Of a stretch of DNA of 60,337 nt, positions 1 to 60,337 are shown in pieces. Position numbers and translations under genes: made by a program. This DNA is from Candidatus Moraniibacteriota bacterium (lineage in GTDB: Bacteria; Patescibacteriota; Minisyncoccia; Moranbacterales; GWC2-37-73), in NCBI GenBank assembly GCA_035325685.1, contig DAOKZJ010000002.1:7309-67645 (forward strand), given 5' to 3'. Every line of letters begins with the position of its first letter. The stretch's first letter is position 1. The notes beneath the pieces are model-generated. The model worked only from the letters and a program-made list of their open reading frames with translations. It was not told where the DNA came from and made no database searches.

Positions 1-372
1 CAGGTGACGCTGCCGGTGTTGGACGGGCAGGTAACCATTTTGCCGGGTCACCGCTCCTATATTGCCGCGCTCAAGGCCGGAGAAATCATGTTCAAGGAGA
101 ATGGTAAGGAGATATTATTGGCTACGTCCGGGGGTTTTATCGAGTTTAACGCCAATAAATTGGTGGTATTGGCGGATACGGCTGAACGTGCAGAGGAAAT
201 AGATCTCAAGCGCGCCGAGGAAGCGAGGGCGCGTGCGGAAAAACTTAAAGAAGAGAAAGTTTCCCTGGGTGAATTGGAGTATGCCAAAGTGGCGGCGGCG
301 ATTGAAAAAGAATTGGCTCGCGTGAAAGTGGCGCGCAAACACCGCACCAAGCGCGGTCTCAAAATTGACTAA
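1..372 (+). CDS. atpC: F0F1 ATP synthase epsilon subunit, 5'-truncated at window edge
   Basis: Frame open from nt 1. The translation (LPVLDGQVTILPGH..GGFIEF..) followed by a helical AEE/ARA-rich C-terminus is typical of AtpC. Confidence 0.85.
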   Translation, partial: QVTLPVLDGQVTILPGHRSYIAALKAGEIMFKENGKEILLATSGGFIEFNANKLVVLADTAERAEEIDLKRAEEARARAEKLKEEKVSLGELEYAKVAAAIEKELARVKVARKHRTKRGLKID

Positions 373-507
373 AATAAGTTCAAAATTACAAATACAAAGA
401 GCTGAAGCTGAAATAATATTAAACTGCCAAGGCTTTAATAAGAAAAACTTTTTGAAAATTTTAATCCGGATTTGCAAAAAGTGGCTCGATTTCCAATTTG
501 CAATAAT

Positions 508-1533
508 ATGGAACAAAAAATTAAAACACTCATTGAGTTAAATCAAAAACATTCGGAACTTTATTGCGCGCAGCGTTTGGAGCGCGCGCTTTACAAGGCT
601 AAACATCCAACCAGGGTGGTGGCTTTTAAATGCATGGATGGACGCATTCATTTGCCAGCCATTACGCATACGCCACTGGGCATAATCAGGCCGTACCGCA
701 ATATCGGCGGAAAGTTTGATCTGGGTTGGCCGCTGCTCAACATTTCTTTTGATAGGTCCGTGGAGGGGGCTATTGCCCGGGGTGACCGTGTGTTGGTGTT
801 GGTCACTTATCATTATTCCGCGGGCAGTGAGCATCGTGGCTGCGCAGGTTTTCATTATGATTGCGAGGAAGCCAAGCGCTTCACTGCTACTTTCAAAGAG
901 CAGATCGAGCGGGTTTACGGCAAAGGCAGTCAGGTGGTGGTGCCAATCCTGGTGGGTGTGGAAACAGACAAGGACGCAATGATTTTGCACGGGGCAACCG
1001 GAGAAATAGTGGACCTTTCGACTGTGGAACAAGCGGACGAGGAGGATCTGCGCATCATGTTGCGGCGTCTGTATCCGCAAATGCCCGAACGTGTAGTGGA
1101 GGACTTGTTGCCATTGGTTGCGGGCAATATCGGGCATATCGCCAAGATTAAGGGGCAAAAACCGCTAAGTGAATTGGAGCATGGGGAATGGGTGTTGGCC
1201 GTGGGCAAGGGCTTCGACTGGTTGCACACGCCAAACATGGCTTTGATTGTGGGACCTTATGATCCGAACATCGGCGAACCCATTAAAACGGCTGCCAGTA
1301 TTATCAAGGGCAATTTGGAGGCCGGGAGGATTGAGCGCAACGGGTTTGTGATTCTCTCTTCGGCGATTTGCGCTGATGCGTATGAGCGGTTGCGCGCTAT
1401 CGAGCGTTCCAGGTATATGAGCTCTTTGACTAAAGAGATTGTGGAAAAAAATTATCCGGAAATAGTGGAGAAGATGCACATAATGAGCGTGATTATCGAC
1501 CAGAACACCATGAAGATGGAGGTTGTTGATTAG
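508..1533 (+). CDS. Conserved hypothetical protein with a beta-carbonic-anhydrase-like Zn-site signature (C42-x-D44-x-R46 ... H109-x-x-C112)
   Basis: Long ORF. I chose ATG 508 (MEQKIK) over the upstream in-frame 472. The motifs KCMDGRI and EHRGCAG were seen in the translation. Confidence 0.6.
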   Translation: MEQKIKTLIELNQKHSELYCAQRLERALYKAKHPTRVVAFKCMDGRIHLPAITHTPLGIIRPYRNIGGKFDLGWPLLNISFDRSVEGAIARGDRVLVLVTYHYSAGSEHRGCAGFHYDCEEAKRFTATFKEQIERVYGKGSQVVVPILVGVETDKDAMILHGATGEIVDLSTVEQADEEDLRIMLRRLYPQMPERVVEDLLPLVAGNIGHIAKIKGQKPLSELEHGEWVLAVGKGFDWLHTPNMALIVGPYDPNIGEPIKTAASIIKGNLEAGRIERNGFVILSSAICADAYERLRAIERSRYMSSLTKEIVEKNYPEIVEKMHIMSVIIDQNTMKMEVVD

Positions 1534-1559
1534 GCATTATTTTTTCCGGTTTGACAATA

Positions 1560-1588
1560 TTGACGATAAGTATAAAGGGCAATATAAT
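1560..1588 (+). promoter_or_regulatory. Sigma70-like promoter, TTGACG-17-TATAAT, whose -10 abuts the terminator hairpin
   Basis: TTGACG at 1560-1565 and TATAAT at 1583-1588, with a 17-nt spacer. Confidence 0.45.
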
Positions 1589-1626
1589 CTGAAATTATCG
1601 GCATTTGCCGATAATTTCAGATTTTT
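1587..1626 (+). terminator. Intrinsic terminator
   Basis: Perfect 16-bp stem ATCTGAAATTATCGGC / GCCGATAATTTCAGAT with a 4-nt loop, then a T-run. Confidence 0.8.
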
Positions 1627-1687
1627 GTTTGTTTGACAATCTATAGGCCGTCTTTGAGGCGGTAAAACCAAGAGATAGGAGGAGTAT

Positions 1688-2215
1688 ATGGGTAAAGTCT
1701 TCTTGAAAGAAGAGGAAGTTTTGCAGGTGAGAGAGTTGAAGAAGATGGGCATCTTGCGTCCTTTTTCTGAAGAGGAAGTCAGGGGTCGTACTAAGAACGG
1801 TGGGGTGGCTATACTTTGTGGTGATGGCGATATTGACGCCCGTGGTTACCACAAGAGGGTCATAACTAATCGCCCGCACAGCATTATGATTTTTGGTGGT
1901 CCGATTATTTTCGCCAAAACATTTAAGGGTTATGACGGTGGCTTGGTGGATGGGCTGGCAAGGAACATGGGTTGGGGTCGTGTCGCCAAGGAGACTAGTG
2001 CGAAATTTCTTTATCCTCATTGGCCTTGCGGTGTGGGCGGGATGCATGGTTATACAATGATTGACGTGCTTAACCTCATGATTGAGGTGGAGCAGTTTTT
2101 CAAGGAGTATTCTCGAAGGGTGTACAGTTTTTTCCATGTGGCGAAGAAATTTGCCGATCATGAGGAACAAAATACATATGAGCTTTTTTTGCCGGAAAGG
2201 GGTGTGGATCTTTAA
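1688..2215 (+). CDS. Hypothetical protein, paralog-like to the upstream ORF (C44-x-D46 ... H111-x-x-C114)
   Basis: AGGAGG lies 6 nt upstream of the ATG. The ORF is 175 aa. The Cys-to-His spacing is the same as in the 508..1533 product. Confidence 0.65.
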   Translation: MGKVFLKEEEVLQVRELKKMGILRPFSEEEVRGRTKNGGVAILCGDGDIDARGYHKRVITNRPHSIMIFGGPIIFAKTFKGYDGGLVDGLARNMGWGRVAKETSAKFLYPHWPCGVGGMHGYTMIDVLNLMIEVEQFFKEYSRRVYSFFHVAKKFADHEEQNTYELFLPERGVDL

Positions 2216-2235
2216 GAGGGGCACGATTTTCGAAA

Positions 2236-2266
2236 GTGCTGTCGACAATGTCGGCAGCGCTTTTTT
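2236..2266 (+). terminator. Intrinsic terminator
   Basis: 9-bp stem GCTGTCGAC/GTCGGCAGC with a 3-nt loop, followed by T6. Confidence 0.7.
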
Positions 2267-2316
2267 GCAAACATAAAAAAATCCCCATTTTTTCAAACGG
2301 AGATTTTTCCTTCGGG

Positions 2317-2400
2317 TGCCCGAGGCGAGACTCGAACTCGCATGATGTTGCCATCGGAGGATTTTGAGTCCTCTGCGTCTACCAATTCCACCACCCGGGC
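2317..2400 (-). tRNA. tRNA-Leu (anticodon CAA), class II with a long variable arm
   Basis: Reverse complement GCCCGGG..GAGGA-CUCAAAA-UCCUC..GCGAG-UUCGAGU-CUCGC-CUCGGGC-A. The cloverleaf was folded by hand. CCA is not encoded. Confidence 0.9.
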
Positions 2401-2461
2401 TTCTGTAATTTTGCTTCAAATAAGCTATTTTGCAGCTAAGCTACTTTTTCAGGATAGCTAT

Positions 2462-2490
2462 TTGAAAGGCATTTGTCAATGTGCTAGAAT
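2462..2490 (+). promoter_or_regulatory. Candidate parA promoter, TTGAAA-17-TAGAAT
   Basis: Hexamers at 2462-2467 and 2485-2490. Confidence 0.4.
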
Positions 2491-2580
2491 ACCCACATAA
2501 CATAAAACATGAAATATGTAACAAGCACGCAGCAAACCCCGTGTTTTTGTTAGATTTTTTATGCTCCATGCTTTACCACG
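2491..2580 (+). repeat. CATAA/CATG word-repeat leader (ACATAACATAAAACATGAAATATGTAAC ... ATGCTCCATGCTTTAC)
   Basis: Shares the 14-mer TAACATAAAACATG and ATGCTnCATGCT words with the spacer at 59866-60005. Confidence 0.7.
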
Positions 2581-3354
2581 ATGGCTAAAATAATTTCATT
2601 TATTAACCAAAAAGGCGGGGTGGGTAAAACCACTACGGCAGTTAATTTGGCCGGCTATTTGGCGGATATGGACAGAAACGTCCTTTTGGTGGATTTGGAT
2701 CCGCAAGGCAACGCCTCTTCGGGACTCGGTTTTGATATTCGCTCCGAGCATAAGGGCTTGTACGATGCCTTGGTGGCGGGGGAGCCGGCCAGGGGACTTA
2801 TTGTGCGTCCCGAGGGCGCCAATCATGATATTTTGCCCGCCTCGCAGGACTTGGCCGGAGCGGGGGTGGAAATGGTTCATTTTGAAAATCGCGAATACCG
2901 CATGTATGAAGTTCTCAGGCAGGTGCGTGCGGATTATGACTACATCATCATCGACTCTCCGCCGAGCTTGGGGCTTTTGACGATCAATGGTTTGGTGGCC
3001 AGCGATGCGGTCATCATTCCGGTGCAGACCGAATATTATGCCCTGGAAGGGTTGAGCCAGCTGCTCAGCACCATCAAGCTGGTGCAGACTCATTTGCAAC
3101 CCAAGCTGGAAATTATGGGAGCGGTGCTTACCATGTACGACAGGCGTAACAGACTTGCGCGCCAGGTGGTTAAGGAAATGCGGGAACATTTCCCGGGGCG
3201 CGTTTTTGAAAGCGTCATTCCGCGCTCCGTACGCTTGGCGGAAGCGCCCAGTTTCGGCAAATCCATCTTGGGATTTGATGCTTTTTCCAAGGGCGCGCGT
3301 TCGTACAAAAATTTGGCCAAGGAGATTATTGCGTTGGAAGAACGGGTTGATTAG
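2581..3354 (+). CDS. parA: Chromosome partitioning ATPase ParA/Soj
   Basis: Deviant Walker A motif NQKGGVGKTTT and full-length ParA-like sequence. Confidence 0.95.
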   Translation: MAKIISFINQKGGVGKTTTAVNLAGYLADMDRNVLLVDLDPQGNASSGLGFDIRSEHKGLYDALVAGEPARGLIVRPEGANHDILPASQDLAGAGVEMVHFENREYRMYEVLRQVRADYDYIIIDSPPSLGLLTINGLVASDAVIIPVQTEYYALEGLSQLLSTIKLVQTHLQPKLEIMGAVLTMYDRRNRLARQVVKEMREHFPGRVFESVIPRSVRLAEAPSFGKSILGFDAFSKGARSYKNLAKEIIALEERVD

Positions 3355-3384
3355 GTGATTGTTTTAAAATTCTTAAGGTTAAAT

Positions 3385-3487
3385 GCCAAATATCAAATAT
3401 CAAATTAATTTCAAATGATTTAATGCCAACACCGGGCAGAGCGTTATTCATTGATTTGAAATTTGAAATTTGAAATTTGAAATTTTT
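3385..3487. repeat. Heptamer word repeat with dyad arms: (TATCAAA)x2..TTTCAAATGA / unique core / (TTTGAAA)x4
   Basis: TTTGAAA units at 3455, 3462, 3469 and 3476. The complementary TCAAA words lie at 3391-3417. Confidence 0.85.
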
Positions 3488-3491
3488 TATT

Positions 3492-4409
3492 ATGGCGCAA
3501 CAATTCGGATTGGGTAAGGGCCTTTCCTCCCTCATTCCCAATAAGCAAGTTACGGGCGGTGCGGGCGACGATTTCGTATCTGCTGATTTTGAGAAGAAAA
3601 GGGGATCTTCTGGGGAAAATCAGGTGCGTGGTGATAAATATGTGGTTGAAGTGGATATCGACCATGTGGTGCCCAATCCGCATCAGCCCAGGCTTGTTTT
3701 TGACGACATTAAGCTTCAGGAACTTTCCGATTCAATCAAGCAACACGGGGTTATCCAGCCCTTGGTGGTGAGCCGCTCCGGCGCGCTTTATGAACTTATT
3801 GCCGGGGAGCGTCGTTTGCAAGCCTCCAAGTTGGCGGGACTTAAGAAAGTTCCGGTGATTGTGCGCGACGCCGCCGAAAAGGAAAAACTGGAGCTGGCTA
3901 TTATCGAGAATGTGCAAAGGCACGATCTTAATCCGATAGAAGAGGCCAAGGCGTATCAAAAGCTCATGGAAAGCTACCAGCTCAGCCAGGAAGAGGTGGC
4001 GGCCAAGATGGGCAAGAGCCGCTCGCTTGTGGCCAATAAGGTGCGCCTGTTGGCTTTGCCGGCTGAAATCCAGCGCGCCCTTAGCGAGGGGCGGATAACC
4101 GAAGGGCATGCCAAGGCGATTTTGGCTCTGCCGAATGCCGAAAAGCAAAGAGCGCTTTTCGAACTGATTCTTAGGGGTAATTTGACGGTACGTGAAGCGG
4201 AAGACAAGACGCGGGAAGTGAAGGCGGCTTCTCACTTAAGGGTGCGCAAAGCCGATCCGGATATGCAAGCAATTCAAGATCGGATTACGGGTGCGCTCGG
4301 CACCAAAGTACGTCTTTTGCACTCAGGCAAGGGAGGAAGAATAATTATCGAATATTATTCCGCGGAAGATTTGGGATCCCTCTTGGATAAAATAGCTCCG
4401 GAAAATTAG
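3492..4409 (+). CDS. parB: Chromosome partitioning protein ParB/Spo0J
   Basis: MAQQFGLGKGLSSLIP N-terminus, GERR box (IAGERRLQA) and an HTH region. The ATG at 3492 is preferred to the repeat-embedded 3477. Confidence 0.93.
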   Translation: MAQQFGLGKGLSSLIPNKQVTGGAGDDFVSADFEKKRGSSGENQVRGDKYVVEVDIDHVVPNPHQPRLVFDDIKLQELSDSIKQHGVIQPLVVSRSGALYELIAGERRLQASKLAGLKKVPVIVRDAAEKEKLELAIIENVQRHDLNPIEEAKAYQKLMESYQLSQEEVAAKMGKSRSLVANKVRLLALPAEIQRALSEGRITEGHAKAILALPNAEKQRALFELILRGNLTVREAEDKTREVKAASHLRVRKADPDMQAIQDRITGALGTKVRLLHSGKGGRIIIEYYSAEDLGSLLDKIAPEN

Positions 4410-4430
4410 CCAAAGACAAGCATTTCAAAC

Positions 4431-4471
4431 AAACCACCCCTCCAAAGGAGAAAGGGTGGTTTGTTTTTTTT
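4431..4471. terminator. Bidirectional intrinsic terminator
   Basis: AAACCACCC..GGGTGGTTT stem followed by T8. It lies between the convergent parB and relA. Confidence 0.75.
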
Positions 4472-4480
4472 GAAATTTTT

Positions 4481-5974
4481 TCAGAGAAGCCCTGCTCTTC
4501 TCAGTTCGCGGCGGATATGACTCTTGGCCACGGATGTCTTGGTGAAACGCAGCCAATCTTTGTTGGGCACCTTGCGGTCTTTGGCTGTGAGGATTTCTAT
4601 TACCTGGCCGTTGCTTATGCGATGGTCCAAGGTGACCATTTTCCCGTCAGCTTTGGCCCCGGTGGCGTGATTTCCCACCTCGCTATGAATGGCATAAGCG
4701 AAATCTATCGGGGTGGCTCCTTCCGGAAGATCAATGATATCTCCGCGGGGAGTGAAGGCAAAGATATGGTTTTGAAAAAAGTCTATCTTGAGTCCCTCGA
4801 TAAAAGCGTCATCATCCCTTCCCATTTCACTTTGCCATTCCCTTAGCTGTCTGATCCAGATCAGTTCCTTGGAAGGGGTAGGGGTGCGCTTGGGGAAGAT
4901 ATATCTGCGCCAGGAGCGCCGTTTTTTCTCCCGTTCGTGATATATCCAGTGTGCGGCGATACCGAATTCCGCCTCATCGTGCATTTTTTGGGTACGGATC
5001 TGAACCTCTAAAATTTTCCCTTCGGGACCGAAGACGGTGGTATGGAGGGACTGGTATCCATTTGGCTTGGGAAGGGAAATGAAATCTTTGATGCGCCCGA
5101 CCATGGGTCTGAAGCGTCGGTGGACAATTCCCAGCGCTTCGTAGCAATCCGCCACCTCCGGCACTATTACGCGCAGCGCCGCCAAATCATAGATGCGGTT
5201 AATGTCCATGTCGTGCGTGATCAGTTTCATGTAAAGACTGTGCACGCTCTTGCCGCGGCCGTGGATATCTATCACATTTATCCCTCCTTTTTTTAATTCT
5301 TTGCGCAGTTCGCGGATGGATTGGTTGACGTATTTTTCCGTTTCGGAAAATTTCTTGTCCAGAAGTTCCTTGGTCTGGACATACTTTTCTGGCTCAATGT
5401 AGCGAAAGGCCAAATCGGCAAGCTGGGATTTTATCTCGCCTATCCCTAGGCGATTGGCCAAAGGGACGTATACCTCCATGGTTTCGCGCGCGATCCTTTC
5501 GCGCTTTTCCGGGGGAAGCACATTTAGAGTCTGCATGTTATGAAGCCTGTCGGCCAGCTTTATGATAATGACCCGGATGTCGGCAGCCATGGCCATGAGC
5601 ATCTTGCGCAAGTTTTCCAAATAATATTCTTCGTGCGAACCGCGCAGCTTTATTTTGCCCAGCTTGGTTACTCCATCCACTAGCGAAGCTATTTCTTCGC
5701 CGAAAGCTTTGCGCAGCTCCTCCAGGGAAATGGGGGTGTCTTCCGCAGCGTCATGCAGCAGTCCGGCGGCGATTGTTTTGCCGCCCATACCGATTTCGGC
5801 CAAGATTTTGGCTACGGCGATGGGATGTTGCACATAATCCTCCCCGGAAACGCGCTTTTGCCCTTGGTGCGCCGTTTGGGCCAATTCATATGCCTTAGTT
5901 ATCACTTTGACGCGCGCTTCGGAGGGCTTGTTGCGCAAAGCTCCCAAGATGTCGTTAAGTCCCAATTGTGCCAT
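4481..5974 (-). CDS. relA: RelA/SpoT-family (p)ppGpp synthetase/hydrolase (HD + synthetase + TGS; short C-terminus)
   Basis: HD motif (HDAAEDT), RelA_SpoT core, and a TGS-like IFAFTPRGDIIDLPEGATPIDFAY segment. Confidence 0.9.
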   Translation of the reverse strand: MAQLGLNDILGALRNKPSEARVKVITKAYELAQTAHQGQKRVSGEDYVQHPIAVAKILAEIGMGGKTIAAGLLHDAAEDTPISLEELRKAFGEEIASLVDGVTKLGKIKLRGSHEEYYLENLRKMLMAMAADIRVIIIKLADRLHNMQTLNVLPPEKRERIARETMEVYVPLANRLGIGEIKSQLADLAFRYIEPEKYVQTKELLDKKFSETEKYVNQSIRELRKELKKGGINVIDIHGRGKSVHSLYMKLITHDMDINRIYDLAALRVIVPEVADCYEALGIVHRRFRPMVGRIKDFISLPKPNGYQSLHTTVFGPEGKILEVQIRTQKMHDEAEFGIAAHWIYHEREKKRRSWRRYIFPKRTPTPSKELIWIRQLREWQSEMGRDDDAFIEGLKIDFFQNHIFAFTPRGDIIDLPEGATPIDFAYAIHSEVGNHATGAKADGKMVTLDHRISNGQVIEILTAKDRKVPNKDWLRFTKTSVAKSHIRRELRRAGLL

Positions 5975-6050
5975 GTTTTTGGTGATACCAATGAAGGAAG
6001 TTCATATTACCAAGTATAGGAAAAGGGACTGGAAGTAGCAAGCGGGAGTT

Positions 6051-6080
6051 AAAAAAACGGAGCTGGTGGCTCCGTTTTTT
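6051..6080. terminator. Intrinsic terminator downstream of topA
   Basis: AAAAAAACGGAGC-tggt-GGCTCCGTTTTTT. Confidence 0.7.
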
Positions 6081-6093
6081 GCTGTGGAAGATT

Positions 6094-8382
6094 TTACTGC
6101 TCCTGGGAATACCCGCATTCCTTGTTGGAACAAGTTATTTTTCCTTTGGCGGCAAAGGCCAGCGGTTGTCCGCATTTGGGGCACATTTGTCCCGTGGGTT
6201 TGTTCCACATGGCAAAATCGCAATCCGGATAGCGGTTGCAACCGTAAAACATTTTGCCGCGCTTGGATTTGCGTGCCACCACGTCTCCTTGGCCGCACTT
6301 GGGGCACTTGAGGCCGGTCTTTTGCTCAATTTTCATGATGTTTTTGCACTCAGGGTATTTGGAGCATCCCAAAAATGATCCGTAGCGTCCGCGCTTAACC
6401 ACCATGGGTGCGCCGCATTTGTCGCACAGGATGCCGGCTGCCTGCGTGTCCTCCTGTTTTTCTTCCTCGGTTTTTTCGGTATATTTGCAGTTTGGGTAAT
6501 CCGAGCAGGCGATGAATTTGCCAAATCTGCCGTATTTGATCACCAAGGGATTGCCGCACTCGGGGCAATTGCGGTCCAGTTGTTCCTGTTCCTTTTTTAC
6601 TGAGGCGGTTTTTTCTTCCAGATTCTTATGAAAAGGTTCATAGAAGTCGCGGATCACCGGAACCCAGGCTTTTTCCCCCTGGGCCACTTCATCGAAAGAT
6701 TGTTCCATTGTGGCAGTGAAGTCTATGCTTACGATCTGAGGGAAGTGCTCTGCCAATAAATCATTGACCAAAAAACCTATCTCTAAAGGGAAGAGGCGTT
6801 TTTCTTCGTTCTTGTCCACGTAGTTTCTTTCAATAATAGTGGAGATGGTCGGTGCATATGTGGAAGGACGGCCTATCCCGTGTTCTTCCAGGACCTTAAC
6901 CAAAGTGGCTTCGTTGTAACGAGGGGGTTTGCTTGTTTGCTTGGGAAGAATCTCCACTCCCTTCAATTCCAATTCCTGCCCCTTGGAAAGATCCGGAAGC
7001 AATGTATCGCTGGCTGCCTTTTCGCCGTATAACTTAAGATAGCCGTCAAAAATAACGGTCGAGCCGGTGCTGCGCAAAAGATAAGCGTTCTTTTCTCCCC
7101 GGGCTTCAATATCCGCTTTTACTGAATCCAAACGGGCAGCCTGCATCTGGCAGGCAATCATGCGGTTCCAGATCAGGCGGTAAAGCCTGAGCTGGCTTTC
7201 ATCCAGCGCGCTTGCCAAGGACAGCGGCGTATTTTCCGGATAAGTGGGACGAATGGCTTCATGCGCCTCTTGCGCCGATTTGGAGCGCGTCTTGTAATAG
7301 CGAGGGCTTTCTAGGGCATATGCGGAGCCGAATTCCTTTTCGATTGTTTTTCGCGCGGCCATGAGCGACTCGAGTGACAAATTCGTGCTGTCCGTACGCA
7401 TGTAGGTGATGTGCCCTTGCTCGTACAGTTTTTGCGCTACGCTCATTGTCTGCTTGGCGCTCCATCCCAAGGAAGAAATGGCGGCTTGTTGCAGAGTGGA
7501 GGTTGTAAAAGGAGCGGGAGCGGTGCGCTTCGTTTCTTTGCGAGTCAGTTCCTTCACCTTAAAAGACGCCTTCTTTAAATCTTGAGCTATTTCGGCAGCT
7601 TGCTTTTCGGAAGAAATGGAAGTTTTTTTGGTGGAGTAAGGTCCGGCAAAAAGGTTAAGTTCTACCGTCTGTTCTATTTTTTCTCCACCTATTTCCACCA
7701 AAGGGGCTGCAAAGTCAGCTTCTTTGTCTTGAGGGGAGAGTGTTGCGTTTATCGCAAAAAAATCTTCCGCTTCAAATTTTTCTATCTCGCGTTCCCTTTC
7801 CACGATAAGTCTTAAGGCCACGCTCTGCACTCTTCCGGCGCTAAGACCGCGGCGGATTTTTTTCCAAAGAAAAGGGGAGAGTTCATAGCCCACCAAGCGA
7901 TCCAATACGCGGCGCGCCTGCTGAGCATCCACCAGATTGAGGTCTATCTCTCGTGGATTTTCGAGAGCCTTTTTTATAGCGCTTTCCGTGATTTCATGAA
8001 AAACGATCCTGCTGAAAGGCTTGCTCAGTTTTTTTGTTTTCGTTGCCAAAGATTTTTTTGCAAGGGAGGATTTGCCACTTGGGATTTCCAGGCCAAGAGC
8101 TTGGCACAGATGCCAAGAAATAGCTTCTCCTTCGCGGTCTTCATCGGAAGCCAGGATTATTTCTTGCGCTTTTTCGGCAGCTTTCTTGAGTTCGCTCACC
8201 TTGGTGCGTGCCTTGGTGGGGATGACGTAGCGCGGAGTGAAATCTTTCTCGATATCGATGCCCATGTCGCTTTTGGGGAGGTCGCGGACATGCCCAAAAG
8301 AAGACTTCACGTTGAAGCCCTTGCCCAGGAATTTGGAAATAGTTTTGGCTTTGGTGGGGGATTCGACGATTACTAATTTCAT
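6094..8382 (-). CDS. topA: DNA topoisomerase I with C-terminal Zn-ribbon repeats
   Basis: Toprim N-terminus MKLVIVESPTKAKTI, an active-site region, and several CPxCG fingers at the C-terminus. Confidence 0.96.
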   Translation of the reverse strand: MKLVIVESPTKAKTISKFLGKGFNVKSSFGHVRDLPKSDMGIDIEKDFTPRYVIPTKARTKVSELKKAAEKAQEIILASDEDREGEAISWHLCQALGLEIPSGKSSLAKKSLATKTKKLSKPFSRIVFHEITESAIKKALENPREIDLNLVDAQQARRVLDRLVGYELSPFLWKKIRRGLSAGRVQSVALRLIVEREREIEKFEAEDFFAINATLSPQDKEADFAAPLVEIGGEKIEQTVELNLFAGPYSTKKTSISSEKQAAEIAQDLKKASFKVKELTRKETKRTAPAPFTTSTLQQAAISSLGWSAKQTMSVAQKLYEQGHITYMRTDSTNLSLESLMAARKTIEKEFGSAYALESPRYYKTRSKSAQEAHEAIRPTYPENTPLSLASALDESQLRLYRLIWNRMIACQMQAARLDSVKADIEARGEKNAYLLRSTGSTVIFDGYLKLYGEKAASDTLLPDLSKGQELELKGVEILPKQTSKPPRYNEATLVKVLEEHGIGRPSTYAPTISTIIERNYVDKNEEKRLFPLEIGFLVNDLLAEHFPQIVSIDFTATMEQSFDEVAQGEKAWVPVIRDFYEPFHKNLEEKTASVKKEQEQLDRNCPECGNPLVIKYGRFGKFIACSDYPNCKYTEKTEEEKQEDTQAAGILCDKCGAPMVVKRGRYGSFLGCSKYPECKNIMKIEQKTGLKCPKCGQGDVVARKSKRGKMFYGCNRYPDCDFAMWNKPTGQMCPKCGQPLAFAAKGKITCSNKECGYSQEQ

Positions 8383-8473
8383 GCAGGATTGGTGAATTGT
8401 TATATCGCTAAATCGCTAAGAACTGTTTAGCGATTTGGCAAAATGACCATTCCGTCGTTTAAAAGCTAAAGGC

Positions 8474-9571
8474 TTAAATGCGCAAATAATTTCTTCCGCC
8501 CATATCGCGGATAAGCCCTTTTAGCTCCAAAAGCGAAACGGCCGCAGCTGCGCGCGATGTCTCCAGTGTAGACAGTTTGATTATCCTGTCAATGTGCAGC
8601 TGTTCATCGGTTAGGACATGGAGGATGCGTTTTTCATCTGCACCCAGATCAAATTCCACCTCCTTTTTTTCCAAGGGAGCAGTTTGGCTTAGTCTTAATT
8701 CTTCCAGCACATCCGCGGCACTGGCGATCAATTTGGCGCCTTTTTGGATGAGCGCATTGGTTCCTTCCGATCGGGGCGAGAAAATGGAGCCCGGCACGGC
8801 AAAGACGTCGCGGCCGCATTCCAAAGCATGCGTGGCGGTGATAAGTGAGCCGCTGGAGGCAGATGCTTCCACGACCAAGGTCGCTGCGGAAATGCCAGCG
8901 ATGATGCGGTTACGCGCCGGAAAAGTTCCGACGCTTGGCTCGGTCCGGGGTGCATATTCGCTCAACACCAGACCGCCGCAAGATATTATTCTTTCGGCCA
9001 AAGCGGCGTTGGCACGCGGGGCGACGGAGGAGGGATCCGGTCCGGATCCGAGCACCGCTATTGTTTTGCCGCCGCCTTCCAAGGCGCCTTCGTGGGCGAC
9101 AGCATCTATTCCCAGTGCTAAGCCGCTGGCTATGCAGACGCCGCTGCGGGCCAAGTCGCGCGAAAGGGAAAAAGCCGCTTGCCGGCCATAAGCCGTGTGG
9201 GCGCGCGATCCCACAACGGCGACGGTGGGCAGGTCCAGGCAACTGCAATCGCCGCGTGCGTAAAGTACGGCAGGTGCATCATCGAGCTGGCGGAGCAGCC
9301 GGGGATAAGGCGGATCAAGCAAGGTGAGTACCTGTATTTGCGCGGCCGCAAGTGTTGTTTGCAGTTTGGTCAAATCGCAGTTTTTGCGGTGACTGTCTAT
9401 GGAAAGAGCGGCTTTTTGGCCGATGCCGCTTTCTGCCAGGTCTGGCAAAGTTGCTTGCCAGATTTTTTGTCCGCTTCCAAAATATGCCAAAAGAGCAGCC
9501 ATTTTTTTGGCACCTATTCCTTCCGTACCGGCAAGAGCTGCGACATACAAGTTGTCTGCCAATTCGAGCAT
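8474..9571 (-). CDS. dprA: DNA-processing protein DprA
   Basis: GSRxxTxYG...GLAxGIDxxAH Rossmann-like core, plus a C-terminal winged-helix tail. Confidence 0.9.
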   Translation of the reverse strand: MLELADNLYVAALAGTEGIGAKKMAALLAYFGSGQKIWQATLPDLAESGIGQKAALSIDSHRKNCDLTKLQTTLAAAQIQVLTLLDPPYPRLLRQLDDAPAVLYARGDCSCLDLPTVAVVGSRAHTAYGRQAAFSLSRDLARSGVCIASGLALGIDAVAHEGALEGGGKTIAVLGSGPDPSSVAPRANAALAERIISCGGLVLSEYAPRTEPSVGTFPARNRIIAGISAATLVVEASASSGSLITATHALECGRDVFAVPGSIFSPRSEGTNALIQKGAKLIASAADVLEELRLSQTAPLEKKEVEFDLGADEKRILHVLTDEQLHIDRIIKLSTLETSRAAAAVSLLELKGLIRDMGGRNYLRI

Positions 9572-9635
9572 GGCTATTTGGGGGCTCGGATTACATATGC
9601 ATATAACAAGTATATAATAAAACCGCTTTCTCTCA

Positions 9636-9664
9636 TTGACAAATTTCTGTTAAGGAAGTATGGT
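9636..9664 (+). promoter_or_regulatory. Candidate promoter TTGACA-17-TATGGT
   Basis: Hexamers at 9636-9641 and 9659-9664. Confidence 0.5.
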
Positions 9665-9670
9665 GTGGAG

Positions 9671-9803
9671 ATTTGGCGGAAGGACTTGCTCTGTCCGTAG
9701 TTCCAAAGCCGGACATTCCTCCTTTGTCTGGCCGGTAGATGAAAGCATGTCTTGTATTTCTTCGGGAAATGAAGATGTCGCTGCGGATGGAGCAAGCTTT
9801 TTC
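9671..9803 (+). ncRNA. Unclassified structured small RNA candidate (three-way junction, about 130 nt)
   Basis: A 16-bp closing helix (9685-9700 with 9781-9796, including 3 G-U pairs valid only on the + strand) encloses two hairpins. The structure is followed by T5. Confidence 0.45.
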
Positions 9804-9848
9804 GTTCAGTTGATTCGGGGCCGTCTGGAGCCAAAAAAAGCCACCCAA

Positions 9849-9877
9849 TTGACAAAAAGCAAAAAAAGGAGTATAAT
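9849..9877 (+). promoter_or_regulatory. Consensus sigma70 promoter TTGACA-17-TATAAT
   Basis: Perfect hexamers at 9849-9854 and 9872-9877. Confidence 0.65.
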
Positions 9878-9883
9878 TGAAAA

Positions 9884-10251
9884 AGGAAGATTGGAAAACA
9901 GAACGAAAAGCAAAAAAGACTCAAAGCAGTTGTTTTCGGTGCTTTGACAACAAGGGACAGTCCCGGGGGAGGGGTTTGTCCTTTGTTGCTTTTAAAGGAG
10001 ATCTTGCTTGTTATCTTAGATCTTCAGAGCCAAACAGAAGGGAGGTGGCGGACATGCCGGCTACTCAAAGCAAGGCGGAGCCCATGGTCTGGCTGCTTGT
10101 TTCCACTTGTGGCGAAAGGCAAGTAATTTTGGTGCCCGAGCGCCGCAAGGATCCTGTGGGGATTCCCTTGATCGGGAAACGCAAAACCGATCCCGGACAC
10201 AAGATCCTGAGCAGGTGAGCGTTTCATGCAATGTCATGGCGCTCTTTTTTT
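9884..10251 (+). ncRNA. Unclassified structured RNA candidate (about 370 nt)
   Basis: There is no credible ORF. At least six hand-folded helices were found, several with G-U pairs that work only on the + strand. The region ends in a hairpin plus T7. Confidence 0.45.
10217..10251 (+). terminator. Intrinsic terminator of the ncRNA candidate
   Basis: GAGCG..CATG-caatgt-CATG..CGCTC, then T7. Confidence 0.6.
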
Positions 10252-10262
10252 GCGAATATCTC

Positions 10263-10793
10263 TCAGAAAGGCCTGGCGGCTATTTCGCCGGATAGTTTTT
10301 TTAGCCGGGCGAGTTCTGTGGCAGAAAAATTTTCGAGCACAAATACTTCACCGGGAATGCTTCGCTCTTTCTTTTTTTCGCTCCCTTCGATCCCGAGGCG
10401 AATCCTTTGGAAGTTTTGTGTTCCTAGCTGGGCTATGAGTGACTTTGCACCGTTGTGTCCGCCGCTGGAAGAATCAGGGGAAATTTTCATCTCTCCTGCG
10501 GCTATATCCAAATCGTCGTGGATAACCACTATGTTTTCCAACGGCACTTTGTAAAAATCAACAAGTGCTTTGACGCTGTGGCCGGAACGGTTCATGAAGG
10601 TCTGAGGCTTCACGAGCAAGATCTTTTCGCCGCCGCGCACTCCCTCGGACAATTGAGCGGAAAACCGGGAATTTTCTTTGAATTCGGGAAATTCCCAGAG
10701 GCGGCGGATTTCGTCAAGTGCGATAAAGCCGGCATTGTGCCTCGTTTTTTCATATTTTTCTCCGGGATTGCCCAGGCCGATAATCAGTTTCAT
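10263..10793 (-). CDS. pth: Peptidyl-tRNA hydrolase
   Basis: MKLIIGLGNPGEKYEKTRHNAGF N-terminus. Confidence 0.94.
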   Translation of the reverse strand: MKLIIGLGNPGEKYEKTRHNAGFIALDEIRRLWEFPEFKENSRFSAQLSEGVRGGEKILLVKPQTFMNRSGHSVKALVDFYKVPLENIVVIHDDLDIAAGEMKISPDSSSGGHNGAKSLIAQLGTQNFQRIRLGIEGSEKKKERSIPGEVFVLENFSATELARLKKLSGEIAARPF

Positions 10794-10920
10794 TCTTTTT
10801 GGGTTAAGTGCTTATTTTTTATAAATTTCTGCTCTTTTTTATAACTGCCAAGTCTGGGTTCTTGCCGAGAAATATCCATAAGGAGCGTCACTGCCTGGAA
10901 AAAAATGTCTTGATTGATTT

Positions 10921-12543
10921 TCATTCCAATGCGGAGCCTTGTTCCTTGGCCAAATCCTCCATCGAATCTTCTTCGAAAGAAAGAATCTCTTCCGTTTCTG
11001 TGCCCACAAGGAGAAGGAAATCGTATTTTGTGGTTTCGTCATCCGATCCCTCGTTTCGCTCCAAGGAGGCGCCCAGGGTTTTTACCATTTCGTCGGCGCT
11101 ATATATTTTGGAACCGTTGGTGTGATCCCAAATACGTGTCTTTGGCGAGGATTGGGAATTTTCCTGGCGCAAAGCAATCGTTGATTCTTCGCCCAGGCGC
11201 TGCCTTAAAAGGTCTTGAATTCTTCTGGCGGCCGCACTTGCGGGCTTGCTGTAAGAGATTAAGACCCGTGGTTTTTCTTTGGCTATTTCTGCCGCACGTT
11301 TTTGCAAAACTGCGCGGTCAAAAATGTTGGCAGCCAAATCCTTTATTTCATGCCAGTTTCCGGAGCGGGGAATTAAGATGAAAGCGCGCGAGCCTCCCAG
11401 CTCCACATGCGAAACCCGCAGCAAGCTTTCGCGTTTCCAGGCGTCCACCACGGCGGTAGAAATGTTTTGCGTATCCAGCTCTTTGCTGAGCGCAGCAATG
11501 CGCAGCATTTCTTCCAGCCGCAAATTGGTGCGAACATGACTTCCTAGTGCATTCAGCAGTTCGCTCATAGCCGAAGCATTGAGGATCGTGCCGATACTGA
11601 AGACTTTGCCTTTGATGGCTTGCAAGGCTTGTTGTTGTCTTTTGGCTCGGCCGAAATCCCCTTCGGGGTCGCTATGCCTTTCTCGTACATATTTGAGCGC
11701 GGTTTTACCGTCCAGCTCGTGGAGTCCTTTTTTGAGAGAGAAAGTTTCGTAACTGTAATTTGGTCCGGGATAGCGCGTGTCATAAATATCCCTCTCTACC
11801 ATAACCCTGATGCCGCCCAATGCGTCGATCATTTTTTCGAAACCTTCAAAGTCAACCACCAGGTAATAATGCAAAGGGAGTCCGGTGATTTCCGAAACCG
11901 CTTGCGTTATCGGCTCGAGATTTTTTCCTGAAGACAAGCCGTATTGGTAAAGGGTATTCAGTTTGCTTTGGCGTTTTTCTTGGGGGATTTCCACGTAAAG
12001 GTCGCGCGGGAGCGAGATGAGGGCGATGCGTTTTTCTTTTAGACTGAGGCTGGCGATCATGATCGTGTCAGTCAGGTTCGTGCCGGGTTTTCCTTCGCCG
12101 GCTGCACCTAAGAGCAAAATGTTGATGCGTCCTTCTTTTTCGCCGCGCAACTTGGGAGCATCGGCACGTTGAGCCAAGACAAGAGAACGGGCTTCTTCCA
12201 AGAGAGTGGGTTGTTCTTTTTCCAAGGACAACGTTTTGCGGCTGGCTTGGTGGGTTTTGAAAAGCATGAATGATCCGTAAGAAAAAGCGGACAACAAAAA
12301 CAAAAGCAAAAAAGAGAAAGCGAGTTTGCCACTTTTTTTGCCATTTTTTCTCTCTTCGTGGGTCCGGTAAGAGGAAAGAGAGCGCGCCAAATCCCGCAGG
12401 TCGGCTTTGGGAAGCGGAGCTTCCTTTTGCGGCATGCGTACGGGGGCGCTAGCGGGCTTTGGATATATACTGTGGTTTTTTCGCTGAGTGCGACGAATAC
12501 CGTCCATATAGCCTAATGGTAGCTCAAATATGCGGTTGGCCAC
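10921..12543 (-). CDS. LytR-CpsA-Psr (LCP) family cell-envelope phosphotransferase with an N-terminal TM segment and a LytR_C-like tail
   Basis: INILLLG..DTIMIASL..ISLPRDLYV core. GTG start at 12543. Confidence 0.85.
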   Translation of the reverse strand: MANRIFELPLGYMDGIRRTQRKNHSIYPKPASAPVRMPQKEAPLPKADLRDLARSLSSYRTHEERKNGKKSGKLAFSFLLLFLLSAFSYGSFMLFKTHQASRKTLSLEKEQPTLLEEARSLVLAQRADAPKLRGEKEGRINILLLGAAGEGKPGTNLTDTIMIASLSLKEKRIALISLPRDLYVEIPQEKRQSKLNTLYQYGLSSGKNLEPITQAVSEITGLPLHYYLVVDFEGFEKMIDALGGIRVMVERDIYDTRYPGPNYSYETFSLKKGLHELDGKTALKYVRERHSDPEGDFGRAKRQQQALQAIKGKVFSIGTILNASAMSELLNALGSHVRTNLRLEEMLRIAALSKELDTQNISTAVVDAWKRESLLRVSHVELGGSRAFILIPRSGNWHEIKDLAANIFDRAVLQKRAAEIAKEKPRVLISYSKPASAAARRIQDLLRQRLGEESTIALRQENSQSSPKTRIWDHTNGSKIYSADEMVKTLGASLERNEGSDDETTKYDFLLLVGTETEEILSFEEDSMEDLAKEQGSALE

Positions 12544-12638
12544 AAGGAGTAATTTCCAACCCTTGCAAAGACACTTTTTTTGTGCTAAGATGGGCGTACT
12601 TGCGGCAAGTTTTGGCTTGTCTGAAACCTTTTCAAAAT

Positions 12639-13274
12639 ATGGAAGATTTGAAGCGCGAAAAAAATGCTTCCCAACAAGAAGATGATGTTTATTACGGCGT
12701 GGGTAGTTTTTTGTGGGAAGTGGTCAAAGTTTTCTTTTGGGCGCTTTTGATTATCGTGCCGATCCGGGTTTTTCTTTTCCAGCCTTTTTTTGTGCAGGGC
12801 GCCAGCATGGAACCTAATTTCCATGACGGCGATTACCTTATAGTGAACGAATTTGGATATAAGGACACGGAAATATCCCTGGCAGGAACATCTCTTTTAG
12901 CCGTCCATCCTTTCCGCGACCTAGAAAGGGGCGACATCGTGGTTTTCCAGTATCCGCGCAATCCCAAACAATATTTTATCAAGCGCATTATCGGCTTGCC
13001 GGGGGAGACGGTCATGGTCAAGGAAGGAAAAGTTTTCGTAACGCCTAAAGAAGGAGGGGAGGCCAAGATGCTCGATGAGCAGGCGTATGTAGATGAAAAG
13101 GTGAATACGGCGGGCAATGTGAGCAAGGTTTTGGCGCAAGATGAATATTTTGTAATGGGTGACAACAGGCCCCAAAGTCACGATTCGCGCGCCTGGGGTC
13201 CGGTGACGAAGGACAAAATCGTAGGCAAGGTGCTGCTCAGAGCCTGGCCGCTGGGAAAAGCAAGAGTTTACTGA
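12639..13274 (+). CDS. lepB: Signal peptidase I
   Basis: GASMEPN Ser box, and GDNRPQSHDSRAWGPV box E. The ATG at 12639 avoids overlap with the divergent LCP gene. Confidence 0.9.
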   Translation: MEDLKREKNASQQEDDVYYGVGSFLWEVVKVFFWALLIIVPIRVFLFQPFFVQGASMEPNFHDGDYLIVNEFGYKDTEISLAGTSLLAVHPFRDLERGDIVVFQYPRNPKQYFIKRIIGLPGETVMVKEGKVFVTPKEGGEAKMLDEQAYVDEKVNTAGNVSKVLAQDEYFVMGDNRPQSHDSRAWGPVTKDKIVGKVLLRAWPLGKARVY

Positions 13275-13350
13275 CAAATAAAAAGCACATTTCCGCCGCC
13301 GTTTTCTCCAAAGAATTCGGCGCGGCTTATTTTTTAAACGCACCAAGGGT

Positions 13351-14778
13351 ATGGCATCCAAAGCTCCCAAGAAAGCCGCAAAGGCTGTCGTAAAAAAAGG
13401 CGCCAAGCGCCAAGCCGCTCCAGTTAAAAAGAGCGCAAAAAAAGTTTCCTCCAAGCAAGCGAAAGCCGCAGCGAAAGTGGAAGAGGAAATAATGCTTCAG
13501 CCTCCGCGCGGAATGCGTGATTTGTTGCCTGGCGATCAATCTTATTGGAATCAAATCAGGCGCGTGACTGCTCGCATGGCGCACGAATATGGATTTTTGC
13601 GGATCGATACGCCAATCTTGGAATATGCCAACTTGTTTGTCCGCTCCATCGGGGAGGGGACGGATATTATCGACAAGGAGATGTATATCTTTTCCACCAA
13701 GGGTGGAGACAAGGTGGCGCTTCGACCGGAATTTACGGCGGGAATAGCCCGTGCTTATATTCAGCATGGCATGACGGTGTTGCCCAAGCCCATCAAGCTT
13801 TTTTCAACCGGTCCGGTGTATCGCTATGACCGCCCGCAGGAAGGGCGTTATCGCGAACATTTCCAAGCCAATTACGATATTTTCGGAGAGCAGGATCCTA
13901 TTTTGGACGCGCAGCTCATTCAGTTGGCACATCGCGTGGTGATCGCTTTGGGCATCAAGAACGTGCAATTCCAAGTAAATTCCATCGGTTGTCCCAAGTG
14001 CCGCGCGGATTATCAAAATCTCTTGGTTTCTTATTTTGAGTCCAAGCGACAAAAGCTTTGCCAAAACTGCAAAAAGCGCATGGAAACCAATCCGCTGCGC
14101 ATCTTGGATTGCAAGGAGGACAAATGCGCCCAGGTGGCAGCCAGCGCTCCGCAGTCGGTGGATCATCTTTGTCCGGAATGCCGCACCCATTTCAAGCATC
14201 TGTTGGAATATCTGGATGAGTTGGAAGTGCCCTATGTAATCAATCCTCGCTTGGTGCGCGGGCTCAGCTATTACACCAAGACCGTTTTTGAAATATGGTC
14301 TGGAGATGAGGAAGGACATAAGTTTTCATTGGGCGGAGGCGGACGGTATGATCACTTGGTGGATGAGCTTGGCGGCGAACACACTCCGGCTATCGGATTT
14401 GCGCTGGGAATGGATCGTTTGGTTGCCGAAATGCGTCGCGTGAGCGCCAAGGCTTATGTGGAGCCGCGTCCGCGCGTCTTTCTGGCTCAGCTGGGGGATT
14501 TGGCCAAGAAAAAAAGTTTGCGGCTTTTTGCCGAACTTCAGAAAAACGGGATATTGGCCGCCGAATCTTTCGGTCGTGGATCGCTCAAGTCGCAATTGCG
14601 CGTGGCTGATCGCTTGGGTGTGGAGGTGACGCTCATCGTGGGGCAAAAGGAAGCATTGGATGAGACTGTGATCATCAAGGACATGGTGAGCGGCACCCAG
14701 GAAACCGTTTCCAACGTTAAATTGGTAAATGCTGTCAAAAAGATACTCAAAAACAATATCGTGGTTTCACACGAATAG
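13351..14778 (+). CDS. hisS: Histidine--tRNA ligase with a possible 47-aa Lys/Ala-rich N-terminal extension (alternative start 13492)
   Basis: Class II HisRS motifs (PRGMRDLLP, RPEFTA, GGGRYD). The in-frame KA-rich lead-in is open from 13351. GAGGA lies 5 nt before ATG 13492. Confidence 0.93.
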   Translation: MASKAPKKAAKAVVKKGAKRQAAPVKKSAKKVSSKQAKAAAKVEEEIMLQPPRGMRDLLPGDQSYWNQIRRVTARMAHEYGFLRIDTPILEYANLFVRSIGEGTDIIDKEMYIFSTKGGDKVALRPEFTAGIARAYIQHGMTVLPKPIKLFSTGPVYRYDRPQEGRYREHFQANYDIFGEQDPILDAQLIQLAHRVVIALGIKNVQFQVNSIGCPKCRADYQNLLVSYFESKRQKLCQNCKKRMETNPLRILDCKEDKCAQVAASAPQSVDHLCPECRTHFKHLLEYLDELEVPYVINPRLVRGLSYYTKTVFEIWSGDEEGHKFSLGGGGRYDHLVDELGGEHTPAIGFALGMDRLVAEMRRVSAKAYVEPRPRVFLAQLGDLAKKKSLRLFAELQKNGILAAESFGRGSLKSQLRVADRLGVEVTLIVGQKEALDETVIIKDMVSGTQETVSNVKLVNAVKKILKNNIVVSHE

Positions 14779-14856
14779 GGAGTATTTTTCAGTTGCGCTT
14801 GCCGCTTTATCTTGCGGATGCAAGTAAGGCGGCTGGATATTTTTTGGCAAAAACAT

Positions 14857-15237
14857 ATGAAAAAGGAATTGCCGAAAGAGGCTGCTTGTCTTTTTTGTAA
14901 AATAGCTGCCAAAGAAATTCCGGCCAAAATCGCTTATGAGGATGAGTCGGTGGTCGCATTCGCCGATATTAACCCGCTCGCCCCGATCCATTTATTGATC
15001 ATTCCCCGAAAACATGTGTCCTCCCTAAATGAGCTAGAAAAAGGGGAAGAGCTTCTTTTGGGCAGAATGCTTAAAGTTGCCGTGACTTTGGCTAAAAAAC
15101 AAGGCATTGCCGCAGGCGGATACAAACTACTTATTCGCACAGGTGAACACGGCGGACAAGAGGTGCCGCATGTCCATCTGCACCTAATCGGAGGCGCACC
15201 CTTGGAAGAAACGATTCGTGTGCGTAAGACGCTTTGA
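14857..15237 (+). CDS. HIT-family nucleotide hydrolase
   Basis: Histidine triad HVHLHLIGG. Confidence 0.88.
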   Translation: MKKELPKEAACLFCKIAAKEIPAKIAYEDESVVAFADINPLAPIHLLIIPRKHVSSLNELEKGEELLLGRMLKVAVTLAKKQGIAAGGYKLLIRTGEHGGQEVPHVHLHLIGGAPLEETIRVRKTL

Positions 15238-15380
15238 GGCGAAAAAAGCAAATTTGTCTGGCGCAGTGCTTTTGTAAGAAGGTTTAAGCGAGAAGGCCAT
15301 GTTGGTTGACGGCGTGGCTATAATATGGTAAGGTAGAAAAGTGCTTAAATTACCCCAAAAAGACGAAAGGAGGTTGCTTT

Positions 15381-15638
15381 ATGATAGAAGTACGCAAGAA
15401 GGACAAAGAAACTACGGAAAGCTTGATCCGCCGCTTTTCCCGCCGCATCCAGCAGAGCGGAGTATTGGTGCGCGCCAGAAGGACGCGTTTCCGCACGGAA
15501 GAAAAGAGCAAGGTTGAAAAGCGCGCCGAAGCTATTTACAAGGTAAGGATCCGCAAGGAGATAGACCGCTTGAAGAAGCTTGGTAAATTCGACGATGAGG
15601 CTCTGCGCAACATCAAGCGCAAGATGGGCGGCAGATAA
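15381..15638 (+). CDS. rpsU: 30S ribosomal protein S21
   Basis: AAAGGAGG SD, and the ESLIRRFSRR..RRTRF pattern. Confidence 0.85.
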   Translation: MIEVRKKDKETTESLIRRFSRRIQQSGVLVRARRTRFRTEEKSKVEKRAEAIYKVRIRKEIDRLKKLGKFDDEALRNIKRKMGGR

Positions 15639-15700
15639 GGATTTGAACAAAGGCGCGCCGTAAGGCGCGTCTTTTCTTAAAAACATATTTTATTATATTT

Positions 15701-16153
15701 ATGACAACCAAAGAAAGGATTGTGGCTGACCTGAAAGCTGCCATGAAGGCGGGTGACAATGTGGTGCGTGACACTTTGCGCATGCTCGATAGCGCAATTA
15801 AAAATATTGAGATAGAGAAAAAGAAGCGCGAAGAGGGGCTTGGCGAAGAAGAAGTCCTTGAGGTGGTCATGCGCGCAGTTAAACAACGCGTCGACAGCAT
15901 AAGCCAGTACGAGCAGGGGGGACGCAGCGAGTTGGCCGACAAGGAACGCGGGGAACTGGAGATACTCAAGCGTTATCTGCCGGAGCAGCTGGGAGAAGAG
16001 CAGGTGCGCGCAGTCGTACGGGAGGTGATTTCGACTCTTGGGGAAAAGGCTTCCCTGGGCGCGGTCATGGGTCAAGCGATGACTCGTCTTAAGGGCAAAG
16101 CTGACGGTAATTTGGTGCGCAAAATAGCCGCCGAGGAATTGGCGGTAAAGTGA
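15701..16153 (+). CDS. yqeY: GatB/YqeY domain protein
   Basis: The LKAAMKAGD..LRML..AIKN pattern is typical of YqeY. Confidence 0.85.
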   Translation: MTTKERIVADLKAAMKAGDNVVRDTLRMLDSAIKNIEIEKKKREEGLGEEEVLEVVMRAVKQRVDSISQYEQGGRSELADKERGELEILKRYLPEQLGEEQVRAVVREVISTLGEKASLGAVMGQAMTRLKGKADGNLVRKIAAEELAVK

Positions 16154-16154
16154 T

Positions 16155-16607
16155 ATGTCTTTGGAAATAGAATTTTTGGATAAGACTGAAACGGCCTTTC
16201 CGGAAGAAATGGTTCGAAAAGTGCTTGCAAAAACATTTACCGAGGCGGGCGTGAAGATGGAGGGGGGAGTTTGGGAAGTGAGCGTGACGCTGGTTGGCGA
16301 AAAGGAGATGGCTGAACTCAACGGACAATGGTTGGGCAAGGATTTTCCGACGGACGTCTTGTCTTTTGCGCAAACGGAAAATCCCCAGCAAGCGCGGGAA
16401 GCTTCTGGACAAGGGGGCCGCGTTTTTCTGGGGGAAATTATTTTGTGCCCCGCATACATAGAAAAAAGCGCGCCGCTTCAGCAAAAAAGTTGGGAATGGG
16501 AGATGGCGTACATGATAAGCCACGGATTGCTGCATCTTTTGGGATATGAGCACGGAGAGGAAATGTTCTTGGTTCAAGAGCGGGTCGCTGACTCGCTCAG
16601 CCGGTAA
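16155..16607 (+). CDS. ybeY: rRNA maturation endoribonuclease YbeY
   Basis: HGLLHLLGYEH metal motif. Confidence 0.92.
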   Translation: MSLEIEFLDKTETAFPEEMVRKVLAKTFTEAGVKMEGGVWEVSVTLVGEKEMAELNGQWLGKDFPTDVLSFAQTENPQQAREASGQGGRVFLGEIILCPAYIEKSAPLQQKSWEWEMAYMISHGLLHLLGYEHGEEMFLVQERVADSLSR

Positions 16608-16693
16608 ATATCCTCCGGCCTTCCGTTTTGGAGGGGTACGGCTTATAATGCCAGATAGGAGGAGAAAAATTCATCATTGCTTTTCAAAAAATT

Positions 16694-17074
16694 ATGCGCA
16701 GCAGTTTAAAACAATTTAAAAAAAGCGTATCGCATGCCTTGGACGGGCTTGGATACGTGGTAAGGCATGAGCGTAATTTCCGCATCGAACTTTTCTTTGC
16801 GGTTTTGGTTATGGGCGCCATTCTCTTTTTTGACATGCGCGGCTGGGAGGCGGTTATTTTGATTTTGATGATAGCTGCGGTTTTGGTAGCGGAATTGACC
16901 AATACGGTTTTCGAGCGGGTGGTGGATATCCTTAAGCCGCGCATTCATCCGTACGCCAGGCTTATCAAGGATATTATGGCTTCGGTGGTACTGCTCACCT
17001 CCCTTACGGCTTTGGTAGTCGGCGTGATAGTTCTCTGGCCGCATTTCTACGCCTTTTTTGTCGCATTGTTCTAG
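16694..17074 (+). CDS. dgkA: Diacylglycerol/undecaprenol kinase (DgkA family)
   Basis: Three TM segments, NFRIEL, and the ELTNTVFE motif. Confidence 0.85.
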   Translation: MRSSLKQFKKSVSHALDGLGYVVRHERNFRIELFFAVLVMGAILFFDMRGWEAVILILMIAAVLVAELTNTVFERVVDILKPRIHPYARLIKDIMASVVLLTSLTALVVGVIVLWPHFYAFFVALF

Positions 17075-17088
17075 AAAGGGGATTTCTG

Positions 17089-17120
17089 GCCGGCAGGTCA
17101 TTTTGTGCCGGCGTTTTTTT
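17089..17120 (+). terminator. Intrinsic terminator
   Basis: GCCGGCA/TGCCGGC stem then T7. A TGTGTATAAT extended -10 follows immediately. Confidence 0.7.
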
Positions 17121-17254
17121 GTGTATAATGAAGGATATGCTTATTTGTTCGGGATAATTTTAGGGCGAAATGCGCCGTTGAAGACAAGAGGGCTTTTGCG
17201 GCAAGAGATATTTGGGAGGGAAAAATAAAAACCCGCTTTACTTTAAAACCCCTT

Positions 17255-18514
17255 ATGGGACGGGAAACATTTATTACAGCCATTGATATAGGATCTGCCA
17301 ATGTACGCACGCTGATAGCGCATTGGGGCGGAACTGACGAACAGCTGCGCGTGGTAGGCGTAGGCAGTGTTTGCGCTTCGGGCATGCGTCGCGGAGTGGT
17401 GATCGACAGCGATGAGGTGGCCAGAGCTATCCACGCCAGCGCTCAGCAGGCGCACCGAATGTCTGGTGTCCAGACACACCGCGCGATTATCAATATCGGC
17501 GGAGCGGATGTGCACATGCAAAATTCCAAAGGAGTGGTGGCCGTGGGGCGTGCCGATGGGGAAGTGGTGGAGGATGACGTCAGTCGCGTAATAGGCGAGG
17601 CGCAGCTTGTGCCGCTGCCCATGAACCGGGAGGTTGTGCACGTCATTCCCAGGTCTTTTCGCCTGGATGACCAAGGCGGCGTAAAGGATCCGGTCGGGAT
17701 GCGGGGAGTACGACTTGAAGTGGACGCCCTTGTTATCGAGAGCGGTGCAGCGCAAGTAAAAAATCTCACCAAATGTGTTTATCAGGCCGGATTCGAAATA
17801 GATGATATCGTTTTGGAGCCATTGGCTGCAGCTACGGCCATTTTGAGCAAAAGACAGAAGGAATTGGGCGTGGCGGTTCTTAACATCGGCTCCGGGACAA
17901 CGTCCTTGGCCGTGTATGAAGAAGGGGAGCTTATTCACACCACCATTATTCCCGTAGGCGCCGGGCATGTGACTAATGATATAGCCATAGGTTTGCGCAC
18001 CTCGATCGATGTGGCGGAGCGTGTCAAGCTGGAATACGGCAGCGCTCTTTGTCGGGAAGTTTCCGTAAAAGAGGAAGTCGATCTGTCCAGTATAGATTCG
18101 CACGAAGATGCCGTCGTTTCCCGGCACCATGTAGCGGAAATAATCGAAGCGCGCACGGAAGAACTTTTTGATATGGTGCAAAACGAGCTCAAAAATATCG
18201 GCAAGGCCGGTCTTTTGCCGGCCGGAGTAGTCCTTTGCGGCGGCGGAGCCAAGCTTATGCATATTGTGGATTTGGCTAAGGAAAAGTTGGGTCTTCCGGT
18301 GCAGATAGGTTTTCCAGCCGGGTTGGGGGGGATATTGGACAAGGTGGATGATCCTTCTTTTGCGACTGTTGCCGGGCTGCTTCTTTGGACACAGGAAAGC
18401 CGTTCACTTGCCGTGCCCGCAGACAATTCCTCCAAAATGTTTTCCAAATTGGTTCGTTCCAGCGGGGGCTCTATTGAGGCGGTAAGGGGATGGATGCGCA
18501 AATTCTTGCCGTAA
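17255..18514 (+). CDS. ftsA: Cell division protein FtsA
   Basis: Actin-fold motifs (AIDIGS, LNIGSGTT) and the position upstream of ftsZ. Confidence 0.94.
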   Translation: MGRETFITAIDIGSANVRTLIAHWGGTDEQLRVVGVGSVCASGMRRGVVIDSDEVARAIHASAQQAHRMSGVQTHRAIINIGGADVHMQNSKGVVAVGRADGEVVEDDVSRVIGEAQLVPLPMNREVVHVIPRSFRLDDQGGVKDPVGMRGVRLEVDALVIESGAAQVKNLTKCVYQAGFEIDDIVLEPLAAATAILSKRQKELGVAVLNIGSGTTSLAVYEEGELIHTTIIPVGAGHVTNDIAIGLRTSIDVAERVKLEYGSALCREVSVKEEVDLSSIDSHEDAVVSRHHVAEIIEARTEELFDMVQNELKNIGKAGLLPAGVVLCGGGAKLMHIVDLAKEKLGLPVQIGFPAGLGGILDKVDDPSFATVAGLLLWTQESRSLAVPADNSSKMFSKLVRSSGGSIEAVRGWMRKFLP

Positions 18515-18688
18515 CATGGAGAAAGCCTTATTTTTAGGGCGTTTCTTGACATGGCTCGAAGGGGCGTGATAGAGTGAAATACTAAAACAAAACCGGTTCC
18601 CTGAAAGTTGGAGCATTCAAATTTATCTCATTCAAAAGCGTCTGTCGGGCGCGCCAAAGCGCGCTGGGGCAGCGCGCTTAAAGCAGTT

Positions 18689-19909
18689 ATGGCTGAAATA
18701 AAACCGGATATCGAGACATTTGCACGCATCAAAGTTGTCGGAGTGGGAGGCAGCGGTGGCAACGCCCTTAGTCGGATGATCGATGCCAAGATCAAAGGTG
18801 TTGAATTTGTGGCAATTAACACCGATGCCCAAGCTTTGCATCACAGCAAGGCACAGGAAAAGGTGCATATCGGCAAAAATCTGACCAAAGGTTTGGGTGC
18901 CGGCATGAATCCGGAAATAGGACGCCAGGCGGCAGAAGAAAACCGCGATGAGATCCAGGAGGTGCTCAAAGGTGCGGACATGGTTTTTGTGACTTGCGGT
19001 CTGGGCGGAGGTACCGGTACCGGTGCCGCTCCGGTGGTAGCTGAAACAGCCAAGGAGCTTGGAGCCCTTACCGTCGCGGTCGTAACCAAGCCTTTTGCGT
19101 TCGAAGGGGCTCAGCGCCGTTCTTTGGCGGATGAGGGACTTCAAAATCTTAAAGAGCGCGTGGATACGCTTATCACCATTCCGAACGACAAGCTGCTTTC
19201 GATCATCGATCGCAAGACGACGCTGATCAACGCTTTCCGTATCGTGGATGATATTCTCAGACAAGGCGTACAGGGAATCTCCGATCTTATCACCAAGCCC
19301 GGAATAGTTAACGTGGACTTTGCGGACGTGCGCACAATTATGAGTGATAGCGGCAGCGCTTTGATGGGTATCGGTGTGGCCAGTGGAGAGACCCGCGCTT
19401 CGGAAGCGGCCAAAGCGGCCATCAATAGCCCGTTGCTCGAACTTTCCGTGGACGGAGCCAAAGGCGTGCTTTTCAATATCTCCGGCTCCAACGACTTGAC
19501 GATGCTTGAAATAAACGAGGCTGCCAATATCATCACCGAAAGCATCGATCCGAATGCCAAGGTCATTTTCGGAGCCGTGGTGGACGACCAAATCAAAAAA
19601 GGCGAAATCCATATCACGGTGGTAGCTACCGGCTTTGACAGCGACAGGCGCATGGAAAATCCCTTGGTCAATCGGGTACCGCTGCGCGCACAGTCTGCGC
19701 CGGAAACGGCTTTGCCGGTCCAGGAGGAAGAAGCAGAGGCGGAACAACCCAAGGAGAGGGTGACTTTCCCGACCAAGAAGCTTTTTGAGCCCAAGATGAT
19801 TATCGAGGAAAAAATTCAGCCCAAGCCGACTCCGACCGCTCCGCAGCCTGCAGCAGAAGATGACGAGCTGGAAATACCGGCGTTTATTAGGCGCAAAATG
19901 GAAAAGTAG
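18689..19909 (+). CDS. ftsZ: Cell division GTPase FtsZ
   Basis: GVGGSGGNA and [10 protein letters not shown] signature, plus the C-terminal peptide [13 protein letters not shown]. The ATG at 18689 is preferred over TTG 18608. Confidence 0.96.
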
Positions 19910-19933
19910 AAAGAAATTGTATCTTGCCGTAAG

Positions 19934-19958
19934 ACAGGGGAGGAAATCCCCTGTTTTT
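19934..19958 (+). terminator. Intrinsic terminator after ftsZ
   Basis: ACAGGGGA-ggaaa-TCCCCTGT then T5. Confidence 0.8.
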
Positions 19959-20100
19959 ATGTCGGGATTTTTTTGAAAACGCGCCCACTTTGGAGGCGGA
20001 TTTTTCGGGTAATATTGGACCCCTTTTTTTTCTTCTTTTGTTGGATCCCCTGCTTCGTTGCGTTGTGGATAACTTTGCACTTTGGCTTATTTGCGGCAAG

Positions 20101-20130
20101 TTGGCACAGTACTAGCTCTTGTGGTACAAT
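20101..20130 (+). promoter_or_regulatory. Candidate nrdR-nrdD promoter, TTGGCA-18-TACAAT with a TG extension
   Basis: TTGTGGTACAATG at 20118-20130. The same 13-mer recurs at 56601-56613. Confidence 0.4.
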
Positions 20131-20141
20131 GAGCCTGTAAT

Positions 20142-20157
20142 ACACAAGATGTTGTGG
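20142..20157 (+). promoter_or_regulatory. NrdR-box-like palindrome ACACAAGATGTTGTGG
   Basis: Resembles the 16-bp NrdR-box consensus (acaCwAtATaTwGtgt) and sits just downstream of the putative -10. Confidence 0.4.
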
Positions 20158-20303
20158 TTTTCGTCTAAAGTGCTCCAGATTTGGATGGCAAAAAACCGCT
20201 CTTGTCAAGTGCTTTTAAAAAACAAAGGAAAGATAAAAACCCCAGGGTTTGTAAAGTTCTTAACGCTTGGCGTTATAAACGGTATAAGCACTAACAAAGG
20301 TTT

Positions 20304-20753
20304 ATGATGTGTCCATTTTGCGCTCATGGTGATACCAAGGTGGTCGACTCGCGCTCAGTCAGTGATGGCAGGGCCATCCGCCGGAGGCGCGAGTGTGAAA
20401 AATGCCAAGCGCGTTTTTCCACGTACGAAGAGATGGAAATTATGCGGCTGACGGTTATCAAGCGCGGCGGTGCCCGCCAAGAATATGATCGGTCCAAATT
20501 GGAATCCGGTATCCGCAAAGCCTTGGAAAAGCGCCCGGTAGGCGAGGATCGAATACTTAGGATCGTGGGAGATGTGGAATACGAGATTCATGCGCGCGAA
20601 ACGCAAGAGATTTCCAGCAAAGAGATAGGGCGCATAGTGCTGGCTAAGCTCAAGGAAACAGACGAAGTGGCCTATTTGCGTTTTGCCAGCGTCTACAAGT
20701 CATTCAAGAGCGCCGAGAGCTTTCTGCGCGAAATGGAAAAGCTCAGCACTTGA
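20304..20753 (+). CDS. nrdR: Transcriptional repressor NrdR (Zn ribbon + ATP cone)
   Basis: MMCPFCAHGDTKVVDSR...CEKC. Confidence 0.94.
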   Translation: MMCPFCAHGDTKVVDSRSVSDGRAIRRRRECEKCQARFSTYEEMEIMRLTVIKRGGARQEYDRSKLESGIRKALEKRPVGEDRILRIVGDVEYEIHARETQEISSKEIGRIVLAKLKETDEVAYLRFASVYKSFKSAESFLREMEKLST

Positions 20754-20815
20754 AAATAAATTAAAGCAAAAAATAAATCAGCATTAATTAATTTCCGGGG
20801 GGAATACAAAACCGT

Positions 20816-23110
20816 ATGGCAGCGAAAACAAAAGCCGCTTCGCGAGCAAAGGCAAAAGCCAAAAAAACCAAAGTTTCCAGCAAGGTGTCGCAAAAGGCCT
20901 TGGCAAAGAAGGCTAAGGCGCCGAAAGCTGCCTTGAAAAAGCAGTCGTCCAAGAAGAAGGGGGCCGTTTCCAGGGCGCTTTCAACGGCAGGAATGAAAGT
21001 CATCAAGCGCAGCGGGCGCATGGTGCCTTTCGATCAAAAAAAGATAACTGTAGCGGTAGGTAAAGCCCTTGCGGTGACAGGCGAAGGATCCGCGGCGGAT
21101 GCCAAGAAAGTGAGTGACAAGGTTGTCCAGTTGCTCCAAAAAGGTGCCAAAAAAGGGTATGTGCCGCAGATCGAAGAGATTCAGGATCTCGTGGAGCGCG
21201 TGCTTATGATTTTGGATTTTGACGAAACGGCCAAGGCGTACATTTTGTACCGCGAGCAGCATCGCAAAATCCGCGAAACGGAGCAGTCCTTGGATGAAGC
21301 AGTTTCCTTGGTGGATAAATATATCGAGGAGATAGACTGGAAAGTGAAGGAAAACGCCAACATGGCCTATTCGCTGCAAGGATTGAACAATTACATTTCT
21401 TCCATCGTCAGCAGCAAATACTGGATGAACCGCGTGTATACCAAGGAAATTCGCGCGGCGCACGAAGGAGGAGATTTCCACATCCATGATCTTCAGCTGA
21501 TCGCGGCTTATTGTTGCGGCTGGGATTTGCAAGATCTTTTGCGCAGGGGATTTACGGGCGTGCCGGGCAAAGTGGCTTGCAAGCCCGCCAAGCATTTCGG
21601 CGCTGCCTTGGGACAGATGGTCAACTTCATCTATACGCTGCAAGGGGAAGTAGCGGGAGCCCAGGCTTTTGCCAACTTCGACACCTTGCTCGCTCCGTTT
21701 GTGCGCGTCGACAAACTTACATATCAGCAGGTCAAACAGGAAATCCAGTCATTCGTGTTTAATATGAATGTCTCCACCCGTGTGGGGTTCCAGACGCCTT
21801 TTTCCAACATCACCATGGATGTGATCCCCCCCAAGACATTGGCCAAGGAGGCGGTGCTTATCGGCGGGGTGCCGCAAAAAGAAACATACGGCGAGTTCCA
21901 AGAAGAGATGAACATGATCAATAAGGCTTTTGCCGAAGTGATGAGCGAAGGGGATGCCAATGGACGTATCTTTACTTTCCCTATCCCGACTTACAATATC
22001 GGCAAAAACTTCAACTGGGATGATGAGCGGTTTAATCCTATCTGGGAAATGACTGCCAAATACGGCATTCCTTATTTTGCCAACTTCATCAATTCGGACA
22101 TGGATCCCGATGATGCCAGATCCATGTGCTGCCGTCTGCGCCTGGATAACCGCGAGCTGCACAAGCGCGGCGGAGGCTTGTTCGGCGCCAACCCGCTTAC
22201 CGGTTCGGTGGGGGTGGTTACCATCAACTTGCCCAGGCTCGGGTATTTGGCCAAAGGCAAGCGGGATTTTTACAAAAAACTTGATTATCTGATGGATCTG
22301 GCCAAGGACAGCTTGGAAACCAAGCGCAAATTGGTCGAGGGTCTTACGGAAAAAGGTCTTTATCCCTATACTCGTTTCTACCTGGATGCCATCAAGATGC
22401 GCCGCGGCCAATATTGGGCTAACCACTTTTCCACGATCGGCTTGGTGGGGATGAATGAGGCATTGGTGAATTTGACCGGCAAGGATATCACCACCGTCGA
22501 AGGGCAGCAATTGGCGGAAGAGATCTTGGTGCATATGCGCGAGCGCATCACCGGATACCAGGAAAAGACCGGAAATTTGTACAATTTGGAAGCGACTCCG
22601 GCCGAAGGCACCGCTTATCGCCTGGCGCGCATCGACAAGCAGAAGTATCCGGAAATTATTTTCGCCAATGAAAAAGCGGTGCGTCAAGAAAGCGCCGAGC
22701 CGTATTATACCAACTCTTCGCAATTGCCGGTTTCCTTTACGGAAGATATCTTCGAAGCACTGGACTTGCAGGACAAATTGCAAACCAAATATACGGGAGG
22801 AACCGTGCTTCACGGATTCTTGGGGGAAAGACTTTGGGACATCACGGCAGTGAGAAAGTTGGTGCGTAAGATTGCCGAAAGTTACGCGCTGCCTTATTTT
22901 ACGCTGACTCCCACCTTCTCCATTTGCCCGATTCATGGATATATAGCGGGAGAGCATCACACCTGTCCCAAATGCGTGGTGGAGCAAGAAACGGAAGTTT
23001 ACTCGCGCGTGGTGGGCTATATCCGTCCGGTGGAGCAATGGAACAAGGGCAAGCGCACGGAATTTGATGACCGCAAGGAGTTTGTGGTGGAAAAGGGAAA
23101 CAAGAAATAA
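20816..23110 (+). CDS. nrdD: Anaerobic ribonucleoside-triphosphate reductase (class III) with a Lys/Ala-rich N-terminal tail, ATP cone, Zn site and glycyl-radical loop
   Basis: ATP cone MKVIKRSGRMVPFD, and the C-terminus CPIHG..CPKC..SRVVGYIRP. Confidence 0.96.
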   Translation: MAAKTKAASRAKAKAKKTKVSSKVSQKALAKKAKAPKAALKKQSSKKKGAVSRALSTAGMKVIKRSGRMVPFDQKKITVAVGKALAVTGEGSAADAKKVSDKVVQLLQKGAKKGYVPQIEEIQDLVERVLMILDFDETAKAYILYREQHRKIRETEQSLDEAVSLVDKYIEEIDWKVKENANMAYSLQGLNNYISSIVSSKYWMNRVYTKEIRAAHEGGDFHIHDLQLIAAYCCGWDLQDLLRRGFTGVPGKVACKPAKHFGAALGQMVNFIYTLQGEVAGAQAFANFDTLLAPFVRVDKLTYQQVKQEIQSFVFNMNVSTRVGFQTPFSNITMDVIPPKTLAKEAVLIGGVPQKETYGEFQEEMNMINKAFAEVMSEGDANGRIFTFPIPTYNIGKNFNWDDERFNPIWEMTAKYGIPYFANFINSDMDPDDARSMCCRLRLDNRELHKRGGGLFGANPLTGSVGVVTINLPRLGYLAKGKRDFYKKLDYLMDLAKDSLETKRKLVEGLTEKGLYPYTRFYLDAIKMRRGQYWANHFSTIGLVGMNEALVNLTGKDITTVEGQQLAEEILVHMRERITGYQEKTGNLYNLEATPAEGTAYRLARIDKQKYPEIIFANEKAVRQESAEPYYTNSSQLPVSFTEDIFEALDLQDKLQTKYTGGTVLHGFLGERLWDITAVRKLVRKIAESYALPYFTLTPTFSICPIHGYIAGEHHTCPKCVVEQETEVYSRVVGYIRPVEQWNKGKRTEFDDRKEFVVEKGNKK

Positions 23111-23232
23111 ACCCAAACAAAAAGACGCCCGGATATTTTCCAGTCCATGCCTTAAGCGGCCGCGTGGCACGGACAAGGAAGATTTCTGGAGCGATTGGAT
23201 AAGGTGCGCTAAAAAATAAAACGAAAAAACAT

Positions 23233-23502
23233 ATGGCAGAGAAATATATGTGCCACGATTGCGCCAAGGTCTTGGCTCGTGATGAGCAATACATGCCTTA
23301 CAAGGTGGGAAGCGATGTATATATCAAGTGTAAAGATTGTCACAAGGCGGATCCGGTGCTCAGGAACTTCCGCACGACCGAAGTTTACTCGCGCGTGGTG
23401 GGCTATATCCGTCCAGTGGAGCAATGGAACAAAGGCAAGCGCACCGAGTTTTCGGATCGCACGGAATTTGTGGTAGAGCAGGCGGCTTGCGCAAGTTGTT
23501 AA
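23233..23502 (+). CDS. Stand-alone Zn-ribbon + glycyl-radical-loop mini-protein (duplicate of the NrdD C-terminus)
   Basis: Intact 89-aa ORF. It has CHDC...CKDC followed by TEVYSRVVGYIRPVEQWNKGKRTEF, nearly identical to the NrdD tail. Confidence 0.7.
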   Translation: MAEKYMCHDCAKVLARDEQYMPYKVGSDVYIKCKDCHKADPVLRNFRTTEVYSRVVGYIRPVEQWNKGKRTEFSDRTEFVVEQAACASC

Positions 23503-23629
23503 AACGGCTTGACTGGAAAGAAAATGGGGGCAATCTTGCGTAGGCGGGGTTGCCTCGAATTTTCTAAGATCGCTGCGCCCAAGGCGTGCGGGCCGGCAAA
23601 ATTAAAAATTTGAAATTAAAATTACGCGT

Positions 23630-24328
23630 ATGCGTTTGGGTGGATTCCAAAAACTTACACTTATAGATTATCCCGGCAAGATTGCTACGACCGTGTTCAC
23701 GGTGGGTTGTTCTTTCCGTTGCGGTTTTTGCCATAATCCGGAACTGGTGCTTTCTGAAATGTTTCCACCGCTTTCAAATATGGAGCAGGATTTTTTTTCT
23801 TTTTTGGAAAAACGCAAGGGAAAGCTGGACGGCGTATGCATCACAGGCGGGGAGCCGACCATCCAGCCGGATATTTTGCCGTTTATGCGCCGCGTCAAAG
23901 AGCTGGGTTACGCTATAAAATTGGATTCCAACGGGACGCGTCCGGATGTTCTGCGCAAGGTTTTTGCCGAGGGCTTGGCTGATTACGTGGCTATGGATAT
24001 TAAAAGCAGTTTGGAAAATTATTCCTTGGCTGCGGGGGTGAAGGTGGATACGGCACGTATTGAGCGTAGCGTGGAGCTGATTCGCTGCAGCGGTTTGCCA
24101 TACGAATTCCGCACCACCGTGGTTCCGGCCATTCATACCGAACAGGATTTTAGCAAGATCGGGGAATGGCTTAACGGATCGCGCGCTTATTATTTGCAAG
24201 AATTTCGTCCGCAGCGCACGGTGGATCCGGCTTTTGGCAAAAAGAATGCCAAGCAGTTGGATCTGGATGCTATTTGTGCTGCCCTTAAGCCTAATTTTGC
24301 CAAAGTGGAGGTGCGCCGCAGTTTTTGA
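23630..24328 (+). CDS. nrdG: Anaerobic RNR activating radical-SAM protein
   Basis: CSFRCGFCHN cluster motif and GGEPT. Confidence 0.93.
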   Translation: MRLGGFQKLTLIDYPGKIATTVFTVGCSFRCGFCHNPELVLSEMFPPLSNMEQDFFSFLEKRKGKLDGVCITGGEPTIQPDILPFMRRVKELGYAIKLDSNGTRPDVLRKVFAEGLADYVAMDIKSSLENYSLAAGVKVDTARIERSVELIRCSGLPYEFRTTVVPAIHTEQDFSKIGEWLNGSRAYYLQEFRPQRTVDPAFGKKNAKQLDLDAICAALKPNFAKVEVRRSF

Positions 24329-24380
24329 GGCTGAAACAAGACGGTTGCTGCGTGCGTAAAAGTAAGAGAATCTTTTTTGT

Positions 24381-24698
24381 ATGCGTGATATGCGCGGAAT
24401 GGATGTTAAAATAGCGGTAGTTCTTTTTTTGAGCATAGTTTTTTTGGGAGCGTCTTGTTTGGCTTTTTCCCGCTCTTTGGTTGCCGTCAAAGAGGGCGAT
24501 ATAGTTACGTTGGTAGCTCAAAATGGGCGCTTAACCTTGGTTTTTCGGGAAAGGGAAGGAAGATGGCTCAAAGGAATTGCGCATGCGGCCTGGGGAAAAG
24601 TACTGGACTTTGCAACGGCCCATAATCCCGCCGGGGACACCATTCCGGATTGGTTGGATGATAAAGCGCGCGCCTGGGTGAAGGCGGCGGTTAATTAA
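24381..24698 (+). CDS. Hypothetical membrane-anchored protein
   Basis: The ORF has one N-terminal hydrophobic helix. No family was recognised. Confidence 0.5.
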   Translation: MRDMRGMDVKIAVVLFLSIVFLGASCLAFSRSLVAVKEGDIVTLVAQNGRLTLVFREREGRWLKGIAHAAWGKVLDFATAHNPAGDTIPDWLDDKARAWVKAAVN

Positions 24699-24736
24699 TT
24701 TTTTTGGTCAACGTTTAAGACATAATAAATAAAAAG

Positions 24737-25093
24737 ATGCTGATGGATTTTTTGCGCCGCCATGGCGCCAAGATAGCGGTTTTTGTGCTCAATGCGGCAG
24801 TGGTGGCGCTGGGGGTGTTGGGTCTTAAGGTTCAGCGCGCCGAAAAGGCTTTGGCTGAAGCGCGTCAAGCAGCTAAAGAACTGGAGGCGCAGCAACAAAA
24901 CTTGGCCGCTTATGCCGAAGGTGTTCAGGAGCGCCTGGCGCAAAGCCGTGGGAAAAAAATGGACGATGTCGCGCAAAACCCTTCTCAGGTACAAATCCAA
25001 AAACCCGTAACCGTAACGCGAAATATTCCGGCCAAAACAGAGCAAGTTAAAGTAGAAGTAAAATCCTCTTCCAAAAAGACGCGCTCATCCTGA
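24737..25093 (+). CDS. Hypothetical membrane-anchored coiled-coil protein
   Basis: N-terminal TM segment, then an AEKALAEARQAAKELEAQQQ helix. Confidence 0.5.
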   Translation: MLMDFLRRHGAKIAVFVLNAAVVALGVLGLKVQRAEKALAEARQAAKELEAQQQNLAAYAEGVQERLAQSRGKKMDDVAQNPSQVQIQKPVTVTRNIPAKTEQVKVEVKSSSKKTRSS

Positions 25094-25124
25094 CGGGGCG
25101 ATAATTTTGGGGTGCAATTTTTTT

Positions 25125-25541
25125 ATGCGTAAATTGACGGTGGCCATTTTTGTTTCCTTGGCTCTTTTTTCTTTGGCTTATTTTGCCGGCCAGTTTTTTT
25201 CTGGCGGTGCGCAACATTTTTCTTCTTGGGGCTTCCCCGCTTCAGCGGACGATGATGAGGAGGATGAAGATGATGAAGATGATGATGAGGAAGAGGATGA
25301 AGAAGAGAAGGAGGAAAAGAAGGAATATCGCACGGAAACGGTGGTAGTGGAGCCTGCGCGCACAATCACAAAGACGGAGCTGCGCACGGTTACGCTTGCC
25401 GATTCGGACCGTGACGGTATTGTTGACGAGGATGATCCTTATCCGCAAATTTCCCAAATATACATAGTCCAAGACGGCGATGGGGATGGTATTTCGGACG
25501 AGCTGGAAAACATAGCTGCCGAAGTTCCTTTGGAAAAATAA
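25125..25541 (+). CDS. Secreted/anchored protein with a poly-Asp/Glu tract and two DxDxDG Ca-binding-type repeats
   Basis: Signal-like N-terminus MRKLTVAIFVSLALF, a run of about 30 acidic residues, and the motifs DSDRDGIVDEDD and DGDGDGISDE. Confidence 0.55.
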   Translation: MRKLTVAIFVSLALFSLAYFAGQFFSGGAQHFSSWGFPASADDDEEDEDDEDDDEEEDEEEKEEKKEYRTETVVVEPARTITKTELRTVTLADSDRDGIVDEDDPYPQISQIYIVQDGDGDGISDELENIAAEVPLEK

Positions 25542-25546
25542 TCCTT

Positions 25547-26479
25547 ATGCCGGGAGAAGAAAAAAAGAATGCGGTTTCGCTGGAGTTCGATGCTTTGGGT
25601 ACGCGAAACGAGGTCCGCCTTCTTTTTTCGGAGGGGACCAAAGAAGAAGCCCAGGAAGCTGCGCAAAAAATACGCGAAAAGTTCTATTCTTTCCAGGAGC
25701 GTTTTTCGCGGTTTATTCCGGAAAGCGAGCTCGGTTTTCTTAATGGCCGGATAGGACATTGGGAAAAAGCCAGTCCGGATTTTTTGTCGCTGGCAAAAAG
25801 AGCTCTTTGGGCTTATGATGAAACAAAGGGCCTTTTTGATCCGCGCGTCCTGGTTTTTTTGGAAGAAAGCGGATACGGGGAGGATTTTTTCGAAGGGAAT
25901 TTTGCTCGCCTTGGAAAACGGGACGGCGCCAATCCTTTCATCAGGCCGCTGGGCGAAGATCTGCAGATGGCTGGCGAAAAAATAAGATTGGGTGAGCGGA
26001 TGGATTTTGGGGGCATAGCCAAAGGATTCCTTACGGATCTCGTGGCGACTGAACTTTTTTCGCAAGGATGGAAAGATTTTTTGGTAGATTCCGGGGGGGA
26101 TATGTATCTTGCCGGAACAGGGGAGGATGGGAAGCCGTGGCGGATAGGTTTGGAAGGGCTCGAGGAGCAAGATTTACAGTTGCACCTTTCAATGATGGCT
26201 GTGGCCACGTCGGGCATATCCAGGCGCAAGTGGTTTTGGGAAGGAGAAAGGAAACACCATTTAATTGATCCGCGTTCTCCCGGTAGGTTCTCCTTTGATT
26301 TACGCAGCGTTTCGGTTATTGATTCAGGGGTGACGGAAGCTGAAGTTTGGGCTAAGGCGCTGTTTATCTTGGGAGCGGAGAAGGGTCTGAGCTTGGCCAG
26401 AAGAAAAGGATTGCCAGCTATTTTTCTAACTTATCGCTCCGGCGTACTTTATACTCCGGCAGTAAAAAAATTTCTATGA
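25547..26479 (+). CDS. apbE: FAD:protein FMN transferase (ApbE family)
   Basis: FGGIAKGFLTD and SGGD motifs. Confidence 0.85.
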   Translation: MPGEEKKNAVSLEFDALGTRNEVRLLFSEGTKEEAQEAAQKIREKFYSFQERFSRFIPESELGFLNGRIGHWEKASPDFLSLAKRALWAYDETKGLFDPRVLVFLEESGYGEDFFEGNFARLGKRDGANPFIRPLGEDLQMAGEKIRLGERMDFGGIAKGFLTDLVATELFSQGWKDFLVDSGGDMYLAGTGEDGKPWRIGLEGLEEQDLQLHLSMMAVATSGISRRKWFWEGERKHHLIDPRSPGRFSFDLRSVSVIDSGVTEAEVWAKALFILGAEKGLSLARRKGLPAIFLTYRSGVLYTPAVKKFL

Positions 26480-27339
26480 GCAGGAAATGGAATTTGGTTG
26501 CTCTGGGATTTTTTGCGCTCTCCCTTTTTCCCTTCGGAGTTTGGGCGCAGGAAGCTTCCCGGTTGGATTATGGGCAAGGTCCGGTGGTTGACATGGATCT
26601 GGATGGCTTGACGGATGTGGGCGAAAAGGAACTTTACCTGACAGATCCAGCCAAGGCAGATACGGATGAGGACGGCATCTTTGACGGAGTGGAGGTTCTG
26701 CAGGGATCCAATCCGTTGGATGCTTCTTCGCGTCTGGGCTTGGTGGAAACGCAAGCCACCTTGGAAACAGCAGGAGAGGAATCTCCTTTGCCCTGGTATG
26801 TTTCGCGCGCAGCCGGCCTTGTTTCCTTTGCCTTGCTGTACGTCTCGATGCTTTTGGGTTTAAGCATCCGGTTGCCTTTTTTGGGCAAAATATTTGCGCC
26901 AGCGTATTCTTTCAAGGTGCATTGCTGGATTTCTCTTCAGGCTCTTCTCTTTGCGCTTCTCCATGGAGGCATACTTATGTTTGATGATTTTCTGGGTTTT
27001 TCCGCCAAGGATGTTTTCGTGCCTTTTTTCTCCTCATTCGAACCGGTGCTTGTCGGTCTGGGGACGACGGCTTTTTACTTGATGCTTGTGTTGGTGTTGA
27101 CATCTTATTTTAAAAAATTTATTCCGCATAAAGCTTGGCGCGCCGTTCATTGGCTCAATGTCCTCCTTTATGTTTTCGGAGTTGCTCATGCGCTCTCCCT
27201 GGGTACGGATCTGAAAGAAGAAATTTACCGCGCGATTTTCAGCGGTCTTAATGCCGTGCTTGTCTTGCTTATTTTGGCCAACATAGCCAACCGCGTTTTT
27301 TTGGCGGTGCGTCAAAAAAATGTCGAGAGGCAAGGATGA
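26476..27339 (+). CDS. Ferric-reductase-type (bis-heme) transmembrane domain protein with an N-terminal DxDxDG repeat ectodomain
   Basis: His pairs are spaced 13 (HCWISLQALLFALLH) and 12 (HWLNVLLYVFGVAH) residues apart in consecutive TM helices. DMDLDGLTD and DTDEDGIFD repeats are present. Confidence 0.72.
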   Translation: MSRKWNLVALGFFALSLFPFGVWAQEASRLDYGQGPVVDMDLDGLTDVGEKELYLTDPAKADTDEDGIFDGVEVLQGSNPLDASSRLGLVETQATLETAGEESPLPWYVSRAAGLVSFALLYVSMLLGLSIRLPFLGKIFAPAYSFKVHCWISLQALLFALLHGGILMFDDFLGFSAKDVFVPFFSSFEPVLVGLGTTAFYLMLVLVLTSYFKKFIPHKAWRAVHWLNVLLYVFGVAHALSLGTDLKEEIYRAIFSGLNAVLVLLILANIANRVFLAVRQKNVERQG

Positions 27340-27351
27340 AAGCAGGAATTT

Positions 27352-27582
27352 ATGAGGATATATGTGAAAGTGAATGCCAATTCTTCGCAAGACAAATTGG
27401 AGAAAATTTCAAAGGGGCAATATAAGGCGCGCCTGGTAGATCCTCCGGTGCATGGCAAGGCAAATGCCAAGCTCATCTCACTTTTGGCTGTGCACTTTGG
27501 CGTGAAAAATTCAGCAGTGCGAATCGTCGGAGGAAAAACTTCTCCGTCCAAAATAGTGGATATAGATTTGGCGCCAAGATAG
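27352..27582 (+). CDS. DUF167 (YggU) family protein
   Basis: VKVNANSSQDKL..PVHGKAN..L pattern. Confidence 0.8.
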   Translation: MRIYVKVNANSSQDKLEKISKGQYKARLVDPPVHGKANAKLISLLAVHFGVKNSAVRIVGGKTSPSKIVDIDLAPR

Positions 27583-27677
27583 TTCGAAAACGGAAAGGGT
27601 TTGCAATCCGCCCGCGCGGGGAAAACGGCTATTTGGCAAACAATTTTGCTTGTTAGGAGTAAGGCTCATTTTGCGCT

Positions 27678-29162
27678 ATGAGTATGCATCCCTCCAAAGC
27701 CCTCTCTTTTTTTTCGCTAGCCCTTATTTTGGGAGTGGCGCTCGCCTCTTTCGTCGCCGTTCCCTTGGGTTGGCTTGCTTTGCTGGCAGCTGTTTTTTTC
27801 GCTTGGGCCTCCCTTGATCCGGGGAAACTTTTTATAGTCGCGCTGGGCGCGTCTTTTTTCTTTTCGGGCTTTTTTCTGACAATAAACGCCATTTCCGAGC
27901 AAGGGATTTCTTCGGTTAAAGATGGTGAGGAAATAAGGGGCAGGGCTTACGTTGCTGCCGTGACGCAAAGTTCAGCTCAATATCAAAACGTGCATTTGGA
28001 ATTTAGGGAGCTAAAGGAAGACGGGGAATCTCTTCGTTTGTTGGCGCGGGTCAGTCGGTTGGAAAATTTTTATCTCGGACAGGAAATAAGCGCCCGTTGT
28101 CGAGTAAGGGAAGCGGCGACAGAGATGGGAGGTTTTAATTATCGGATGTTTCTTTTGAAAGACGGCGTGGATGGCATGTGTGCCGAAGCACAGCTTTCTT
28201 TGGTGGAAGGGGATGGCGATAAATCCGCCGCGTTTTTGTTGAATCTGGTTTTGGATAAGCTGCGCAAGCCCTTGGAGGTTTCCTTGCCACAGCCCGAAGG
28301 AGGACTGGCCGCCGGCATGCTTTTTGGCAAAACCGACAACCTTTCGGAAAATACCAAGGAAATGTTTGCGCGCACCGGGCTTACGCATATCATGGCTGTT
28401 TCTGGCTCCAACGTGACTGTTGTAGGGCAGTATTTTTTTGTTTTAGCTCTTTCTTTGGGAATGTGGCGCTCGAGGGCAAGCTGGGCGGCGGCAGCAGGGG
28501 TCGTGCTGTTTGTTTTGATGGTAGGCTTCCCGGCTAGTGCGGTAAGGGCCGGAATAATGGCGCTTTTGGCTCTCTGGGCGCGCAGCGTAGGAAGGTTGAG
28601 CGGAGCTTGGCGCTCCCTTGTGGCTGCTTGCGCGCTGATGGTGGCGCTTAATCCGCTCATTTTGCGCTATGATGCCGGTTTTCAGCTTTCTGTTTTAGCT
28701 ACGGCCGGAATGATATCTTTAAATCCCGTCGCGACCTTTTTTGCGCCCAAGGCAAAAGTAAAAAAATTCTTCTGGGAGATATTTGCCGCAACCTTCAGCG
28801 CTCAACTTTTCGTTTATCCCCTCATCGCTTATTCTTTCGGTTCTTTTTCAGTCGTGGCTTTGCTTTCCAACATGTTGGTTTTGCCTTTTGTTCCGTTGGC
28901 TATGGCTTTTTCCGCAGTAGTTTCGCTCAGTGGGGCGTTCAGCGTACTGTTGGGGGATCTTGCCGCTTTCTTGGCTTATCCTTTGCTGCACTGGGAAGCT
29001 CAGGTGGCGACCTTCCTGGGGAGCCTTAATTTTGCTAGTTTGGATATAGCTTTTGCTTGGCCGGCCATGCTTGTCGCTTATGCGGTTATTTTTTGGGCCA
29101 CTTGGCGCTCCAGGATATTGATTTTAAAAAAGAAGGAGTATGTCGAAGAAGGAATTTTTTGA
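27678..29162 (+). CDS. comEC: ComEC/Rec2 DNA-uptake channel part (DUF4131 + competence domain)
   Basis: Polytopic membrane protein with GLTHIMAVSGSNVTVV. Confidence 0.85.
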   Translation: MSMHPSKALSFFSLALILGVALASFVAVPLGWLALLAAVFFAWASLDPGKLFIVALGASFFFSGFFLTINAISEQGISSVKDGEEIRGRAYVAAVTQSSAQYQNVHLEFRELKEDGESLRLLARVSRLENFYLGQEISARCRVREAATEMGGFNYRMFLLKDGVDGMCAEAQLSLVEGDGDKSAAFLLNLVLDKLRKPLEVSLPQPEGGLAAGMLFGKTDNLSENTKEMFARTGLTHIMAVSGSNVTVVGQYFFVLALSLGMWRSRASWAAAAGVVLFVLMVGFPASAVRAGIMALLALWARSVGRLSGAWRSLVAACALMVALNPLILRYDAGFQLSVLATAGMISLNPVATFFAPKAKVKKFFWEIFAATFSAQLFVYPLIAYSFGSFSVVALLSNMLVLPFVPLAMAFSAVVSLSGAFSVLLGDLAAFLAYPLLHWEAQVATFLGSLNFASLDIAFAWPAMLVAYAVIFWATWRSRILILKKKEYVEEGIF

Positions 29163-30027
29163 AAAAAAATTTAATATCCCGCGGGTTTTTATTTACGGAG
29201 CGTTGGGGGTGCTTTTTGTTTTGGGAACAGGTCTTTTTTGGCGCGTTTTGTCTTTGCGCAACGAAACGGTGCAGGTAATTTTTTTGGATGTGGGGCAAGG
29301 GGATGCCATCTTGGTTCAAAAAGGGGAAAAGCAGATTTTGCTAGACGGCGGCAAAGATGGAAAGCTAATCTTGGAAAAACTTGGGTCCCATATGCCTTTT
29401 TGGGACCGTACTATCGAGGCGGTGATTGCCACGCATCCGGACCAAGACCACATCGCCGGTCTTTTGGATGTGCTGGATTCTTATCGGGTGCAGGCGGTGC
29501 TTTCTTCCGCGGCGAAAAGCGATTCGCACACTTTCGCTTCTTTTGAAAAAGCTCTTTCAGCTGAACAAGCCAAGCTCTTGAAGCAGCAAGACGAAGCGCG
29601 TTTCGTCTTGGCGGAAGATGTTTTTTTGGAAACCTTTGGGCCGGTTGCGACCCAAGGGGCGGACTCTAACGCGCAAAGCGTGGCAGCGCGCCTGGTTGTC
29701 AGGGATACCAGGTTTTTATTGTTGGGAGATTTGCCGGCAAAAGAGGAGGATTCATTGGCGCAAAATGTCCAGATCAAAGCGGATGTGCTCAAGGTTTCCC
29801 ACCACGGATCCAAGTATTCCACGAGCGCTTCTTTTTTGGAAACTGTCGGTGCGCGCGACGCCGTCATTTCGGTGGGTGCGCGCAATTCCTACGGACACCC
29901 GGATGCGGATGTCCTTTCCAGGCTCAAAGAACAAGGGATGCGCATATTGCGCACGGATGAAAAAGGGGATGTGCTTTACGAATGCACGGCTTTGCCGAAA
30001 GGATGCTCGGTAAAAACGCAAAAATAA
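29140..30027 (+). CDS. ComEC-type metallo-beta-lactamase domain protein with its own TM anchor, encoded as a separate ORF
   Basis: FLDVGQGDA, HPDQDHIAG, KVSHHGS. It overlaps the upstream ORF by 23 nt in another frame. Confidence 0.85.
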   Translation: MSKKEFFEKKFNIPRVFIYGALGVLFVLGTGLFWRVLSLRNETVQVIFLDVGQGDAILVQKGEKQILLDGGKDGKLILEKLGSHMPFWDRTIEAVIATHPDQDHIAGLLDVLDSYRVQAVLSSAAKSDSHTFASFEKALSAEQAKLLKQQDEARFVLAEDVFLETFGPVATQGADSNAQSVAARLVVRDTRFLLLGDLPAKEEDSLAQNVQIKADVLKVSHHGSKYSTSASFLETVGARDAVISVGARNSYGHPDADVLSRLKEQGMRILRTDEKGDVLYECTALPKGCSVKTQK

Positions 30028-30071
30028 AAAAGCCCGCCGGTTCGGCAGGCTTTGCGGATGGATAAAGCCCC

Positions 30072-30380
30072 TTAAGGGATAATGATGCGAGTGGCGTATA
30101 GGATGGGAGAGTTGTCTTTGACCAATATCTCTCCGTCCACAAAACAACGCACCTCGCCCGGCTTTATTTGGGAGACAAGTAATTGCCTTATGCGCACCTT
30201 TTCTTCCTTTCCTTGCTCGATGTTTTGCAGTCTACCTAGGGAAACAAAGGTGAAGACGGTTTTTTTTGTGTCCAGATTGACCGGACAAGTATGACTGTTC
30301 AAGGTGATACGTAGCTCCTCCGGATTTGTCACGTCCAGATGTCCCTCTTTGTTGCTGATAAGCATGACCGCGTCGGACAT
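30072..30380 (-). CDS. Hypothetical protein (102 aa)
   Basis: AAGGAGG lies 8 nt upstream of ATG 30380. A terminator-like hairpin sits at about 30028-30058. Confidence 0.6.
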   Translation of the reverse strand: MSDAVMLISNKEGHLDVTNPEELRITLNSHTCPVNLDTKKTVFTFVSLGRLQNIEQGKEEKVRIRQLLVSQIKPGEVRCFVDGEILVKDNSPILYATRIIIP

Positions 30381-30546
30381 TTTCACCCCTCCTTGCATAG
30401 TTGGTAAGCAGCTTCCTTCCAGGCATATTCATAGCATCCGAGGCCATTTTAGTCAATGAATTTTTCCTTGCTTTTTGTCTTTCTTTGCCTTACAATTGTC
30501 CCAGAAGCGCCCAGGCGCATTTTTAATTCATTTAAGAAAATAAATT

Positions 30547-31149
30547 ATGCAGCATCCAAGGAAAGAGCGGACATTTGTCATCCTCAAGCCGGACGCCATC
30601 CAGCGCGGCCTGATGGGAGATATTTTGAGGCGCATTGAGCGCACAGGGCTTAAGTTTGTGGCCATGAAGTTTGCGGTTCTTCCGGAGGAGAAGCTTTGGC
30701 AGCATTACAACAAGGATGACAAGTGGTTTCAGGAAAAAGGGGAGCGCATTCTCAAGGGTCGCCAGGAAAACGGCATGCCGGTGGACAAGGAAGCGGTCGA
30801 ATACGGCAAGGATATCATCCGCCAATTGGTGAAATTCATGACCAGCGGACCGGTGTTGGCTTGCGTGATCGAAGGGAATCAGGCGGTGGGTATCGTTAAG
30901 AAATTGGTCGGCGGAACCGAGCCGCTCACTTCCGACGTAGGCACCATCCGCGGAGACCTCACGCTGGATTCATATGATTTGGCCGGTTTGGATGAGCGCG
31001 CAGTGCGTAACTTGATTCATTGTTCCGATCAGGTGGAAGAAGCGCAGCGTGAAATCGCCATCTGGTTTGACGAAAAAGAGATGATCAACTATCGTCTGGT
31101 GGCCGAACAAGTGCTTTACGACGTCAATTTGGACGGAATTTTGGAATAA
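30547..31149 (+). CDS. ndk: Nucleoside diphosphate kinase (long form with an internal insertion)
   Basis: RTFVILKPD, FMTSGPV, and the catalytic IHCSD motif. Confidence 0.9.
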   Translation: MQHPRKERTFVILKPDAIQRGLMGDILRRIERTGLKFVAMKFAVLPEEKLWQHYNKDDKWFQEKGERILKGRQENGMPVDKEAVEYGKDIIRQLVKFMTSGPVLACVIEGNQAVGIVKKLVGGTEPLTSDVGTIRGDLTLDSYDLAGLDERAVRNLIHCSDQVEEAQREIAIWFDEKEMINYRLVAEQVLYDVNLDGILE

Positions 31150-31216
31150 AAAAGAGCAAGGCATTTTGTCTGAAAAACGGCTCCCAGGGGCCGTTTTTTG
31201 GTAGGAGGACCTTCTC

Positions 31217-31244
31217 TTGACAAAGACTCCTTATCTGCTATACT
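31217..31244 (+). promoter_or_regulatory. Promoter TTGACA-16-TATACT
   Basis: Hexamers at 31217-31222 and 31239-31244. Confidence 0.55.
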
Positions 31245-31377
31245 TATAAGCATGGAAAGAAATTACTCGGTAAAATTGGATATGCTCCTCATCGACCTTC
31301 GCGTCCTCGCGGGAAGCATGTTTATGCCGGGTAAAATTCGTCCATAATCCGAAAACCAAGGAAAAGGAACGATAGCG

Positions 31378-31398
31378 CCCGGCACCAGCCGGGTTTTT
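31378..31398 (+). terminator. Leader terminator/attenuator
   Basis: CCCGGC-acca-GCCGGG then T5, located 44 nt before the first operon start codon. Confidence 0.6.
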
Positions 31399-31441
31399 CA
31401 GTTTTTTGACAACAAGATACAACCAAGAAAGGAGACTGTTT

Positions 31442-31858
31442 ATGGAAAAGCAAGCGGTGGCATTTGCAAAAAAGACTTTCCAAAGAGCCGTTTTGAAACT
31501 GATGGATCTGGATCTTTGCGGAAAAACCAAATCCAAAGAAGCGGAAAATACGAGGAAATTGGCACGCTGTATGGCGCGGACGGTGGCTGAAAAAGGAGGT
31601 AGGGTACGGCCGTTCAATTGCGAAGCTTTCCGCGAATCACTCCAGGCCAATGTGGAAATATTGCACGAAAGCCTCAATCCCGACATGCGCTCCAAAGCGC
31701 GTCGCGACCTTAAGGGAAAGCTGCATGCGCTTGAAGAGCTCATGCATAAGCACGGGAAGTTCGAGTGTTTGGACTCTCTCAAGGAAGAAATACTTAAAGC
31801 CTTGGGTGGTCAAGGAGGGCGCGCCAAAAGGACGAAAAAATTCCAGCAGGCGGCTTAG
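31442..31858 (+). CDS. Hypothetical helical protein (138 aa)
   Basis: AAAGGAG SD lies 8 nt upstream. The antisense ORF 31231..31782 looks like S/R/L-rich shadow sequence. Confidence 0.6.
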   Translation: MEKQAVAFAKKTFQRAVLKLMDLDLCGKTKSKEAENTRKLARCMARTVAEKGGRVRPFNCEAFRESLQANVEILHESLNPDMRSKARRDLKGKLHALEELMHKHGKFECLDSLKEEILKALGGQGGRAKRTKKFQQAA

Positions 31859-31889
31859 GCGGCCAATACGAGCAAAGGAGGATATTGTC

Positions 31890-32021
31890 ATGTGCGATTG
31901 CCCCAACCCTAACTTGTGCGACCATGTAAACGGAGGGGTGGATGTCGGCGAAAAAGATCTTCTGGCCAAAATCCACGCGGAGGACAAGCTTGCCCACCGG
32001 AAAGATTCGTCCGAGACGTAA
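31890..32021 (+). CDS. Small protein, 43 aa (MCDCPNPNLCDH...)
   Basis: AAGGAGGA lies 7 nt upstream of the ATG. Confidence 0.5.
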   Translation: MCDCPNPNLCDHVNGGVDVGEKDLLAKIHAEDKLAHRKDSSET

Positions 32022-32103
32022 ACAGTTTGGCAGTCCCAAGGGAGTGGTTCCGCAAGAACCGCTCCCCAAATAATTTTCACTGCAATGAAGAAAGGAGGAT
32101 GCT

Positions 32104-32283
32104 ATGGCCGGCGGGGAAAAATATCTTAATTTTTATGATCCCGGTGGCGTTTGCCGGTTTTCCGTCCAGTTGAAAGACGGCAAAAATCCTGATGTGTTGG
32201 GCAAAAGTTGCTGTCAAGTGAGCGGCAACGTCGATTCTTACGAAAAAGACGAGCGGCCTTGGGGTCCGCTTGTCAAAATCTGA
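32104..32283 (+). CDS. Small protein, 59 aa (MAGGEKYLNFYDPGGVCRF...)
   Basis: AAAGGAGGA lies 5 nt upstream. It is below the ORF-track size cutoff and was translated by hand. Confidence 0.5.
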   Translation: MAGGEKYLNFYDPGGVCRFSVQLKDGKNPDVLGKSCCQVSGNVDSYEKDERPWGPLVKI

Positions 32284-32296
32284 AAGGAGGTTTCCT

Positions 32297-32410
32297 GTGA
32301 AAGGAAATAAAATTGCCGATCCCGATCCTTACTTCGAAAGTCCGGAGAGCAAAAAGGCTTTGGAATTGCTGCTTGCTCGTCCGCGAATCGAGGACAAAAA
32401 GGATGGATAA
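32297..32410 (+). CDS. Small protein, 37 aa, GTG start (MKGNKIADPDPYFESPESKK...)
   Basis: AAAGGAGG overlaps the preceding stop codon and lies 6 nt before the GTG. Confidence 0.4.
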   Translation: MKGNKIADPDPYFESPESKKALELLLARPRIEDKKDG

Positions 32411-32424
32411 AGAGTCAATCTCTC

Positions 32425-32459
32425 GGGACGCATCAAAAAGATGCGTCCCTTTTCTTTTT
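32425..32459 (+). terminator. Intrinsic terminator of the small-protein operon
   Basis: GGGACGCATC-aaaaa-GATGCGTCCC then TTTTCTTTTT. Confidence 0.82.
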
Positions 32460-32509
32460 CCCCAAGGGTTGCTATAGTGGGCAATGGGCGTAAGATTTTT
32501 TTAAAAAAA

Positions 32510-32580
32510 CGGGCTGTAGTATACCGGTAGTACGCGTCCATGGGGTGGATGTAGACCGGGTTCAATTCCCGGCAGCCCGA
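32510..32580 (+). tRNA. tRNA-Pro (anticodon GGG)
   Basis: Acceptor CGGGCUG/CAGCCCG, anticodon loop AUGGGGU, and T arm CCGGG-UUCAAUU-CCCGG, all folded by hand. Confidence 0.85.
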
Positions 32581-32602
32581 CAGCGAAAACTTTCAAAAAA
32601 AA

Positions 32603-33796
32603 TTGGGATTTTTCAAAAAGACATTTTTGGTGGCACTGGAAATCGCCCTGCTCGGGGGCGCGCTTTGGTATGTGGCGAAGCAAAAGGGATATTCTTCGCC
32701 GCACGAAGCGGCCATCGCTCTCAGGGAAGCTGCGGGCAATTCCGTTCCCGGCGTAAAAGGGGAGCAGGGATTCCCGTCCCGGCAAGATCCGCAGGCCAGG
32801 GTTTTTTCCTGGGAATACCGCGGAGAAAAATATGTCCTCGAGTACACCCTGTACGGTTCCGTTTATGCTTATTACCAAAAAAGGCCGCGTTCTTTTGCTT
32901 ATTTTGGGAATTTGCCCGATGATTGGGAGGAAAAGTATTACGAAATGTTCTTGCAGCGCGATGCGGCGGATGATGCCATCGGGGAACTGGCGGATGCTCT
33001 CAGTGCGCAAGGGAAGGCCAGGGGTTTGGATGATGATCAGATCGTGGAGCTTGTTTTGGCTTTCGTGCAGGCCATTCCTTATGATGAAGCCAAGGCGCAA
33101 GATATTTTGGCGGATGCTTCCGGCGCTTCCATCAGTTATCCGTACGAAGTGCTTTATGAAAACAAAGGAGTTTGTTCGGATAAAAGCATTTTGGGCGCGG
33201 CCATTTTGCGTGAGTTGGGTTATGGTAGCGCGCTTTTGGCGTATGAGCAGGATAACCACATGGCTCTGGGCGTCAGGTGTCCCCAGCAATATTCCACTTA
33301 CGGCAGCGGTTATTGTTATGCCGAAACGACGGCGACCGGTCACCGGATAGGGATAATTCCCGAAATAGACCGCACCACGCGCCGCGCCAGAGAGGTGCGC
33401 GAAATAGCAAGTGTGGATTCTCTGGACAATCAAGCGCGTACCTTGGGGGATGTGCAGCTTTATGCGCGCACGGAAGGGAAGGAATATCGTGGCGTGATTT
33501 TAACCGTGCAGCTGCGGGCCCAGATAGAGGGTATTGCCGTGAAAATATCCACAAGCAGTCAGGCGATAGCGCGAAGGAAAAAAGAACTGGAGGGGTCTTT
33601 TGCGGAAATTGAAAAAGAGCGCAAGCGAATGGAGGATTTTAAAAAAGAAGGAGAGATAGAAAAATACAACGCGCGCGTTTTATCTTACAATGAATCTGTC
33701 GAAAAATACCGTAAAGATTCCAAGGAGCTGGAAAAGATGATTGCCGACCATAACGCCTTGGTCAAAAAATACAACGCGCTTTTGAAAGAAACCTGA
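32603..33796 (+). CDS. Membrane-anchored transglutaminase-like cysteine peptidase-fold protein with a C-terminal coiled coil
   Basis: N-terminal TM segment, KGVCSDKS (Cys) and DNHMALGV (His), and a KE-rich helical tail. The start is TTG at 32603. Confidence 0.65.
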   Translation: MGFFKKTFLVALEIALLGGALWYVAKQKGYSSPHEAAIALREAAGNSVPGVKGEQGFPSRQDPQARVFSWEYRGEKYVLEYTLYGSVYAYYQKRPRSFAYFGNLPDDWEEKYYEMFLQRDAADDAIGELADALSAQGKARGLDDDQIVELVLAFVQAIPYDEAKAQDILADASGASISYPYEVLYENKGVCSDKSILGAAILRELGYGSALLAYEQDNHMALGVRCPQQYSTYGSGYCYAETTATGHRIGIIPEIDRTTRRAREVREIASVDSLDNQARTLGDVQLYARTEGKEYRGVILTVQLRAQIEGIAVKISTSSQAIARRKKELEGSFAEIEKERKRMEDFKKEGEIEKYNARVLSYNESVEKYRKDSKELEKMIADHNALVKKYNALLKET

Positions 33797-33798
33797 AG

Positions 33799-34368
33799 AT
33801 GGCCAAAGCTGTTTACAGAAAAATAATGTTGGCAGGCGAAGATGTCCGCGTCCGCTGCTTAAAACATCCGCGCGCCAAAAGAATGCGCATAACGGTCCGC
33901 CAAGGAGGAGAGGTGCTTTTGACTGTTCCCAGATACGCCAGCTTGCAAAGCGCTTTGTCTTTTCTTTTTGCCAACGCTGGTTGGGTTACCAGGGAGCGGC
34001 AAAAGCAGTTGGCCAAAGGAGATGCGCCGGAAATTTCCGCCGAAAGTTATGCTCTTCTCAAAAAAAGGACCCGCGCCTTGGTGGAAAAGAAAATCGCCAA
34101 ACTGAATGCGCATTACGGTTTTTCCTGGAAGAAAATAAGCGTCCGTAACCAAAAGACACGCTGGGGGAGTTGCTCGCGCCAAGGGAATTTGAGTTTCAAT
34201 TGCCGGCTGGCTCTTTTGCCCGAACAACTGGCGGAATATATAATCGTGCACGAACTTTGTCATCTGGGGGAGTTTAATCACGGGGCATGCTTTTGGCAGC
34301 TTGTCGGACGCGCCGTGCCGGAATACCCCAAATTAAAAAAGCAATTGGCGGCTCTTTCGCTCCAGTAA
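33799..34368 (+). CDS. M48/YgjP-like (DUF45) metallohydrolase
   Basis: HELCHL HExxH motif at the position expected for this family. Confidence 0.85.
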   Translation: MAKAVYRKIMLAGEDVRVRCLKHPRAKRMRITVRQGGEVLLTVPRYASLQSALSFLFANAGWVTRERQKQLAKGDAPEISAESYALLKKRTRALVEKKIAKLNAHYGFSWKKISVRNQKTRWGSCSRQGNLSFNCRLALLPEQLAEYIIVHELCHLGEFNHGACFWQLVGRAVPEYPKLKKQLAALSLQ

Positions 34369-34370
34369 AA

Positions 34371-34391
34371 AAGCCCTTCCGAAGAAGGGCT
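34371..34391. terminator. Bidirectional terminator hairpin
   Basis: AAGCCCTTC-cgaa-GAAGGGCTT between convergent genes. Confidence 0.7.
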
Positions 34392-34410
34392 TGAAGGTGA
34401 GGCGTCCTGC

Positions 34411-35172
34411 TCACCAAGGAACCTCGTTGCTGTACTCGTTTTTTTGCGTGAGCACGACAACTGCCGGTGTTCCGGTGTTGAGGAGGATTTTGCGGGAATT
34501 GTCCGTGAGGAGCTTGCCGGAAATTCGTCCCTCTTTGTCGCACGCCAGGATGCCGTGGAACTTGAGACCTTTACGCCAGGCAAACTCCTTGTTGGATTTT
34601 CCTCGGTAAGTGATCCTTTTTTTGATCTCACCGATGGTCATCTCCAGCGGCTTTTGGTCCCACGTCGGGAAATAAATATGTTCCAGGCGCAGGAACTTGT
34701 GGGGCCCGACTTCCCCCTTGAGTTTTTCGGGGTCGAAATCCCTGGTAAAGATATCCATGCGGCGCCAGTTCTCAAAATCGATGTTATCCGCCCGCAGATT
34801 TTTTTTGCGGAACGCGCCAGCATGGTACATGGTTTCGCCCTTGAGGGTGATCGTTTTGCCGCTTCGGTTTATGAACCGAATAAATCCCCGGAAAGCTTCG
34901 ATATAGTTTCCCTCGGGAATCTCCGTCCATGTTTCCGGCGAGTCGGGATCGGCCCCAAGATATCTGAAGGCGGTCAATCCCTTTATCTTGGGAGAAGGGA
35001 AAGAGGCGTGTTCCTGGAGATAAAATAAATGCGTCCCGGGTTCGATCTTGATGGTGATGTGCCCGTCATCCGTGGGACCGTAGATGACGTTCGTTCCGGC
35101 CAAGGCGACCGGAAAAACGGCAAAAAGGGAGAACAGCAGAAAAAGGGCCGACAGAAAGGTTTTTTGTACCAT
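34411..35172 (-). CDS. Secreted hypothetical protein (253 aa)
   Basis: AAAGGAGGA SD lies 7 nt before ATG 35172. The signal peptide is MVQKTFLSALFLLFSLFAVFPVALA. Confidence 0.65.
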   Translation of the reverse strand: MVQKTFLSALFLLFSLFAVFPVALAGTNVIYGPTDDGHITIKIEPGTHLFYLQEHASFPSPKIKGLTAFRYLGADPDSPETWTEIPEGNYIEAFRGFIRFINRSGKTITLKGETMYHAGAFRKKNLRADNIDFENWRRMDIFTRDFDPEKLKGEVGPHKFLRLEHIYFPTWDQKPLEMTIGEIKKRITYRGKSNKEFAWRKGLKFHGILACDKEGRISGKLLTDNSRKILLNTGTPAVVVLTQKNEYSNEVPW

Positions 35173-35308
35173 GATACATCCTCCTTTTGGTAAAGTGCTC
35201 GTTGCCGAGGGCAACTATCCATTATACACCAAAAAAGAAAATAAGTCAATAGAATGTGGTAATGTGGTATACTGAAAAAGCAAATTTAAAAAAATCGCAA
35301 ACAAAAAC

Positions 35309-35989
35309 ATGCATAAACTTTTTTTGGATATAGAGACCTTGCCGGCCGGCGAGGAAAGCCATGCTAAGCTCGAAATTCTTTTTGAAAAGAAGCGCAAAGA
35401 AGATGATCTTCTGGAAGATTTTTTGCTGCGCACTTCTTTTGACGGAGCGTTCGGGAGGATATTTTGCATCGGTTATGCTGTCGATGATGGCCCCTTGGAA
35501 GCTTTTGCCGGCGACGAAAAAAAGATTTTGGAAGACTTTTGGGAGTTGGTCTCCAAATTGGATCGCGACGTGCCGCCGCCGAGCGGCAACTACGGCTATC
35601 GCCCCGGATATGGCAAGCAGAACAATGTTTTGTTCGTGGGACACAACGTGATGGATTTCGACATGCGCTTTATTTATCAGCGCTCCATCGTGCTGGGCGT
35701 CAAGCCTTCCTTGGAAGTGAGTTTTGCTCGTTACCGCTCGGATCAGATTTATGACACGATGCGCGAATGGTCCAAGTGGAGCAGTTCAAGCGTCGGTTTG
35801 GAAACTTTGGCGCTGGCGCTGGACATCCCTTCTCCCAAGGAAGGAATAGATGGTTCGCAAGTTTTCGATTTTTACAAGCAAGGACGTGGCGCGGAGATAA
35901 TCGAATATTGCAAGCGCGACGTGGAAACGACGCGCGCTCTTTACCGGCGCATGGTTTTTGCCAAAGCACCCAAAAGCACTCTTTTTTAG
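35309..35989 (+). CDS. RNase H-fold 3'-5' exonuclease (PolB-exo-like, DEDDy)
   Basis: LDIET, GHNVMDFD and YCKRDVETT motifs. Confidence 0.7.
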   Translation: MHKLFLDIETLPAGEESHAKLEILFEKKRKEDDLLEDFLLRTSFDGAFGRIFCIGYAVDDGPLEAFAGDEKKILEDFWELVSKLDRDVPPPSGNYGYRPGYGKQNNVLFVGHNVMDFDMRFIYQRSIVLGVKPSLEVSFARYRSDQIYDTMREWSKWSSSSVGLETLALALDIPSPKEGIDGSQVFDFYKQGRGAEIIEYCKRDVETTRALYRRMVFAKAPKSTLF

Positions 35990-36067
35990 GGAGTTTAAGA
36001 AGGAACTGGTTTTGTAAGGATTCCGTAGGGTGAAAGATGGGCGGCTTCGTTTTCGTAAGTTTTAAAG

Positions 36068-36424
36068 ATGGAAGCAATGCAACAAATAAAGGAAAAGATA
36101 GATAACCTCAAAAAGACCAGTTCGGACATAGAGCGGGAAATCCGCGAAAAAACAGTGGGGTATATCGTGGCGGGCCTTTCGGTGGTCGCCGGCCTTGCTT
36201 GGAATGAAGCGATCAAATCTTTTATTGAGGAATTTTTCCCGCTTTCCAGCGATACCGTTAAAGCCAAATTCATTTACGCGTTGGTGGTCACTTCCGCCAT
36301 CGCGATCGTTTCGTTTTATTTGGTACGCATTTTCAGGACCAGCAAGGGAGCCAAGGAAGAGGAAGGGAGAGAAAGTGAAACGAAAAGTAAAAAGACGGTG
36401 AGTAAAAGCAAGAAAAAGAAATAA
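36068..36424 (+). CDS. Hypothetical two-TM membrane protein with a Lys-rich tail
   Basis: The ORF has two hydrophobic helices and ends in KSKKKK. Confidence 0.55.
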   Translation: MEAMQQIKEKIDNLKKTSSDIEREIREKTVGYIVAGLSVVAGLAWNEAIKSFIEEFFPLSSDTVKAKFIYALVVTSAIAIVSFYLVRIFRTSKGAKEEEGRESETKSKKTVSKSKKKK

Positions 36425-36455
36425 AAAAAGCGCCCCCTTCGCGGGGCGCTTTTTT
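36423..36455. terminator. Bidirectional intrinsic terminator
   Basis: A7-AGCGCCCC-cttcgc-GGGGCGCT-T5. Confidence 0.78.
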
Positions 36456-36464
36456 AGGGACAAC

Positions 36465-36632
36465 TTATTTGCTGAGGGTTTTGGCGCATTTGGTGCAAAC
36501 CTTAACGCGCTTCCCTTCGATCTTTTTGGATTGGAGATTGACGCGAAAGGTGCGCTTGGAAGCAATGTTTGAATGGCTGCGGGAATTTCCGGACACGGTT
36601 CCGCGGCCGCAAGCTGTGCATGTTCTGCTCAT
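36465..36632 (-). CDS. rpmB: 50S ribosomal protein L28 (Cys4 form)
   Basis: MSRTCTACGRGTVSGNSRSHSN...CTKC. Confidence 0.87.
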   Translation of the reverse strand: MSRTCTACGRGTVSGNSRSHSNIASKRTFRVNLQSKKIEGKRVKVCTKCAKTLSK

Positions 36633-36809
36633 ATTTTTTCGTAAACGCTTATCACGCGGCGCGAAACGATTTGGTCGCCTTGCATTCCACGCTGCACGTT
36701 CCAATAGTCTGTTGATTTATTACAGCCGCTACTGTATCATGCAAACGAGCTTCTGGCAAGAGGTTCGTCTCTTGAAGTGCTATAAAACTATTTTTTAACG
36801 AAAAAACAG

Positions 36810-37511
36810 ATGTTTCAGGTAGCTGTCATTTTGGCTTTCCAGATTTTCATTATTGTGATGTCCGTGGTTATCCATGAAGTGGCGCATGGTCTGGCCGCCC
36901 TTAAGCTCGGCGACCCTACGGCCAAATATGCAGGACGTCTTACACTCAATCCTTTGAAGCATCTGGATTGGGTCGGTTCGGTTTTTGTGCCCGTTTTGAT
37001 GCTTTGGTTGGTCGGGATTCCTTTTGCCTGGGCCCGTCCGGTGCCGTACAATCCTTATAATTTGCGCAACCAGCGTTTCGGTCCGGCCTTGGTTGGTTTG
37101 GCTGGGCCGCTCTCCAACATATTCTTGGCTTTTGTTTTCGGTTTTGCCGCCAGAATGCTTCCCTTGGCGGCTTCTGCCAAAGAGGCGCTGGCCTCGCAGT
37201 TTTTACGAGGGGATTACGAGGGAATTGCTTACGCGCTCAGCGGCTCTCTTTCTTCCATTTTTTTCTTGCTTTTCATGATCACGGTCGTGATTAACCTTTT
37301 TTTGGCTTTTTTTAACCTCATTCCTATTCCTCCTCTGGATGGTTCCAAGCTTCTTTTTTCGCTGCTGAAGCTTCGCACGGAAACGGTGATTATGCTGGAA
37401 CAGTTCGGCTTCCTTTTCCTGTTGGTGGTGGTGCTTTTTTTCCAGGGAGCTTTGGGAATCTTCTTGTTTGCCATATTGTCGCTATTCCTTAGCTACGTAG
37501 TGGGGATATGA
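36810..37511 (+). CDS. Site-2 protease family (M50) membrane metalloprotease
   Basis: HEVAHG and NLIPIPPLDG motifs. Confidence 0.87.
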   Translation: MFQVAVILAFQIFIIVMSVVIHEVAHGLAALKLGDPTAKYAGRLTLNPLKHLDWVGSVFVPVLMLWLVGIPFAWARPVPYNPYNLRNQRFGPALVGLAGPLSNIFLAFVFGFAARMLPLAASAKEALASQFLRGDYEGIAYALSGSLSSIFFLLFMITVVINLFLAFFNLIPIPPLDGSKLLFSLLKLRTETVIMLEQFGFLFLLVVVLFFQGALGIFLFAILSLFLSYVVGI

Positions 37512-37677
37512 CGCCTGCGCCCCTTGTTGACAGGTGCCAAGGACTCATGTATTATTGCGATGCTAGTTTTCTGGCGTTTTTTGTTTATGTGTTAAAAGGT
37601 GATAAGATTTATTTTTCAAGAAGCGGATAATTTTCCGGTAAGAGTTGCACCCGGATGTGTCCGGCAGTTAAATCCAA

Positions 37678-38100
37678 ATGCCAACAATCAATCAGTTAGT
37701 CAAAAGAAGGCGCAAGGCTTCCGGTAAGAAATCAAAGTCTCCGGCGATGATGCAGGTGTTCAACACGCTCAAAAACAAGCCGAAGCCTACCAAAAGTCCG
37801 TTTAAGCGTGGCGTGTGCGTGAAGGTGAGCACCACCACTCCCAAGAAGCCTAACTCGGCGCTGCGCAAAATTGCGCGCGTGCGGCTTACCAATAACATGG
37901 AAGTTACGGCTTATATTCCGGGAGTGGGACACAATTTGCAAGAGCACTCCATCGTCATGATTCGCGGAGGACGCGTCAAGGATCTTCCGGGTGTGCGCTA
38001 TCACATCGTGCGCGGCGTCTTGGATGCTTCCGGGGTGGATGGGCGCAATCGCGGCCGCAGCAAATATGGCGCTAAGCGACCTAAGGCGAAAACCGAGTAA
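37678..38100 (+). CDS. rpsL: 30S ribosomal protein S12
   Basis: [20 protein letters not shown]. Confidence 0.98.
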
Positions 38101-38256
38101 GAATTCTAAAAACACGAAACACGAAGTTCGAAACTCGAAACAAATTCGAATGGCAAAAATCGAGATTCAAGTTGTTAAAATATTTTGAATTTTGAAGATT
38201 GGGGATTTTGAATTTATTTCGGATTTCGAATTTCAGATTTCGAATTTATTAAAGAT
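38101..38256. repeat. 156-nt rpsL-rpsG spacer made of CGAA(A/C) words (period 7) facing TTTGAA and TTTCG words (period 7)
   Basis: CGAA at 38115, 38122, 38129, 38136 and 38147. TTTCG/TTTCA at 38217, 38224, 38231 and 38238. TTTGAA at 38184, 38191 and 38207. Confidence 0.85.
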
Positions 38257-38724
38257 ATGGCAAGAAGAGCACGTAAGTACGAAAAAAGATGGCAGCCTGA
38301 CCCCAGGTACGGAAATATCCTGGTGGGACGCTTTGTCGGGCAGATCATGCAAGATGGAAAGCGCAGCACGGCTGAGCGCGTTGTTTATGAATCTTTTGAC
38401 ATAATTCATGAACGCACCAAGAAAGGCGGACTTAACGTTTTTGAACAGGCAATCAAGAATGTTTCGCCGCTGTTGGAGCTCAAAAGTAAGCGCGTAGGGG
38501 GAGCTAATTATCAGGTACCGATGCAGGTCACGGGGGAGCGCCGCCAAACACTGGCGATTCGTTGGATCCTGAGTGCTTGTCGATCGCGCAAGGGACGCAA
38601 GATGGCGGAAAAGCTCGCGGACGAACTGATTGATGCCTCCAATAAAGCCGGTAGCGCCATGAAAAAGCGCGAGGAAGTGCATCGTATGGCTGACGCCAAC
38701 AAGGCTTTTGCTCACTTTGCTTAA
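38257..38724 (+). CDS. rpsG: 30S ribosomal protein S7
   Basis: Full-length S7-like sequence. Confidence 0.97.
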   Translation: MARRARKYEKRWQPDPRYGNILVGRFVGQIMQDGKRSTAERVVYESFDIIHERTKKGGLNVFEQAIKNVSPLLELKSKRVGGANYQVPMQVTGERRQTLAIRWILSACRSRKGRKMAEKLADELIDASNKAGSAMKKREEVHRMADANKAFAHFA

Positions 38725-38729
38725 AAAAT

Positions 38730-38754
38730 AGGACATATGGGACCCATATGTCCT
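38730..38754. promoter_or_regulatory. Perfect palindrome AGGACATATGGG-a-CCCATATGTCCT between rpsG and fusA
   Basis: 12-nt arms seen directly. No T-run follows. Confidence 0.5.
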
Positions 38755-38784
38755 AACTGTCTAAATTATACTTATAAAAAAACC

Positions 38785-40869
38785 ATGGCACGGGAATACC
38801 CCATCGAAAAGTATCGTAATATCGGCATAATCGCCCACATTGACGCCGGCAAAACCACTACCACTGAGCGCGTGCTTTTCTATACCGGAATCACGCATAA
38901 GGTTGGCGAGGTGCATGAAGGAGGAGCGACGATGGACTGGATGGAGCAGGAAAGGGAGCGTGGCATCACCATCACTTCTGCCGCTACCAAATGCTTCTGG
39001 AAGGATCATCAGATCAACATCATCGATACTCCTGGACATGTGGACTTTACCGTAGAAGTGGAAAGATCGCTGCGTGTTTTGGATGGCGGCGTGGTGGTGT
39101 TTGATGGCAAAGAGGGTGTGGAACCGCAATCTGAAACCGTTTGGCGCCAAGCTGACAAATACAGCGTGCCCCGCATCTGTTTTATCAACAAGATTGATAA
39201 GGAAGGGGCTGATTTTGAGGCGGCAATTTCTTCCATTTGGAACCGCCTGACTCCCAATGCCGTGGCCGCCCAGCTTCCGATCGGAGAGCGCGGAGGTTTC
39301 GCCGGGGTGGTGGATCTCTTGAAGATGAAAGCGTATACCTTCGAAGGAGAAATGGGGGAAAAAATTATCGAAGGAGAGGTTCCGGCTGAGCTTTTGGACA
39401 AAGCCAAGCAATGGCGCGAAAAGCTCGTGGAAAAAATATCGGAAACGGATGATGCGCTGACGGAAAAATATCTGGGCGGCGAGGAAATTTCCATTGAAGA
39501 GCTTAAAGCGGCGATGCGTAAAGCGGTTATTGCCACCCGCTTGGTTCCGGTCTTTACCGGAACGGCACTGCGCAACAAAGGCGTGCAGTTGGTGCTGGAT
39601 GCTGTGGTTGATTACTTGCCAAGCCCGATCGATATTCCGGCAGTCAAGGGAACGCATCCCAAAACCGGCGAAGAAATAGAACGCAAAGCTTCCGATGACG
39701 AGCCTTTCAGTGCCCTGGCTTTCAAGGTAGCTACGGATCCGTTTGTGGGGCAGCTTACGTTTTTCCGCGTATACAGCGGAACGCTTAAAGCCGGCTCCTA
39801 TGTGCTTAACTCCACCAAGGGAGAAAAAGAGCGTATTGGACGTATTTTGCAAATGCACGCCAATCACCGTGAGGAGGTGCAGGAAATATATGCCGGAGGG
39901 ATTGGCGCGCTGGTAGGCATGAAGAACACAACCACAGGAGACACGCTTTGCGAGGAATCCAAGCCTGTTATTTTGGAATCCATTACCTTCCCTGAGCCGG
40001 TCATCGATATTGCGGTGGAACCCAAGACCAAAGCCGATCAGGAGAAGATGGGTCTGGCGCTGCGTAAACTTGCGGAAGAAGATCCTACGCTGCGTTTGCG
40101 CACCGACGAAGAAAGCGGACAAACTATTATTTCCGGAATGGGAGAGCTCCATTTGGATATTATCGTGGATCGCATGAAGCGCGAATTCAAAGTGGAAGCG
40201 AATATCGGCCAGCCGCAAGTGGCTTACCGCGAAACGATCAAATCCAGCGCCCAGGCGGAAGGAAAATATATCAAGCAGTCGGGCGGACGCGGACAATACG
40301 GCCATTGTTGGCTCAAAGTGGAACCGCAGGAAGAGAAAGGCAAGGGATATGAATTTGTTGATGAGATAAAGGGAGGCGTTATTCCGCAGGAATTTATTCA
40401 GCCAATCAACAAGGGTGCGCGCGAAGCCTTGGATAACGGCGTAATTGCCGGCTATCCGATGGTGGACGTGAAGGTGACGCTTTACGACGGCTCCTTCCAT
40501 GAAGTGGACTCTTCGGAAGCCGCATTTAAAATCGCGGGTTCGATGGCCGTGCAGGAAGCAGTCAAACGTGCCACTCCGATTATCTTGGAGCCGATCATGA
40601 AGGTGGTGGTTACCACTCCGGAGCAATTCATGGGCGACATAGTGGGAGACATCAATTCCCGCCGCGGCATGATTAAGGAGATTATTGATCGTGGAGAAGG
40701 TAATGCCCGCGTCAAGGAGATTGAAGCGGAAGTGCCATTGGCCAATATGTTTGGCTATGCGACGCAGATGCGTTCCATGACTCAGGGTCGCGCCAATTAT
40801 TCCATGGAGTTCGGTCATTACAGCGAAGTGCCCAAGAATGTGGCTGAAGAGATTATGGCCAAGAAATAA
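38785..40869 (+). CDS. fusA: Elongation factor G
   Basis: [14 protein letters not shown]. The ATG at 38785 gives the canonical N-terminus. Confidence 0.98.
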
Positions 40870-40913
40870 GGCGCAACTTGCATATCCTTAAGACAGGCAA
40901 GCAGGAAAACCCT

Positions 40914-40946
40914 AAAAACAGCTCTTTCGGGAGCTGTTTTGTTTTT
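40914..40946 (+). terminator. Intrinsic terminator after fusA
   Basis: ACAGCTC-tttcgg-GAGCTGT then TTTTGTTTTT. Confidence 0.8.
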
Positions 40947-41074
40947 ATGAAAAGTAACCAAGGAGAGGCGAAATAGCCTTTTGTGTTCAAGGGGTTTTGT
41001 TGTTTTAAAAAACGGCTAAAATAAAGGAAAAATGTAGTAAGAATATCCACATAAAAACAAGATTGACTAGACCC

Positions 41075-41102
41075 TTGACATATATTTTTATTTGTGTAAA
41101 AT
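41075..41102 (+). promoter_or_regulatory. Candidate tuf promoter TTGACA-16-TAAAAT
   Basis: Hexamers at 41075-41080 and 41097-41102. Confidence 0.5.
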
Positions 41103-41126
41103 GAATAGGTAACGTTCCTGTTTCGA

Positions 41127-41152
41127 AAGGCAATTTTGAATTTGCCTTTTTT
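41127..41152 (+). terminator. Terminator-like hairpin in the tuf leader
   Basis: AAGGCAA-ttttgaat-TTGCCTT then T-run, about 25 nt after the predicted TSS. Confidence 0.45.
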
Positions 41153-41259
41153 GCAGAAAGAGTGTATCATTTCTGGTACACAAAATGGTCGCATAATAAA
41201 TTATCTTTAAATTTTTGCAGTCGCCGGTATTGAGATCCGGTACGCGAAAATCAATCAGT

Positions 41260-42453
41260 ATGGCAGCAGAACAATTTGTGCGTTCCAAGCCGCACGTTAA
41301 CGTCGGCACCATCGGTCATGTGGACCACGGAAAGACTACTCTTACAGCAGCTATTTTGCACGTGCTCAGCAAGAAGGGTCTTGCCAAAGAGAGGAATGTG
41401 GATGAAATCGACAACGCTCCCGAGGAGCGCGAGCGCGGTATTACCATTGCTACTTCGCACTGCGAATACGAGTCTGATACGCGCCACTATGCGCATGTGG
41501 ACTGCCCGGGACATGCTGACTACATCAAGAACATGATTACCGGCGCTGCTCAGATGGACGGAGCTATCTTGGTGGTGAGTGCAACTGACGGCCCCATGCC
41601 TCAGACCCGCGAACACATTCTGTTGGCTCGCCAAGTAGGCGTACCTGCTATCGTGGTGTTTATCAACAAGGTAGATATGGTTGATGATCCGGAATTGGTT
41701 GACTTGGTGGAAGCGGAAGTTCGCGAACTGCTCAGTAAGTATGAGTTCGATGGAGACAACGCTGCTATCATTCGCGGAAGCGCCCTGAAGGCCCTCGAAG
41801 CCGGCAGTGCCGAGGAAGAAGCTGCAAAGCCTATTTTGGATCTGATGGCTGCTTTGGATGCTAACATTCCTGAGCCTGTTCGTGAGACTGACAAGCCTTT
41901 CCTGATGCCTGTTGAGGATATCTTCTCCATTGAAGGACGCGGAACGGTAGTAACCGGACGCATTGAGCGTGGAGTTGTTAATATCAACGAGGAAATCGAA
42001 ATTGTAGGTCTGCGCCCAACTTCCAAGACGGTTGTTACTGGCATCGAAATGTTCAACAAGTCGCTTGGCGAAGGAAAGGCCGGAGACAACGCGGGACTTT
42101 TGCTGCGTGGTGTCAAAAAGGAAGATGTGGAGCGCGGACAGGTTTTGGCCAAGCCGGGATCCATCACGCCTCATACCGAATTTGAAGGAGAAGTATATAT
42201 TCTTACCAAGGAAGAAGGCGGTCGCCATACTCCTTTCTTCAAGGGGTACAAGCCGCAGTTCTACATCCGCACCACGGATGTGACCGGAGAAGTTATTTTG
42301 CCGGAAGGAACCGAGATGGTTATGCCTGGAGATACCATTAAGCTGAACATCAAGCTTATCTCTCCGGTGGCCATGGAGGAAGGAATGCGTTTCGCGATTC
42401 GCGAAGGAGGACGCACGGTAGGAGCCGGAGTCTGCACCAAGATTTTGAAATAG
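41260..42453 (+). CDS. tuf: Elongation factor Tu
   Basis: [18 protein letters not shown]. Confidence 0.98.
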
Positions 42454-42575
42454 TGGGCGAGCTAGGCACGTATACGGCCTGTGCTGTATACGTGCTTGTG
42501 TTCTTCCAGTATGCTGGCGCCTTGGGGCACAGCGGGGAACCAGAATATAATTAGTTCATGCATTTGATAACACCG

Positions 42576-42908
42576 ATGGGAGCGAAAAAAACGACGGATA
42601 CGCAGGCTACGCGGATTCGCATCAAGATCAAGGCGTACGATAACAAGGTTATCGACCAATCCGCACGCAAGATCGTCGAAACTGCGGAGCGCACGGGCGC
42701 AAGGATAAGCGGACCAATCCCGCTTCCGACGGAGATCCACAAGATCACGGTTAACCGTTCGACCTTTGTGCACAAGGATGCCCGTGACCAGTACGAGATG
42801 CGCACCCATAAGCGCCTGATCGATATCTGGGAACCAACCGCCAAGACTATTGAGAATTTGACCGGTTTGGATTTGCCTGCAGGAGTTGATATTGAAATAA
42901 AGATGTAG
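42576..42908 (+). CDS. rpsJ: 30S ribosomal protein S10 (start uncertain; alternative 42558)
   Basis: [17 protein letters not shown]. Confidence 0.93.
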
Positions 42909-43060
42909 GAGCTTTGCGTAATTGCGAAAAGTCAGGGCGCGAATTTGGAAAACCATTCCATTGCGCTCATTCGTAACTTGCGCAGCGACACTAGTTAAAG
43001 TCCCGCTTGGTCGGGATACTCAACTAGCCAGTGCCTGAGGCCGCATGGTCCGGGCTTGCG

Positions 43061-43085
43061 AAACTGGCTGTTGCCAGTTTTTTTG
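43061..43085 (+). terminator. Terminator-like hairpin inside the rpsJ-rplC spacer
   Basis: AAACTGGC-tgtt-GCCAGTTT with a trailing T-run. Confidence 0.6.
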
Positions 43086-43117
43086 TTCGGAAACATTTAG
43101 ACGTTAAGAATAAAGCG

Positions 43118-43681
43118 ATGAAATTCATACTCGGAAAGAAGCTTGGCATGACGACGCTGTATGACAAGGAGCGTGGAGCGCTCAATGTCACTTTGGTTCA
43201 GTGCGAGCCGAACACGGTTTCCTGCGTGCGCACCATGGAAAAAGATGGTTACAATGCTGTGCAACTTTCTTTGGCTAAAACCAAAGGCAATGTGCATTGC
43301 TGCGAATTCCGTCTAGAGGAGGCTGCAACGATGGCTGTGGGGGACAAAGTGAGCGCGGAAGCGTTTGCCGTCGGAGATGAGGTTAAGATTTCGGCCGTAA
43401 GCAAAGCCAAGGGATTTCAGGGAGGAGTAAAAAGGCATGGATTTGCGGGAGCACCCAAGACTCACGGACACAAGCATGACTTGCGTGCCCCTGGTTCGAT
43501 TGGAGCTCAGCAGCCGCAGCACGTTATCAAGGGTAAGCGCATGGCGGGGCGCATGGGTGGACGCCGTTCGACAGTTAAAAATGTGCAGGTTGTCCATGTG
43601 GACGCAGCTGCCAATATAATCGCCCTCAAGGGCGCAGTGCCAGGGGTAAGTGGTAGAATAGTGGAAATTTCCGCAATCTAA
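43118..43681 (+). CDS. rplC: 50S ribosomal protein L3
   Basis: MKFILGKKLGMT N-terminus. Confidence 0.94.
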   Translation: MKFILGKKLGMTTLYDKERGALNVTLVQCEPNTVSCVRTMEKDGYNAVQLSLAKTKGNVHCCEFRLEEAATMAVGDKVSAEAFAVGDEVKISAVSKAKGFQGGVKRHGFAGAPKTHGHKHDLRAPGSIGAQQPQHVIKGKRMAGRMGGRRSTVKNVQVVHVDAAANIIALKGAVPGVSGRIVEISAI

Positions 43682-43718
43682 GGAAGGAAAAGAACTCAAT
43701 CAGAATCAATACAAGCAT

Positions 43719-44360
43719 ATGGCGAAAATCGCAGTACATGATTTGGAAGGAAAGAAGGTCGGAGAGATGAATCTCTCGGATGCAGTTTTTGCCGCACCTT
43801 CCAATGATGATCTGCTCAAGCAGGTCTATGTGGCTATCGCGGCCAACAACCGCAATCCTATCGCGCACACCAAGGGCAAGGGAGAAGTTTCCGGCAGCGG
43901 CAAAAAGCCTTTTCGCCAAAAAGGAACAGGCAATGCGCGCCAGGGACAAAAACGCAACCCGGTGATGAAGGGCGGGGGCGTTTCTTTTGGTCCGACCAAT
44001 GAGCGTAATTTTAAGCACAAGGTGAATCGTAAGATGCGCCAAAAAGCACTCAGCGTGGCTTTGAGTGAAAAGATAAGAAAGGGCATGGTTGTTTTGGTGG
44101 ATTCCCTTACTGCCTCCCAGATCAAGACCAAGGCTTACGCTCAGGCATTTTCCAAATTGGGAGTTGCTTCCAGGGATTCCGTATTGGTTGGATTTTCGCA
44201 GCAGGAAAAAACTTCACTTTTGGGAGTGCGCAATATAAACCGCGCGTCCGGAGTGGAAGCCAAGGATCTTAATGTTTTTGACATCCTCAACCATAAGTAC
44301 CTGGTATTGAGCAAATCCTCGGCTGCTGAAATAGAAGCCAAATACGCTCAAGAAAAGTAA
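43719..44360 (+). CDS. rplD: 50S ribosomal protein L4
   Basis: Sequence and operon position. Confidence 0.94.
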   Translation: MAKIAVHDLEGKKVGEMNLSDAVFAAPSNDDLLKQVYVAIAANNRNPIAHTKGKGEVSGSGKKPFRQKGTGNARQGQKRNPVMKGGGVSFGPTNERNFKHKVNRKMRQKALSVALSEKIRKGMVVLVDSLTASQIKTKAYAQAFSKLGVASRDSVLVGFSQQEKTSLLGVRNINRASGVEAKDLNVFDILNHKYLVLSKSSAAEIEAKYAQEK

Positions 44361-44387
44361 ATCGCATAGACCAATCAAGATATCCGT

Positions 44388-44723
44388 ATGGCAAAGGCAG
44401 AGAAAAACAAGAAGGTGGCAAAGGCTCAGATCAAGGCCGAGCAAGCACAACGCGTGCTTATGGAGCCTTGGATTACCGAGAAGTCCCACCTGGGAATGCA
44501 GCAAGGCAAATATGTGTTCAAGGTGGCGCGCCGGGCAACTAAGGCAGAAGTGAAGCGCGCGATCGAAGGACTGTATGGTGTTAACGTTAAGGCAGTGGCC
44601 ATGGTCAATCTGCCGAGCAAGCCCAAGAGTTACGGAAGGCATGTGCGAGTGGTCGCTCCGATACGCAAGGCGGTAGTCACGCTTTCAGCCGGGGAGTCTA
44701 TAGAAATCATGCAAGGAGCGTAA
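44388..44723 (+). CDS. rplW: 50S ribosomal protein L23
   Basis: Sequence and operon position. Confidence 0.9.
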   Translation: MAKAEKNKKVAKAQIKAEQAQRVLMEPWITEKSHLGMQQGKYVFKVARRATKAEVKRAIEGLYGVNVKAVAMVNLPSKPKSYGRHVRVVAPIRKAVVTLSAGESIEIMQGA

Positions 44724-44790
44724 GAATGCATAATGCATAAGTTGCAACGCCGAGCGCTTGGCGCTACGCGGTCTGCAAGCTAAGAAAACT

Positions 44791-45618
44791 ATGGCAATTA
44801 AGGTTTACAAGAAAAACACCGCTGGACGGCGCAATATGTCTGTTGTCAAGCCGGAAGGCGTGAGCAAAAAGGATCCTGAAAAGAGGCTCCTTGCTAAGCT
44901 TTCCAAGAAAGCTGGACGCGCGGGTGGTAAAATAGCCGTACGTCATAAAGGGGGCGGCCATAAACGCCGTTACCGCATCGTGGATTTTGCCCAGCGCAAA
45001 CTGGAGATCCCAGGTAAGATTGTGGCTCTGGAAAAAGATCCAAATCGTAGCGCGCTGATCGCTCTTATTTCTTACCGCGACGGCGACAAGCGCTATATCT
45101 TGGCTACCGAAGGAATGAAGGAGGGGATGGAAATAGTCTCTTCCGAGAATGCTCCTATCAAAAAAGGTAACCGTACCAAGCTTAAGAATATTCCGGTAGG
45201 AACGGTTGTTTGCAATGTGGAGTTTACTCCTGGCAAAGGCGGACAGTTTGTGCGCAGTGCAGGAAGTGGAGCTTCGCTCATGGCTATTGATGGTAAGTAT
45301 GCCCAACTCAAACTCTCCTCTGGGGAGGTGCGCCTAGTCAACAGTGATTGCTTTGCCAGCATTGGACAAGTGAGTAACTTCGAGCACGGAGCGGAGAATA
45401 TTGGCAAGGCTGGGCGTAGTCGTCATTTAGGCAAGCGTCCGGCAGTGCGCGGAAGCGCCATGAATCCGGTTGACCATCCGCACGGAGGAGGAGAAGGTCG
45501 TCAGCCGATCGGACTCAAATATCCCAAGACTCCTTGGGGTAGGCCGGCACTCGGTACGCGTACTCGCAAGAAGAAGCGTTACAGCAGCAGGTTTATCGTA
45601 AAACGCAGAAGCAAGTAA
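44791..45618 (+). CDS. rplB: 50S ribosomal protein L2
   Basis: [14 protein letters not shown] and [12 protein letters not shown]. Confidence 0.97.
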
Positions 45619-45649
45619 GGGCTCATAAAGAGATTTCAATCATAAGATT

Positions 45650-45988
45650 ATGGCAAGAAGTTTGAAGAAAGGGCTGTATGTCGATGAGCGCGTTCTCAAG
45701 AAAGTGCTTGCGACGAAGCCAGGAGAAAAGGCGATAAAGACTTGGTCTCGCGCCTGCACTATCTCTCCGGAGATGATCGGTTACACCTTCGCGGTGCATA
45801 ACGGCAAAGATTTTGTTTCGGTTTATGTGACCGAAGAAATGGTCGGACATCGCCTGGGAGAGTTTTCTCCGACACGCAAGTTCCTTCGTCACGGAGGAAA
45901 GATGCAAAAGGAGATGGAAATGGCTGCCAAGCAAAAAGCTTTGGATGCCGCTAAGGCTGCCAAAGCTGACACCGGAAAGAAGAAGTAA
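45650..45988 (+). CDS. rpsS: 30S ribosomal protein S19 with a Lys/Ala-rich C-terminal tail
   Basis: [16 protein letters not shown]. Confidence 0.95.
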
Positions 45989-46084
45989 AGTAATTAGCGA
46001 TACGAAAAATACGAATTTGCGTTAGAACGATACGAATAATTTCGTAAAAATCGTGTCCATTCGTAAATTCATATCGGTGAAAAT
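45989..46084. repeat. TACGAA / TTCGTA word spacer
   Basis: TACGAA at 46001, 46010 and 46031. TTCGTA at 46041 and 46060. Confidence 0.8.
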
Positions 46085-46663
46085 ATGAAAGTAACTGCAA
46101 CCCTGAAAAATTTAAGGACTTCGCCACGCAAAGTGCGATTGGTGGCTGAGGCGATAAAAGGCATGGATGCCAATGCCGCCCTGATTCAGCTTCCTTTTAT
46201 CGTGAAAAAATCCAGCCATGACTTAGAAAAACTTCTTCGCAGCGCCATCGCCAATGCCCGCAACAATTTCGGGATAGATGTCGACAACTTGCTTGTCGAG
46301 GAAGTGCGCGTAGGTGAGGGTCCTCGCTTGAAGCGCTGGCTTCCTCGCGCTTACGGAAGAGCCACGCTTATTTTGAAGCGCACCTCCCATATCTCATTGA
46401 CAGTTGCGGAGAAGGTTGAGGGCAAAAACAGACTGAGTCAGGAAGAATTAGCTAAGGAGCGCACCAAGCGTGCTGAGGCCAAACGCAAAGCGCTAGAATC
46501 CCTTGCTGCGGAACAGGAAATGATGGAAAAAGAGCAGGCTGAGCAGGAAGAAAGCAAATCCGCCGAAAAGAAAGCCCCGCGCGTCAACAAGAAAGGTTCC
46601 ATGGCAGCAAAAAAGGGGCAAGATGGATTTTTGAAGAAGGTCTTTCAGCGCAAAGCAGCATAA
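46085..46663 (+). CDS. rplV: 50S ribosomal protein L22 with an approximately 80-aa charged C-terminal extension
   Basis: L22 core followed by an EKE/KRK-rich tail. Confidence 0.9.
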   Translation: MKVTATLKNLRTSPRKVRLVAEAIKGMDANAALIQLPFIVKKSSHDLEKLLRSAIANARNNFGIDVDNLLVEEVRVGEGPRLKRWLPRAYGRATLILKRTSHISLTVAEKVEGKNRLSQEELAKERTKRAEAKRKALESLAAEQEMMEKEQAEQEESKSAEKKAPRVNKKGSMAAKKGQDGFLKKVFQRKAA

Positions 46664-46670
46664 TTAAAAA

Positions 46671-46765
46671 ATACGAAGCTCGAATATCGAAATTCGAAAC
46701 GAGCGCGGGCATCATTGGGTTAAATGACCTGCATTAGTTTCGGATTTCGGATTTCGGATTTCGGA
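46671..46765. repeat. Heptad dyad element: four CGAA words (period 7), a 34-nt core, then (TTTCGGA)x4
   Basis: CGAA at 46674, 46681, 46688 and 46695. TTTCGGA at 46738, 46745, 46752 and 46759. Confidence 0.9.
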
Positions 46766-46780
46766 TTTACTTAAGATACT

Positions 46781-47422
46781 ATGGGACATAAAGTCAACCC
46801 TACAGGACTGAGACTCGGAATAACCACTAACTGGGCTTCACGTTGGTTTGAAAGCAAGGACTACGTCCGCAAGCTGCGCGAAGATGTGCAGATGCGTGAA
46901 TTTGTGGCCAAGAAATGGAAACACGCGGCTATTGCTAGTGTGGAAATCGAAAGGAGCGCCAACACCATTCGCCTGATCGTCAGAACTTCGCGTCCCGGAG
47001 TGCTGATTGGGCGCGGAGGAAGTGGGATAGAGGATATGGCCGCCATTATCAAAAAGCGTTTCTTTGCTGGTCGCCGGGTGGATCTGCGTATTGAAGCTCA
47101 AGAAATTCGCCAGTTTGAAGAAAACGCGTCCTTGGTCGCGCAAAGCGTAGCCGAGCAATTGGAAAAGCGTATGCCCTTCCGCCGGGTTCTTAAGTCCACA
47201 CTTGACCAGGTGGAAAAGAGCCGCATTGTCAAGGGAGTTAAGATAGAAGTGAGCGGACGTTTGGGCGGAGCGGAAATGAGCAGGCGTGAATGGTTGAGTC
47301 GCGGCACGGTTCCGCTTCATACGTTGCGTGCAGATATAGATTTCGCTCGTGCTACGGCGCACACCACGTATGGGGCTATCGGAGTGAAAGTTTGGATTTA
47401 CAAAGGGGAAGTTTTTGAATAA
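46781..47422 (+). CDS. rpsC: 30S ribosomal protein S3
   Basis: [13 protein letters not shown]. Confidence 0.96.
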
Positions 47423-47544
47423 AAGGAGTTGCAAATTGCCCGCGAATATTTACGAATTTACGAAAAGGATAAGAAAACCTAAGGGTCGGTAAAAGGAAAT
47501 GCAGGTTGGTACGTTTGTACGATCAGTATTTCGTAGGAAAAAAT
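47423..47544. repeat. TACGAA / TTCGTA word spacer
   Basis: TACGAA at 47451 and 47459. GTACG occurs twice, and TTCGTA is at 47530. Confidence 0.7.
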
Positions 47545-47958
47545 ATGTTGATGCCAAAGAAAGTTAAACATCGCAAGATCCATCGCGGAGGACAAATTCG
47601 TGGTGTTGCTACCAAGGGTAACGAAGTCAGCTTCGGCAGCTTCGGACTCAAGGCGGTTGACTCAGGACTTATTTCCGCCCGTCAGATTGAAGCCGCTCGT
47701 CGAGCCATGACTCGCTACATCAAGCGCGGAGGAAAAATATGGATTCGCATCTTTCCGGATAAGCCGATGACTAAGAAAGGAGAGCAGACGCCGATGGGTA
47801 AAGGAAAGGGAAGCGTGGACCATTTTGTGGCTCGCACCAAACGCGGCAAGATGCTGTTCGAGATGGACGGTGTGGCCGAAGAGGTGGCGCGCGAAGCGAT
47901 GCGTTTGGCTTCGCATAAGTTGTGCGTCAAGACAAGATTTGTAAGCAAGCACAAATAA
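47545..47958 (+). CDS. rplP: 50S ribosomal protein L16
   Basis: [15 protein letters not shown]. Confidence 0.96.
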
Positions 47959-47978
47959 GAAGCTTTGCCAAAAAAGGT

Positions 47979-48173
47979 ATGAAGATCAAGCAGATAATGG
48001 AAATGGAAAATTCCCAGCTCGAAGCGCTCATCGCTGAGCAGCGCGAAAAGGTTGTGAAAGCCCGCTTTGAAGGGGCTTTGCGTCAAGCCAAAAATACCAA
48101 GCAAGGGGCTGAGGCTCGTCGCATGATAGCCAAAGCGCTTACCGTGCTTGCCCAGCGCTCGATGGAAAAATAA
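47979..48173 (+). CDS. rpmC: 50S ribosomal protein L29
   Basis: Size, helical sequence and operon position. Confidence 0.85.
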   Translation: MKIKQIMEMENSQLEALIAEQREKVVKARFEGALRQAKNTKQGAEARRMIAKALTVLAQRSMEK

Positions 48174-48196
48174 GCACACAATAAAGTAGTATTCGT

Positions 48197-48436
48197 ATGA
48201 CACAAGAAACGAAGAAGCTTATCCGCAAGAAGGGGATGGTGGTGAGTGCCAAAACCCCCAAGACGCTGGTGGTCGCGGTGGAAAGCTACAAGACCCATCC
48301 TAAATATCTCAAGAAGTATCGCTCCACCAAGAAGTACAAGGTGCATGATCCGGAGAGCTCTTTCAAGGTCGGGGATGTGGTGGAATTTGCTCCGTGCCGT
48401 CCGGTAAGTAAGGATAAGCGATATATAGTTTTATAG
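48197..48436 (+). CDS. rpsQ: 30S ribosomal protein S17
   Basis: Sequence and operon position. Confidence 0.9.
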   Translation: MTQETKKLIRKKGMVVSAKTPKTLVVAVESYKTHPKYLKKYRSTKKYKVHDPESSFKVGDVVEFAPCRPVSKDKRYIVL

Positions 48437-48536
48437 AGTAACCAACAACTGACAGTCAATAACTGGCAGCGGCAAGGAAGAGGGATTGGTCCCGGCCGAA
48501 TGCGAGTTAAAAGCTTTAAGTTGTAAATGGAATAAT

Positions 48537-48902
48537 ATGATTCAAGCAGAGACACAGCTCAAAGTCGCAGACAATACCGGAGCCAAGATCATTGAATGTT
48601 TCAAGGTTCTGGGTGGAACGCGTCGTCGCTATGCCGCAATCGGAGATGTGATCGTGGCGTCAGTTAAGTCTGCGGAGCCGCGCGGTGTAGTTAAGAAGGG
48701 AGATAAGGTACGAGCGGTTATTGTACGCCAGGCCCAAGCATTGCGTCGCAAAGACGGGTCATACATCCGTTTTGACGAAAATGCCGCGGTTATCATCGAT
48801 GGCAAAGAGCCAAAAGGAACGCGTATCTTTGGTCCTATCGCGCGCGAGTTGCGCGACAAGGGGTATTCCAAGATTGTTTCCTTGGCTCCGGAAGTTTTGT
48901 AA
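48537..48902 (+). CDS. rplN: 50S ribosomal protein L14
   Basis: [17 protein letters not shown]. Confidence 0.97.
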
Positions 48903-49077
48903 GTATTCTACGAATTACCCGCCTCGACTCGCAGAGACAACCGCTTGTCGGTGCGAGACGGGCGAACTTTACGAATGTACGAAAGTTTCGTGGTTCAAAA
49001 GCGGGATTTTAAAGATTCAAGTCAAGAGAAGATGGATTCGTACCTTCGTACAATTCGTACTTCGTAGAGAAAAACCT
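48903..49077. repeat. 175-nt rplN-rplX spacer: TACGAA words, a GC-rich nested hairpin, then (TTCGTA)x4
   Basis: TACGAA at 48909, 48970 and 48978. TTCGTA at 49037, 49045, 49054 and 49061. Confidence 0.85.
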
Positions 49078-49380
49078 ATGAGAATAAAGAAAGGAGACAT
49101 GGTGAGGGTATTGGCCGGCAAGAGCAAGGGCCATATCGGAAAAGTCCTGCGCGTCCTTCCCAAGGCCGGCAAAGTGGTGGTGGAGAAGGCTAATATGGTT
49201 ACCAAGCATATAAAGGCCAAGCGCGAAGGCATGCCCGGACAAAAAGTCCAATTGGAGGCGCCGCTCGATGCGTCCAACGCCATGCTGGTGTGTCCCAGCT
49301 GCAACAAGACTACGCGTCTGGCGGCAAGTACGGGAAAGGAAAAAGCGAGAGTTTGTAAGAAGTGCGGCAAAGAGTTTTAA
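49078..49380 (+). CDS. rplX: 50S ribosomal protein L24 with a CxxC...CxxC C-terminus
   Basis: MRIKKGDMVRVLAGKSKG KOW motif, and the C-terminus CPSCNK..CKKCG. Confidence 0.9.
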   Translation: MRIKKGDMVRVLAGKSKGHIGKVLRVLPKAGKVVVEKANMVTKHIKAKREGMPGQKVQLEAPLDASNAMLVCPSCNKTTRLAASTGKEKARVCKKCGKEF

Positions 49381-49399
49381 GTCCAGCTAGCTAAAGCGT

Positions 49400-49951
49400 A
49401 TGAAAATCATTCCAGTAAAAGAGAAATATGCCAAGACGGTAGCGGCGGAATTAGCCAAGGAATTTGGTTATTCTTCTGCGATGGCCGTTCCGCGTATCCA
49501 GAAAGTGGTCGTCAATGTCGGAATCGGCAAGATAACCAAAGAGAGCGAGAAAGTTGACGAGATAATGGAGTCGCTTACGGCGATTACCGGTCAGCGTCCG
49601 GTAAAGACTATGGCGCACCGCGCTATTGCCGGCTTCAAGGTTCGTCAGGGCATGGAAGTGGGAATAAAGGTAACGTTACGCGGAGAGCGCATGTGGAATT
49701 TTATCGATCGAGTTATCAATTCCACCCTCCCTCGCACGCGCGACTTTCAGGGAATAGATCCTAGGGCGGTGGATGGCAGTGGAAACCTCAATATCGGCAT
49801 TCGCGAACATCTCATTTTTCCGGAAATATCACCTGAAAAAGCCAAGCATATTTTCGGGATGCAGATTACGGTGGTAAGCAGTACGACAAATCGCAAGGAA
49901 GGATTAGCTCTGTATCGTAAAGTAGGGTTTCCGCTCAAGGAAGAAAAATAA
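49400..49951 (+). CDS. rplE: 50S ribosomal protein L5
   Basis: Sequence and operon position. Confidence 0.95.
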   Translation: MKIIPVKEKYAKTVAAELAKEFGYSSAMAVPRIQKVVVNVGIGKITKESEKVDEIMESLTAITGQRPVKTMAHRAIAGFKVRQGMEVGIKVTLRGERMWNFIDRVINSTLPRTRDFQGIDPRAVDGSGNLNIGIREHLIFPEISPEKAKHIFGMQITVVSSTTNRKEGLALYRKVGFPLKEEK

Positions 49952-49993
49952 TTGCAAAGTAATTAGCTTTAGCTACGAATTTTACACTGGTAT

Positions 49994-50179
49994 ATGGCAA
50001 AGACATCAACCATGGCACGTTCGCAGAAGAAGCCGAAGTTTTCCACCCGCGTCGTAAGGCGTTGTTGGAAATGCGGACGCAAACACGGCTATCTGCGCGC
50101 GTTCGACATCTGCCGCATCTGTTTCCGCGAGCTCGCCAGCAAAGGGGAGCTTCCGGGAGTGAAGAAAAGCAGCTGGTAA
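49994..50179 (+). CDS. rpsN: 30S ribosomal protein S14, Zn-ribbon type Z (61 aa)
   Basis: [16 protein letters not shown]. Confidence 0.94.
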
Positions 50180-50274
50180 GGGAGAATAATCGCATAACGC
50201 ATAAAGTAAACGCGCAGCGCGAAGGATAAATGATGCCGATGGGCATAAGCCTTAAGCGCCGCAAGATTAAAATT

Positions 50275-50679
50275 ATGTTGGATCCAATTGCAGACATGCT
50301 GACAAGAATACGCAACGCCCAGCGCGCAGGACATGCGACCGTGGGGGTGCCTTTCTCGAAGCTGAAGCTCGGAATCGCCAAAATCCTCAAGGATCATGGC
50401 TTCATAGCTTCCGTTTCCGAGGATAAGACCGGAAAATTCCCGGTTTTGAGGCTGGCCCTTAATTACGAGTCGTCCTCCAACACGCGTCGTATCCCGGTAA
50501 TTTCCGGAATTCGTCGTGTAAGTCGCCAAGGCCAGCGCGTATACGTCAAGCGTAGCGACATCCGTCGGGTTAAAAATGGATATGGCATTTCGATCGTCTC
50601 TACCTCGAAAGGCCTAATGACTGGAGATGCAGCTCGCAAGAGCGGACTCGGAGGGGAGATCGTTTGTGAGGTATGGTAA
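50275..50679 (+). CDS. rpsH: 30S ribosomal protein S8
   Basis: MLDPIADMLTRIRNA. Confidence 0.96.
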   Translation: MLDPIADMLTRIRNAQRAGHATVGVPFSKLKLGIAKILKDHGFIASVSEDKTGKFPVLRLALNYESSSNTRRIPVISGIRRVSRQGQRVYVKRSDIRRVKNGYGISIVSTSKGLMTGDAARKSGLGGEIVCEVW

Positions 50680-50796
50680 AACAATGCTAGTCGGCTAATA
50701 AATGCCGATCACTGAAGAAAAAGATTCAAAGAGAGGCATATTTATTGGCAAACAGACGGGCATTTATTCGCATCATTAGCATAGTAGTAAAAACTT

Positions 50797-51333
50797 ATGA
50801 GCAGAATAGGAAAGAAACCGATCGCTCTGCCGCAAGGAGTCACGGTTTCCGTGGAAAAAGGGCAGGTTAGCGTGAAGGGACCCAAAGGTGCACTGGAATT
50901 TATGCATCACCTCGACGTGACGGTTTCCGTTACGGATGGCTTGGTGAGCGTGGAAAAGGTCGGCAAGTCCAAGAAGGCTCCGGCAATCTGGGGTACGACC
51001 GCCCGCATCATTGAGAATATGGTTACCGGCGTGGCGCAAGGATTCCAGAGGCAGCTTGAGCTCAACGGAGTCGGTTACCGCATGGCTATTTCCGGCAAAA
51101 AGATCAATATGGCCCTGGGCTTCTCTCATCCGGTGGAGGTCACTGTTCCGGAAGGATTGGAAGCCAAGATAGAAGGCAATGTACTTACGGTAAGCGGGAT
51201 AGATAAGCAGCGGGTTGGGCAGTTCGCAGCCAACATCCGCGCACTTAAACCTGTCGAGCCTTACAAAGGCAAGGGATTCAAATACGTGGGAGAACATGTG
51301 CGTCGCAAGGAAGGTAAAAAGAGTGCCAAATAA
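50797..51333 (+). CDS. rplF: 50S ribosomal protein L6
   Basis: MSRIGKKPIALPQGV. Confidence 0.96.
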   Translation: MSRIGKKPIALPQGVTVSVEKGQVSVKGPKGALEFMHHLDVTVSVTDGLVSVEKVGKSKKAPAIWGTTARIIENMVTGVAQGFQRQLELNGVGYRMAISGKKINMALGFSHPVEVTVPEGLEAKIEGNVLTVSGIDKQRVGQFAANIRALKPVEPYKGKGFKYVGEHVRRKEGKKSAK

Positions 51334-51384
51334 GCGCTCAAAGTTAGCTATATAAGTTAAAGTTACACACTGACTAAGAATAAT

Positions 51385-51735
51385 ATGAACAAGGTAGGTA
51401 GGAACAATATGCGCGCACAGAGGCAGCGTCGGGTCCGCTCCAAGATTTCCGGAACCGCCCAACGCCCTCGTCTGGCTGTTTTTCGCTCGCTGCGCAGTAT
51501 GTATGTGCAAGCCATCGATGACGTGGCGGGAAAGACCTTGGCTGCGGTGCGCCTGGAGGAAGTTAAGGGCGCAAGCAACACCGTCGAAGGTGCACGCGAG
51601 TTGGGCAAGCTTCTTTCTGCCAAGCTCAAAGGCTTGGGGATAGAAAAAGCTGTTTTTGACCGTGCTGGCTACCGCTACCATGGTCGCGTCCGCGCTTTGG
51701 CGGAGGGGGCGCGTGAAGGCGGACTTTCGTTTTAA
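51385..51735 (+). CDS. rplR: 50S ribosomal protein L18
   Basis: RPRLAVFRS..YHGRV. Confidence 0.93.
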   Translation: MNKVGRNNMRAQRQRRVRSKISGTAQRPRLAVFRSLRSMYVQAIDDVAGKTLAAVRLEEVKGASNTVEGARELGKLLSAKLKGLGIEKAVFDRAGYRYHGRVRALAEGAREGGLSF

Positions 51736-51762
51736 TTTTACTCAAGCTAAGACTTTTGCAGT

Positions 51763-52263
51763 ATGGCGACAAAGCACAACAAGCGGCCTCAGCGCCGCAG
51801 GGAGAAGCCTGAATTTGAACAGAAAATGCTCGATTTGGCGCGCGTAACGCGCGTAGTTAAGGGCGGACGCCGCTTTCGTTTCCGCGCGACCCTGGTTATT
51901 GGGGATCGCAAAGGGCGCGTAGGTGTGGGCGTTGCCAAAGGTTCGGATGTTTCTGATTCTATTCAGAAAGCATACAATGATGCGCGTAAGAATCTCATAA
52001 CGGTGGAATTGGCTGGCAATACTATTCCGCACGACGCTTCCCAAAAGCTCGGCAGCGCCAAAGTGCTACTCAAGCCAGCTAGCGAGGGTCGCGGAGTGAT
52101 CGCTGGAGGAGCGGTGCGTGCAGTGGTGGATTTGGCAGGAATACGCGATATCGTTTCCAAATCGCTCGGCTCATCCAATAAGCTCAATGTGGCCCGCGCC
52201 ACCGTCGAAGCTTTGAAGAAGCTCAAACAGCCTCGCGAAAAAGAAGCTAAGGACGCTAAATAA
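51763..52263 (+). CDS. rpsE: 30S ribosomal protein S5
   Basis: VTRVVKGGRRFRF. Confidence 0.96.
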   Translation: MATKHNKRPQRRREKPEFEQKMLDLARVTRVVKGGRRFRFRATLVIGDRKGRVGVGVAKGSDVSDSIQKAYNDARKNLITVELAGNTIPHDASQKLGSAKVLLKPASEGRGVIAGGAVRAVVDLAGIRDIVSKSLGSSNKLNVARATVEALKKLKQPREKEAKDAK

Positions 52264-52316
52264 TTTCCGCGATTTACGCACGGTAAGACGTAAGTTACAA
52301 GTTGTAAGTTAAATAT

Positions 52317-52748
52317 ATGCAGATCCATGAAATAACCACTGCCAAGCGCAAAGAGCGCAAAACGGTAGGGCGCGGTGGTAAGCGCGGAACATATTCCGGA
52401 CGCGGCAACAAGGGACAAAAAGCTCGCTCTGGCGGTTCGGTGGACCCATTGTTTGAAGGTGGACGCTCTTCACTTGTTGAGCGCTTAAAGAAAGTGCGCG
52501 GATTCAAATCCATGCATCCCAAGAAAGTCACTGTTAAGCTTTCCGCTTTGGACAAGGCTTATGCGGATGGCGAAACTGTTTCACTAGAGACGCTGGTAGC
52601 CAAGGGGATTGTCGCCAAAAAAGATGTTAACCGGGGAGCCAAGATTGTGGCTACCGGAAATCTTTCCAAAAAACTTACCATCGTAGGAGTTTTGGTGTCC
52701 GGTGCAGCTTCCGAGGTTATTAAGCAATCCGGAGGAAGCGTGGAATAG
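52317..52748 (+). CDS. rplO: 50S ribosomal protein L15 (follows S5 directly; no L30 gene)
   Basis: GRGGKRGTYSGRGNKGQK. The gap after rpsE is only 53 nt. Confidence 0.93.
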   Translation: MQIHEITTAKRKERKTVGRGGKRGTYSGRGNKGQKARSGGSVDPLFEGGRSSLVERLKKVRGFKSMHPKKVTVKLSALDKAYADGETVSLETLVAKGIVAKKDVNRGAKIVATGNLSKKLTIVGVLVSGAASEVIKQSGGSVE

Positions 52749-52830
52749 CGGTTTGGTTTTTCCGCGTGCGGTTTTGCATTTCCTGAAAAATCGCAATGGC
52801 TATAAAGCTAACGCTTAACAAATTGGACAC

Positions 52831-54102
52831 ATGTTGGAAAAAATAACCACAATCTTCAAGATTAAGGAGTTGCGCGATAAAATTATTTTTATCGCCGCTT
52901 TACTGGTAGTTTTTCGTTTGGCGGCCAATGTCCCGCTTCCCGGCGTGGATGCTGCGCAACTCAAAAATCTTTTGGAGGGGAATCAATTTTTTGGTTTGCT
53001 CAATATTTTTTCCGGAGGAGGATTTTCCAACATTTCCATTGTGCTTTTGGGCGTAGGGCCTTACATTACCGCTTCCATTATCATGCAGCTGCTCACCATG
53101 ATTGTGCCGCGGCTGGAGCAGCTCTACAAGGAAGAAGGAGAAGCCGGAAGGCAAAAGTTCAACATGGTGACGCGGTATTTGACCGTGCCGCTGGCCGCTT
53201 TGCAGACATTTGGCATGATTTCCTTGCTTCGTTCTCAGCAGGTCTTGGGGGTGTTGAGCGCTTTTGAAATGTCTTCCATTGTCATCATTGCCACGGCGGG
53301 AACTATTTTCCTGATGTGGATTGGTGAATTAATCACCGAAAGGGGAATTGGCAACGGCGTGTCCTTCATCATTTTTGCCGGTATCGTCGCGGGTCTTCCT
53401 GCGACCGTATCCCAACTTTTCCTCACTTTTGACTCCACTCAATTTTTTTCTTATCTTTCGATTGCGGCAGTAACTCTGGTTACGATTGCGGGAGTAGTTG
53501 CGATGACGGAAGGGCAGCGCAATATTCCGGTTTCCTATGCTAAGCGCGTGCGCGGTGCCAACCTTATGGGCTCGGGAAGCTCGCATTTGCCGCTGCGCGT
53601 CAATCAGGCCGGAGTGATTCCGATCATTTTTGCCGTTTCCATCATGCTTATCCCGAACATGCTGGCCAGTTTTTTTGCGTCTTCCAAGATCGAAGCTTTA
53701 GCCAAGGCCGCTACGGCAATTGGCTCTCTTTTGCAAAATCAGCTCCTTTACGGCGCTCTTTACTTTGTTTTGGTCGTGCTTTTTACTTATTTTTACACGG
53801 CGGTAGTTTTTGATCCGGAAAAGATTGCCGAAAACTTGCAAAAGCAAGGCGGATATATCCCGGGCATTCGTCCGGGGCGTCCTACGGCGGATCATCTTTA
53901 TCGCATCATGAATCGCATCACGCTGGCCGGCGCGCTCTTTTTGGGGGCGATTGCGGTTTTGCCAATGATTGTCCAAGGGGCCACTAATATAGCAACTTTG
54001 CAAATCGGCGGCACCAGCATCCTTATTGCTGTTTCAGTCGTGATTGAGACGATCAAGCAGATCGAGGGCCAATTGGTTATGCGCGATTACGAAGGATTCT
54101 GA
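52831..54102 (+). CDS. secY: Preprotein translocase SecY
   Basis: 10-TM protein with a canonical N-terminus and the GIRPG motif. Confidence 0.97.
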   Translation: MLEKITTIFKIKELRDKIIFIAALLVVFRLAANVPLPGVDAAQLKNLLEGNQFFGLLNIFSGGGFSNISIVLLGVGPYITASIIMQLLTMIVPRLEQLYKEEGEAGRQKFNMVTRYLTVPLAALQTFGMISLLRSQQVLGVLSAFEMSSIVIIATAGTIFLMWIGELITERGIGNGVSFIIFAGIVAGLPATVSQLFLTFDSTQFFSYLSIAAVTLVTIAGVVAMTEGQRNIPVSYAKRVRGANLMGSGSSHLPLRVNQAGVIPIIFAVSIMLIPNMLASFFASSKIEALAKAATAIGSLLQNQLLYGALYFVLVVLFTYFYTAVVFDPEKIAENLQKQGGYIPGIRPGRPTADHLYRIMNRITLAGALFLGAIAVLPMIVQGATNIATLQIGGTSILIAVSVVIETIKQIEGQLVMRDYEGF

Positions 54103-54223
54103 TTGAAATCACTAACATTTTCTAATCTGACAAAAAGATAGATCTTTTTGTTTCACGAATTTACGCGAAGGCGATTGGTGGTGATGGGGTGTGATTGGCG
54201 TAGATTGGTGATCGATATTATCA

Positions 54224-54868
54224 ATGAACTTGATTATTTTTGGTCCGCAAGGATCGGGAAAGGGCACGCAAGCCGACAAGCTTAGCGAACGGTACGGCTT
54301 GGCGCATATCGAAACCGGTCAGATCTTTCGCGATATTGCGCGGGAAGATTCGGAATTGGGAAGGATGATTAAAGATTTAAACGACCGCAAAGAAATGATT
54401 CCGGATGCGGTTACCATGCGGGTGCTCAAAGAAAATGTCGACAAGGTTCTGGCTTCCTGGGGGATAATCCTGGATAGCGCTCCGCGCACCTTGGGTCAAA
54501 TAAAGCCGGTTGAAGAAATGCTTGTTTCCTTGGATCGAAAATTGGACAAAGCCATTTACATAACACTTCCGTACGAAGTTTCCGTGGAGCGCATCACTAA
54601 AAGGTATATGTGCCCTCTTTGCCGCAGACATTTTGTGTTGGGCAAAGATATAAAAAGCGCAGACGATCCTTGTCCCACTTGCGGTGGTCCTATCCGGCAG
54701 CGGATGGATGATACGCCCGAAGGGGTGGCTAAGCGCCTGAAGACTTTTTACGAAGTGACCATTCCGGTCGTCGAACATTATCGGCAACGAGGGATGCTGG
54801 TGGAGGTGGAGGGAAATCAGCCCGTAGAAAAAGTATTTGCGGATATTGTTGTAAAACTGCAGAGCTGA
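54224..54868 (+). CDS. adk: Adenylate kinase (Zn-lid type)
   Basis: GPQGSGKGTQ P-loop, and a CPLC...CPTCG lid. Confidence 0.96.
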   Translation: MNLIIFGPQGSGKGTQADKLSERYGLAHIETGQIFRDIAREDSELGRMIKDLNDRKEMIPDAVTMRVLKENVDKVLASWGIILDSAPRTLGQIKPVEEMLVSLDRKLDKAIYITLPYEVSVERITKRYMCPLCRRHFVLGKDIKSADDPCPTCGGPIRQRMDDTPEGVAKRLKTFYEVTIPVVEHYRQRGMLVEVEGNQPVEKVFADIVVKLQS

Positions 54869-54994
54869 TTTGATTCCCGCGGTTGGATAAACGGCTTGCG
54901 TCGCCGGTGCTTGGTTGGCGTATTTGCAAGGGAGGACCGGGGGTTTCTTGGCGGCAATCAACGTATTCGATAGCTACAAAAAATAAACCAACGT

Positions 54995-55762
54995 ATGCCT
55001 ATTTCCGTTAAAACTGAAAAGCAGATAGTGTCGATGCGCAAAGGGGGGGCTATTTTGGCCTTGGTGATGAGGCGTCTCGGCGAAATGATTGCTCCGGGAG
55101 TTTCCACCGCAGCTTTGGATGGCCTTGCTGAAGAGCTTATCTTGGCGCATGGCGGCACGCCTTCTTTCAAGGGATATGGCGAAAAAAACAACCCTTTCCC
55201 GGCCACTCTTTGCGTTTCTTTTAACGACGAAGTTGTGCACGGCATTCCAACCAAAGACAAGCTCATTTCTGCCGGAGATCTGGTCAAGATAGATGTGGGC
55301 ATGCGCTACGAAGGGATGCATACCGATATGGCGCGCACCTTTGCGGTGGGCATGGTGTCCAAAGAAGCGCTAAACCTTGTCTCGGCAGCCGAGCAAGCTT
55401 TTTGGGATGGCGTAGCCAAGCTCAAAGACGGCGCTTATTTGGCGGATTATTCTAAAGCGGCGGAGCGCGCGGTGAAAAAAGCCGGTTTTACGGTGGTGCG
55501 CAACCTGGTAGGACACGGCATCGGCAAGGAACTGCATGAGGAGCCGCAAGTGCCCAATTTTTACGAACGCGCCTACCGCCCGGTTAGACTGTCGGCGGGG
55601 ATGACGCTGGCGCTGGAACCGATGGTCAATGCCGGCAGCGCCAATACTTACGTGGGCAAGGATGGTTGGGCGTACAAGACGAGCGACGGAGCTTTGAGCG
55701 CGCATTACGAAAACACGGTGCTTATCACCAAAGATGGAGCGGAAGTTTTGACGCAGGAATAA
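54995..55762 (+). CDS. map: Methionine aminopeptidase type I
   Basis: Pita-bread fold motifs, including HGIG. Confidence 0.96.
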   Translation: MPISVKTEKQIVSMRKGGAILALVMRRLGEMIAPGVSTAALDGLAEELILAHGGTPSFKGYGEKNNPFPATLCVSFNDEVVHGIPTKDKLISAGDLVKIDVGMRYEGMHTDMARTFAVGMVSKEALNLVSAAEQAFWDGVAKLKDGAYLADYSKAAERAVKKAGFTVVRNLVGHGIGKELHEEPQVPNFYERAYRPVRLSAGMTLALEPMVNAGSANTYVGKDGWAYKTSDGALSAHYENTVLITKDGAEVLTQE

Positions 55763-55767
55763 AAAAT

Positions 55768-55800
55768 TCCCGCTTCCGGTAGTTCGGAAGCGGGATGTTT
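55768..55800. terminator. Bidirectional terminator
   Basis: TCCCGCTTCCG-gtagtt-CGGAAGCGGGA flanked by A6 and T4. Confidence 0.8.
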
Positions 55801-56019
55801 TCAGGGAAGGGAAAGGTATATCATTCTTATGCGCTGATCTTCCCTCCTCCTTTTGGCTGTTTTGTAACTGGAGATCTTGACCCTAATTGCGCTCAAGGCC
55901 GCCTTCTTCCAGTCGCGAACTTGTTTCAAAAAGGAACTCAGCCTTCCCTTTCCCTCCATATAAAAGCAAAAGAGGGAAAAAACTAGGCATAAAAAGCAGG
56001 CGACAATGATTGGTTCCAT
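55801..56019 (-). CDS. Small membrane protein (72 aa; hydrophobic N-terminus, basic C-terminus)
   Basis: It has its own promoter (TTGACT-17-TATCAT), GGGAGG 6 nt before the ATG, and a terminator directly after the stop. Confidence 0.55.
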   Translation of the reverse strand: MEPIIVACFLCLVFSLFCFYMEGKGRLSSFLKQVRDWKKAALSAIRVKISSYKTAKRRREDQRIRMIYLSLP

Positions 56020-56035
56020 GGAACACCTCCCGGGG

Positions 56036-56084
56036 TTGAATTAGCCTTACTTCTAATGATATCATAAAAAAGTAAAAAAGTCAA
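56036..56084. promoter_or_regulatory. Back-to-back divergent promoters sharing the palindromic -10 ATGATATCAT
   Basis: Plus strand: TTGAAT 56036-41 / TATCAT 56060-65. Minus strand: TTGACT (reverse complement of 56079-84) / TATCAT (reverse complement of 56056-61). Confidence 0.5.
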
Positions 56085-56125
56085 TATATGGGCATAATTT
56101 GGCTAAAATAAGCCATTAATAACCT

Positions 56126-56539
56126 ATGGAAAATTCGGTTAAAAAAATTTTGGGAATAGATTACGGGGAGCGCAAGGTGGGGTTGGCGATTGCGGACACG
56201 GAAACACGCATGGCCTTTGCTTTTGACACGCTAGACGGGGCAAGTAAGAATTTTTTGGAAAATTTAAAAGAGATAATTAGGGGCGAAAATGTGGAGGCGG
56301 TAGTTATCGGCATTCCTTCGCACATTAATCGGGTAAAAGTGGAATATCCCGGCGAAAGATTAGGCAAAAGGATAGCTGCGGAAACCGGGATAAAGGTTTT
56401 TTACCAAAACGAAATGTTTACTACCAAAATGGCCAAAGCGCATTTGCTTGCCAAGGGGGTAAGGGGTGTGGATAAGGTGGATGACCAGGAAGCGGCTCGC
56501 ATTATTTTGCAGGAATGGTTGGATGGCGCAAGCATATAG
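56126..56539 (+). CDS. ruvX: Holliday-junction-resolvase-like RuvX/YqgF
   Basis: ILGIDYGERKVGLAIAD. Confidence 0.9.
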   Translation: MENSVKKILGIDYGERKVGLAIADTETRMAFAFDTLDGASKNFLENLKEIIRGENVEAVVIGIPSHINRVKVEYPGERLGKRIAAETGIKVFYQNEMFTTKMAKAHLLAKGVRGVDKVDDQEAARIILQEWLDGASI

Positions 56540-56654
56540 CATATGCCAGGCGGCATGGACCAGGAATCAGGCAGCAATGCCTCCATGTACCCTTTTGCGG
56601 CTTTGTGGTACAATGGTTTCAGTAGGGGGGTAATATGTAAACAAACAGCCAGGC

Positions 56655-57410
56655 ATGGAAAAGAATCCATATTTGTCGGTAGTAATTCCGGCGTACAAAG
56701 AAGGGGAGAGAATCGGTCGCAACTTGCTCGAGGTGGAGCAATTCCTTTCGGGCAAGGGTTATGAATACGAAGTGATTGTGGTGGTGGACGGTTCGCCGGA
56801 TAATACCGCCGAAATCGCCCGCAACTACGGAGATCAGATCAAGAATTTGCGAGTTATTGAAAACAAGGAAAATCACGGCAAGGGATACGTCGTGCGGCAA
56901 GGTCTCTTGGAGGCCAAAGGGGAATACCGGGTCTTTCTGGACGCGGACGGATCCACCTCCATCACGCATGTGGATAAGTTCATGCCGGAGTTTGAAAAAG
57001 GATATGATTTGGTGATCGGTTCGCGCAAAGTGGAAGGCGCTTTCATCCAGGTGCATCAGCCCAAATATCGTGAAATCATGGGGGAAGGCGGCAACTGGCT
57101 CATTCGCATCGTGCTGGGTCTTTGGAGTTATCCGGACACGCAATGCGGGTTTAAAATGATCACCGGACGCGCCGCTCAAGAAGTAGCTTCACGTATGGTG
57201 GTGGATCGCTTCGGCTTTGATTTTGAATTTATTGTTCTGGCTCAAAAATTGGGCTTCAAGGTCAAGCAGATGCCGGTCAGATGGATGAATGAAGAAGGAT
57301 CGACCGTGAGCCTTACCGGCAAGAACGGTTTCATCCAGGTACTCATTGACTTATTCAAGACAAAGGGACGGCTCCTTACGGGGCAGTATCATATAAAAAA
57401 GCAAAAATAG
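56655..57410 (+). CDS. Family 2 glycosyltransferase (polyprenol-phosphate hexosyltransferase-like)
   Basis: LSVVIPAYKE...DGSPDNT...DAD. Confidence 0.85.
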   Translation: MEKNPYLSVVIPAYKEGERIGRNLLEVEQFLSGKGYEYEVIVVVDGSPDNTAEIARNYGDQIKNLRVIENKENHGKGYVVRQGLLEAKGEYRVFLDADGSTSITHVDKFMPEFEKGYDLVIGSRKVEGAFIQVHQPKYREIMGEGGNWLIRIVLGLWSYPDTQCGFKMITGRAAQEVASRMVVDRFGFDFEFIVLAQKLGFKVKQMPVRWMNEEGSTVSLTGKNGFIQVLIDLFKTKGRLLTGQYHIKKQK

Positions 57411-57433
57411 TTACCAGTTACAAGCCAAGGGTT

Positions 57434-58492
57434 GTGCAAATAAACATCAACAACAAAACTCAAGAGAAGGAAATTGGGGAGGATGGCGGCAAAAAGCCGT
57501 TGTCTTCCGAACTTCGGCAAGATTTGGTGACCGGCGATTGGGTGGTCATTGCGACCGCGCGCGCCAAGCGTCCGGAGGATTTTGCCAAAGAACCGCAAGC
57601 CGCGATGGAAGCCAATGACGTTGCCAATTGCCTTTTTGAGGATCCGGTGGCCAGCGGACAGGAAAAAGACGTGCTTATTTACCATCGCAGCGACGGAGAA
57701 TGGACGCTGCGGGTTTTCCCCAATAAGTTTCCCGCTTTTTCCAATGCGCGCCCGGTCAAGCCATGCGAGGAGGGGCCTTATTTTTCCATGCCGGCCGTCG
57801 GCTATCATGAAGTGATAGTCACACGCGACCATTTTCGCCATTTGCCCCAGTTGGAAGTGCCGGAGGTGGCCGAAGTGGTGGACGCTTTCCAGGAAAGGTA
57901 TCTGACGCTGATGAGCAAGAAGAGCGTCAAATATATTTCAATTTTCCACAATTATGGGCGCGAAGCAGGAGCCTCGATCGCTCATCCGCATTCGCAGTTG
58001 ATTGCCATGCCGGTCCTTTCTCCTTATTTGGAAGGAGAGCTTTCCGGAGCGGAACGGTATCGCAAAGCTAACCGCGAATGCGTATATTGCGCTATGCTCG
58101 GTTGGGAATTGGAAAAAAAAGAGCGGATTGTGTTTGAAAATGAAGATTTTGTGGCATTTTGTCCGTTTGCCAGCCGCGCCGCTTTTGAGGTATGGGTTCT
58201 GCCCAAAAAGCATTCCCCTTATTTTGAGCGCATAACCGACGAGGGGAAGATATCGTTTGCCCAAGTTCTCAAAAATGCCCTACTTGCGGTGCGCAGCGCG
58301 CTCAATGACGCTCCTTATAACTTCTATATCCACACCGCGCCGTGTGACGGGAAGGATTATCCTCATTACCACTGGCACGTGGAGATATTGCCGCACACGG
58401 CCACCTGGGCCGGGTTCGAGTTGGAAACAGGGATAGAGATATCCACGATTCAGCCGGAGGTGGCGGCCGAATATTTGAGAAAACAGTTGTAA
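57434..58492 (+). CDS. galT: Galactose-1-phosphate uridylyltransferase family (HIT superfamily); start uncertain
   Basis: HPHSQLIA HxHxQ motif and the RWVIIA-like N-terminus. A GTG lies at 57434. Confidence 0.83.
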   Translation: MQININNKTQEKEIGEDGGKKPLSSELRQDLVTGDWVVIATARAKRPEDFAKEPQAAMEANDVANCLFEDPVASGQEKDVLIYHRSDGEWTLRVFPNKFPAFSNARPVKPCEEGPYFSMPAVGYHEVIVTRDHFRHLPQLEVPEVAEVVDAFQERYLTLMSKKSVKYISIFHNYGREAGASIAHPHSQLIAMPVLSPYLEGELSGAERYRKANRECVYCAMLGWELEKKERIVFENEDFVAFCPFASRAAFEVWVLPKKHSPYFERITDEGKISFAQVLKNALLAVRSALNDAPYNFYIHTAPCDGKDYPHYHWHVEILPHTATWAGFELETGIEISTIQPEVAAEYLRKQL

Positions 58493-58590
58493 TTGTGGCA
58501 AAAAGTTTGTAAAGTTAGAAAGTTCCTGAAGTTCCCCTTGGTATCACGTTGAGAACTTTTTATTTTGTAAACTTTGTAAACTTATTTTTT
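58493..58590. repeat. AAGTT / AACTT, TTTGTAAAC word spacer
   Basis: GTTTGTAAAGTTAGAAAGTTCCTGAAGTTCC ... GAGAACTTTTTATTTTGTAAACTTTGTAAACTT. Confidence 0.7.
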
Positions 58591-59070
58591 ATGCACGATC
58601 TTGTCATAAATTTCTTTTCCGGTTTCCCCAAGGAGTTGGCGACTTTTTTAATCGCCATCGTGCCCGTTACGGAGCTGCGCGCTTCCATTCCGGTGGCCGT
58701 GACGCAATTCGGCATGGATCCGTTTTCGGCGTGGTTTTGGTCAGTTTTGGGCACTTTTTTTGCCATGCTTCTTATTTTGTTCGCGCTGGAGCCGGTAGCT
58801 TCGCTGCTTTCGCGCTACTTTTCTTTTTTCCATAAATTCTTTGAATGGCTTTTTGAGCATACGCGCAAGCGCGCCAACGGCAAGATGGAAAAGTACGGGG
58901 AGTGGGCGATTTTCATTTTGGCCGCTACGCCCATCCCCCTTATCGGTGGACTTACCGGAGCCTTGGCGGCGTTTGTTTTTGGGGTGGCTTACAAGAAAGC
59001 GATCCCACTGCTCTTGGTTGGTACGATGGTTTCCGGGGTGATAGTGCTGGGGATTACCCTTTGGTTTTGA
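58591..59070 (+). CDS. Small membrane protein, COG2426 / small multidrug export-like
   Basis: Four TM segments and an IVPVTELRASIP motif. Confidence 0.55.
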   Translation: MHDLVINFFSGFPKELATFLIAIVPVTELRASIPVAVTQFGMDPFSAWFWSVLGTFFAMLLILFALEPVASLLSRYFSFFHKFFEWLFEHTRKRANGKMEKYGEWAIFILAATPIPLIGGLTGALAAFVFGVAYKKAIPLLLVGTMVSGVIVLGITLWF

Positions 59071-59088
59071 ATGTTGTCGGAAAATAAT

Positions 59089-59865
59089 ATGAAAAGAATC
59101 CTGGTAGGAAATCACAAGATGAATTTGCTGACCTTGGCGGAAAGGGATAATTATCTCTCGTCGTTATTACTTGAGGCGAAGAAGATTTCCCGAAGTGCTT
59201 TGGAAATCGTGGTTTGTCCCGCTTGCGTGCATCTGGAAAAATTCGCCAAAGAACTTTCCGCGGCCGGAATGGGCGCGGGTGTGCAGAACATATATGCCGA
59301 AAGCCGCGGATCTTTTACGGGAGAAATTTCCGCGCCAATGGTTTCTTCGTTGGGTGCGACCCACGTCATAGTGGGACACAGCGAGCGCAGAAATCTTTTC
59401 GGCGAAACCAATGCGCAGTCCAATGCCAAAATACGGGCTGCCATTTTTGCAGGTCTCAACGTGATCTATTGCGTGGGCGAGAGCGCCAAAGAGCGCAAGG
59501 AGGGTAGCTTGAGTGCGGTTATCGAAAGTCAACTAGCAGAAGGACTGGAAGGGGTGGCCGTTTCCCAATTGGACAAGGTGATTGTTGCTTATGAGCCGAT
59601 CTGGGCGGTTGGAAGCGACCAGATTCCAAGTACGGATGAAATAATGGAGGCGCGCATCTTGCTCCGTAAAATTCTTTCCAGGATTTACGGTTTGGAGAAA
59701 GTGAATGGTGTGCGCATTCTTTACGGAGGGAGCGTCAAGGCGGCTACGGCCAAACAACTCTGCGTCGAGGCGGGAATGGATGGAGTTCTGGTTGGGCGCG
59801 AAAGCCTTATCCCCGGTGAATTTTTGAAAATAGGGGAGATAATAAATAAGGCATATGACATATAA
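59089..59865 (+). CDS. tpiA: Triosephosphate isomerase (alternative start 59071)
   Basis: GNHKMN, VGHSERR, AYEPIWAVGS. Confidence 0.94.
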   Translation: MKRILVGNHKMNLLTLAERDNYLSSLLLEAKKISRSALEIVVCPACVHLEKFAKELSAAGMGAGVQNIYAESRGSFTGEISAPMVSSLGATHVIVGHSERRNLFGETNAQSNAKIRAAIFAGLNVIYCVGESAKERKEGSLSAVIESQLAEGLEGVAVSQLDKVIVAYEPIWAVGSDQIPSTDEIMEARILLRKILSRIYGLEKVNGVRILYGGSVKAATAKQLCVEAGMDGVLVGRESLIPGEFLKIGEIINKAYDI

Positions 59866-60005
59866 CATGAAGCTATTCGTCTAACATGTAACATAAAACA
59901 TGTAATAAGCTCGCCTGCATCAATTTTCGTGAAGCTCCTGAGTCGTTACATGCTTAAATGCTACATGCTGCATGGCTTTGCTGCATGCTACATGCTACAG
60001 GGATA
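59866..60005. repeat. CATGTAA / GCTACATGC word spacer with dyad arms
   Basis: TAACATGTAACATAAAACATGTAATAAGC, a core, then GTTACATGCTTAAATGCTACATGCTGCATGG..GCTGCATGCTACATGCTAC. Confidence 0.85.
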
Positions 60006-60337
60006 ATGATTACTTCTGTCAAAGAAATACTTGCCAATGCCCAAGAAGGAGGCTACGCGGTGGGAGCGTTCAATACCACCAATCTTGAAACGACCAAGGC
60101 GATCATTGAGGCGGCCAAGGAGCTGCGCAGTCCGGTTATCGTGCAGATTACCGAAAAGACCATGGAATATGCCGGAGGACGTGCCATTTTCAACTTGGTC
60201 AAAAATTGCGCCGAATTCTACGCGCCGGAAATACCGGTCGGGATTCACCTGGATCACGGCAAGAGCATGGAGGTGGTTCAGCGCTGTGCGGAAATCGGAT
60301 TTCCCTCAGTGATGTACGATGGTTCGCGCAAGGAATA
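60006..60337 (+). CDS. fba: Class II fructose-bisphosphate aldolase, 3'-truncated at window edge
   Basis: Hand translation MITSVKEILANAQEGGYAVGAFN...GIHLDHG. The frame is open to the window end and is absent from the ORF track. Confidence 0.9.
   Translation, partial: MITSVKEILANAQEGGYAVGAFNTTNLETTKAIIEAAKELRSPVIVQITEKTMEYAGGRAIFNLVKNCAEFYAPEIPVGIHLDHGKSMEVVQRCAEIGFPSVMYDGSRKE

Follow-up and report, generated by a model that had tools for sequence, protein, structure and literature searches.

A small protein encoded between nrdD and nrdG as a candidate autonomous glycyl-radical module for class III ribonucleotide reductase

The window analysed here is a stretch of 60,337 nucleotides from Candidatus Moraniibacteriota bacterium (contig DAOKZJ010000002.1, positions 7,309 to 67,645), and it contains a cluster of class III ribonucleotide reductase (RNR) genes on the + strand. 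First in the cluster is nrdR (20304..20753; Pfam Zn_ribbon_NrdR, 5e-21, and ATP-cone, 1.5e-19), the transcriptional repressor of RNR genes, which occupies the same position in relatives. It is followed by nrdD (20816..23110; Pfam NRDD, 1.3e-198, and ATP-cone, 3.2e-23; NCBIfam NF006126, 1076 bits), encoding the 764-residue catalytic subunit, by a small open reading frame (23233..23502) and by nrdG (23630..24328; NCBIfam TIGR02495 NrdG2, 199 bits against a cut-off of 131; Pfam Radical_SAM, 2.8e-18), encoding the radical-SAM activase. NrdD, which has the PDB entries 8p23 and 4coi among its relatives, consists of a Lys/Ala-rich N-terminal tail (residues 1–59), an ATP-cone and the catalytic barrel. 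Its finger loop, SMCCRL, extends from residue 436 onward, its Zn site comprises C704, H707, C717 and C720 (C704-P-I-H ... C717-P-K-C720), its radical residue is Gly734 (codon 23015–23017), and its C-terminal end reads ...TEVYSRVVGYIRPVEQWNKGKRTEFDDRKEFVVEKGNKK. The spacer between the small ORF and nrdG contains a terminator-like element, a GC-rich hairpin of 13 pairs followed by a T-run (23527..23556, + strand), which we tentatively regard as a possible attenuating terminator belonging to the nrd system. In a promoter and terminator scan of positions 20100–24500 the number of sites did not rise above the shuffled expectation (9 terminator-like sites versus 6.7 ± 2.6).

As the earlier note on this DNA had claimed, the small ORF starts with ATG and encodes 89 residues, ending in ...TEVYSRVVGYIRPVEQWNKGKRTEFSDRTEFVVEQAACASC. 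We annotate this mini-protein as a putative autonomous NrdD-type glycyl-radical module (Pfam NRDD, 1.3e-11). The Pfam match scores above the gathering threshold (44.3 versus 26.2 bits), a favourable outcome of the family search that had been proposed as a check, but it covers just 53 of the 562 positions, at the C-terminal end of the profile, with residues 6–79 of the mini-protein aligned to positions 510–562; against NCBIfam TIGR02487 the score is 35.8 bits, for a cut-off of 326. Residues 49–84 are a second copy of the NrdD glycyl-radical loop (NrdD 726–761), and in BLASTP 32 of these 36 residues (89%) are identical to the tail of its own NrdD (E = 2e-22), a sequence match far above chance. 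At the nucleotide level the two regions form the best-ranked direct repeat in the region (106 nt, 87%). Copy 1 (22991..23096, +) lies at the 3' end of nrdD and covers the radical loop and the next helix, TEVYSRVVGYIRPVEQWNKGKRTEFDDRKEFVVE; copy 2 (23377..23482, +) is the duplicating stretch of the small ORF, at a distance of 386 nt. The previously claimed match of 87 out of 99 nt between 22994–23092 and 23380–23478 was reproduced, together with the two synonymous differences in the first 65 nt (CCG/CCA for Pro and AAG/AAA for Lys). Ten codons are changed between these segments, eight of them synonymously and two nonsynonymously (D/S and K/T).

Ahead of the radical loop, the mini-protein carries the cysteines C7-x2-C10 ... 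C33-x2-C36 (codons 23251–23253, 23260–23262, 23329–23331 and 23338–23340, +), followed by the radical residue Gly57 (codon 23401–23403, +) and, at its C-terminus, by a C86-x2-C89 pair (codons 23488–23490 and 23497–23499, +) that is absent from the NrdD tail. The mini-protein does have its own Zn ribbon before the loop, as had been noted, but the further statement that this ribbon is unrelated in sequence to that of NrdD needs a small correction, since the relation is not wholly absent: in a profile-profile alignment the second knuckle, CKDC, falls on the CPKC of NrdD, with a 9-residue insertion. In the AF2 model (mean pLDDT 81), a Zn-ribbon hairpin is followed by Gly57 at the tip of a β-hairpin and then by a helix; with only 89 residues, the protein lacks the ten-stranded catalytic barrel, the finger-loop cysteine(s) and the nucleotide-binding sites. 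When this model was compared with PDB structures by Foldseek, nothing matched at E ≤ 0.001. The best-ranked matches are generic zinc ribbons of ribosomal proteins, with NrdD (4u3e) at rank 40, and such a search carries little information for a domain this small.

Small homologues of the mini-protein numbered 309 in one search and 697 in another, and the best 150 matches in a library of 50%-identity representatives are nearly all 42–160 residues long. The family, whose members range from 45 to 160 residues, occurs in Patescibacteria, Desulfobacterota, phages and one archaeal virus. Across 91 mini-protein sequences, C7, C10, C33, C36 and G57 are invariant, as are E50, Y52, S53, R54, V56, Y58, R60, P61, Q64, W65, N66, K69, E72 and R76; the equivalent positions in NrdD tails are also invariant. 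The C-terminal Cys or Cys pair is near-invariant, and the radical Gly is kept in every homologue seen. No family describing the mini-protein was found in Pfam, NCBIfam or PHROGs. The public label on the small homologues, 'anaerobic ribonucleoside-triphosphate reductase', is a misnomer and is wrong for the mini-protein because a product of 89 residues has no catalytic barrel; the data thus flag a systematic misannotation of proteins of 45–160 residues.

The Gly loop has been lost from NrdD in 6 of the 23 syntenic loci, representing at least two lineages (L003, L004, L008, L009, L010 and L081). These Gly-less NrdDs, which fall in two separate places in the NrdD tree, retain the catalytic finger loop ARSMCCRLRLDNR and the Zn site, stop just past that site with degenerate tails (e.g., CPKCKAEQSSTVYLKVVMAD, at the stop codon), and end about where O2 cleavage would cut. 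The mini-protein beside each of them has a perfect EVYSRVVGYIRPVxQWNKGK and is the sole carrier of a Gly-radical site at the locus. Because the neighbouring NrdD has no Gly loop, the mini-protein is inferred to act in trans in these six relatives. Together with the oxidative-stress surroundings of stand-alone homologues and the gene conversion between the nrdD tail and the mini gene (both described below), this makes three independent lines of support, from sequence and without EPR, activity or expression data, for a trans-acting radical module. Short two-gene NrdD splits with the same boundary are present at 16 further loci. These loci and the six Gly-less ones qualify as split, two-gene class III RNRs; the window does not, since its NrdD has its own Gly734 loop.

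Homologues that stand alone are found in different surroundings. The genes directly flanking 51 stand-alone mini genes number 93, and among them are 14 members of the Fur family (best match PerR), 9 rubrerythrins, 7 Fe/Mn-SODs and 1 AhpC, and genes for desulfoferrodoxin, hemerythrin and Rrf2 also occur nearby. An oxidative-stress gene lies within 2.5 kb in 24 of the 51 stand-alone loci, compared with none of 105 nrdD loci. In the sequences ahead of the PerR-like genes, matches to the PerR-box consensus of B. subtilis are only slightly better than in shuffled sequences (3.6 versus 4.4 mismatches), and 6 of the 14 have a lineage-specific palindrome. These homologues belong to other lineages and show no more than 36–48% identity, and their co-occurrence with nrdD and nrdG could be checked in one MAG only (L017 and L048). 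Among viruses, a mini gene for which BLAST detects no nrdD core less than 4 kb away was seen at 72 of the 80 IMG/VR loci, and the surrounding genes, scanned with Pfam and PHROGs for two genes on each side at 35 of the 72 loci, include terminase, portal and capsid. The INPHARED phage genomes yielded one match, in the archaeal virus ANMV-1.

Taken together, we favor, with a probability of roughly 0.6, the explanation that the 89-residue product is a glycyl-radical domain of class III RNR on a polypeptide of its own, open to activation by NrdG and kept as a spare for use after O2 cleavage. The mini gene would be co-expressed with nrdD and nrdG, and both Gly734 of NrdD and Gly57 of the mini-protein are expected to receive their glycyl radical from NrdG. 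For the latter, the zinc ribbon would present the Gly57 hairpin to NrdG for SAM-dependent abstraction of the Cα hydrogen. The radical hairpin of the mini-protein, near-identical to NrdD 726–760, would enter the NrdD barrel beside the finger-loop cysteines of SMCCRL and generate the thiyl radical there. Should O2 cut NrdD at Gly734 and destroy its own radical domain, replacement of the lost domain by the mini-protein would restore activity without resynthesis of the 764-residue enzyme, by the same repair logic as that of GrcA/YfiD for pyruvate formate-lyase (PFL). The idea of a replaceable NrdD radical domain, put forward in the earlier note, gains support from the Gly-less NrdD relatives and from the PerR, rubrerythrin and SOD neighbourhoods. 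The size and constraint of the family, the match between the nrdD tail and the mini gene of one genome, the viral copies and the AF2 model also speak for it; activation by NrdG, docking into NrdD, rescue and a repair role in this organism remain inferred.

Several points count against the mini-protein being such a spare. There are no EPR, activity or expression data and the carriers are all uncultured; no cultured carrier with experimental data was found, the cluster members all coming from MAGs or metagenomes. In the window itself NrdD is intact, the nrd operon includes the mini gene and no stress regulator is near it (neither Fur nor Rbr, SOD or Dfx is matched anywhere in the window), and the stress operons are known only from those distant relatives in other lineages. 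A damaged NrdD would retain its own Zn ribbon, so that two ribbons would have to be accommodated, and the near-invariant C-terminal cysteines have no role in the model. The lack of a significant Foldseek match is a further point.

The strongest alternative, which we regard as unlikely without setting it aside, is that this class III RNR consists of two pieces, with the mini-protein as its normal or co-equal radical subunit, in constitutive use regardless of O2 damage. The window would then represent an intermediate state in which the NrdD loop is redundant and being lost, as it already has been in the six syntenic relatives and, in a comparable form, at the 16 loci with short splits. The placement of the mini gene within an nrdR-nrdD-mini-nrdG cluster in the window, and a spacer to nrdD of just 21 nt in the relative L163, fit this alternative as well. 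Because the NrdD of the window is intact and no stress regulator lies nearby, the data fit constitutive use no less well than stress repair. However, both loops are intact in 17 of the 23 syntenic loci, where the NrdD tail is under the same constraint as the mini-protein, and the unlinked homologues in PerR, SOD and rubrerythrin neighbourhoods point to conditional use. Action in trans is common to this alternative and to the spare domain.

A regulatory decoy, in which the mini-protein would compete for NrdG or for the NrdD barrel and so dampen radical formation or put it on hold, for instance while oxygen is present, appears improbable. Its recognition surface is the same as that of the NrdD tail, and the stress-operon context could equally suit a protective shut-off, but a decoy leaves unexplained the Gly-less NrdD genomes, in which the mini-protein offers the only possible radical site beside otherwise intact nrdD and nrdG genes. 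Moreover, a pure blocker would not need the radical Gly, which is invariant even in the viral homologues. On these two grounds a pure decoy was rejected.

The earlier note had held that an ORF missing from relatives or evolving neutrally would leave only a duplication remnant, and had read the synonymous differences as a sign of selection or gene conversion. In relatives the mini ORF is intact and syntenic, with nrdG immediately 3' of it in all complete syntenic loci, and both processes are borne out. Even the closest relatives (83% amino acid identity) show saturation of dS, such that most dN/dS ratios are not computable, and dN was therefore compared among neighbouring genes: it is 0.13–0.18 for the mini gene, 0.12–0.16 for nrdD, 0.21–0.31 for nrdG and 0.17–0.24 for nrdR. 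Where it could be computed, dN/dS of the mini gene is 0.06–0.12. By these sequence comparisons, the mini gene is under purifying selection and evolves as slowly as nrdD. Identity between the nrdD tail and the mini-protein averages 0.84 within a genome and 0.71 between genomes, the same codon is used at identical residues at a frequency of 0.68 within and 0.43 between genomes, and in L107 the two match at 92 of 93 nt. Judged from these patterns, gene conversion keeps the mini gene and the tail of an intact nrdD alike, and it recurs in independent genomes. Although this conversion is real and the copies lie so close together, the view of the mini gene as a functionless remnant, in which the 3' end of nrdD was partly duplicated in tandem and stays ORF-like only through conversion, is scarcely tenable and was rejected: the 48 N-terminal residues have no nrdD donor, yet their four cysteines are invariant and this ribbon half, untouched by conversion, has a dN of 0.16–0.26 at saturated dS, start and stop positions are conserved, and the hundreds of diverged members include unlinked and viral copies beyond the reach of conversion.

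Class III RNR is the only source of dNTPs for many strict anaerobes and is irreversibly killed by oxygen. If the radical tip could be exchanged at little cost, this would explain the survival of oxygen pulses by Patescibacteria with tiny genomes and by sulfate reducers, and would also account for carriage of the module by phages. On balance we lean towards the broader view that autonomous glycyl-radical proteins of class III RNRs form a widespread family that has gone unrecognised, acting as spares against O2 damage in nrd operons, PerR-type stress operons and phages and as an obligatory, separately encoded radical subunit in some lineages. If true, class III RNR would be a two-component system like class I, and the GrcA repair principle would extend past the formate-lyases. 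The natural pairs of Gly-less NrdD and mini-protein would provide ready constructs for studying radical transfer between polypeptides. A 2026 review knows spare parts for formate-lyases only, and Andorfer et al. 2021 (PMC8683613) raised repair beyond PFL as an open question. The earlier note knew of no described NrdD counterpart of GrcA, and none was found in the literature searched, which also yielded no spare part for NrdD, no class III RNR described as split and no small NrdD-like protein in PerR regulons. Its action in trans, as indicated by the comparison of genomes, makes the mini-protein the first candidate spare part for class III RNR.

A comparable gene arrangement is known from class II RNR, for which alone the term 'split' is used in PMC9669993. 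In NrdJa/NrdJb of Pseudomonas aeruginosa, a C-terminal Zn-finger module is encoded by a separate gene (PMC9669993), which resembles the loci with Gly-less NrdD and a mini gene. However, NrdJb carries a reducing Cys tail and not a radical, the RNR class and chemistry differ, and neither an intact-plus-spare state nor stress-operon copies have been described. The C-terminal domain of NrdD itself (T4, 1H7A; T. maritima, 4COI/4U3E; P. copri, 8P23) shares the invariant residues of the mini-protein and likewise has its Zn site directly before the loop. The mini-protein differs in being a separate polypeptide without the barrel, in its first Zn knuckle and ribbon hairpin, which cannot be aligned, in its knuckle spacing (22 residues versus 9–11 in NrdD) and in its extra terminal Cys pair.

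Close parallels are the autonomous glycyl radical cofactors of cells and phages, GrcA/YfiD of E. coli and Y06I of phage T4 (PMC8683613), each likewise a small protein that repeats the radical-bearing C-terminal domain found in a large enzyme of the glycyl radical type. The viral mini-proteins parallel Y06I, which serves PFL (PMC8683613). With GrcA/YfiD the mini-protein would share the same logic, namely activation by the activase of the target and domain replacement after O2 cleavage at the Gly; it retains the RVVGY recognition motif and the Zn site, and it qualifies as GrcA-type in being a small stand-alone copy of its target's radical domain with Gly57 conserved, the target being NrdD rather than PFL. 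The two differ in origin: GrcA/YfiD belongs to InterPro IPR011140 and Pfam PF01228, whereas the mini-protein has its ancestry in the NrdD tail (Pfam NRDD, PF13597), and in Pfam and NCBIfam scans at E ≤ 1 it matched no Gly_radical or GrcA model, only NRDD and full-length NrdD models, respectively. Where the mini-protein has its CxxC...CxxC zinc ribbon, YfiD has a disordered N-terminal half. Unlike GrcA/YfiD, the mini-protein, whose function is inferred, is often encoded between the genes for its target and activase, and some genomes have no radical carrier other than it.

The nrd cluster of the window comprises, all on the + strand, nrdR (20304-20753), nrdD (20816-23110), the mini-ORF (23233-23502; 89 aa) and an nrdG of the NrdG2 type (23630-24328). 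NrdD has 764 residues, with a Lys/Ala-rich tail, an ATP-cone and the NRDD barrel. Its final 34 codons recur as codons 49-82 of the mini-ORF in a direct repeat that is identical at 87 of 99 nt. Only two of the mismatches fall within its first 65 nt, and of the ten codons affected eight change synonymously. This was the top repeat of the region in a repeat search (106 nt, 87%). In the mini-protein, C7xxC10 and C33xxC36 precede the loop, with Gly57 within RVVGY; in NrdD, C704xxH707...C717xxC720 is followed by Gly734. The mini-ORF, repeat, Cys ribbon and radical loop from which an earlier note had inferred a spare radical domain for NrdD are all present.

The N-terminus of the window NrdD (20816-20992) is a 59-residue Lys/Ala-rich extension before the ATP-cone (18 K, 16 A; MAAKTKAASRAKAKAKKTKV...), and Lys-rich ends also occur on NrdD or mini-proteins of several relatives (L001, L002, L009, L010). 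Just upstream of an ApbE-family gene (25547-26479), a 144-aa ORF (25107-25541) without a Pfam match has a signal-like N-terminus and an Asp/Glu run of about 35 residues (DDDEEDEDDEDDDEEEDEEEKEEKK).

Among 246 related loci gathered from genomes, metagenomes and viral contigs, 23 have the arrangement nrdD-mini-nrdG. NrdD is intact in 17 of them; in six (L003, L004, L008, L009, L010 and L081) it ends right after the Zn site with a short degenerate tail (e.g., ...CPKCMADQGEKEYLKSDR, ...CPKCKAEQSSTVYLKVVMAD and ...EQKTEVFLKVGEEELREKQEKIIKK, each then reaching a stop). No Gly-loop motif was found elsewhere in these six loci, and the adjacent mini-protein has a perfect EVYSRVVGYIRPVxQWNKGK. The Gly-less NrdDs do not appear to be decaying genes, because the catalytic finger loop (ARSMCCRLRLDNR) and Zn ligands are unchanged and they are 78-82% identical to the window NrdD across 640 residues. 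Five fall in one clade of the NrdD tree and L008 elsewhere, so the Gly loop was lost at least twice independently. The state of each locus was read from MAG or metagenome assemblies; because the tails differ and the six loci fall into two clades, sequencing error is unlikely to account for them. Judged from sequence, the Gly-less NrdDs stop close to the expected O2 scission site and amount to a genetic counterpart of the O2-cleaved enzyme; the mini-protein is the only radical site in these loci, which we take as natural evidence for its action in trans.

In 16 further loci from many phyla, five of them from Desulfuromonadales (L040, L044, L046, L064, L071; the others are L032, L035, L056, L062, L065, L072, L075, L127, L142, L154 and L158), the break in NrdD falls at the same boundary, leaving a core gene and a second gene of 45-100 aa. 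The latter starts with a Met of its own, encodes nothing but the Gly loop (e.g., MSTKCSAKTEVYSRVCGFFRPVQQWNKGK) and often shares 4-20 nt with the core, read in another frame. As read from their gene structure, these loci show again that the radical domain tolerates being a separate chain. In the Desulfuromonadales splits the core has ...CPEHG...CPH at its end and the small ORF opens with M..KC, an arrangement in which the small chain may supply the fourth Zn ligand of an inter-subunit zinc site. The literature searched yielded no account of a split class III RNR, and a family-wide analysis of RNR extensions applies 'split' to class II only (PMC9669993).

Other irregular nrdD genes were also seen. 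In two syntenic loci (L005, 3758-5954; L077, 3821-5981) nrdD reads as two overlapping ORFs next to an intact mini gene and an intact nrdG; either the assembly has a frameshift or the gene is truly disrupted. NrdD ORFs of 1000-1670 aa occur in L053 (1138-6147), L045, L107, L121, L126, L156 and L237; the extra length in L053 consists of inteins (Pfam Intein_splicing, LAGLIDADG_3), and L107 has an insertion of about 450 residues with no Pfam match at E <= 1e-4.

An AF2 model of the mini-protein (91 sequences; mean pLDDT 81) has two hairpins, a beta-hairpin (20-33) that bears the ribbon and, after a short helix, another (50-53/58-61) whose tip carries Gly57; a helix (62-72) follows. The predicted fold is what a glycyl-radical finger would be expected to look like. 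BLASTP likeness to NrdD is confined to residues 49-84; profile-profile alignment reaches the second zinc knuckle. The CHDC...CKDC ribbon precedes the loop as first described, but is not entirely unrelated to that of NrdD. In phage T4 NrdD, a Zn site preceding the radical loop is reportedly needed for radical generation (Logan et al. 2003, cited in PMC9669993), which by inference is why a free-standing module keeps its own ribbon. Mini-proteins of Patescibacteria almost invariably terminate in Cys, single or paired (CC, CxC or CxxC; in the window C86 and C89, 23488-23499; alignment A1, column C86), without counterpart in the NrdD tails of the same genomes or in Desulfobacterota homologues. The pair recalls the reducing C-terminal Cys pair of class I/II RNRs, a likeness only, with no evidence to explain it.

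In the mechanism that we propose, the mini-protein would be co-expressed with nrdD and nrdG, as inferred from gene order and a 21-nt spacer in the close relative L163, and NrdG would install a radical on Gly57. The hairpin would then enter the NrdD barrel, giving a thiyl radical on the finger loop, and once O2 had cut NrdD at Gly734, the mini-protein would replace the lost domain. The case for function is comparative only; we put at about 0.8 the probability that the mini-protein is under selection and serves NrdD in trans as a radical module. Damage repair as its specific role in this organism is somewhat favored. The main rival is constitutive use as a second radical subunit, which we consider possible but unlikely.

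In 51 loci from other Patescibacteria and Desulfobacterota, neither nrdD nor nrdG lies within 4-6 kb of a mini homologue. The homologues there (about 95-120 aa, 36-48% identical) share CHDC...C..C and EVYSRVVGYLRPVxQWNxGK. Their 93 adjacent genes include 14 Fur-family regulators (directly upstream, same strand), nine rubrerythrins, seven Fe/Mn superoxide dismutases and one AhpC/peroxiredoxin; desulfoferrodoxin, hemerythrin and Rrf2 genes adjoin all these. The usual arrangements are PerR-like - mini - SOD and PerR-like - mini - rubrerythrin - desulfoferrodoxin. The regulators match PerR models best (E about 1e-25 to 1e-30, vs 1e-14 or weaker for Fur), with scores below NCBI cut-offs. At least one such stress gene lies within 2.5 kb in 24/51 stand-alone loci vs 0/105 nrdD-containing loci, an imperfect control because the BLAST seeds came from few Patescibacteria. 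This context is a separate line of evidence connecting the family with oxygen stress. The mini gene is solitary in four of the Desulfobacterota loci examined at gene level (L022, L025, L028, L029), and two of the same type (L164, L165) look alike. Six of the 14 loci with a PerR-like gene ahead of the mini gene (L019, L088, L091, L094, L097, L099) share a conserved promoter architecture upstream of the former: TTGAC and, exactly 38 nt downstream, a palindrome (AATAGTTAYTATT) that lies immediately in front of the PerR-like gene and is likely an autoregulatory operator.

An IMG/VR scan returned 80 loci (L167-L246), in 72 of which a mini-type ORF is present and BLAST detected no nrdD core within 4 kb. 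Some of these viral forms have the zinc ribbon and others lack it (M..NGDLxLDNGxxIPAxKRxRTEVYSRVVGYLRPVxQWNKGKKAEWADR). Two genes on each side were scanned in 35 viral loci; neighbors encode terminase large subunits, portal, major capsid and head-morphogenesis proteins, endonuclease VII and HNH endonucleases, and the NRDD family was not among their listed matches. The sole carrier among deposited phage genomes is the ANME-1 archaeal virus ANMV-1 (AJP62049.1, 144 aa; L247 3872-4306, KP703175.1), with CHDC...CPKC and CEMYSRIVGYLRPVNQWNKGK. The viral genes may be auxiliary genes that keep the host anaerobic RNR running.

With the 89-aa product as query, 309 proteins matched, the best 120 of which are all 69-113 aa long, 57-83% identical and from Patescibacteria metagenome bins (Moranbacteria, Parcubacteria, Paceibacterota), annotated 'hypothetical' or, wrongly, 'anaerobic ribonucleoside-triphosphate reductase'. 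A more distant Desulfobacterales member matched another 697, and a profile search run exhaustively on 1.8 billion representatives (50% identity) gave 994 matches at E <= 1e-10, the best 150 almost all 42-160 aa. All carriers are uncultured. The four ribbon cysteines, Gly57 and E50, Y52, S53, R54, V56, Y58, R60, P61, Q64, W65, N66, K69, E72 and R76 are invariant across 91 aligned mini-proteins, and the same positions are invariant in 27 aligned NrdD tails. Pfam-A, NCBIfam and PHROGs hold no dedicated model; family-model scans matched only the end of full-length NrdD models.

The window and its close relatives L161 and L163 share the gene order ftsZ-nrdR-nrdD-mini-nrdG-x-apbE, with the mini gene intact. 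Among these three, dN is 0.13-0.18 for the mini gene, 0.16-0.21 for its N-terminal ribbon half alone (up to 0.26 once the more distant L001 and L002 are added), 0.12-0.16 for nrdD, 0.21-0.31 for nrdG and 0.17-0.24 for nrdR; dN/dS is 0.06-0.12 where computable, with synonymous sites saturated. By these estimates the ribbon half is as constrained as the rest, despite having no nrdD counterpart to copy from. Over 93 nt from EVYSR onward in 15 genomes that have a mini gene besides an intact NrdD tail, mean nucleotide identity is 0.84 between own tail and own mini gene vs 0.71 between genomes, and the same codon is used at identical residues in 0.68 vs 0.43. Own-pair identity reaches 92/93 nt in L107, 0.97 in L077, 0.92 in L021 and 0.89 in the window. 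In one MAG with unlinked genes (L017, L048) the effect is weaker (72/93, vs 81/93 to an orthologous mini gene), which fits proximity-driven conversion. The family is old, yet both copies within one genome are repeatedly homogenized; whatever the cause, the mini-protein stays matched to the resident NrdD. Selection and gene conversion, suggested earlier as alternatives to decay, are both seen, and conversion accounts for the 'purely synonymous' repeat core. A regulatory decoy fits the comparative data poorly and is improbable. A functionless remnant fits poorly as well and is hardly credible, since comparison of sequences indicates that the mini-protein is a conserved family.

Andorfer et al. 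(2021) named two PFL spare parts as the only validated ones and noted that others 'may exist' (PMC8683613), and a June 2026 review lists spare parts among GRE classes in formate-lyases only. Full-text literature searches found no description of an NrdD-type spare-part protein; the earlier note likewise knew of none. What would be new here is the spare-part principle in another class of enzyme, in a protein that has a zinc ribbon and is putatively obligatory in some lineages. NrdD is a domain-level relative of the mini-protein, which is not itself an RNR. GrcA/YfiD and Y06I are functionally closest; the mini-protein is not a member of their family, because Pfam and NCBIfam scans gave no Gly_radical or GrcA match. 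The occurrence of mini-proteins in viruses parallels that of Y06I, a PFL spare part, in phage T4 (PMC8683613).

Follow-up and report, generated by a model that had tools for sequence, protein, structure and literature searches.

Long spacers in the ribosomal-protein operons

The window, i.e., the whole stretch of 60,337 nt analysed here, derives from a Candidatus Moraniibacteriota bacterium of the Moranbacteria/CPR group with a tiny genome, and 13% of it is intergenic DNA. It carries a cluster of ribosomal-protein genes whose identities were confirmed via Pfam and orthology. All eight long spacers noted in a preliminary description had the same lengths on re-measurement, and the word coordinates given there were correct to within 1-2 nt. 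The elements in and between these genes, and those elsewhere in the window, are as follows.

38101-38256, plus strand: rpsL-rpsG spacer (156 nt), hairpin of the CGAAA/TTTCGR family; 5' words at about 38110-38150, inner ATTCAA/TTTTGAA, 3' words at about 38205-38247, stem 38115-38242
42911-42985, plus strand: 5' part of the rpsJ-rplC spacer (209 nt in all), word-armed hairpin TTGCGWAA / TTCGTAAC..GCGCA
42989-43088, plus strand: 3' part of the rpsJ-rplC spacer, a feature apart from the word elements; hairpin CTAGTTAAAGTC..GATACTCAACTAGCC (conserved), then a small variable hairpin, then terminator-like CTGGCTGTTGCCAG and a T-run
45989-46084, plus strand: rpsS-rplV spacer (96 nt), short TACGAA-family hairpin; TACGAA at 46001, 46010 and 46031, TTCGTA at 46041 and 46060
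46664-46780, plus strand: rplV-rpsC spacer (117 nt), the clearest example; xCGAAxx words form the 5' arm (46669-46701), a GC-rich core follows (46702-46736), then the 3' arm (TTTCGGA)x4.4 at 46738-46768 and a 12-nt tail to the rpsC ATG
47423-47544, plus strand: rpsC-rplP spacer (122 nt), degenerate TACGAA remnant with words but no stable hairpin; TACGAA at 47451 and 47459, a single TTCGTA at 47530
48903-49077, plus strand: rplN-rplX spacer (175 nt), TACGAA-family element; TACGAA at 48909, 48970 and 48978, TTCGTA at 49037, 49045, 49054 and 49061, tail GAGAAAAACCT preceding the ATG
48918-48962, plus strand: GC-rich, self-folding hairpin of 45 nt nested in the rplN-rplX 5' arm
50680-50796, plus strand: rpsH-rplF spacer (117 nt), plain imperfect inverted repeat, no words
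52283-52310, plus strand: GTAAG(TT) words before rplO, direct, without inverted partner
54103-54223, plus strand: secY-adk spacer (121 nt), small hairpin AAAAAGATAGATCTTTTT at about 54129-54152; direct GATTGG at 54173, 54193 and 54203; not a dyad word element
3355-3491, plus strand: word hairpin, ATATCAA/TTTCAAAT words against (ATTTGAA)x4.6
8383-8473, strand not assigned: small hairpin ATCGCTAA x2 / TTAGCGAT, flanked by two minus-strand genes
58493-58590, plus strand: word hairpin of period 9, pairing AAAGTTx with TTTGTAAAC
59866-60036, plus strand: word arrays, ACATGTA against (TACATGC)n

All copies in the window are intergenic. The view that most of the spacers share one architecture goes too far: clear word-armed hairpins make up four of the eight, and the remaining four are built otherwise. 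Similarly, the period of about 7 nt applies to the CGAAA family (7) but not throughout the TACGAA family (7/10/8). Direct-only arrays are formed by GTAAG, GATTGG and ATGCATA. The rpsJ-rplC spacer combines three structures: a hairpin built of words, a further, conserved hairpin resembling a leader, and a terminator-like stem (43060-43081). Its 3' feature recurs at the same junction in nine further loci from about seven distinct genomes, with varying apical inserts and no Rfam match, and is a candidate leader or attenuator of the rplC operon.

Periodicity, dyads and folding compared with chance

Tandem Repeats Finder (TRF) returned 12 period-7 arrays in the window, 11 of them intergenic. Both arms of the rpsL-rpsG hairpin carry such arrays (38110-38142 and 38216-38247), and the rplV-rpsC arrays match at 100%; TRF also matched arrays at 3387-3405, 3454-3485, 8404-8419, 59882-59905 and 59947-59999, and in the 58493-58590 element. 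A dyad detector, which asks for a 5-mer that occurs at least twice and whose reverse complement, likewise at least twice, lies no more than 160 nt downstream, found seven intergenic sites of paired words and anti-words, against 0.89±0.82 (maximum 3) in 100 dinucleotide shuffles. Its matches include the rpsS-rplV spacer and also 3355-3491, 58493-58590 and 59866-60036, which lie outside the ribosomal-protein cluster.

Folding energies (MFE z-scores, each against 200 dinucleotide shuffles) were most exceptional for the rplV-rpsC element (MFE -40.3, z -6.3), followed among the word hairpins of the cluster by rpsL-rpsG (MFE -42.1, z -4.7), rplN-rplX (z -3.9) and rpsS-rplV (z -2.4); the two outside it reached -2.1 (3355-3491) and -2.3 (58493-58590). 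The whole rpsJ-rplC spacer scored -3.9, rpsH-rplF -4.0 and secY-adk -2.2, the rpsC-rplP remnant +0.74, and the whole spacer at 59866-60036 folds unexceptionally (z -0.5). Across the window, better folding of the plus strand extends to the gaps between minus-strand genes and is due to GC skew.

The shuffled controls thus did not reproduce the word periodicity and dyads, and relatives have the same spacer architecture. Shuffles and relatives agree, for the 60-kb window and the relatives' loci, that the intergenic elements are a real class and not AT-rich filler, as had been proposed. The class is in fact wider than that proposal, as it extends to other CPR loci and to phage contigs. Period-7 arrays occur at ca. 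27.5 per 100 kb in Moranbacteria-like and other CPR loci, versus 6.5 in non-CPR orthologous loci. Their vocabulary is open, with 102 distinct and mostly A/T-rich heptamers among 190 arrays. No Rfam matches were obtained for the spacer elements.

Placement within operons and transcription

The elements sit tightly between genes: the median distance from stop codon to stem is 4 nt and from stem to start codon 10 nt (n = 121), in line with the earlier remark that the 3' arm stops shortly before the following gene. What stays unpaired has a median of 14 nt (IQR 10-22), the length of an ordinary compact spacer (hairpin-free spacers, median 19 nt, IQR 8-32). GGAGG is indeed absent before these starts, although this holds for the window at large and is not peculiar to the spacers, GGAG, GAGG or AGGA being present at -22 to -5 in 8 of 75 genes.

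The operons had been described as broken by the spacers, which is not the case at the level of transcription. No terminator- or promoter-like sites were found in the word hairpins, and contigs from RNA runs cross the rpsL-rpsG, rpsS-rplV (contig 45589-46358), rplN-rplX (48868-49093) and rpsH-rplF spacers. These assembled contigs, of low depth (2-5) and possibly including DNA, show the four spacers to be transcribed within polycistronic mRNA, subject to such DNA carry-over.

Families shared among genomes and phages

The arms of the TACGAA family follow one plan (word-N1-word-N4-word-N2-word) kept in at least four related genomes. They are invariant and equally spaced in the rplN-rplX element of the window and L081, in rpsC-rplP of L002 and in L005, while the loops are unrelated; L005 holds seven copies, four of them near-identical, and further 3'-arm matches were seen in L082, L088 and L009. 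Members occupy different gene junctions in genomes sharing 60-76% RpsC identity. The words are invariant, the inter-word spacers unpaired and variable, and the outer two pairs compensatory (CT..AG versus TC..GA). In the CAAAAAT family the loop is conserved among three copies in L082 and one in L081, at four different junctions. The CGAAA/TTTCGGA family keeps one nested plan in the window (rpsL-rpsG), L082 (rplW-rplB), the saccharibacterial L013 and phage contigs of 58-64% GC (L171, L174). In L171 the element lies between the portal gene and a head protease/major-head gene, and its 5' arm codes for the C-terminal end of the portal protein, roughly the last 20 residues. In a 64% GC phage with this family, the gene downstream has a GGAGG. 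Six of nine phage-contig matches are direct-only arrays.

Spacer lengths vary widely among relatives, L004 and L007 being compact, and the rplN-rplX junction measures 1-38 nt in many lineages and is elsewhere occupied by four different families. No target-site duplications were found at element copies. The 45-nt hairpin nested in the rplN-rplX element is missing in L081 and in an L081-like contig of run X7; no further copy was found among the sequences examined, and no target-site duplication beyond a 1-nt ambiguity. By depth, the rplN-rplX element is single-copy; 31-mers of the rplV-rpsC 3' arm reach a depth of ca. 1600 in run X7, against 6 for its flanks.

Two copies frozen between sister lineages

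Four-fold sites of the window and L081 are only 53% identical (n = 1007). The rplN-rplX element is nevertheless identical at 127 of 130 positions (P about 3e-31), with a 101-nt exact run that is the longest in 10.7 kb, and the arms and basal core of the rplV-rpsC element are unchanged in the sister lineage (0 changes in ca. 100 nt), its apical loop having four substitutions and four deletions. Judged by this comparison, both copies are shown to be conserved far above the neutral level. Zero changes were counted in the two frozen copies, hence none compensatory or G.U, a pattern that fits sequence recognition or transfer between lineages as well as structure; the window and L081 lineages co-occur in run X7. 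Stretches of 15-55 nt around start codons are frozen too.

Conservation fails in five of the seven spacers for which the two lineages were compared. At the rpsC-rplP junction L081 has a CAAAAAT/ATTTTGA-family hairpin in place of the TACGAA remnant; its rpsH-rplF spacer is unalignable and holds a different hairpin, its secY-adk spacer differs, and the GTAAG words before rplO are partly conserved with a different copy number. The rpsL-rpsG element is not conserved in the 84-88% lineage.

Origin and possible roles of the elements

We hold, with modest confidence, that REPIN/MITE-like palindromic repeats colonised the compact operon spacers and that some copies were kept by selection. The long spacers would hold copies of several small (ca. 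60-130 nt) gene-less palindromic families whose arms are inverted runs of 6-8-nt words. RAYT and IS200/IS605 enzymes recognise single-stranded DNA hairpins, and the families may have spread by a copy or cut mechanism recognising the folded arms. Landing sites were presumably ordinary operon spacers of 10-30 nt, with survival only where about 10 nt ahead of the next AUG remained free. The predicted fold is one long hairpin leaving stop and next start some 14 unpaired nt apart, as in a normal compact spacer; this would keep Rho from loading and preserve translational coupling. The two frozen copies would have been recruited to host service, most likely as an intercistronic mRNA hairpin that either undergoes RNase III-type processing or stabilises the message, or else serves as a clamp opened by the terminating ribosome to free the next start region.

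Among the forms considered in the preliminary description (RNA hairpin, protein-binding repeat array, slippage product), the hairpin, be it as RNA or as DNA, is supported by the compensatory outer pairs and by the tolerated, self-folding 45-nt insertion, and pure slippage has the weakest support, because families are common to several genomes and two copies are frozen. Counting against a mobile family is that the elements within the 60-kb window are multi-copy in their arms only. The 7-nt preference is not accounted for by mobile palindromic repeats, and the open heptamer vocabulary is as compatible with a generic generating process as with many separate families. The strand symmetry, the unbiased arm orientation (61:53) and the five unconserved spacers also weigh against our reading.

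It is possible, though we think it unlikely, that the elements are instead cis-regulatory RNA devices, the words being putative sites for a single-strand-binding protein taking ca. 6-7 nt per domain (e.g., a cold-shock protein, ribosomal protein S1 or a ring-shaped TRAP- or HutP-like regulator) and the complementary arm masking them until protein binding or upstream translation opens the hairpin. This would control how the downstream cistron is translated, Shine-Dalgarno sequences being rarely used in this genome (only 8 of 75 genes have an SD-like motif upstream), with the family-like spread being secondary. The fixation of both arms of two elements, though four-fold sites are near saturation, and of the start-codon stretches would be expected, as would the 3' arm mostly ending ca. 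10 nt before the AUG and the invariant TACGAA words among unpaired, variable spacers. There is also a precedent in the TAACTGA heptamer arrays, which end right before start codons and for which translational control was proposed, CspB binding one heptamer per protein (MacGregor 2015, PMC4679880). However, 102 heptamers in 190 arrays exceed what one sequence-specific protein could read, and the arms are oriented at random with respect to the gene (61:53), so the U-rich arm is not consistently beside the start. Moreover, most elements are unconserved between sister lineages, and the CGAAA family also occurs in a 64% GC phage ahead of a gene with GGAGG.

More doubtful still is a functionless by-product of replication or repair, in which units would expand by slippage and be inverted by template switching or hairpin-templated repair, self-folding products alone being tolerated inside operons. 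Such a process could explain the open, mostly A/T-rich vocabulary, the private words of many spacers and the direct-only arrays in the window and in 6 of 9 phage-contig matches, and heptamer repeats are described as enriched in several unrelated phyla (PMC4692102; PMC4679880). Equal folding of both strands and random arm orientation agree with it as well, yet no unit-number differences were seen between strains ca. 0.3% apart. An identical arm plan and word spacing at different junctions of genomes 60-76% identical in RpsC, multi-copy families with conserved loops (L005, L082), a nested plan that crosses phyla and two orthologous copies frozen against 53% four-fold-site identity also speak against it.

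Action at the DNA level, through putative nucleoid-protein or gyrase sites or cruciforms relieving supercoiling in highly transcribed operons, appears very improbable. In its favour, neither fold stability nor the kinds of mismatch distinguish the two strands (G.U pairs, 464 sense and 423 antisense; A.C mismatches, 73 and 89; no strand asymmetry of the RNA-structure kind), arm orientation is random, the elements are enriched in that cluster which, of those examined, is transcribed most heavily, and E. coli BIME/REP elements are established as bound by gyrase and IHF. Against it, the 45-nt insertion between words 1 and 2 of rplN-rplX alters duplex spacing but would be harmless in a folded hairpin, and the close fit of the elements between stop and start codons points to mRNA.

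Comparison with known systems

No published description of such elements in Moranbacteria/CPR was found in the literature. Taking them as mobile palindromic repeats, several known systems are comparable. Rickettsia palindromic elements insert in frame inside genes, and the portal protein end in L171 likewise joins a palindromic repeat to a reading frame, whereas all copies in the 60-kb window are intergenic. The RNase III processing hairpins of phage T7 early genes are imperfect, with internal loops, and lie between cistrons of one transcript; the elements here are also intercistronic and imperfect, the TACGAA family keeping internal loops of 1x1, 4x3-4 and 2x2. For the T7 sites cleavage has been shown, and they are not repeat families. 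Neisseria Correia, enterobacterial ERIC and pneumococcal RUP/BOX are small, non-coding, MITE-like intergenic inverted-repeat elements, co-transcribed and folding into mRNA hairpins that are possible RNase III targets or stabilisers. Their terminal inverted repeats are of unique sequence, with target-site duplications in Correia and RUP, whereas our elements have internally repetitive arms and no duplication was seen.

Heptamer repeats are described as cyanobacterial STRR, as TAACTGA in Beggiatoaceae (MacGregor 2015, PMC4679880) and as GGGAATC in Xanthomonas and Nostoc (PMC4692102). Like ours, the arrays in these accounts are tandem 7-nt units, intergenic only, often ending just upstream of starts and patchily distributed, which suggests horizontal spread. 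As described there, they are nearly all direct repeats of a single heptamer or a small fixed set of them, with 169 direct sets versus one inverted set in the Beggiatoa genome (MacGregor 2015, PMC4679880), in contrast to the inverted pairs forming one hairpin, drawn from more than 100 units, between ribosomal-protein cistrons here.

Also among the closest known systems are the RAYT-mobilised REP/REPIN/BIME elements (Bertels & Rainey 2011, PMC3116915; Di Nocera et al. 2013, PMC3733652). There, each arm is a short palindrome tagged GTAG or CGTC, unlike the present arms of tandem 6-8-nt words, which are not self-complementary and of which many families coexist; the TACGAA family reads 5'-CTAC...GTAG-3', with the tag order opposite. 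Common to both are multi-copy families persisting across species without target-site duplication, hairpins of ca. 70-130 nt with two inverted conserved arms and a variable loop, and an extragenic location, often within operons and co-transcribed.

Extra sequence in ribosomal protein operons

Patescibacteria genomes are among the smallest and most compact of bacteria. Despite this compactness, about half of the junctions in their most expressed operons hold ca. 100 nt of extra, ordered sequence: 213 of 437 ribosomal protein (r-protein) junctions in CPR loci measure at least 55 nt, against 19% in non-CPR loci. In the window, such junctions lie at 37678-55762, where rpsL-rpsG-fusA, tuf-rpsJ and then rplC through adk and map were placed using Pfam and the gene calls of orthologous contigs. 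The nearest relatives of its RpsC are MAGs of Candidatus Moranbacteria/Moraniibacteriota, and two RplX-cluster loci (L166 and L167) have the same spacer layout as the window itself. The data analyzed were the 60-kb window, loci of relatives and public read sets, with the sister lineage represented solely by the Logan contig L081 (RpsC 98% identical) and matching contigs of X7, a bioreactor run holding both lineages; a metagenome scan with RplN recovered no relative above 86%. The fusA ORF permits a 16-codon upstream extension (38737-38784) ahead of the conserved MAREYP start, which is probably not translated, leaving an rpsG-fusA spacer of 60 nt.

Word arrays and hairpins in the window

Once start codons had been placed by orthology, the eight spacer lengths reported in a preliminary description all proved correct, as did its word coordinates to within 1-2 nt. 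Eleven of the 12 period-7 arrays found by TRF in the window are intergenic, intergenic DNA being 13% of the total. The shuffle control that the same description had proposed was run with a detector requiring a 5-mer at least twice within 32 nt and then its reverse complement at least twice within 160 nt, and it found seven intergenic sites versus 0.89±0.82 (maximum 3) in 100 shuffles that kept dinucleotides inside each coding or intergenic segment. Folding joins the two arms in predicted stems of 25-45 pairs, with minimum free energies well below those of 200 dinucleotide shuffles for rplV-rpsC (z -6.3), rpsL-rpsG (-4.7) and rplN-rplX (-3.9), and more weakly so for rpsS-rplV (-2.4), 58493-58590 (-2.3) and 3355-3491 (-2.1). 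We refer to these elements, i.e., two inverted arms that are each a run of 6-8-nt words (e.g., TACGAA/TTCGTA), as word-armed hairpins.

The single architecture of word arm, core and complementary arm that had been ascribed to most of the long spacers does not hold for all that were listed: the words of rpsC-rplP form no stable hairpin (z +0.7), the inverted repeat of rpsH-rplF is a plain one, secY-adk combines a small hairpin with three direct GATTGG words, and rpsJ-rplC is composite. The absence of GGAGG before the starts that follow these spacers, which had also been remarked, is a property of the whole window: among its 75 genes, an SD-like tetramer is found at -22 to -5 in only 8. Neither a PF05635 (S23p/IVP) gene, which heptamer arms would enclose in a cassette of the 23S rRNA intervening-sequence type, nor a transposase-like ORF was present among the 10 small window ORFs scanned, and a scan for arms 200-900 nt apart returned solely adjacent elements flanking ordinary genes. 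A conserved ORF in the rplN-rplX spacer was considered and rejected; the rplX frame is open throughout, but two 1-nt indels relative to L081 shift the frame in mid-spacer.

Position within operons and transcription

The geometry of the hairpins was measured in the r-protein clusters of 25 CPR loci, on 121 spacers with long hairpins. Stems start a median of 4 nt past the stop codon and end a median of 10 nt ahead of the start codon, the latter distance having a sharp mode at 8-11 nt. The unpaired remainder has a median of 14 nt (IQR 10-22) in 115 hairpins, a set that omits the fusA, tuf and rpsJ junctions, and for hairpin-free spacers of these loci the median length is 19 nt (IQR 8-32). On the simplest reading of this geometry, the elements inserted into spacers of ordinary, compact length, and selection keeps ~10 nt ahead of the AUG unoccupied. 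This accounts for the 3' arm reaching the usual place of an SD, as had been remarked earlier; in topology, a folded spacer is then a compact one that bears a side branch.

No terminator-like or promoter-like site lies in the word hairpins of the window. Strong promoter-like sites occur only before rpsL and before tuf, and the plus-strand terminator-like sites in the intergenic spacers of the cluster (40915, 40975, 42463 and 43060, none within a word hairpin) fall downstream of fusA, downstream of tuf and within the rpsJ-rplC spacer. Contigs from four sludge RNA runs cover the rpsL-rpsG, rpsS-rplV, rplN-rplX and rpsH-rplF spacers end to end, at a depth of 2-5 that may include DNA carry-over. 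The word hairpins thus lack the G+C-rich stem and T-run of intrinsic terminators, and RNA-run contigs read through four of the spacers.

The rpsJ-rplC leader and other conserved hairpins

The composite rpsJ-rplC spacer includes, at 42989-43088, a separate conserved hairpin (CTAGTTAAAGTC and GATACTCAACTAGCC around a variable apex), which is followed by a small variable hairpin and then by a terminator-like CTGGCTGTTGCCAG with a T-run, the stem of the last being CTGGCT..AGCCAG. This three-part leader is found at the same junction in nine further loci from about seven distinct genomes (L001, L002, L003, L005, L082, L084, L085, L088 and L166) and is without an Rfam match. Its first hairpin ends 3' in AGCCAG, which could base-pair with the 5' half of the terminator stem in the manner of an antiterminator, and the leader looks like a candidate r-protein-responsive attenuator of the rplC operon.

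A larger conserved hairpin (TCCCGCACCAAATTCCGAA ... TTGGTGCGGGATGCTCA, ~130-165 nt), also without an Rfam match, occurs in differing r-protein spacers of three Moranbacteria-like genomes:

L005, 15815-15979
L002, ~2020-2160
L082, ~13330-13460 and 15845-15875

Families and distribution

The preliminary description had made its proposal hinge on conservation of the architecture in relatives. Word-armed hairpins do recur in their long spacers; the occupants, i.e., the words, differ (ACTAACA/GTTGTAA, TTCACAG/CTGTTAA, AAATGTTT and ATTTCAA being examples). Spacer lengths at the same junction vary widely among seven relatives, L004 and L007 being compact (mostly 8-35 nt) and the window, L001, L003 and L005 being expanded at differing junctions. 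The rplN-rplX junction measures 1-38 nt in many lineages and is occupied by four word families, one in the window, L081 and L082, and one each in L003, L005 and L088. Across orthologous loci, the density of period-7 arrays per 100 kb is 27.5 for the Moranbacteria-like set (14 loci), 27.6 for other CPR (16 loci) and only 6.5 for non-CPR (30 loci). Enrichment extends to periods 8 and 14 and is absent for periods 6, 9 and 12. Paired word arrays, counted with at least two supporting 5-mers and controlled by local shuffles, number 29 (2.5±1.4 shuffled) in the Moranbacteria-like, 40 (2.0) in the other CPR and 24 (4.3) in the non-CPR loci.

The word vocabulary amounts to 102 distinct heptamers in 190 arrays. 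This diversity bears on the possibility, which we regard as unlikely, that the hairpins are a dedicated protein-binding regulatory device, as it argues against any single word-specific reader.

Several families can be followed between genomes. The TACGAA arm plan (TACGAA-N1-TACGAA-N4-TACGAA-N2-TACGAA ... TTCGTA-N2-TTCGTA-N3/4-TTCGTA-N1-TTCGTA) is common to the rplN-rplX spacers of L081 and the window, to rpsC-rplP of L002 and to L005, which has seven copies in 20 kb, four of them near-identical, loop included. In alignment A1 of this family, invariant words alternate with unpaired, variable spacers, no relationship is seen between the loops of different genomes, and the outermost two pairs show a compensatory change (CT..AG versus TC..GA). 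Matches to its 3' arm were also found in L082, L088 and the Liptonbacteria locus L009, several of them ending 9-14 nt before an ATG; L082 has four arm matches in all (one 5', three 3'). A second family, CAAAAAT/ATTTTGN, has a conserved loop and occupies four different junctions (three copies in L082, one in L081). The two CGAAA/TTTCGR elements of the window follow a common nested plan, with CGAAA words outside and ATTCAA/TTTTGAA words inside, which recurs in rplW-rplB of L082, in L013, a locus of Saccharibacteria, and in contigs (58-64% GC) of IMG/VR, a collection in which the TACGAA arm pattern had no matches. One of the IMG/VR contigs, L171 (64% GC), is clearly phage and carries a TCCGAAA/TTTCGGA hairpin at 3520-3690, between the portal gene and a head protease/major-head gene. 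The portal reading frame ends within the 5' arm of this hairpin, which codes for the C-terminal tail of the protein, and the 3' arm adjoins GGAGG-N10-ATG; the same sequence is present in the contig L176.

In X7, the 31-mers of the (TTTCGGA)4 array at window 46738-46768 reach a depth of ~1600, versus 6 for the flanks, and have many unlike flanks; they are shared with very many other loci of the communities. Word-armed elements disrupt short-read assemblies, and contigs stop at this array in two DNA runs (X3 and X4) and in L081.

Arrays of the same style, with words such as GATTCGA, ATTCCAG, AGTTGCT/AGCAACT and AAACTTG, lie beside r-protein genes in an Acidobacteriota MAG and two non-CPR or unassigned contigs, and the word-array phenomenon therefore extends beyond Patescibacteria:

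L037 (Acidobacteriota MAG), 6670-7393, 11286-12201 and 13141-13988
L154, 8064-8398
L115, 10363-10687

Conservation against the sister lineage

The window and its sister lineage are 92% identical in protein and 53% identical at 1007 four-fold sites, and neutral sites are therefore near saturation. Two elements, those of rplV-rpsC and rplN-rplX, are conserved far above neutral sites. The rplN-rplX element, a single copy by depth in three DNA runs, is identical to L081 at 127 of 130 positions and contains a 101-nt exact run, the longest in the 10.7 kb alignment, while the codons flanking it show third-position differences up to the stop codon. In rplV-rpsC, the arms and basal core pairs have no change in ~100 nt and the apical loop has four substitutions and four single-base deletions; as the loop has diverged, the whole spacer was not exchanged recently. 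Five other spacers (rpsL-rpsG, rpsC-rplP, part of rpsQ-rplN, rpsH-rplF and secY-adk) are unalignable or hold another family.

Unbiased conversion between arms would not slow divergence between lineages, and we therefore read the conservation of the two "frozen" copies as purifying selection, although in this comparison of two lineages a short, element-limited exchange between the co-occurring X7 populations may be an alternative. That the elements are altogether a by-product of replication or repair strikes us as quite improbable; among strains of ~99.7% identity, the spacers had no indels and no differences in the number of units. A third frozen hairpin, in rpsL-rpsG, was considered and dropped. 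The 1094-nt X7 contig that had suggested it, corresponding to window 38039-39129, has no differences over 38039-38420 and then 70 (~10%); it is probably a chimera joining two lineages that occur together, or else a recombinant, and was set aside as evidence. A separate 695-nt contig of the 84-88% lineage has a different, shorter spacer there.

The rplN-rplX copy of the window holds an additional 45-nt GC-rich, self-folding hairpin (48918-48962) between TACGAA words 1 and 2 that is absent from the sister lineage (L081 and an X7 contig). It has no second copy in the sequences compared and no target-site duplication beyond a 1-nt ambiguity, and is a second, unrelated type of small insertion.

Identity between the window and L081 also covers 15-40 nt ahead of starts and, in many r-protein genes, the initial 20-55 nt, with exact stretches of 26-55 matches at most gene starts. 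Identical initiation regions lie at:

48191-48231
49954-50046
50257-50339
50796-50837
51715-51767

From these alignments, the mRNA sequence in these operons is evidently under strong selection, and the pattern points to strong nucleotide-level selection on the regions of translation initiation, in a genome where SD motifs are rare.

Origin and possible roles

That the hairpins are positioned with respect to stop and start codons argues for a part played by the mRNA, and the compensatory outer pairs, together with the tolerated self-folding insertion, argue for a folded hairpin rather than a linear duplex site. We give very little credence to a DNA-level role. Strand comparisons favor neither RNA nor DNA. 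Within the window, folding is better on the plus strand for 27 of 33 ++ spacers and likewise for 5 of 5 -- spacers, an effect that tracks GC skew rather than transcription, and sense-versus-antisense folding was dropped as a test of RNA selection. In 143 CPR hairpins, neither G.U pairs (464 sense, 423 antisense) nor A.C single mismatches (73 and 89) are significantly asymmetric, and an impression that the A/C-rich arm comes first was not upheld (arm orientation 61 versus 53).

On balance we lean towards the view that the elements form families of small palindromic repeats without genes, comparable in behavior to REPINs or MITEs, some copies being kept as intercistronic mRNA hairpins. Such repeats would spread within and between genomes, phages included, and would settle in compact intra-operon spacers by virtue of being self-folding and not encroaching on the start region; the host would since have retained some of the copies. 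This draws on the family structure, the differing junctions, the presence in more than one phylum, the lack of target-site duplication and the geometry, as well as on the read-through in low-depth RNA-run contigs and the two frozen copies; an enzyme, a role for folding and any host benefit would be its presumed parts. The preference for 7 nt is accounted for neither by a protein-binding device, nor by replication or repair, nor by a role in DNA.

A bolder proposal, which we hold to be rather doubtful, is that word-armed hairpins are a widespread, horizontally spreading, cis-acting RNA module for SD-less operons. The closed hairpin would keep the stop codon and the next AUG ~14 nt apart and mask the standby region, and a terminating ribosome would melt the basal 8-10 pairs, exposing the words for S1 or a Csp-type protein to land on, with one OB-fold domain per 7-nt word; translation of neighboring cistrons would then be strictly coupled. 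If true, selfish spread and host benefit would coincide and the 7-nt period would be the OB-fold footprint. If the elements are selfish, they represent a little-known mobile class that crosses phyla and enters phages without a known enzyme, and if the frozen copies are functional, they point to a way of organizing polycistronic translation or mRNA processing in mostly SD-less bacteria.

Relation to known systems

Full-text literature searches found no description of such elements in Patescibacteria. No Rfam family matched at gathering score in the window or six related loci, and a permissive scan gave only a chance miRNA match (E=0.43). CRISPR was ruled out on architecture. TIGR-Tas loci are tandem interspaced arrays beside a Tas (Nop-domain) gene (PMC12045711); they too were ruled out, as the elements are single hairpins, form no array and have only r-protein genes as neighbors.

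With RNase III intercistronic sites the elements would share a long, mostly paired helix (20 bp or more), as predicted by folding, within a transcript. Transcribed MITE-like palindromes and phage T7 RNase III sites are among the closest kinds. Like MITEs, which derive from DDE transposases, the L005 copies have terminal inverted repeats (16-nt CTTACGAATTACGAAT / ATTCGTAATTCGTAAG); unlike them, they lack a target-site duplication, and the flanks of four of these copies have nothing in common. The elements resemble REPs and REPINs (PMC3116915, PMC3733652) in being multi-copy and extragenic, with two inverted conserved arms, a variable spacer and one hairpin, and also in population behavior. However, a REP/REPIN unit, as defined in PMC3733652, is an imperfect palindrome of 20-40 bp with a GTAG or CGTC tag at one end, whereas the arms here are direct word runs that are not self-complementary, and GTAG occurs only inside the outermost TTCGTAG word, so that the element reads CTAC...GTAG and the tag order differs.

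Heptamer SSRs or STRRs, as portrayed in PMC4679880 and PMC4692102, are likewise tandem 7-nt units that are intergenic, start-proximal and enriched over chance, but these accounts describe direct arrays of one or a few fixed heptamers, unlike the 102 units, typically in inverted pairs, recovered here. Whether selfish or functional, the word-armed hairpins tie the heptamer repeats of cyanobacteria, Beggiatoa and Xanthomonas, which have long lacked an explanation, to a hairpin architecture that is defined and testable.
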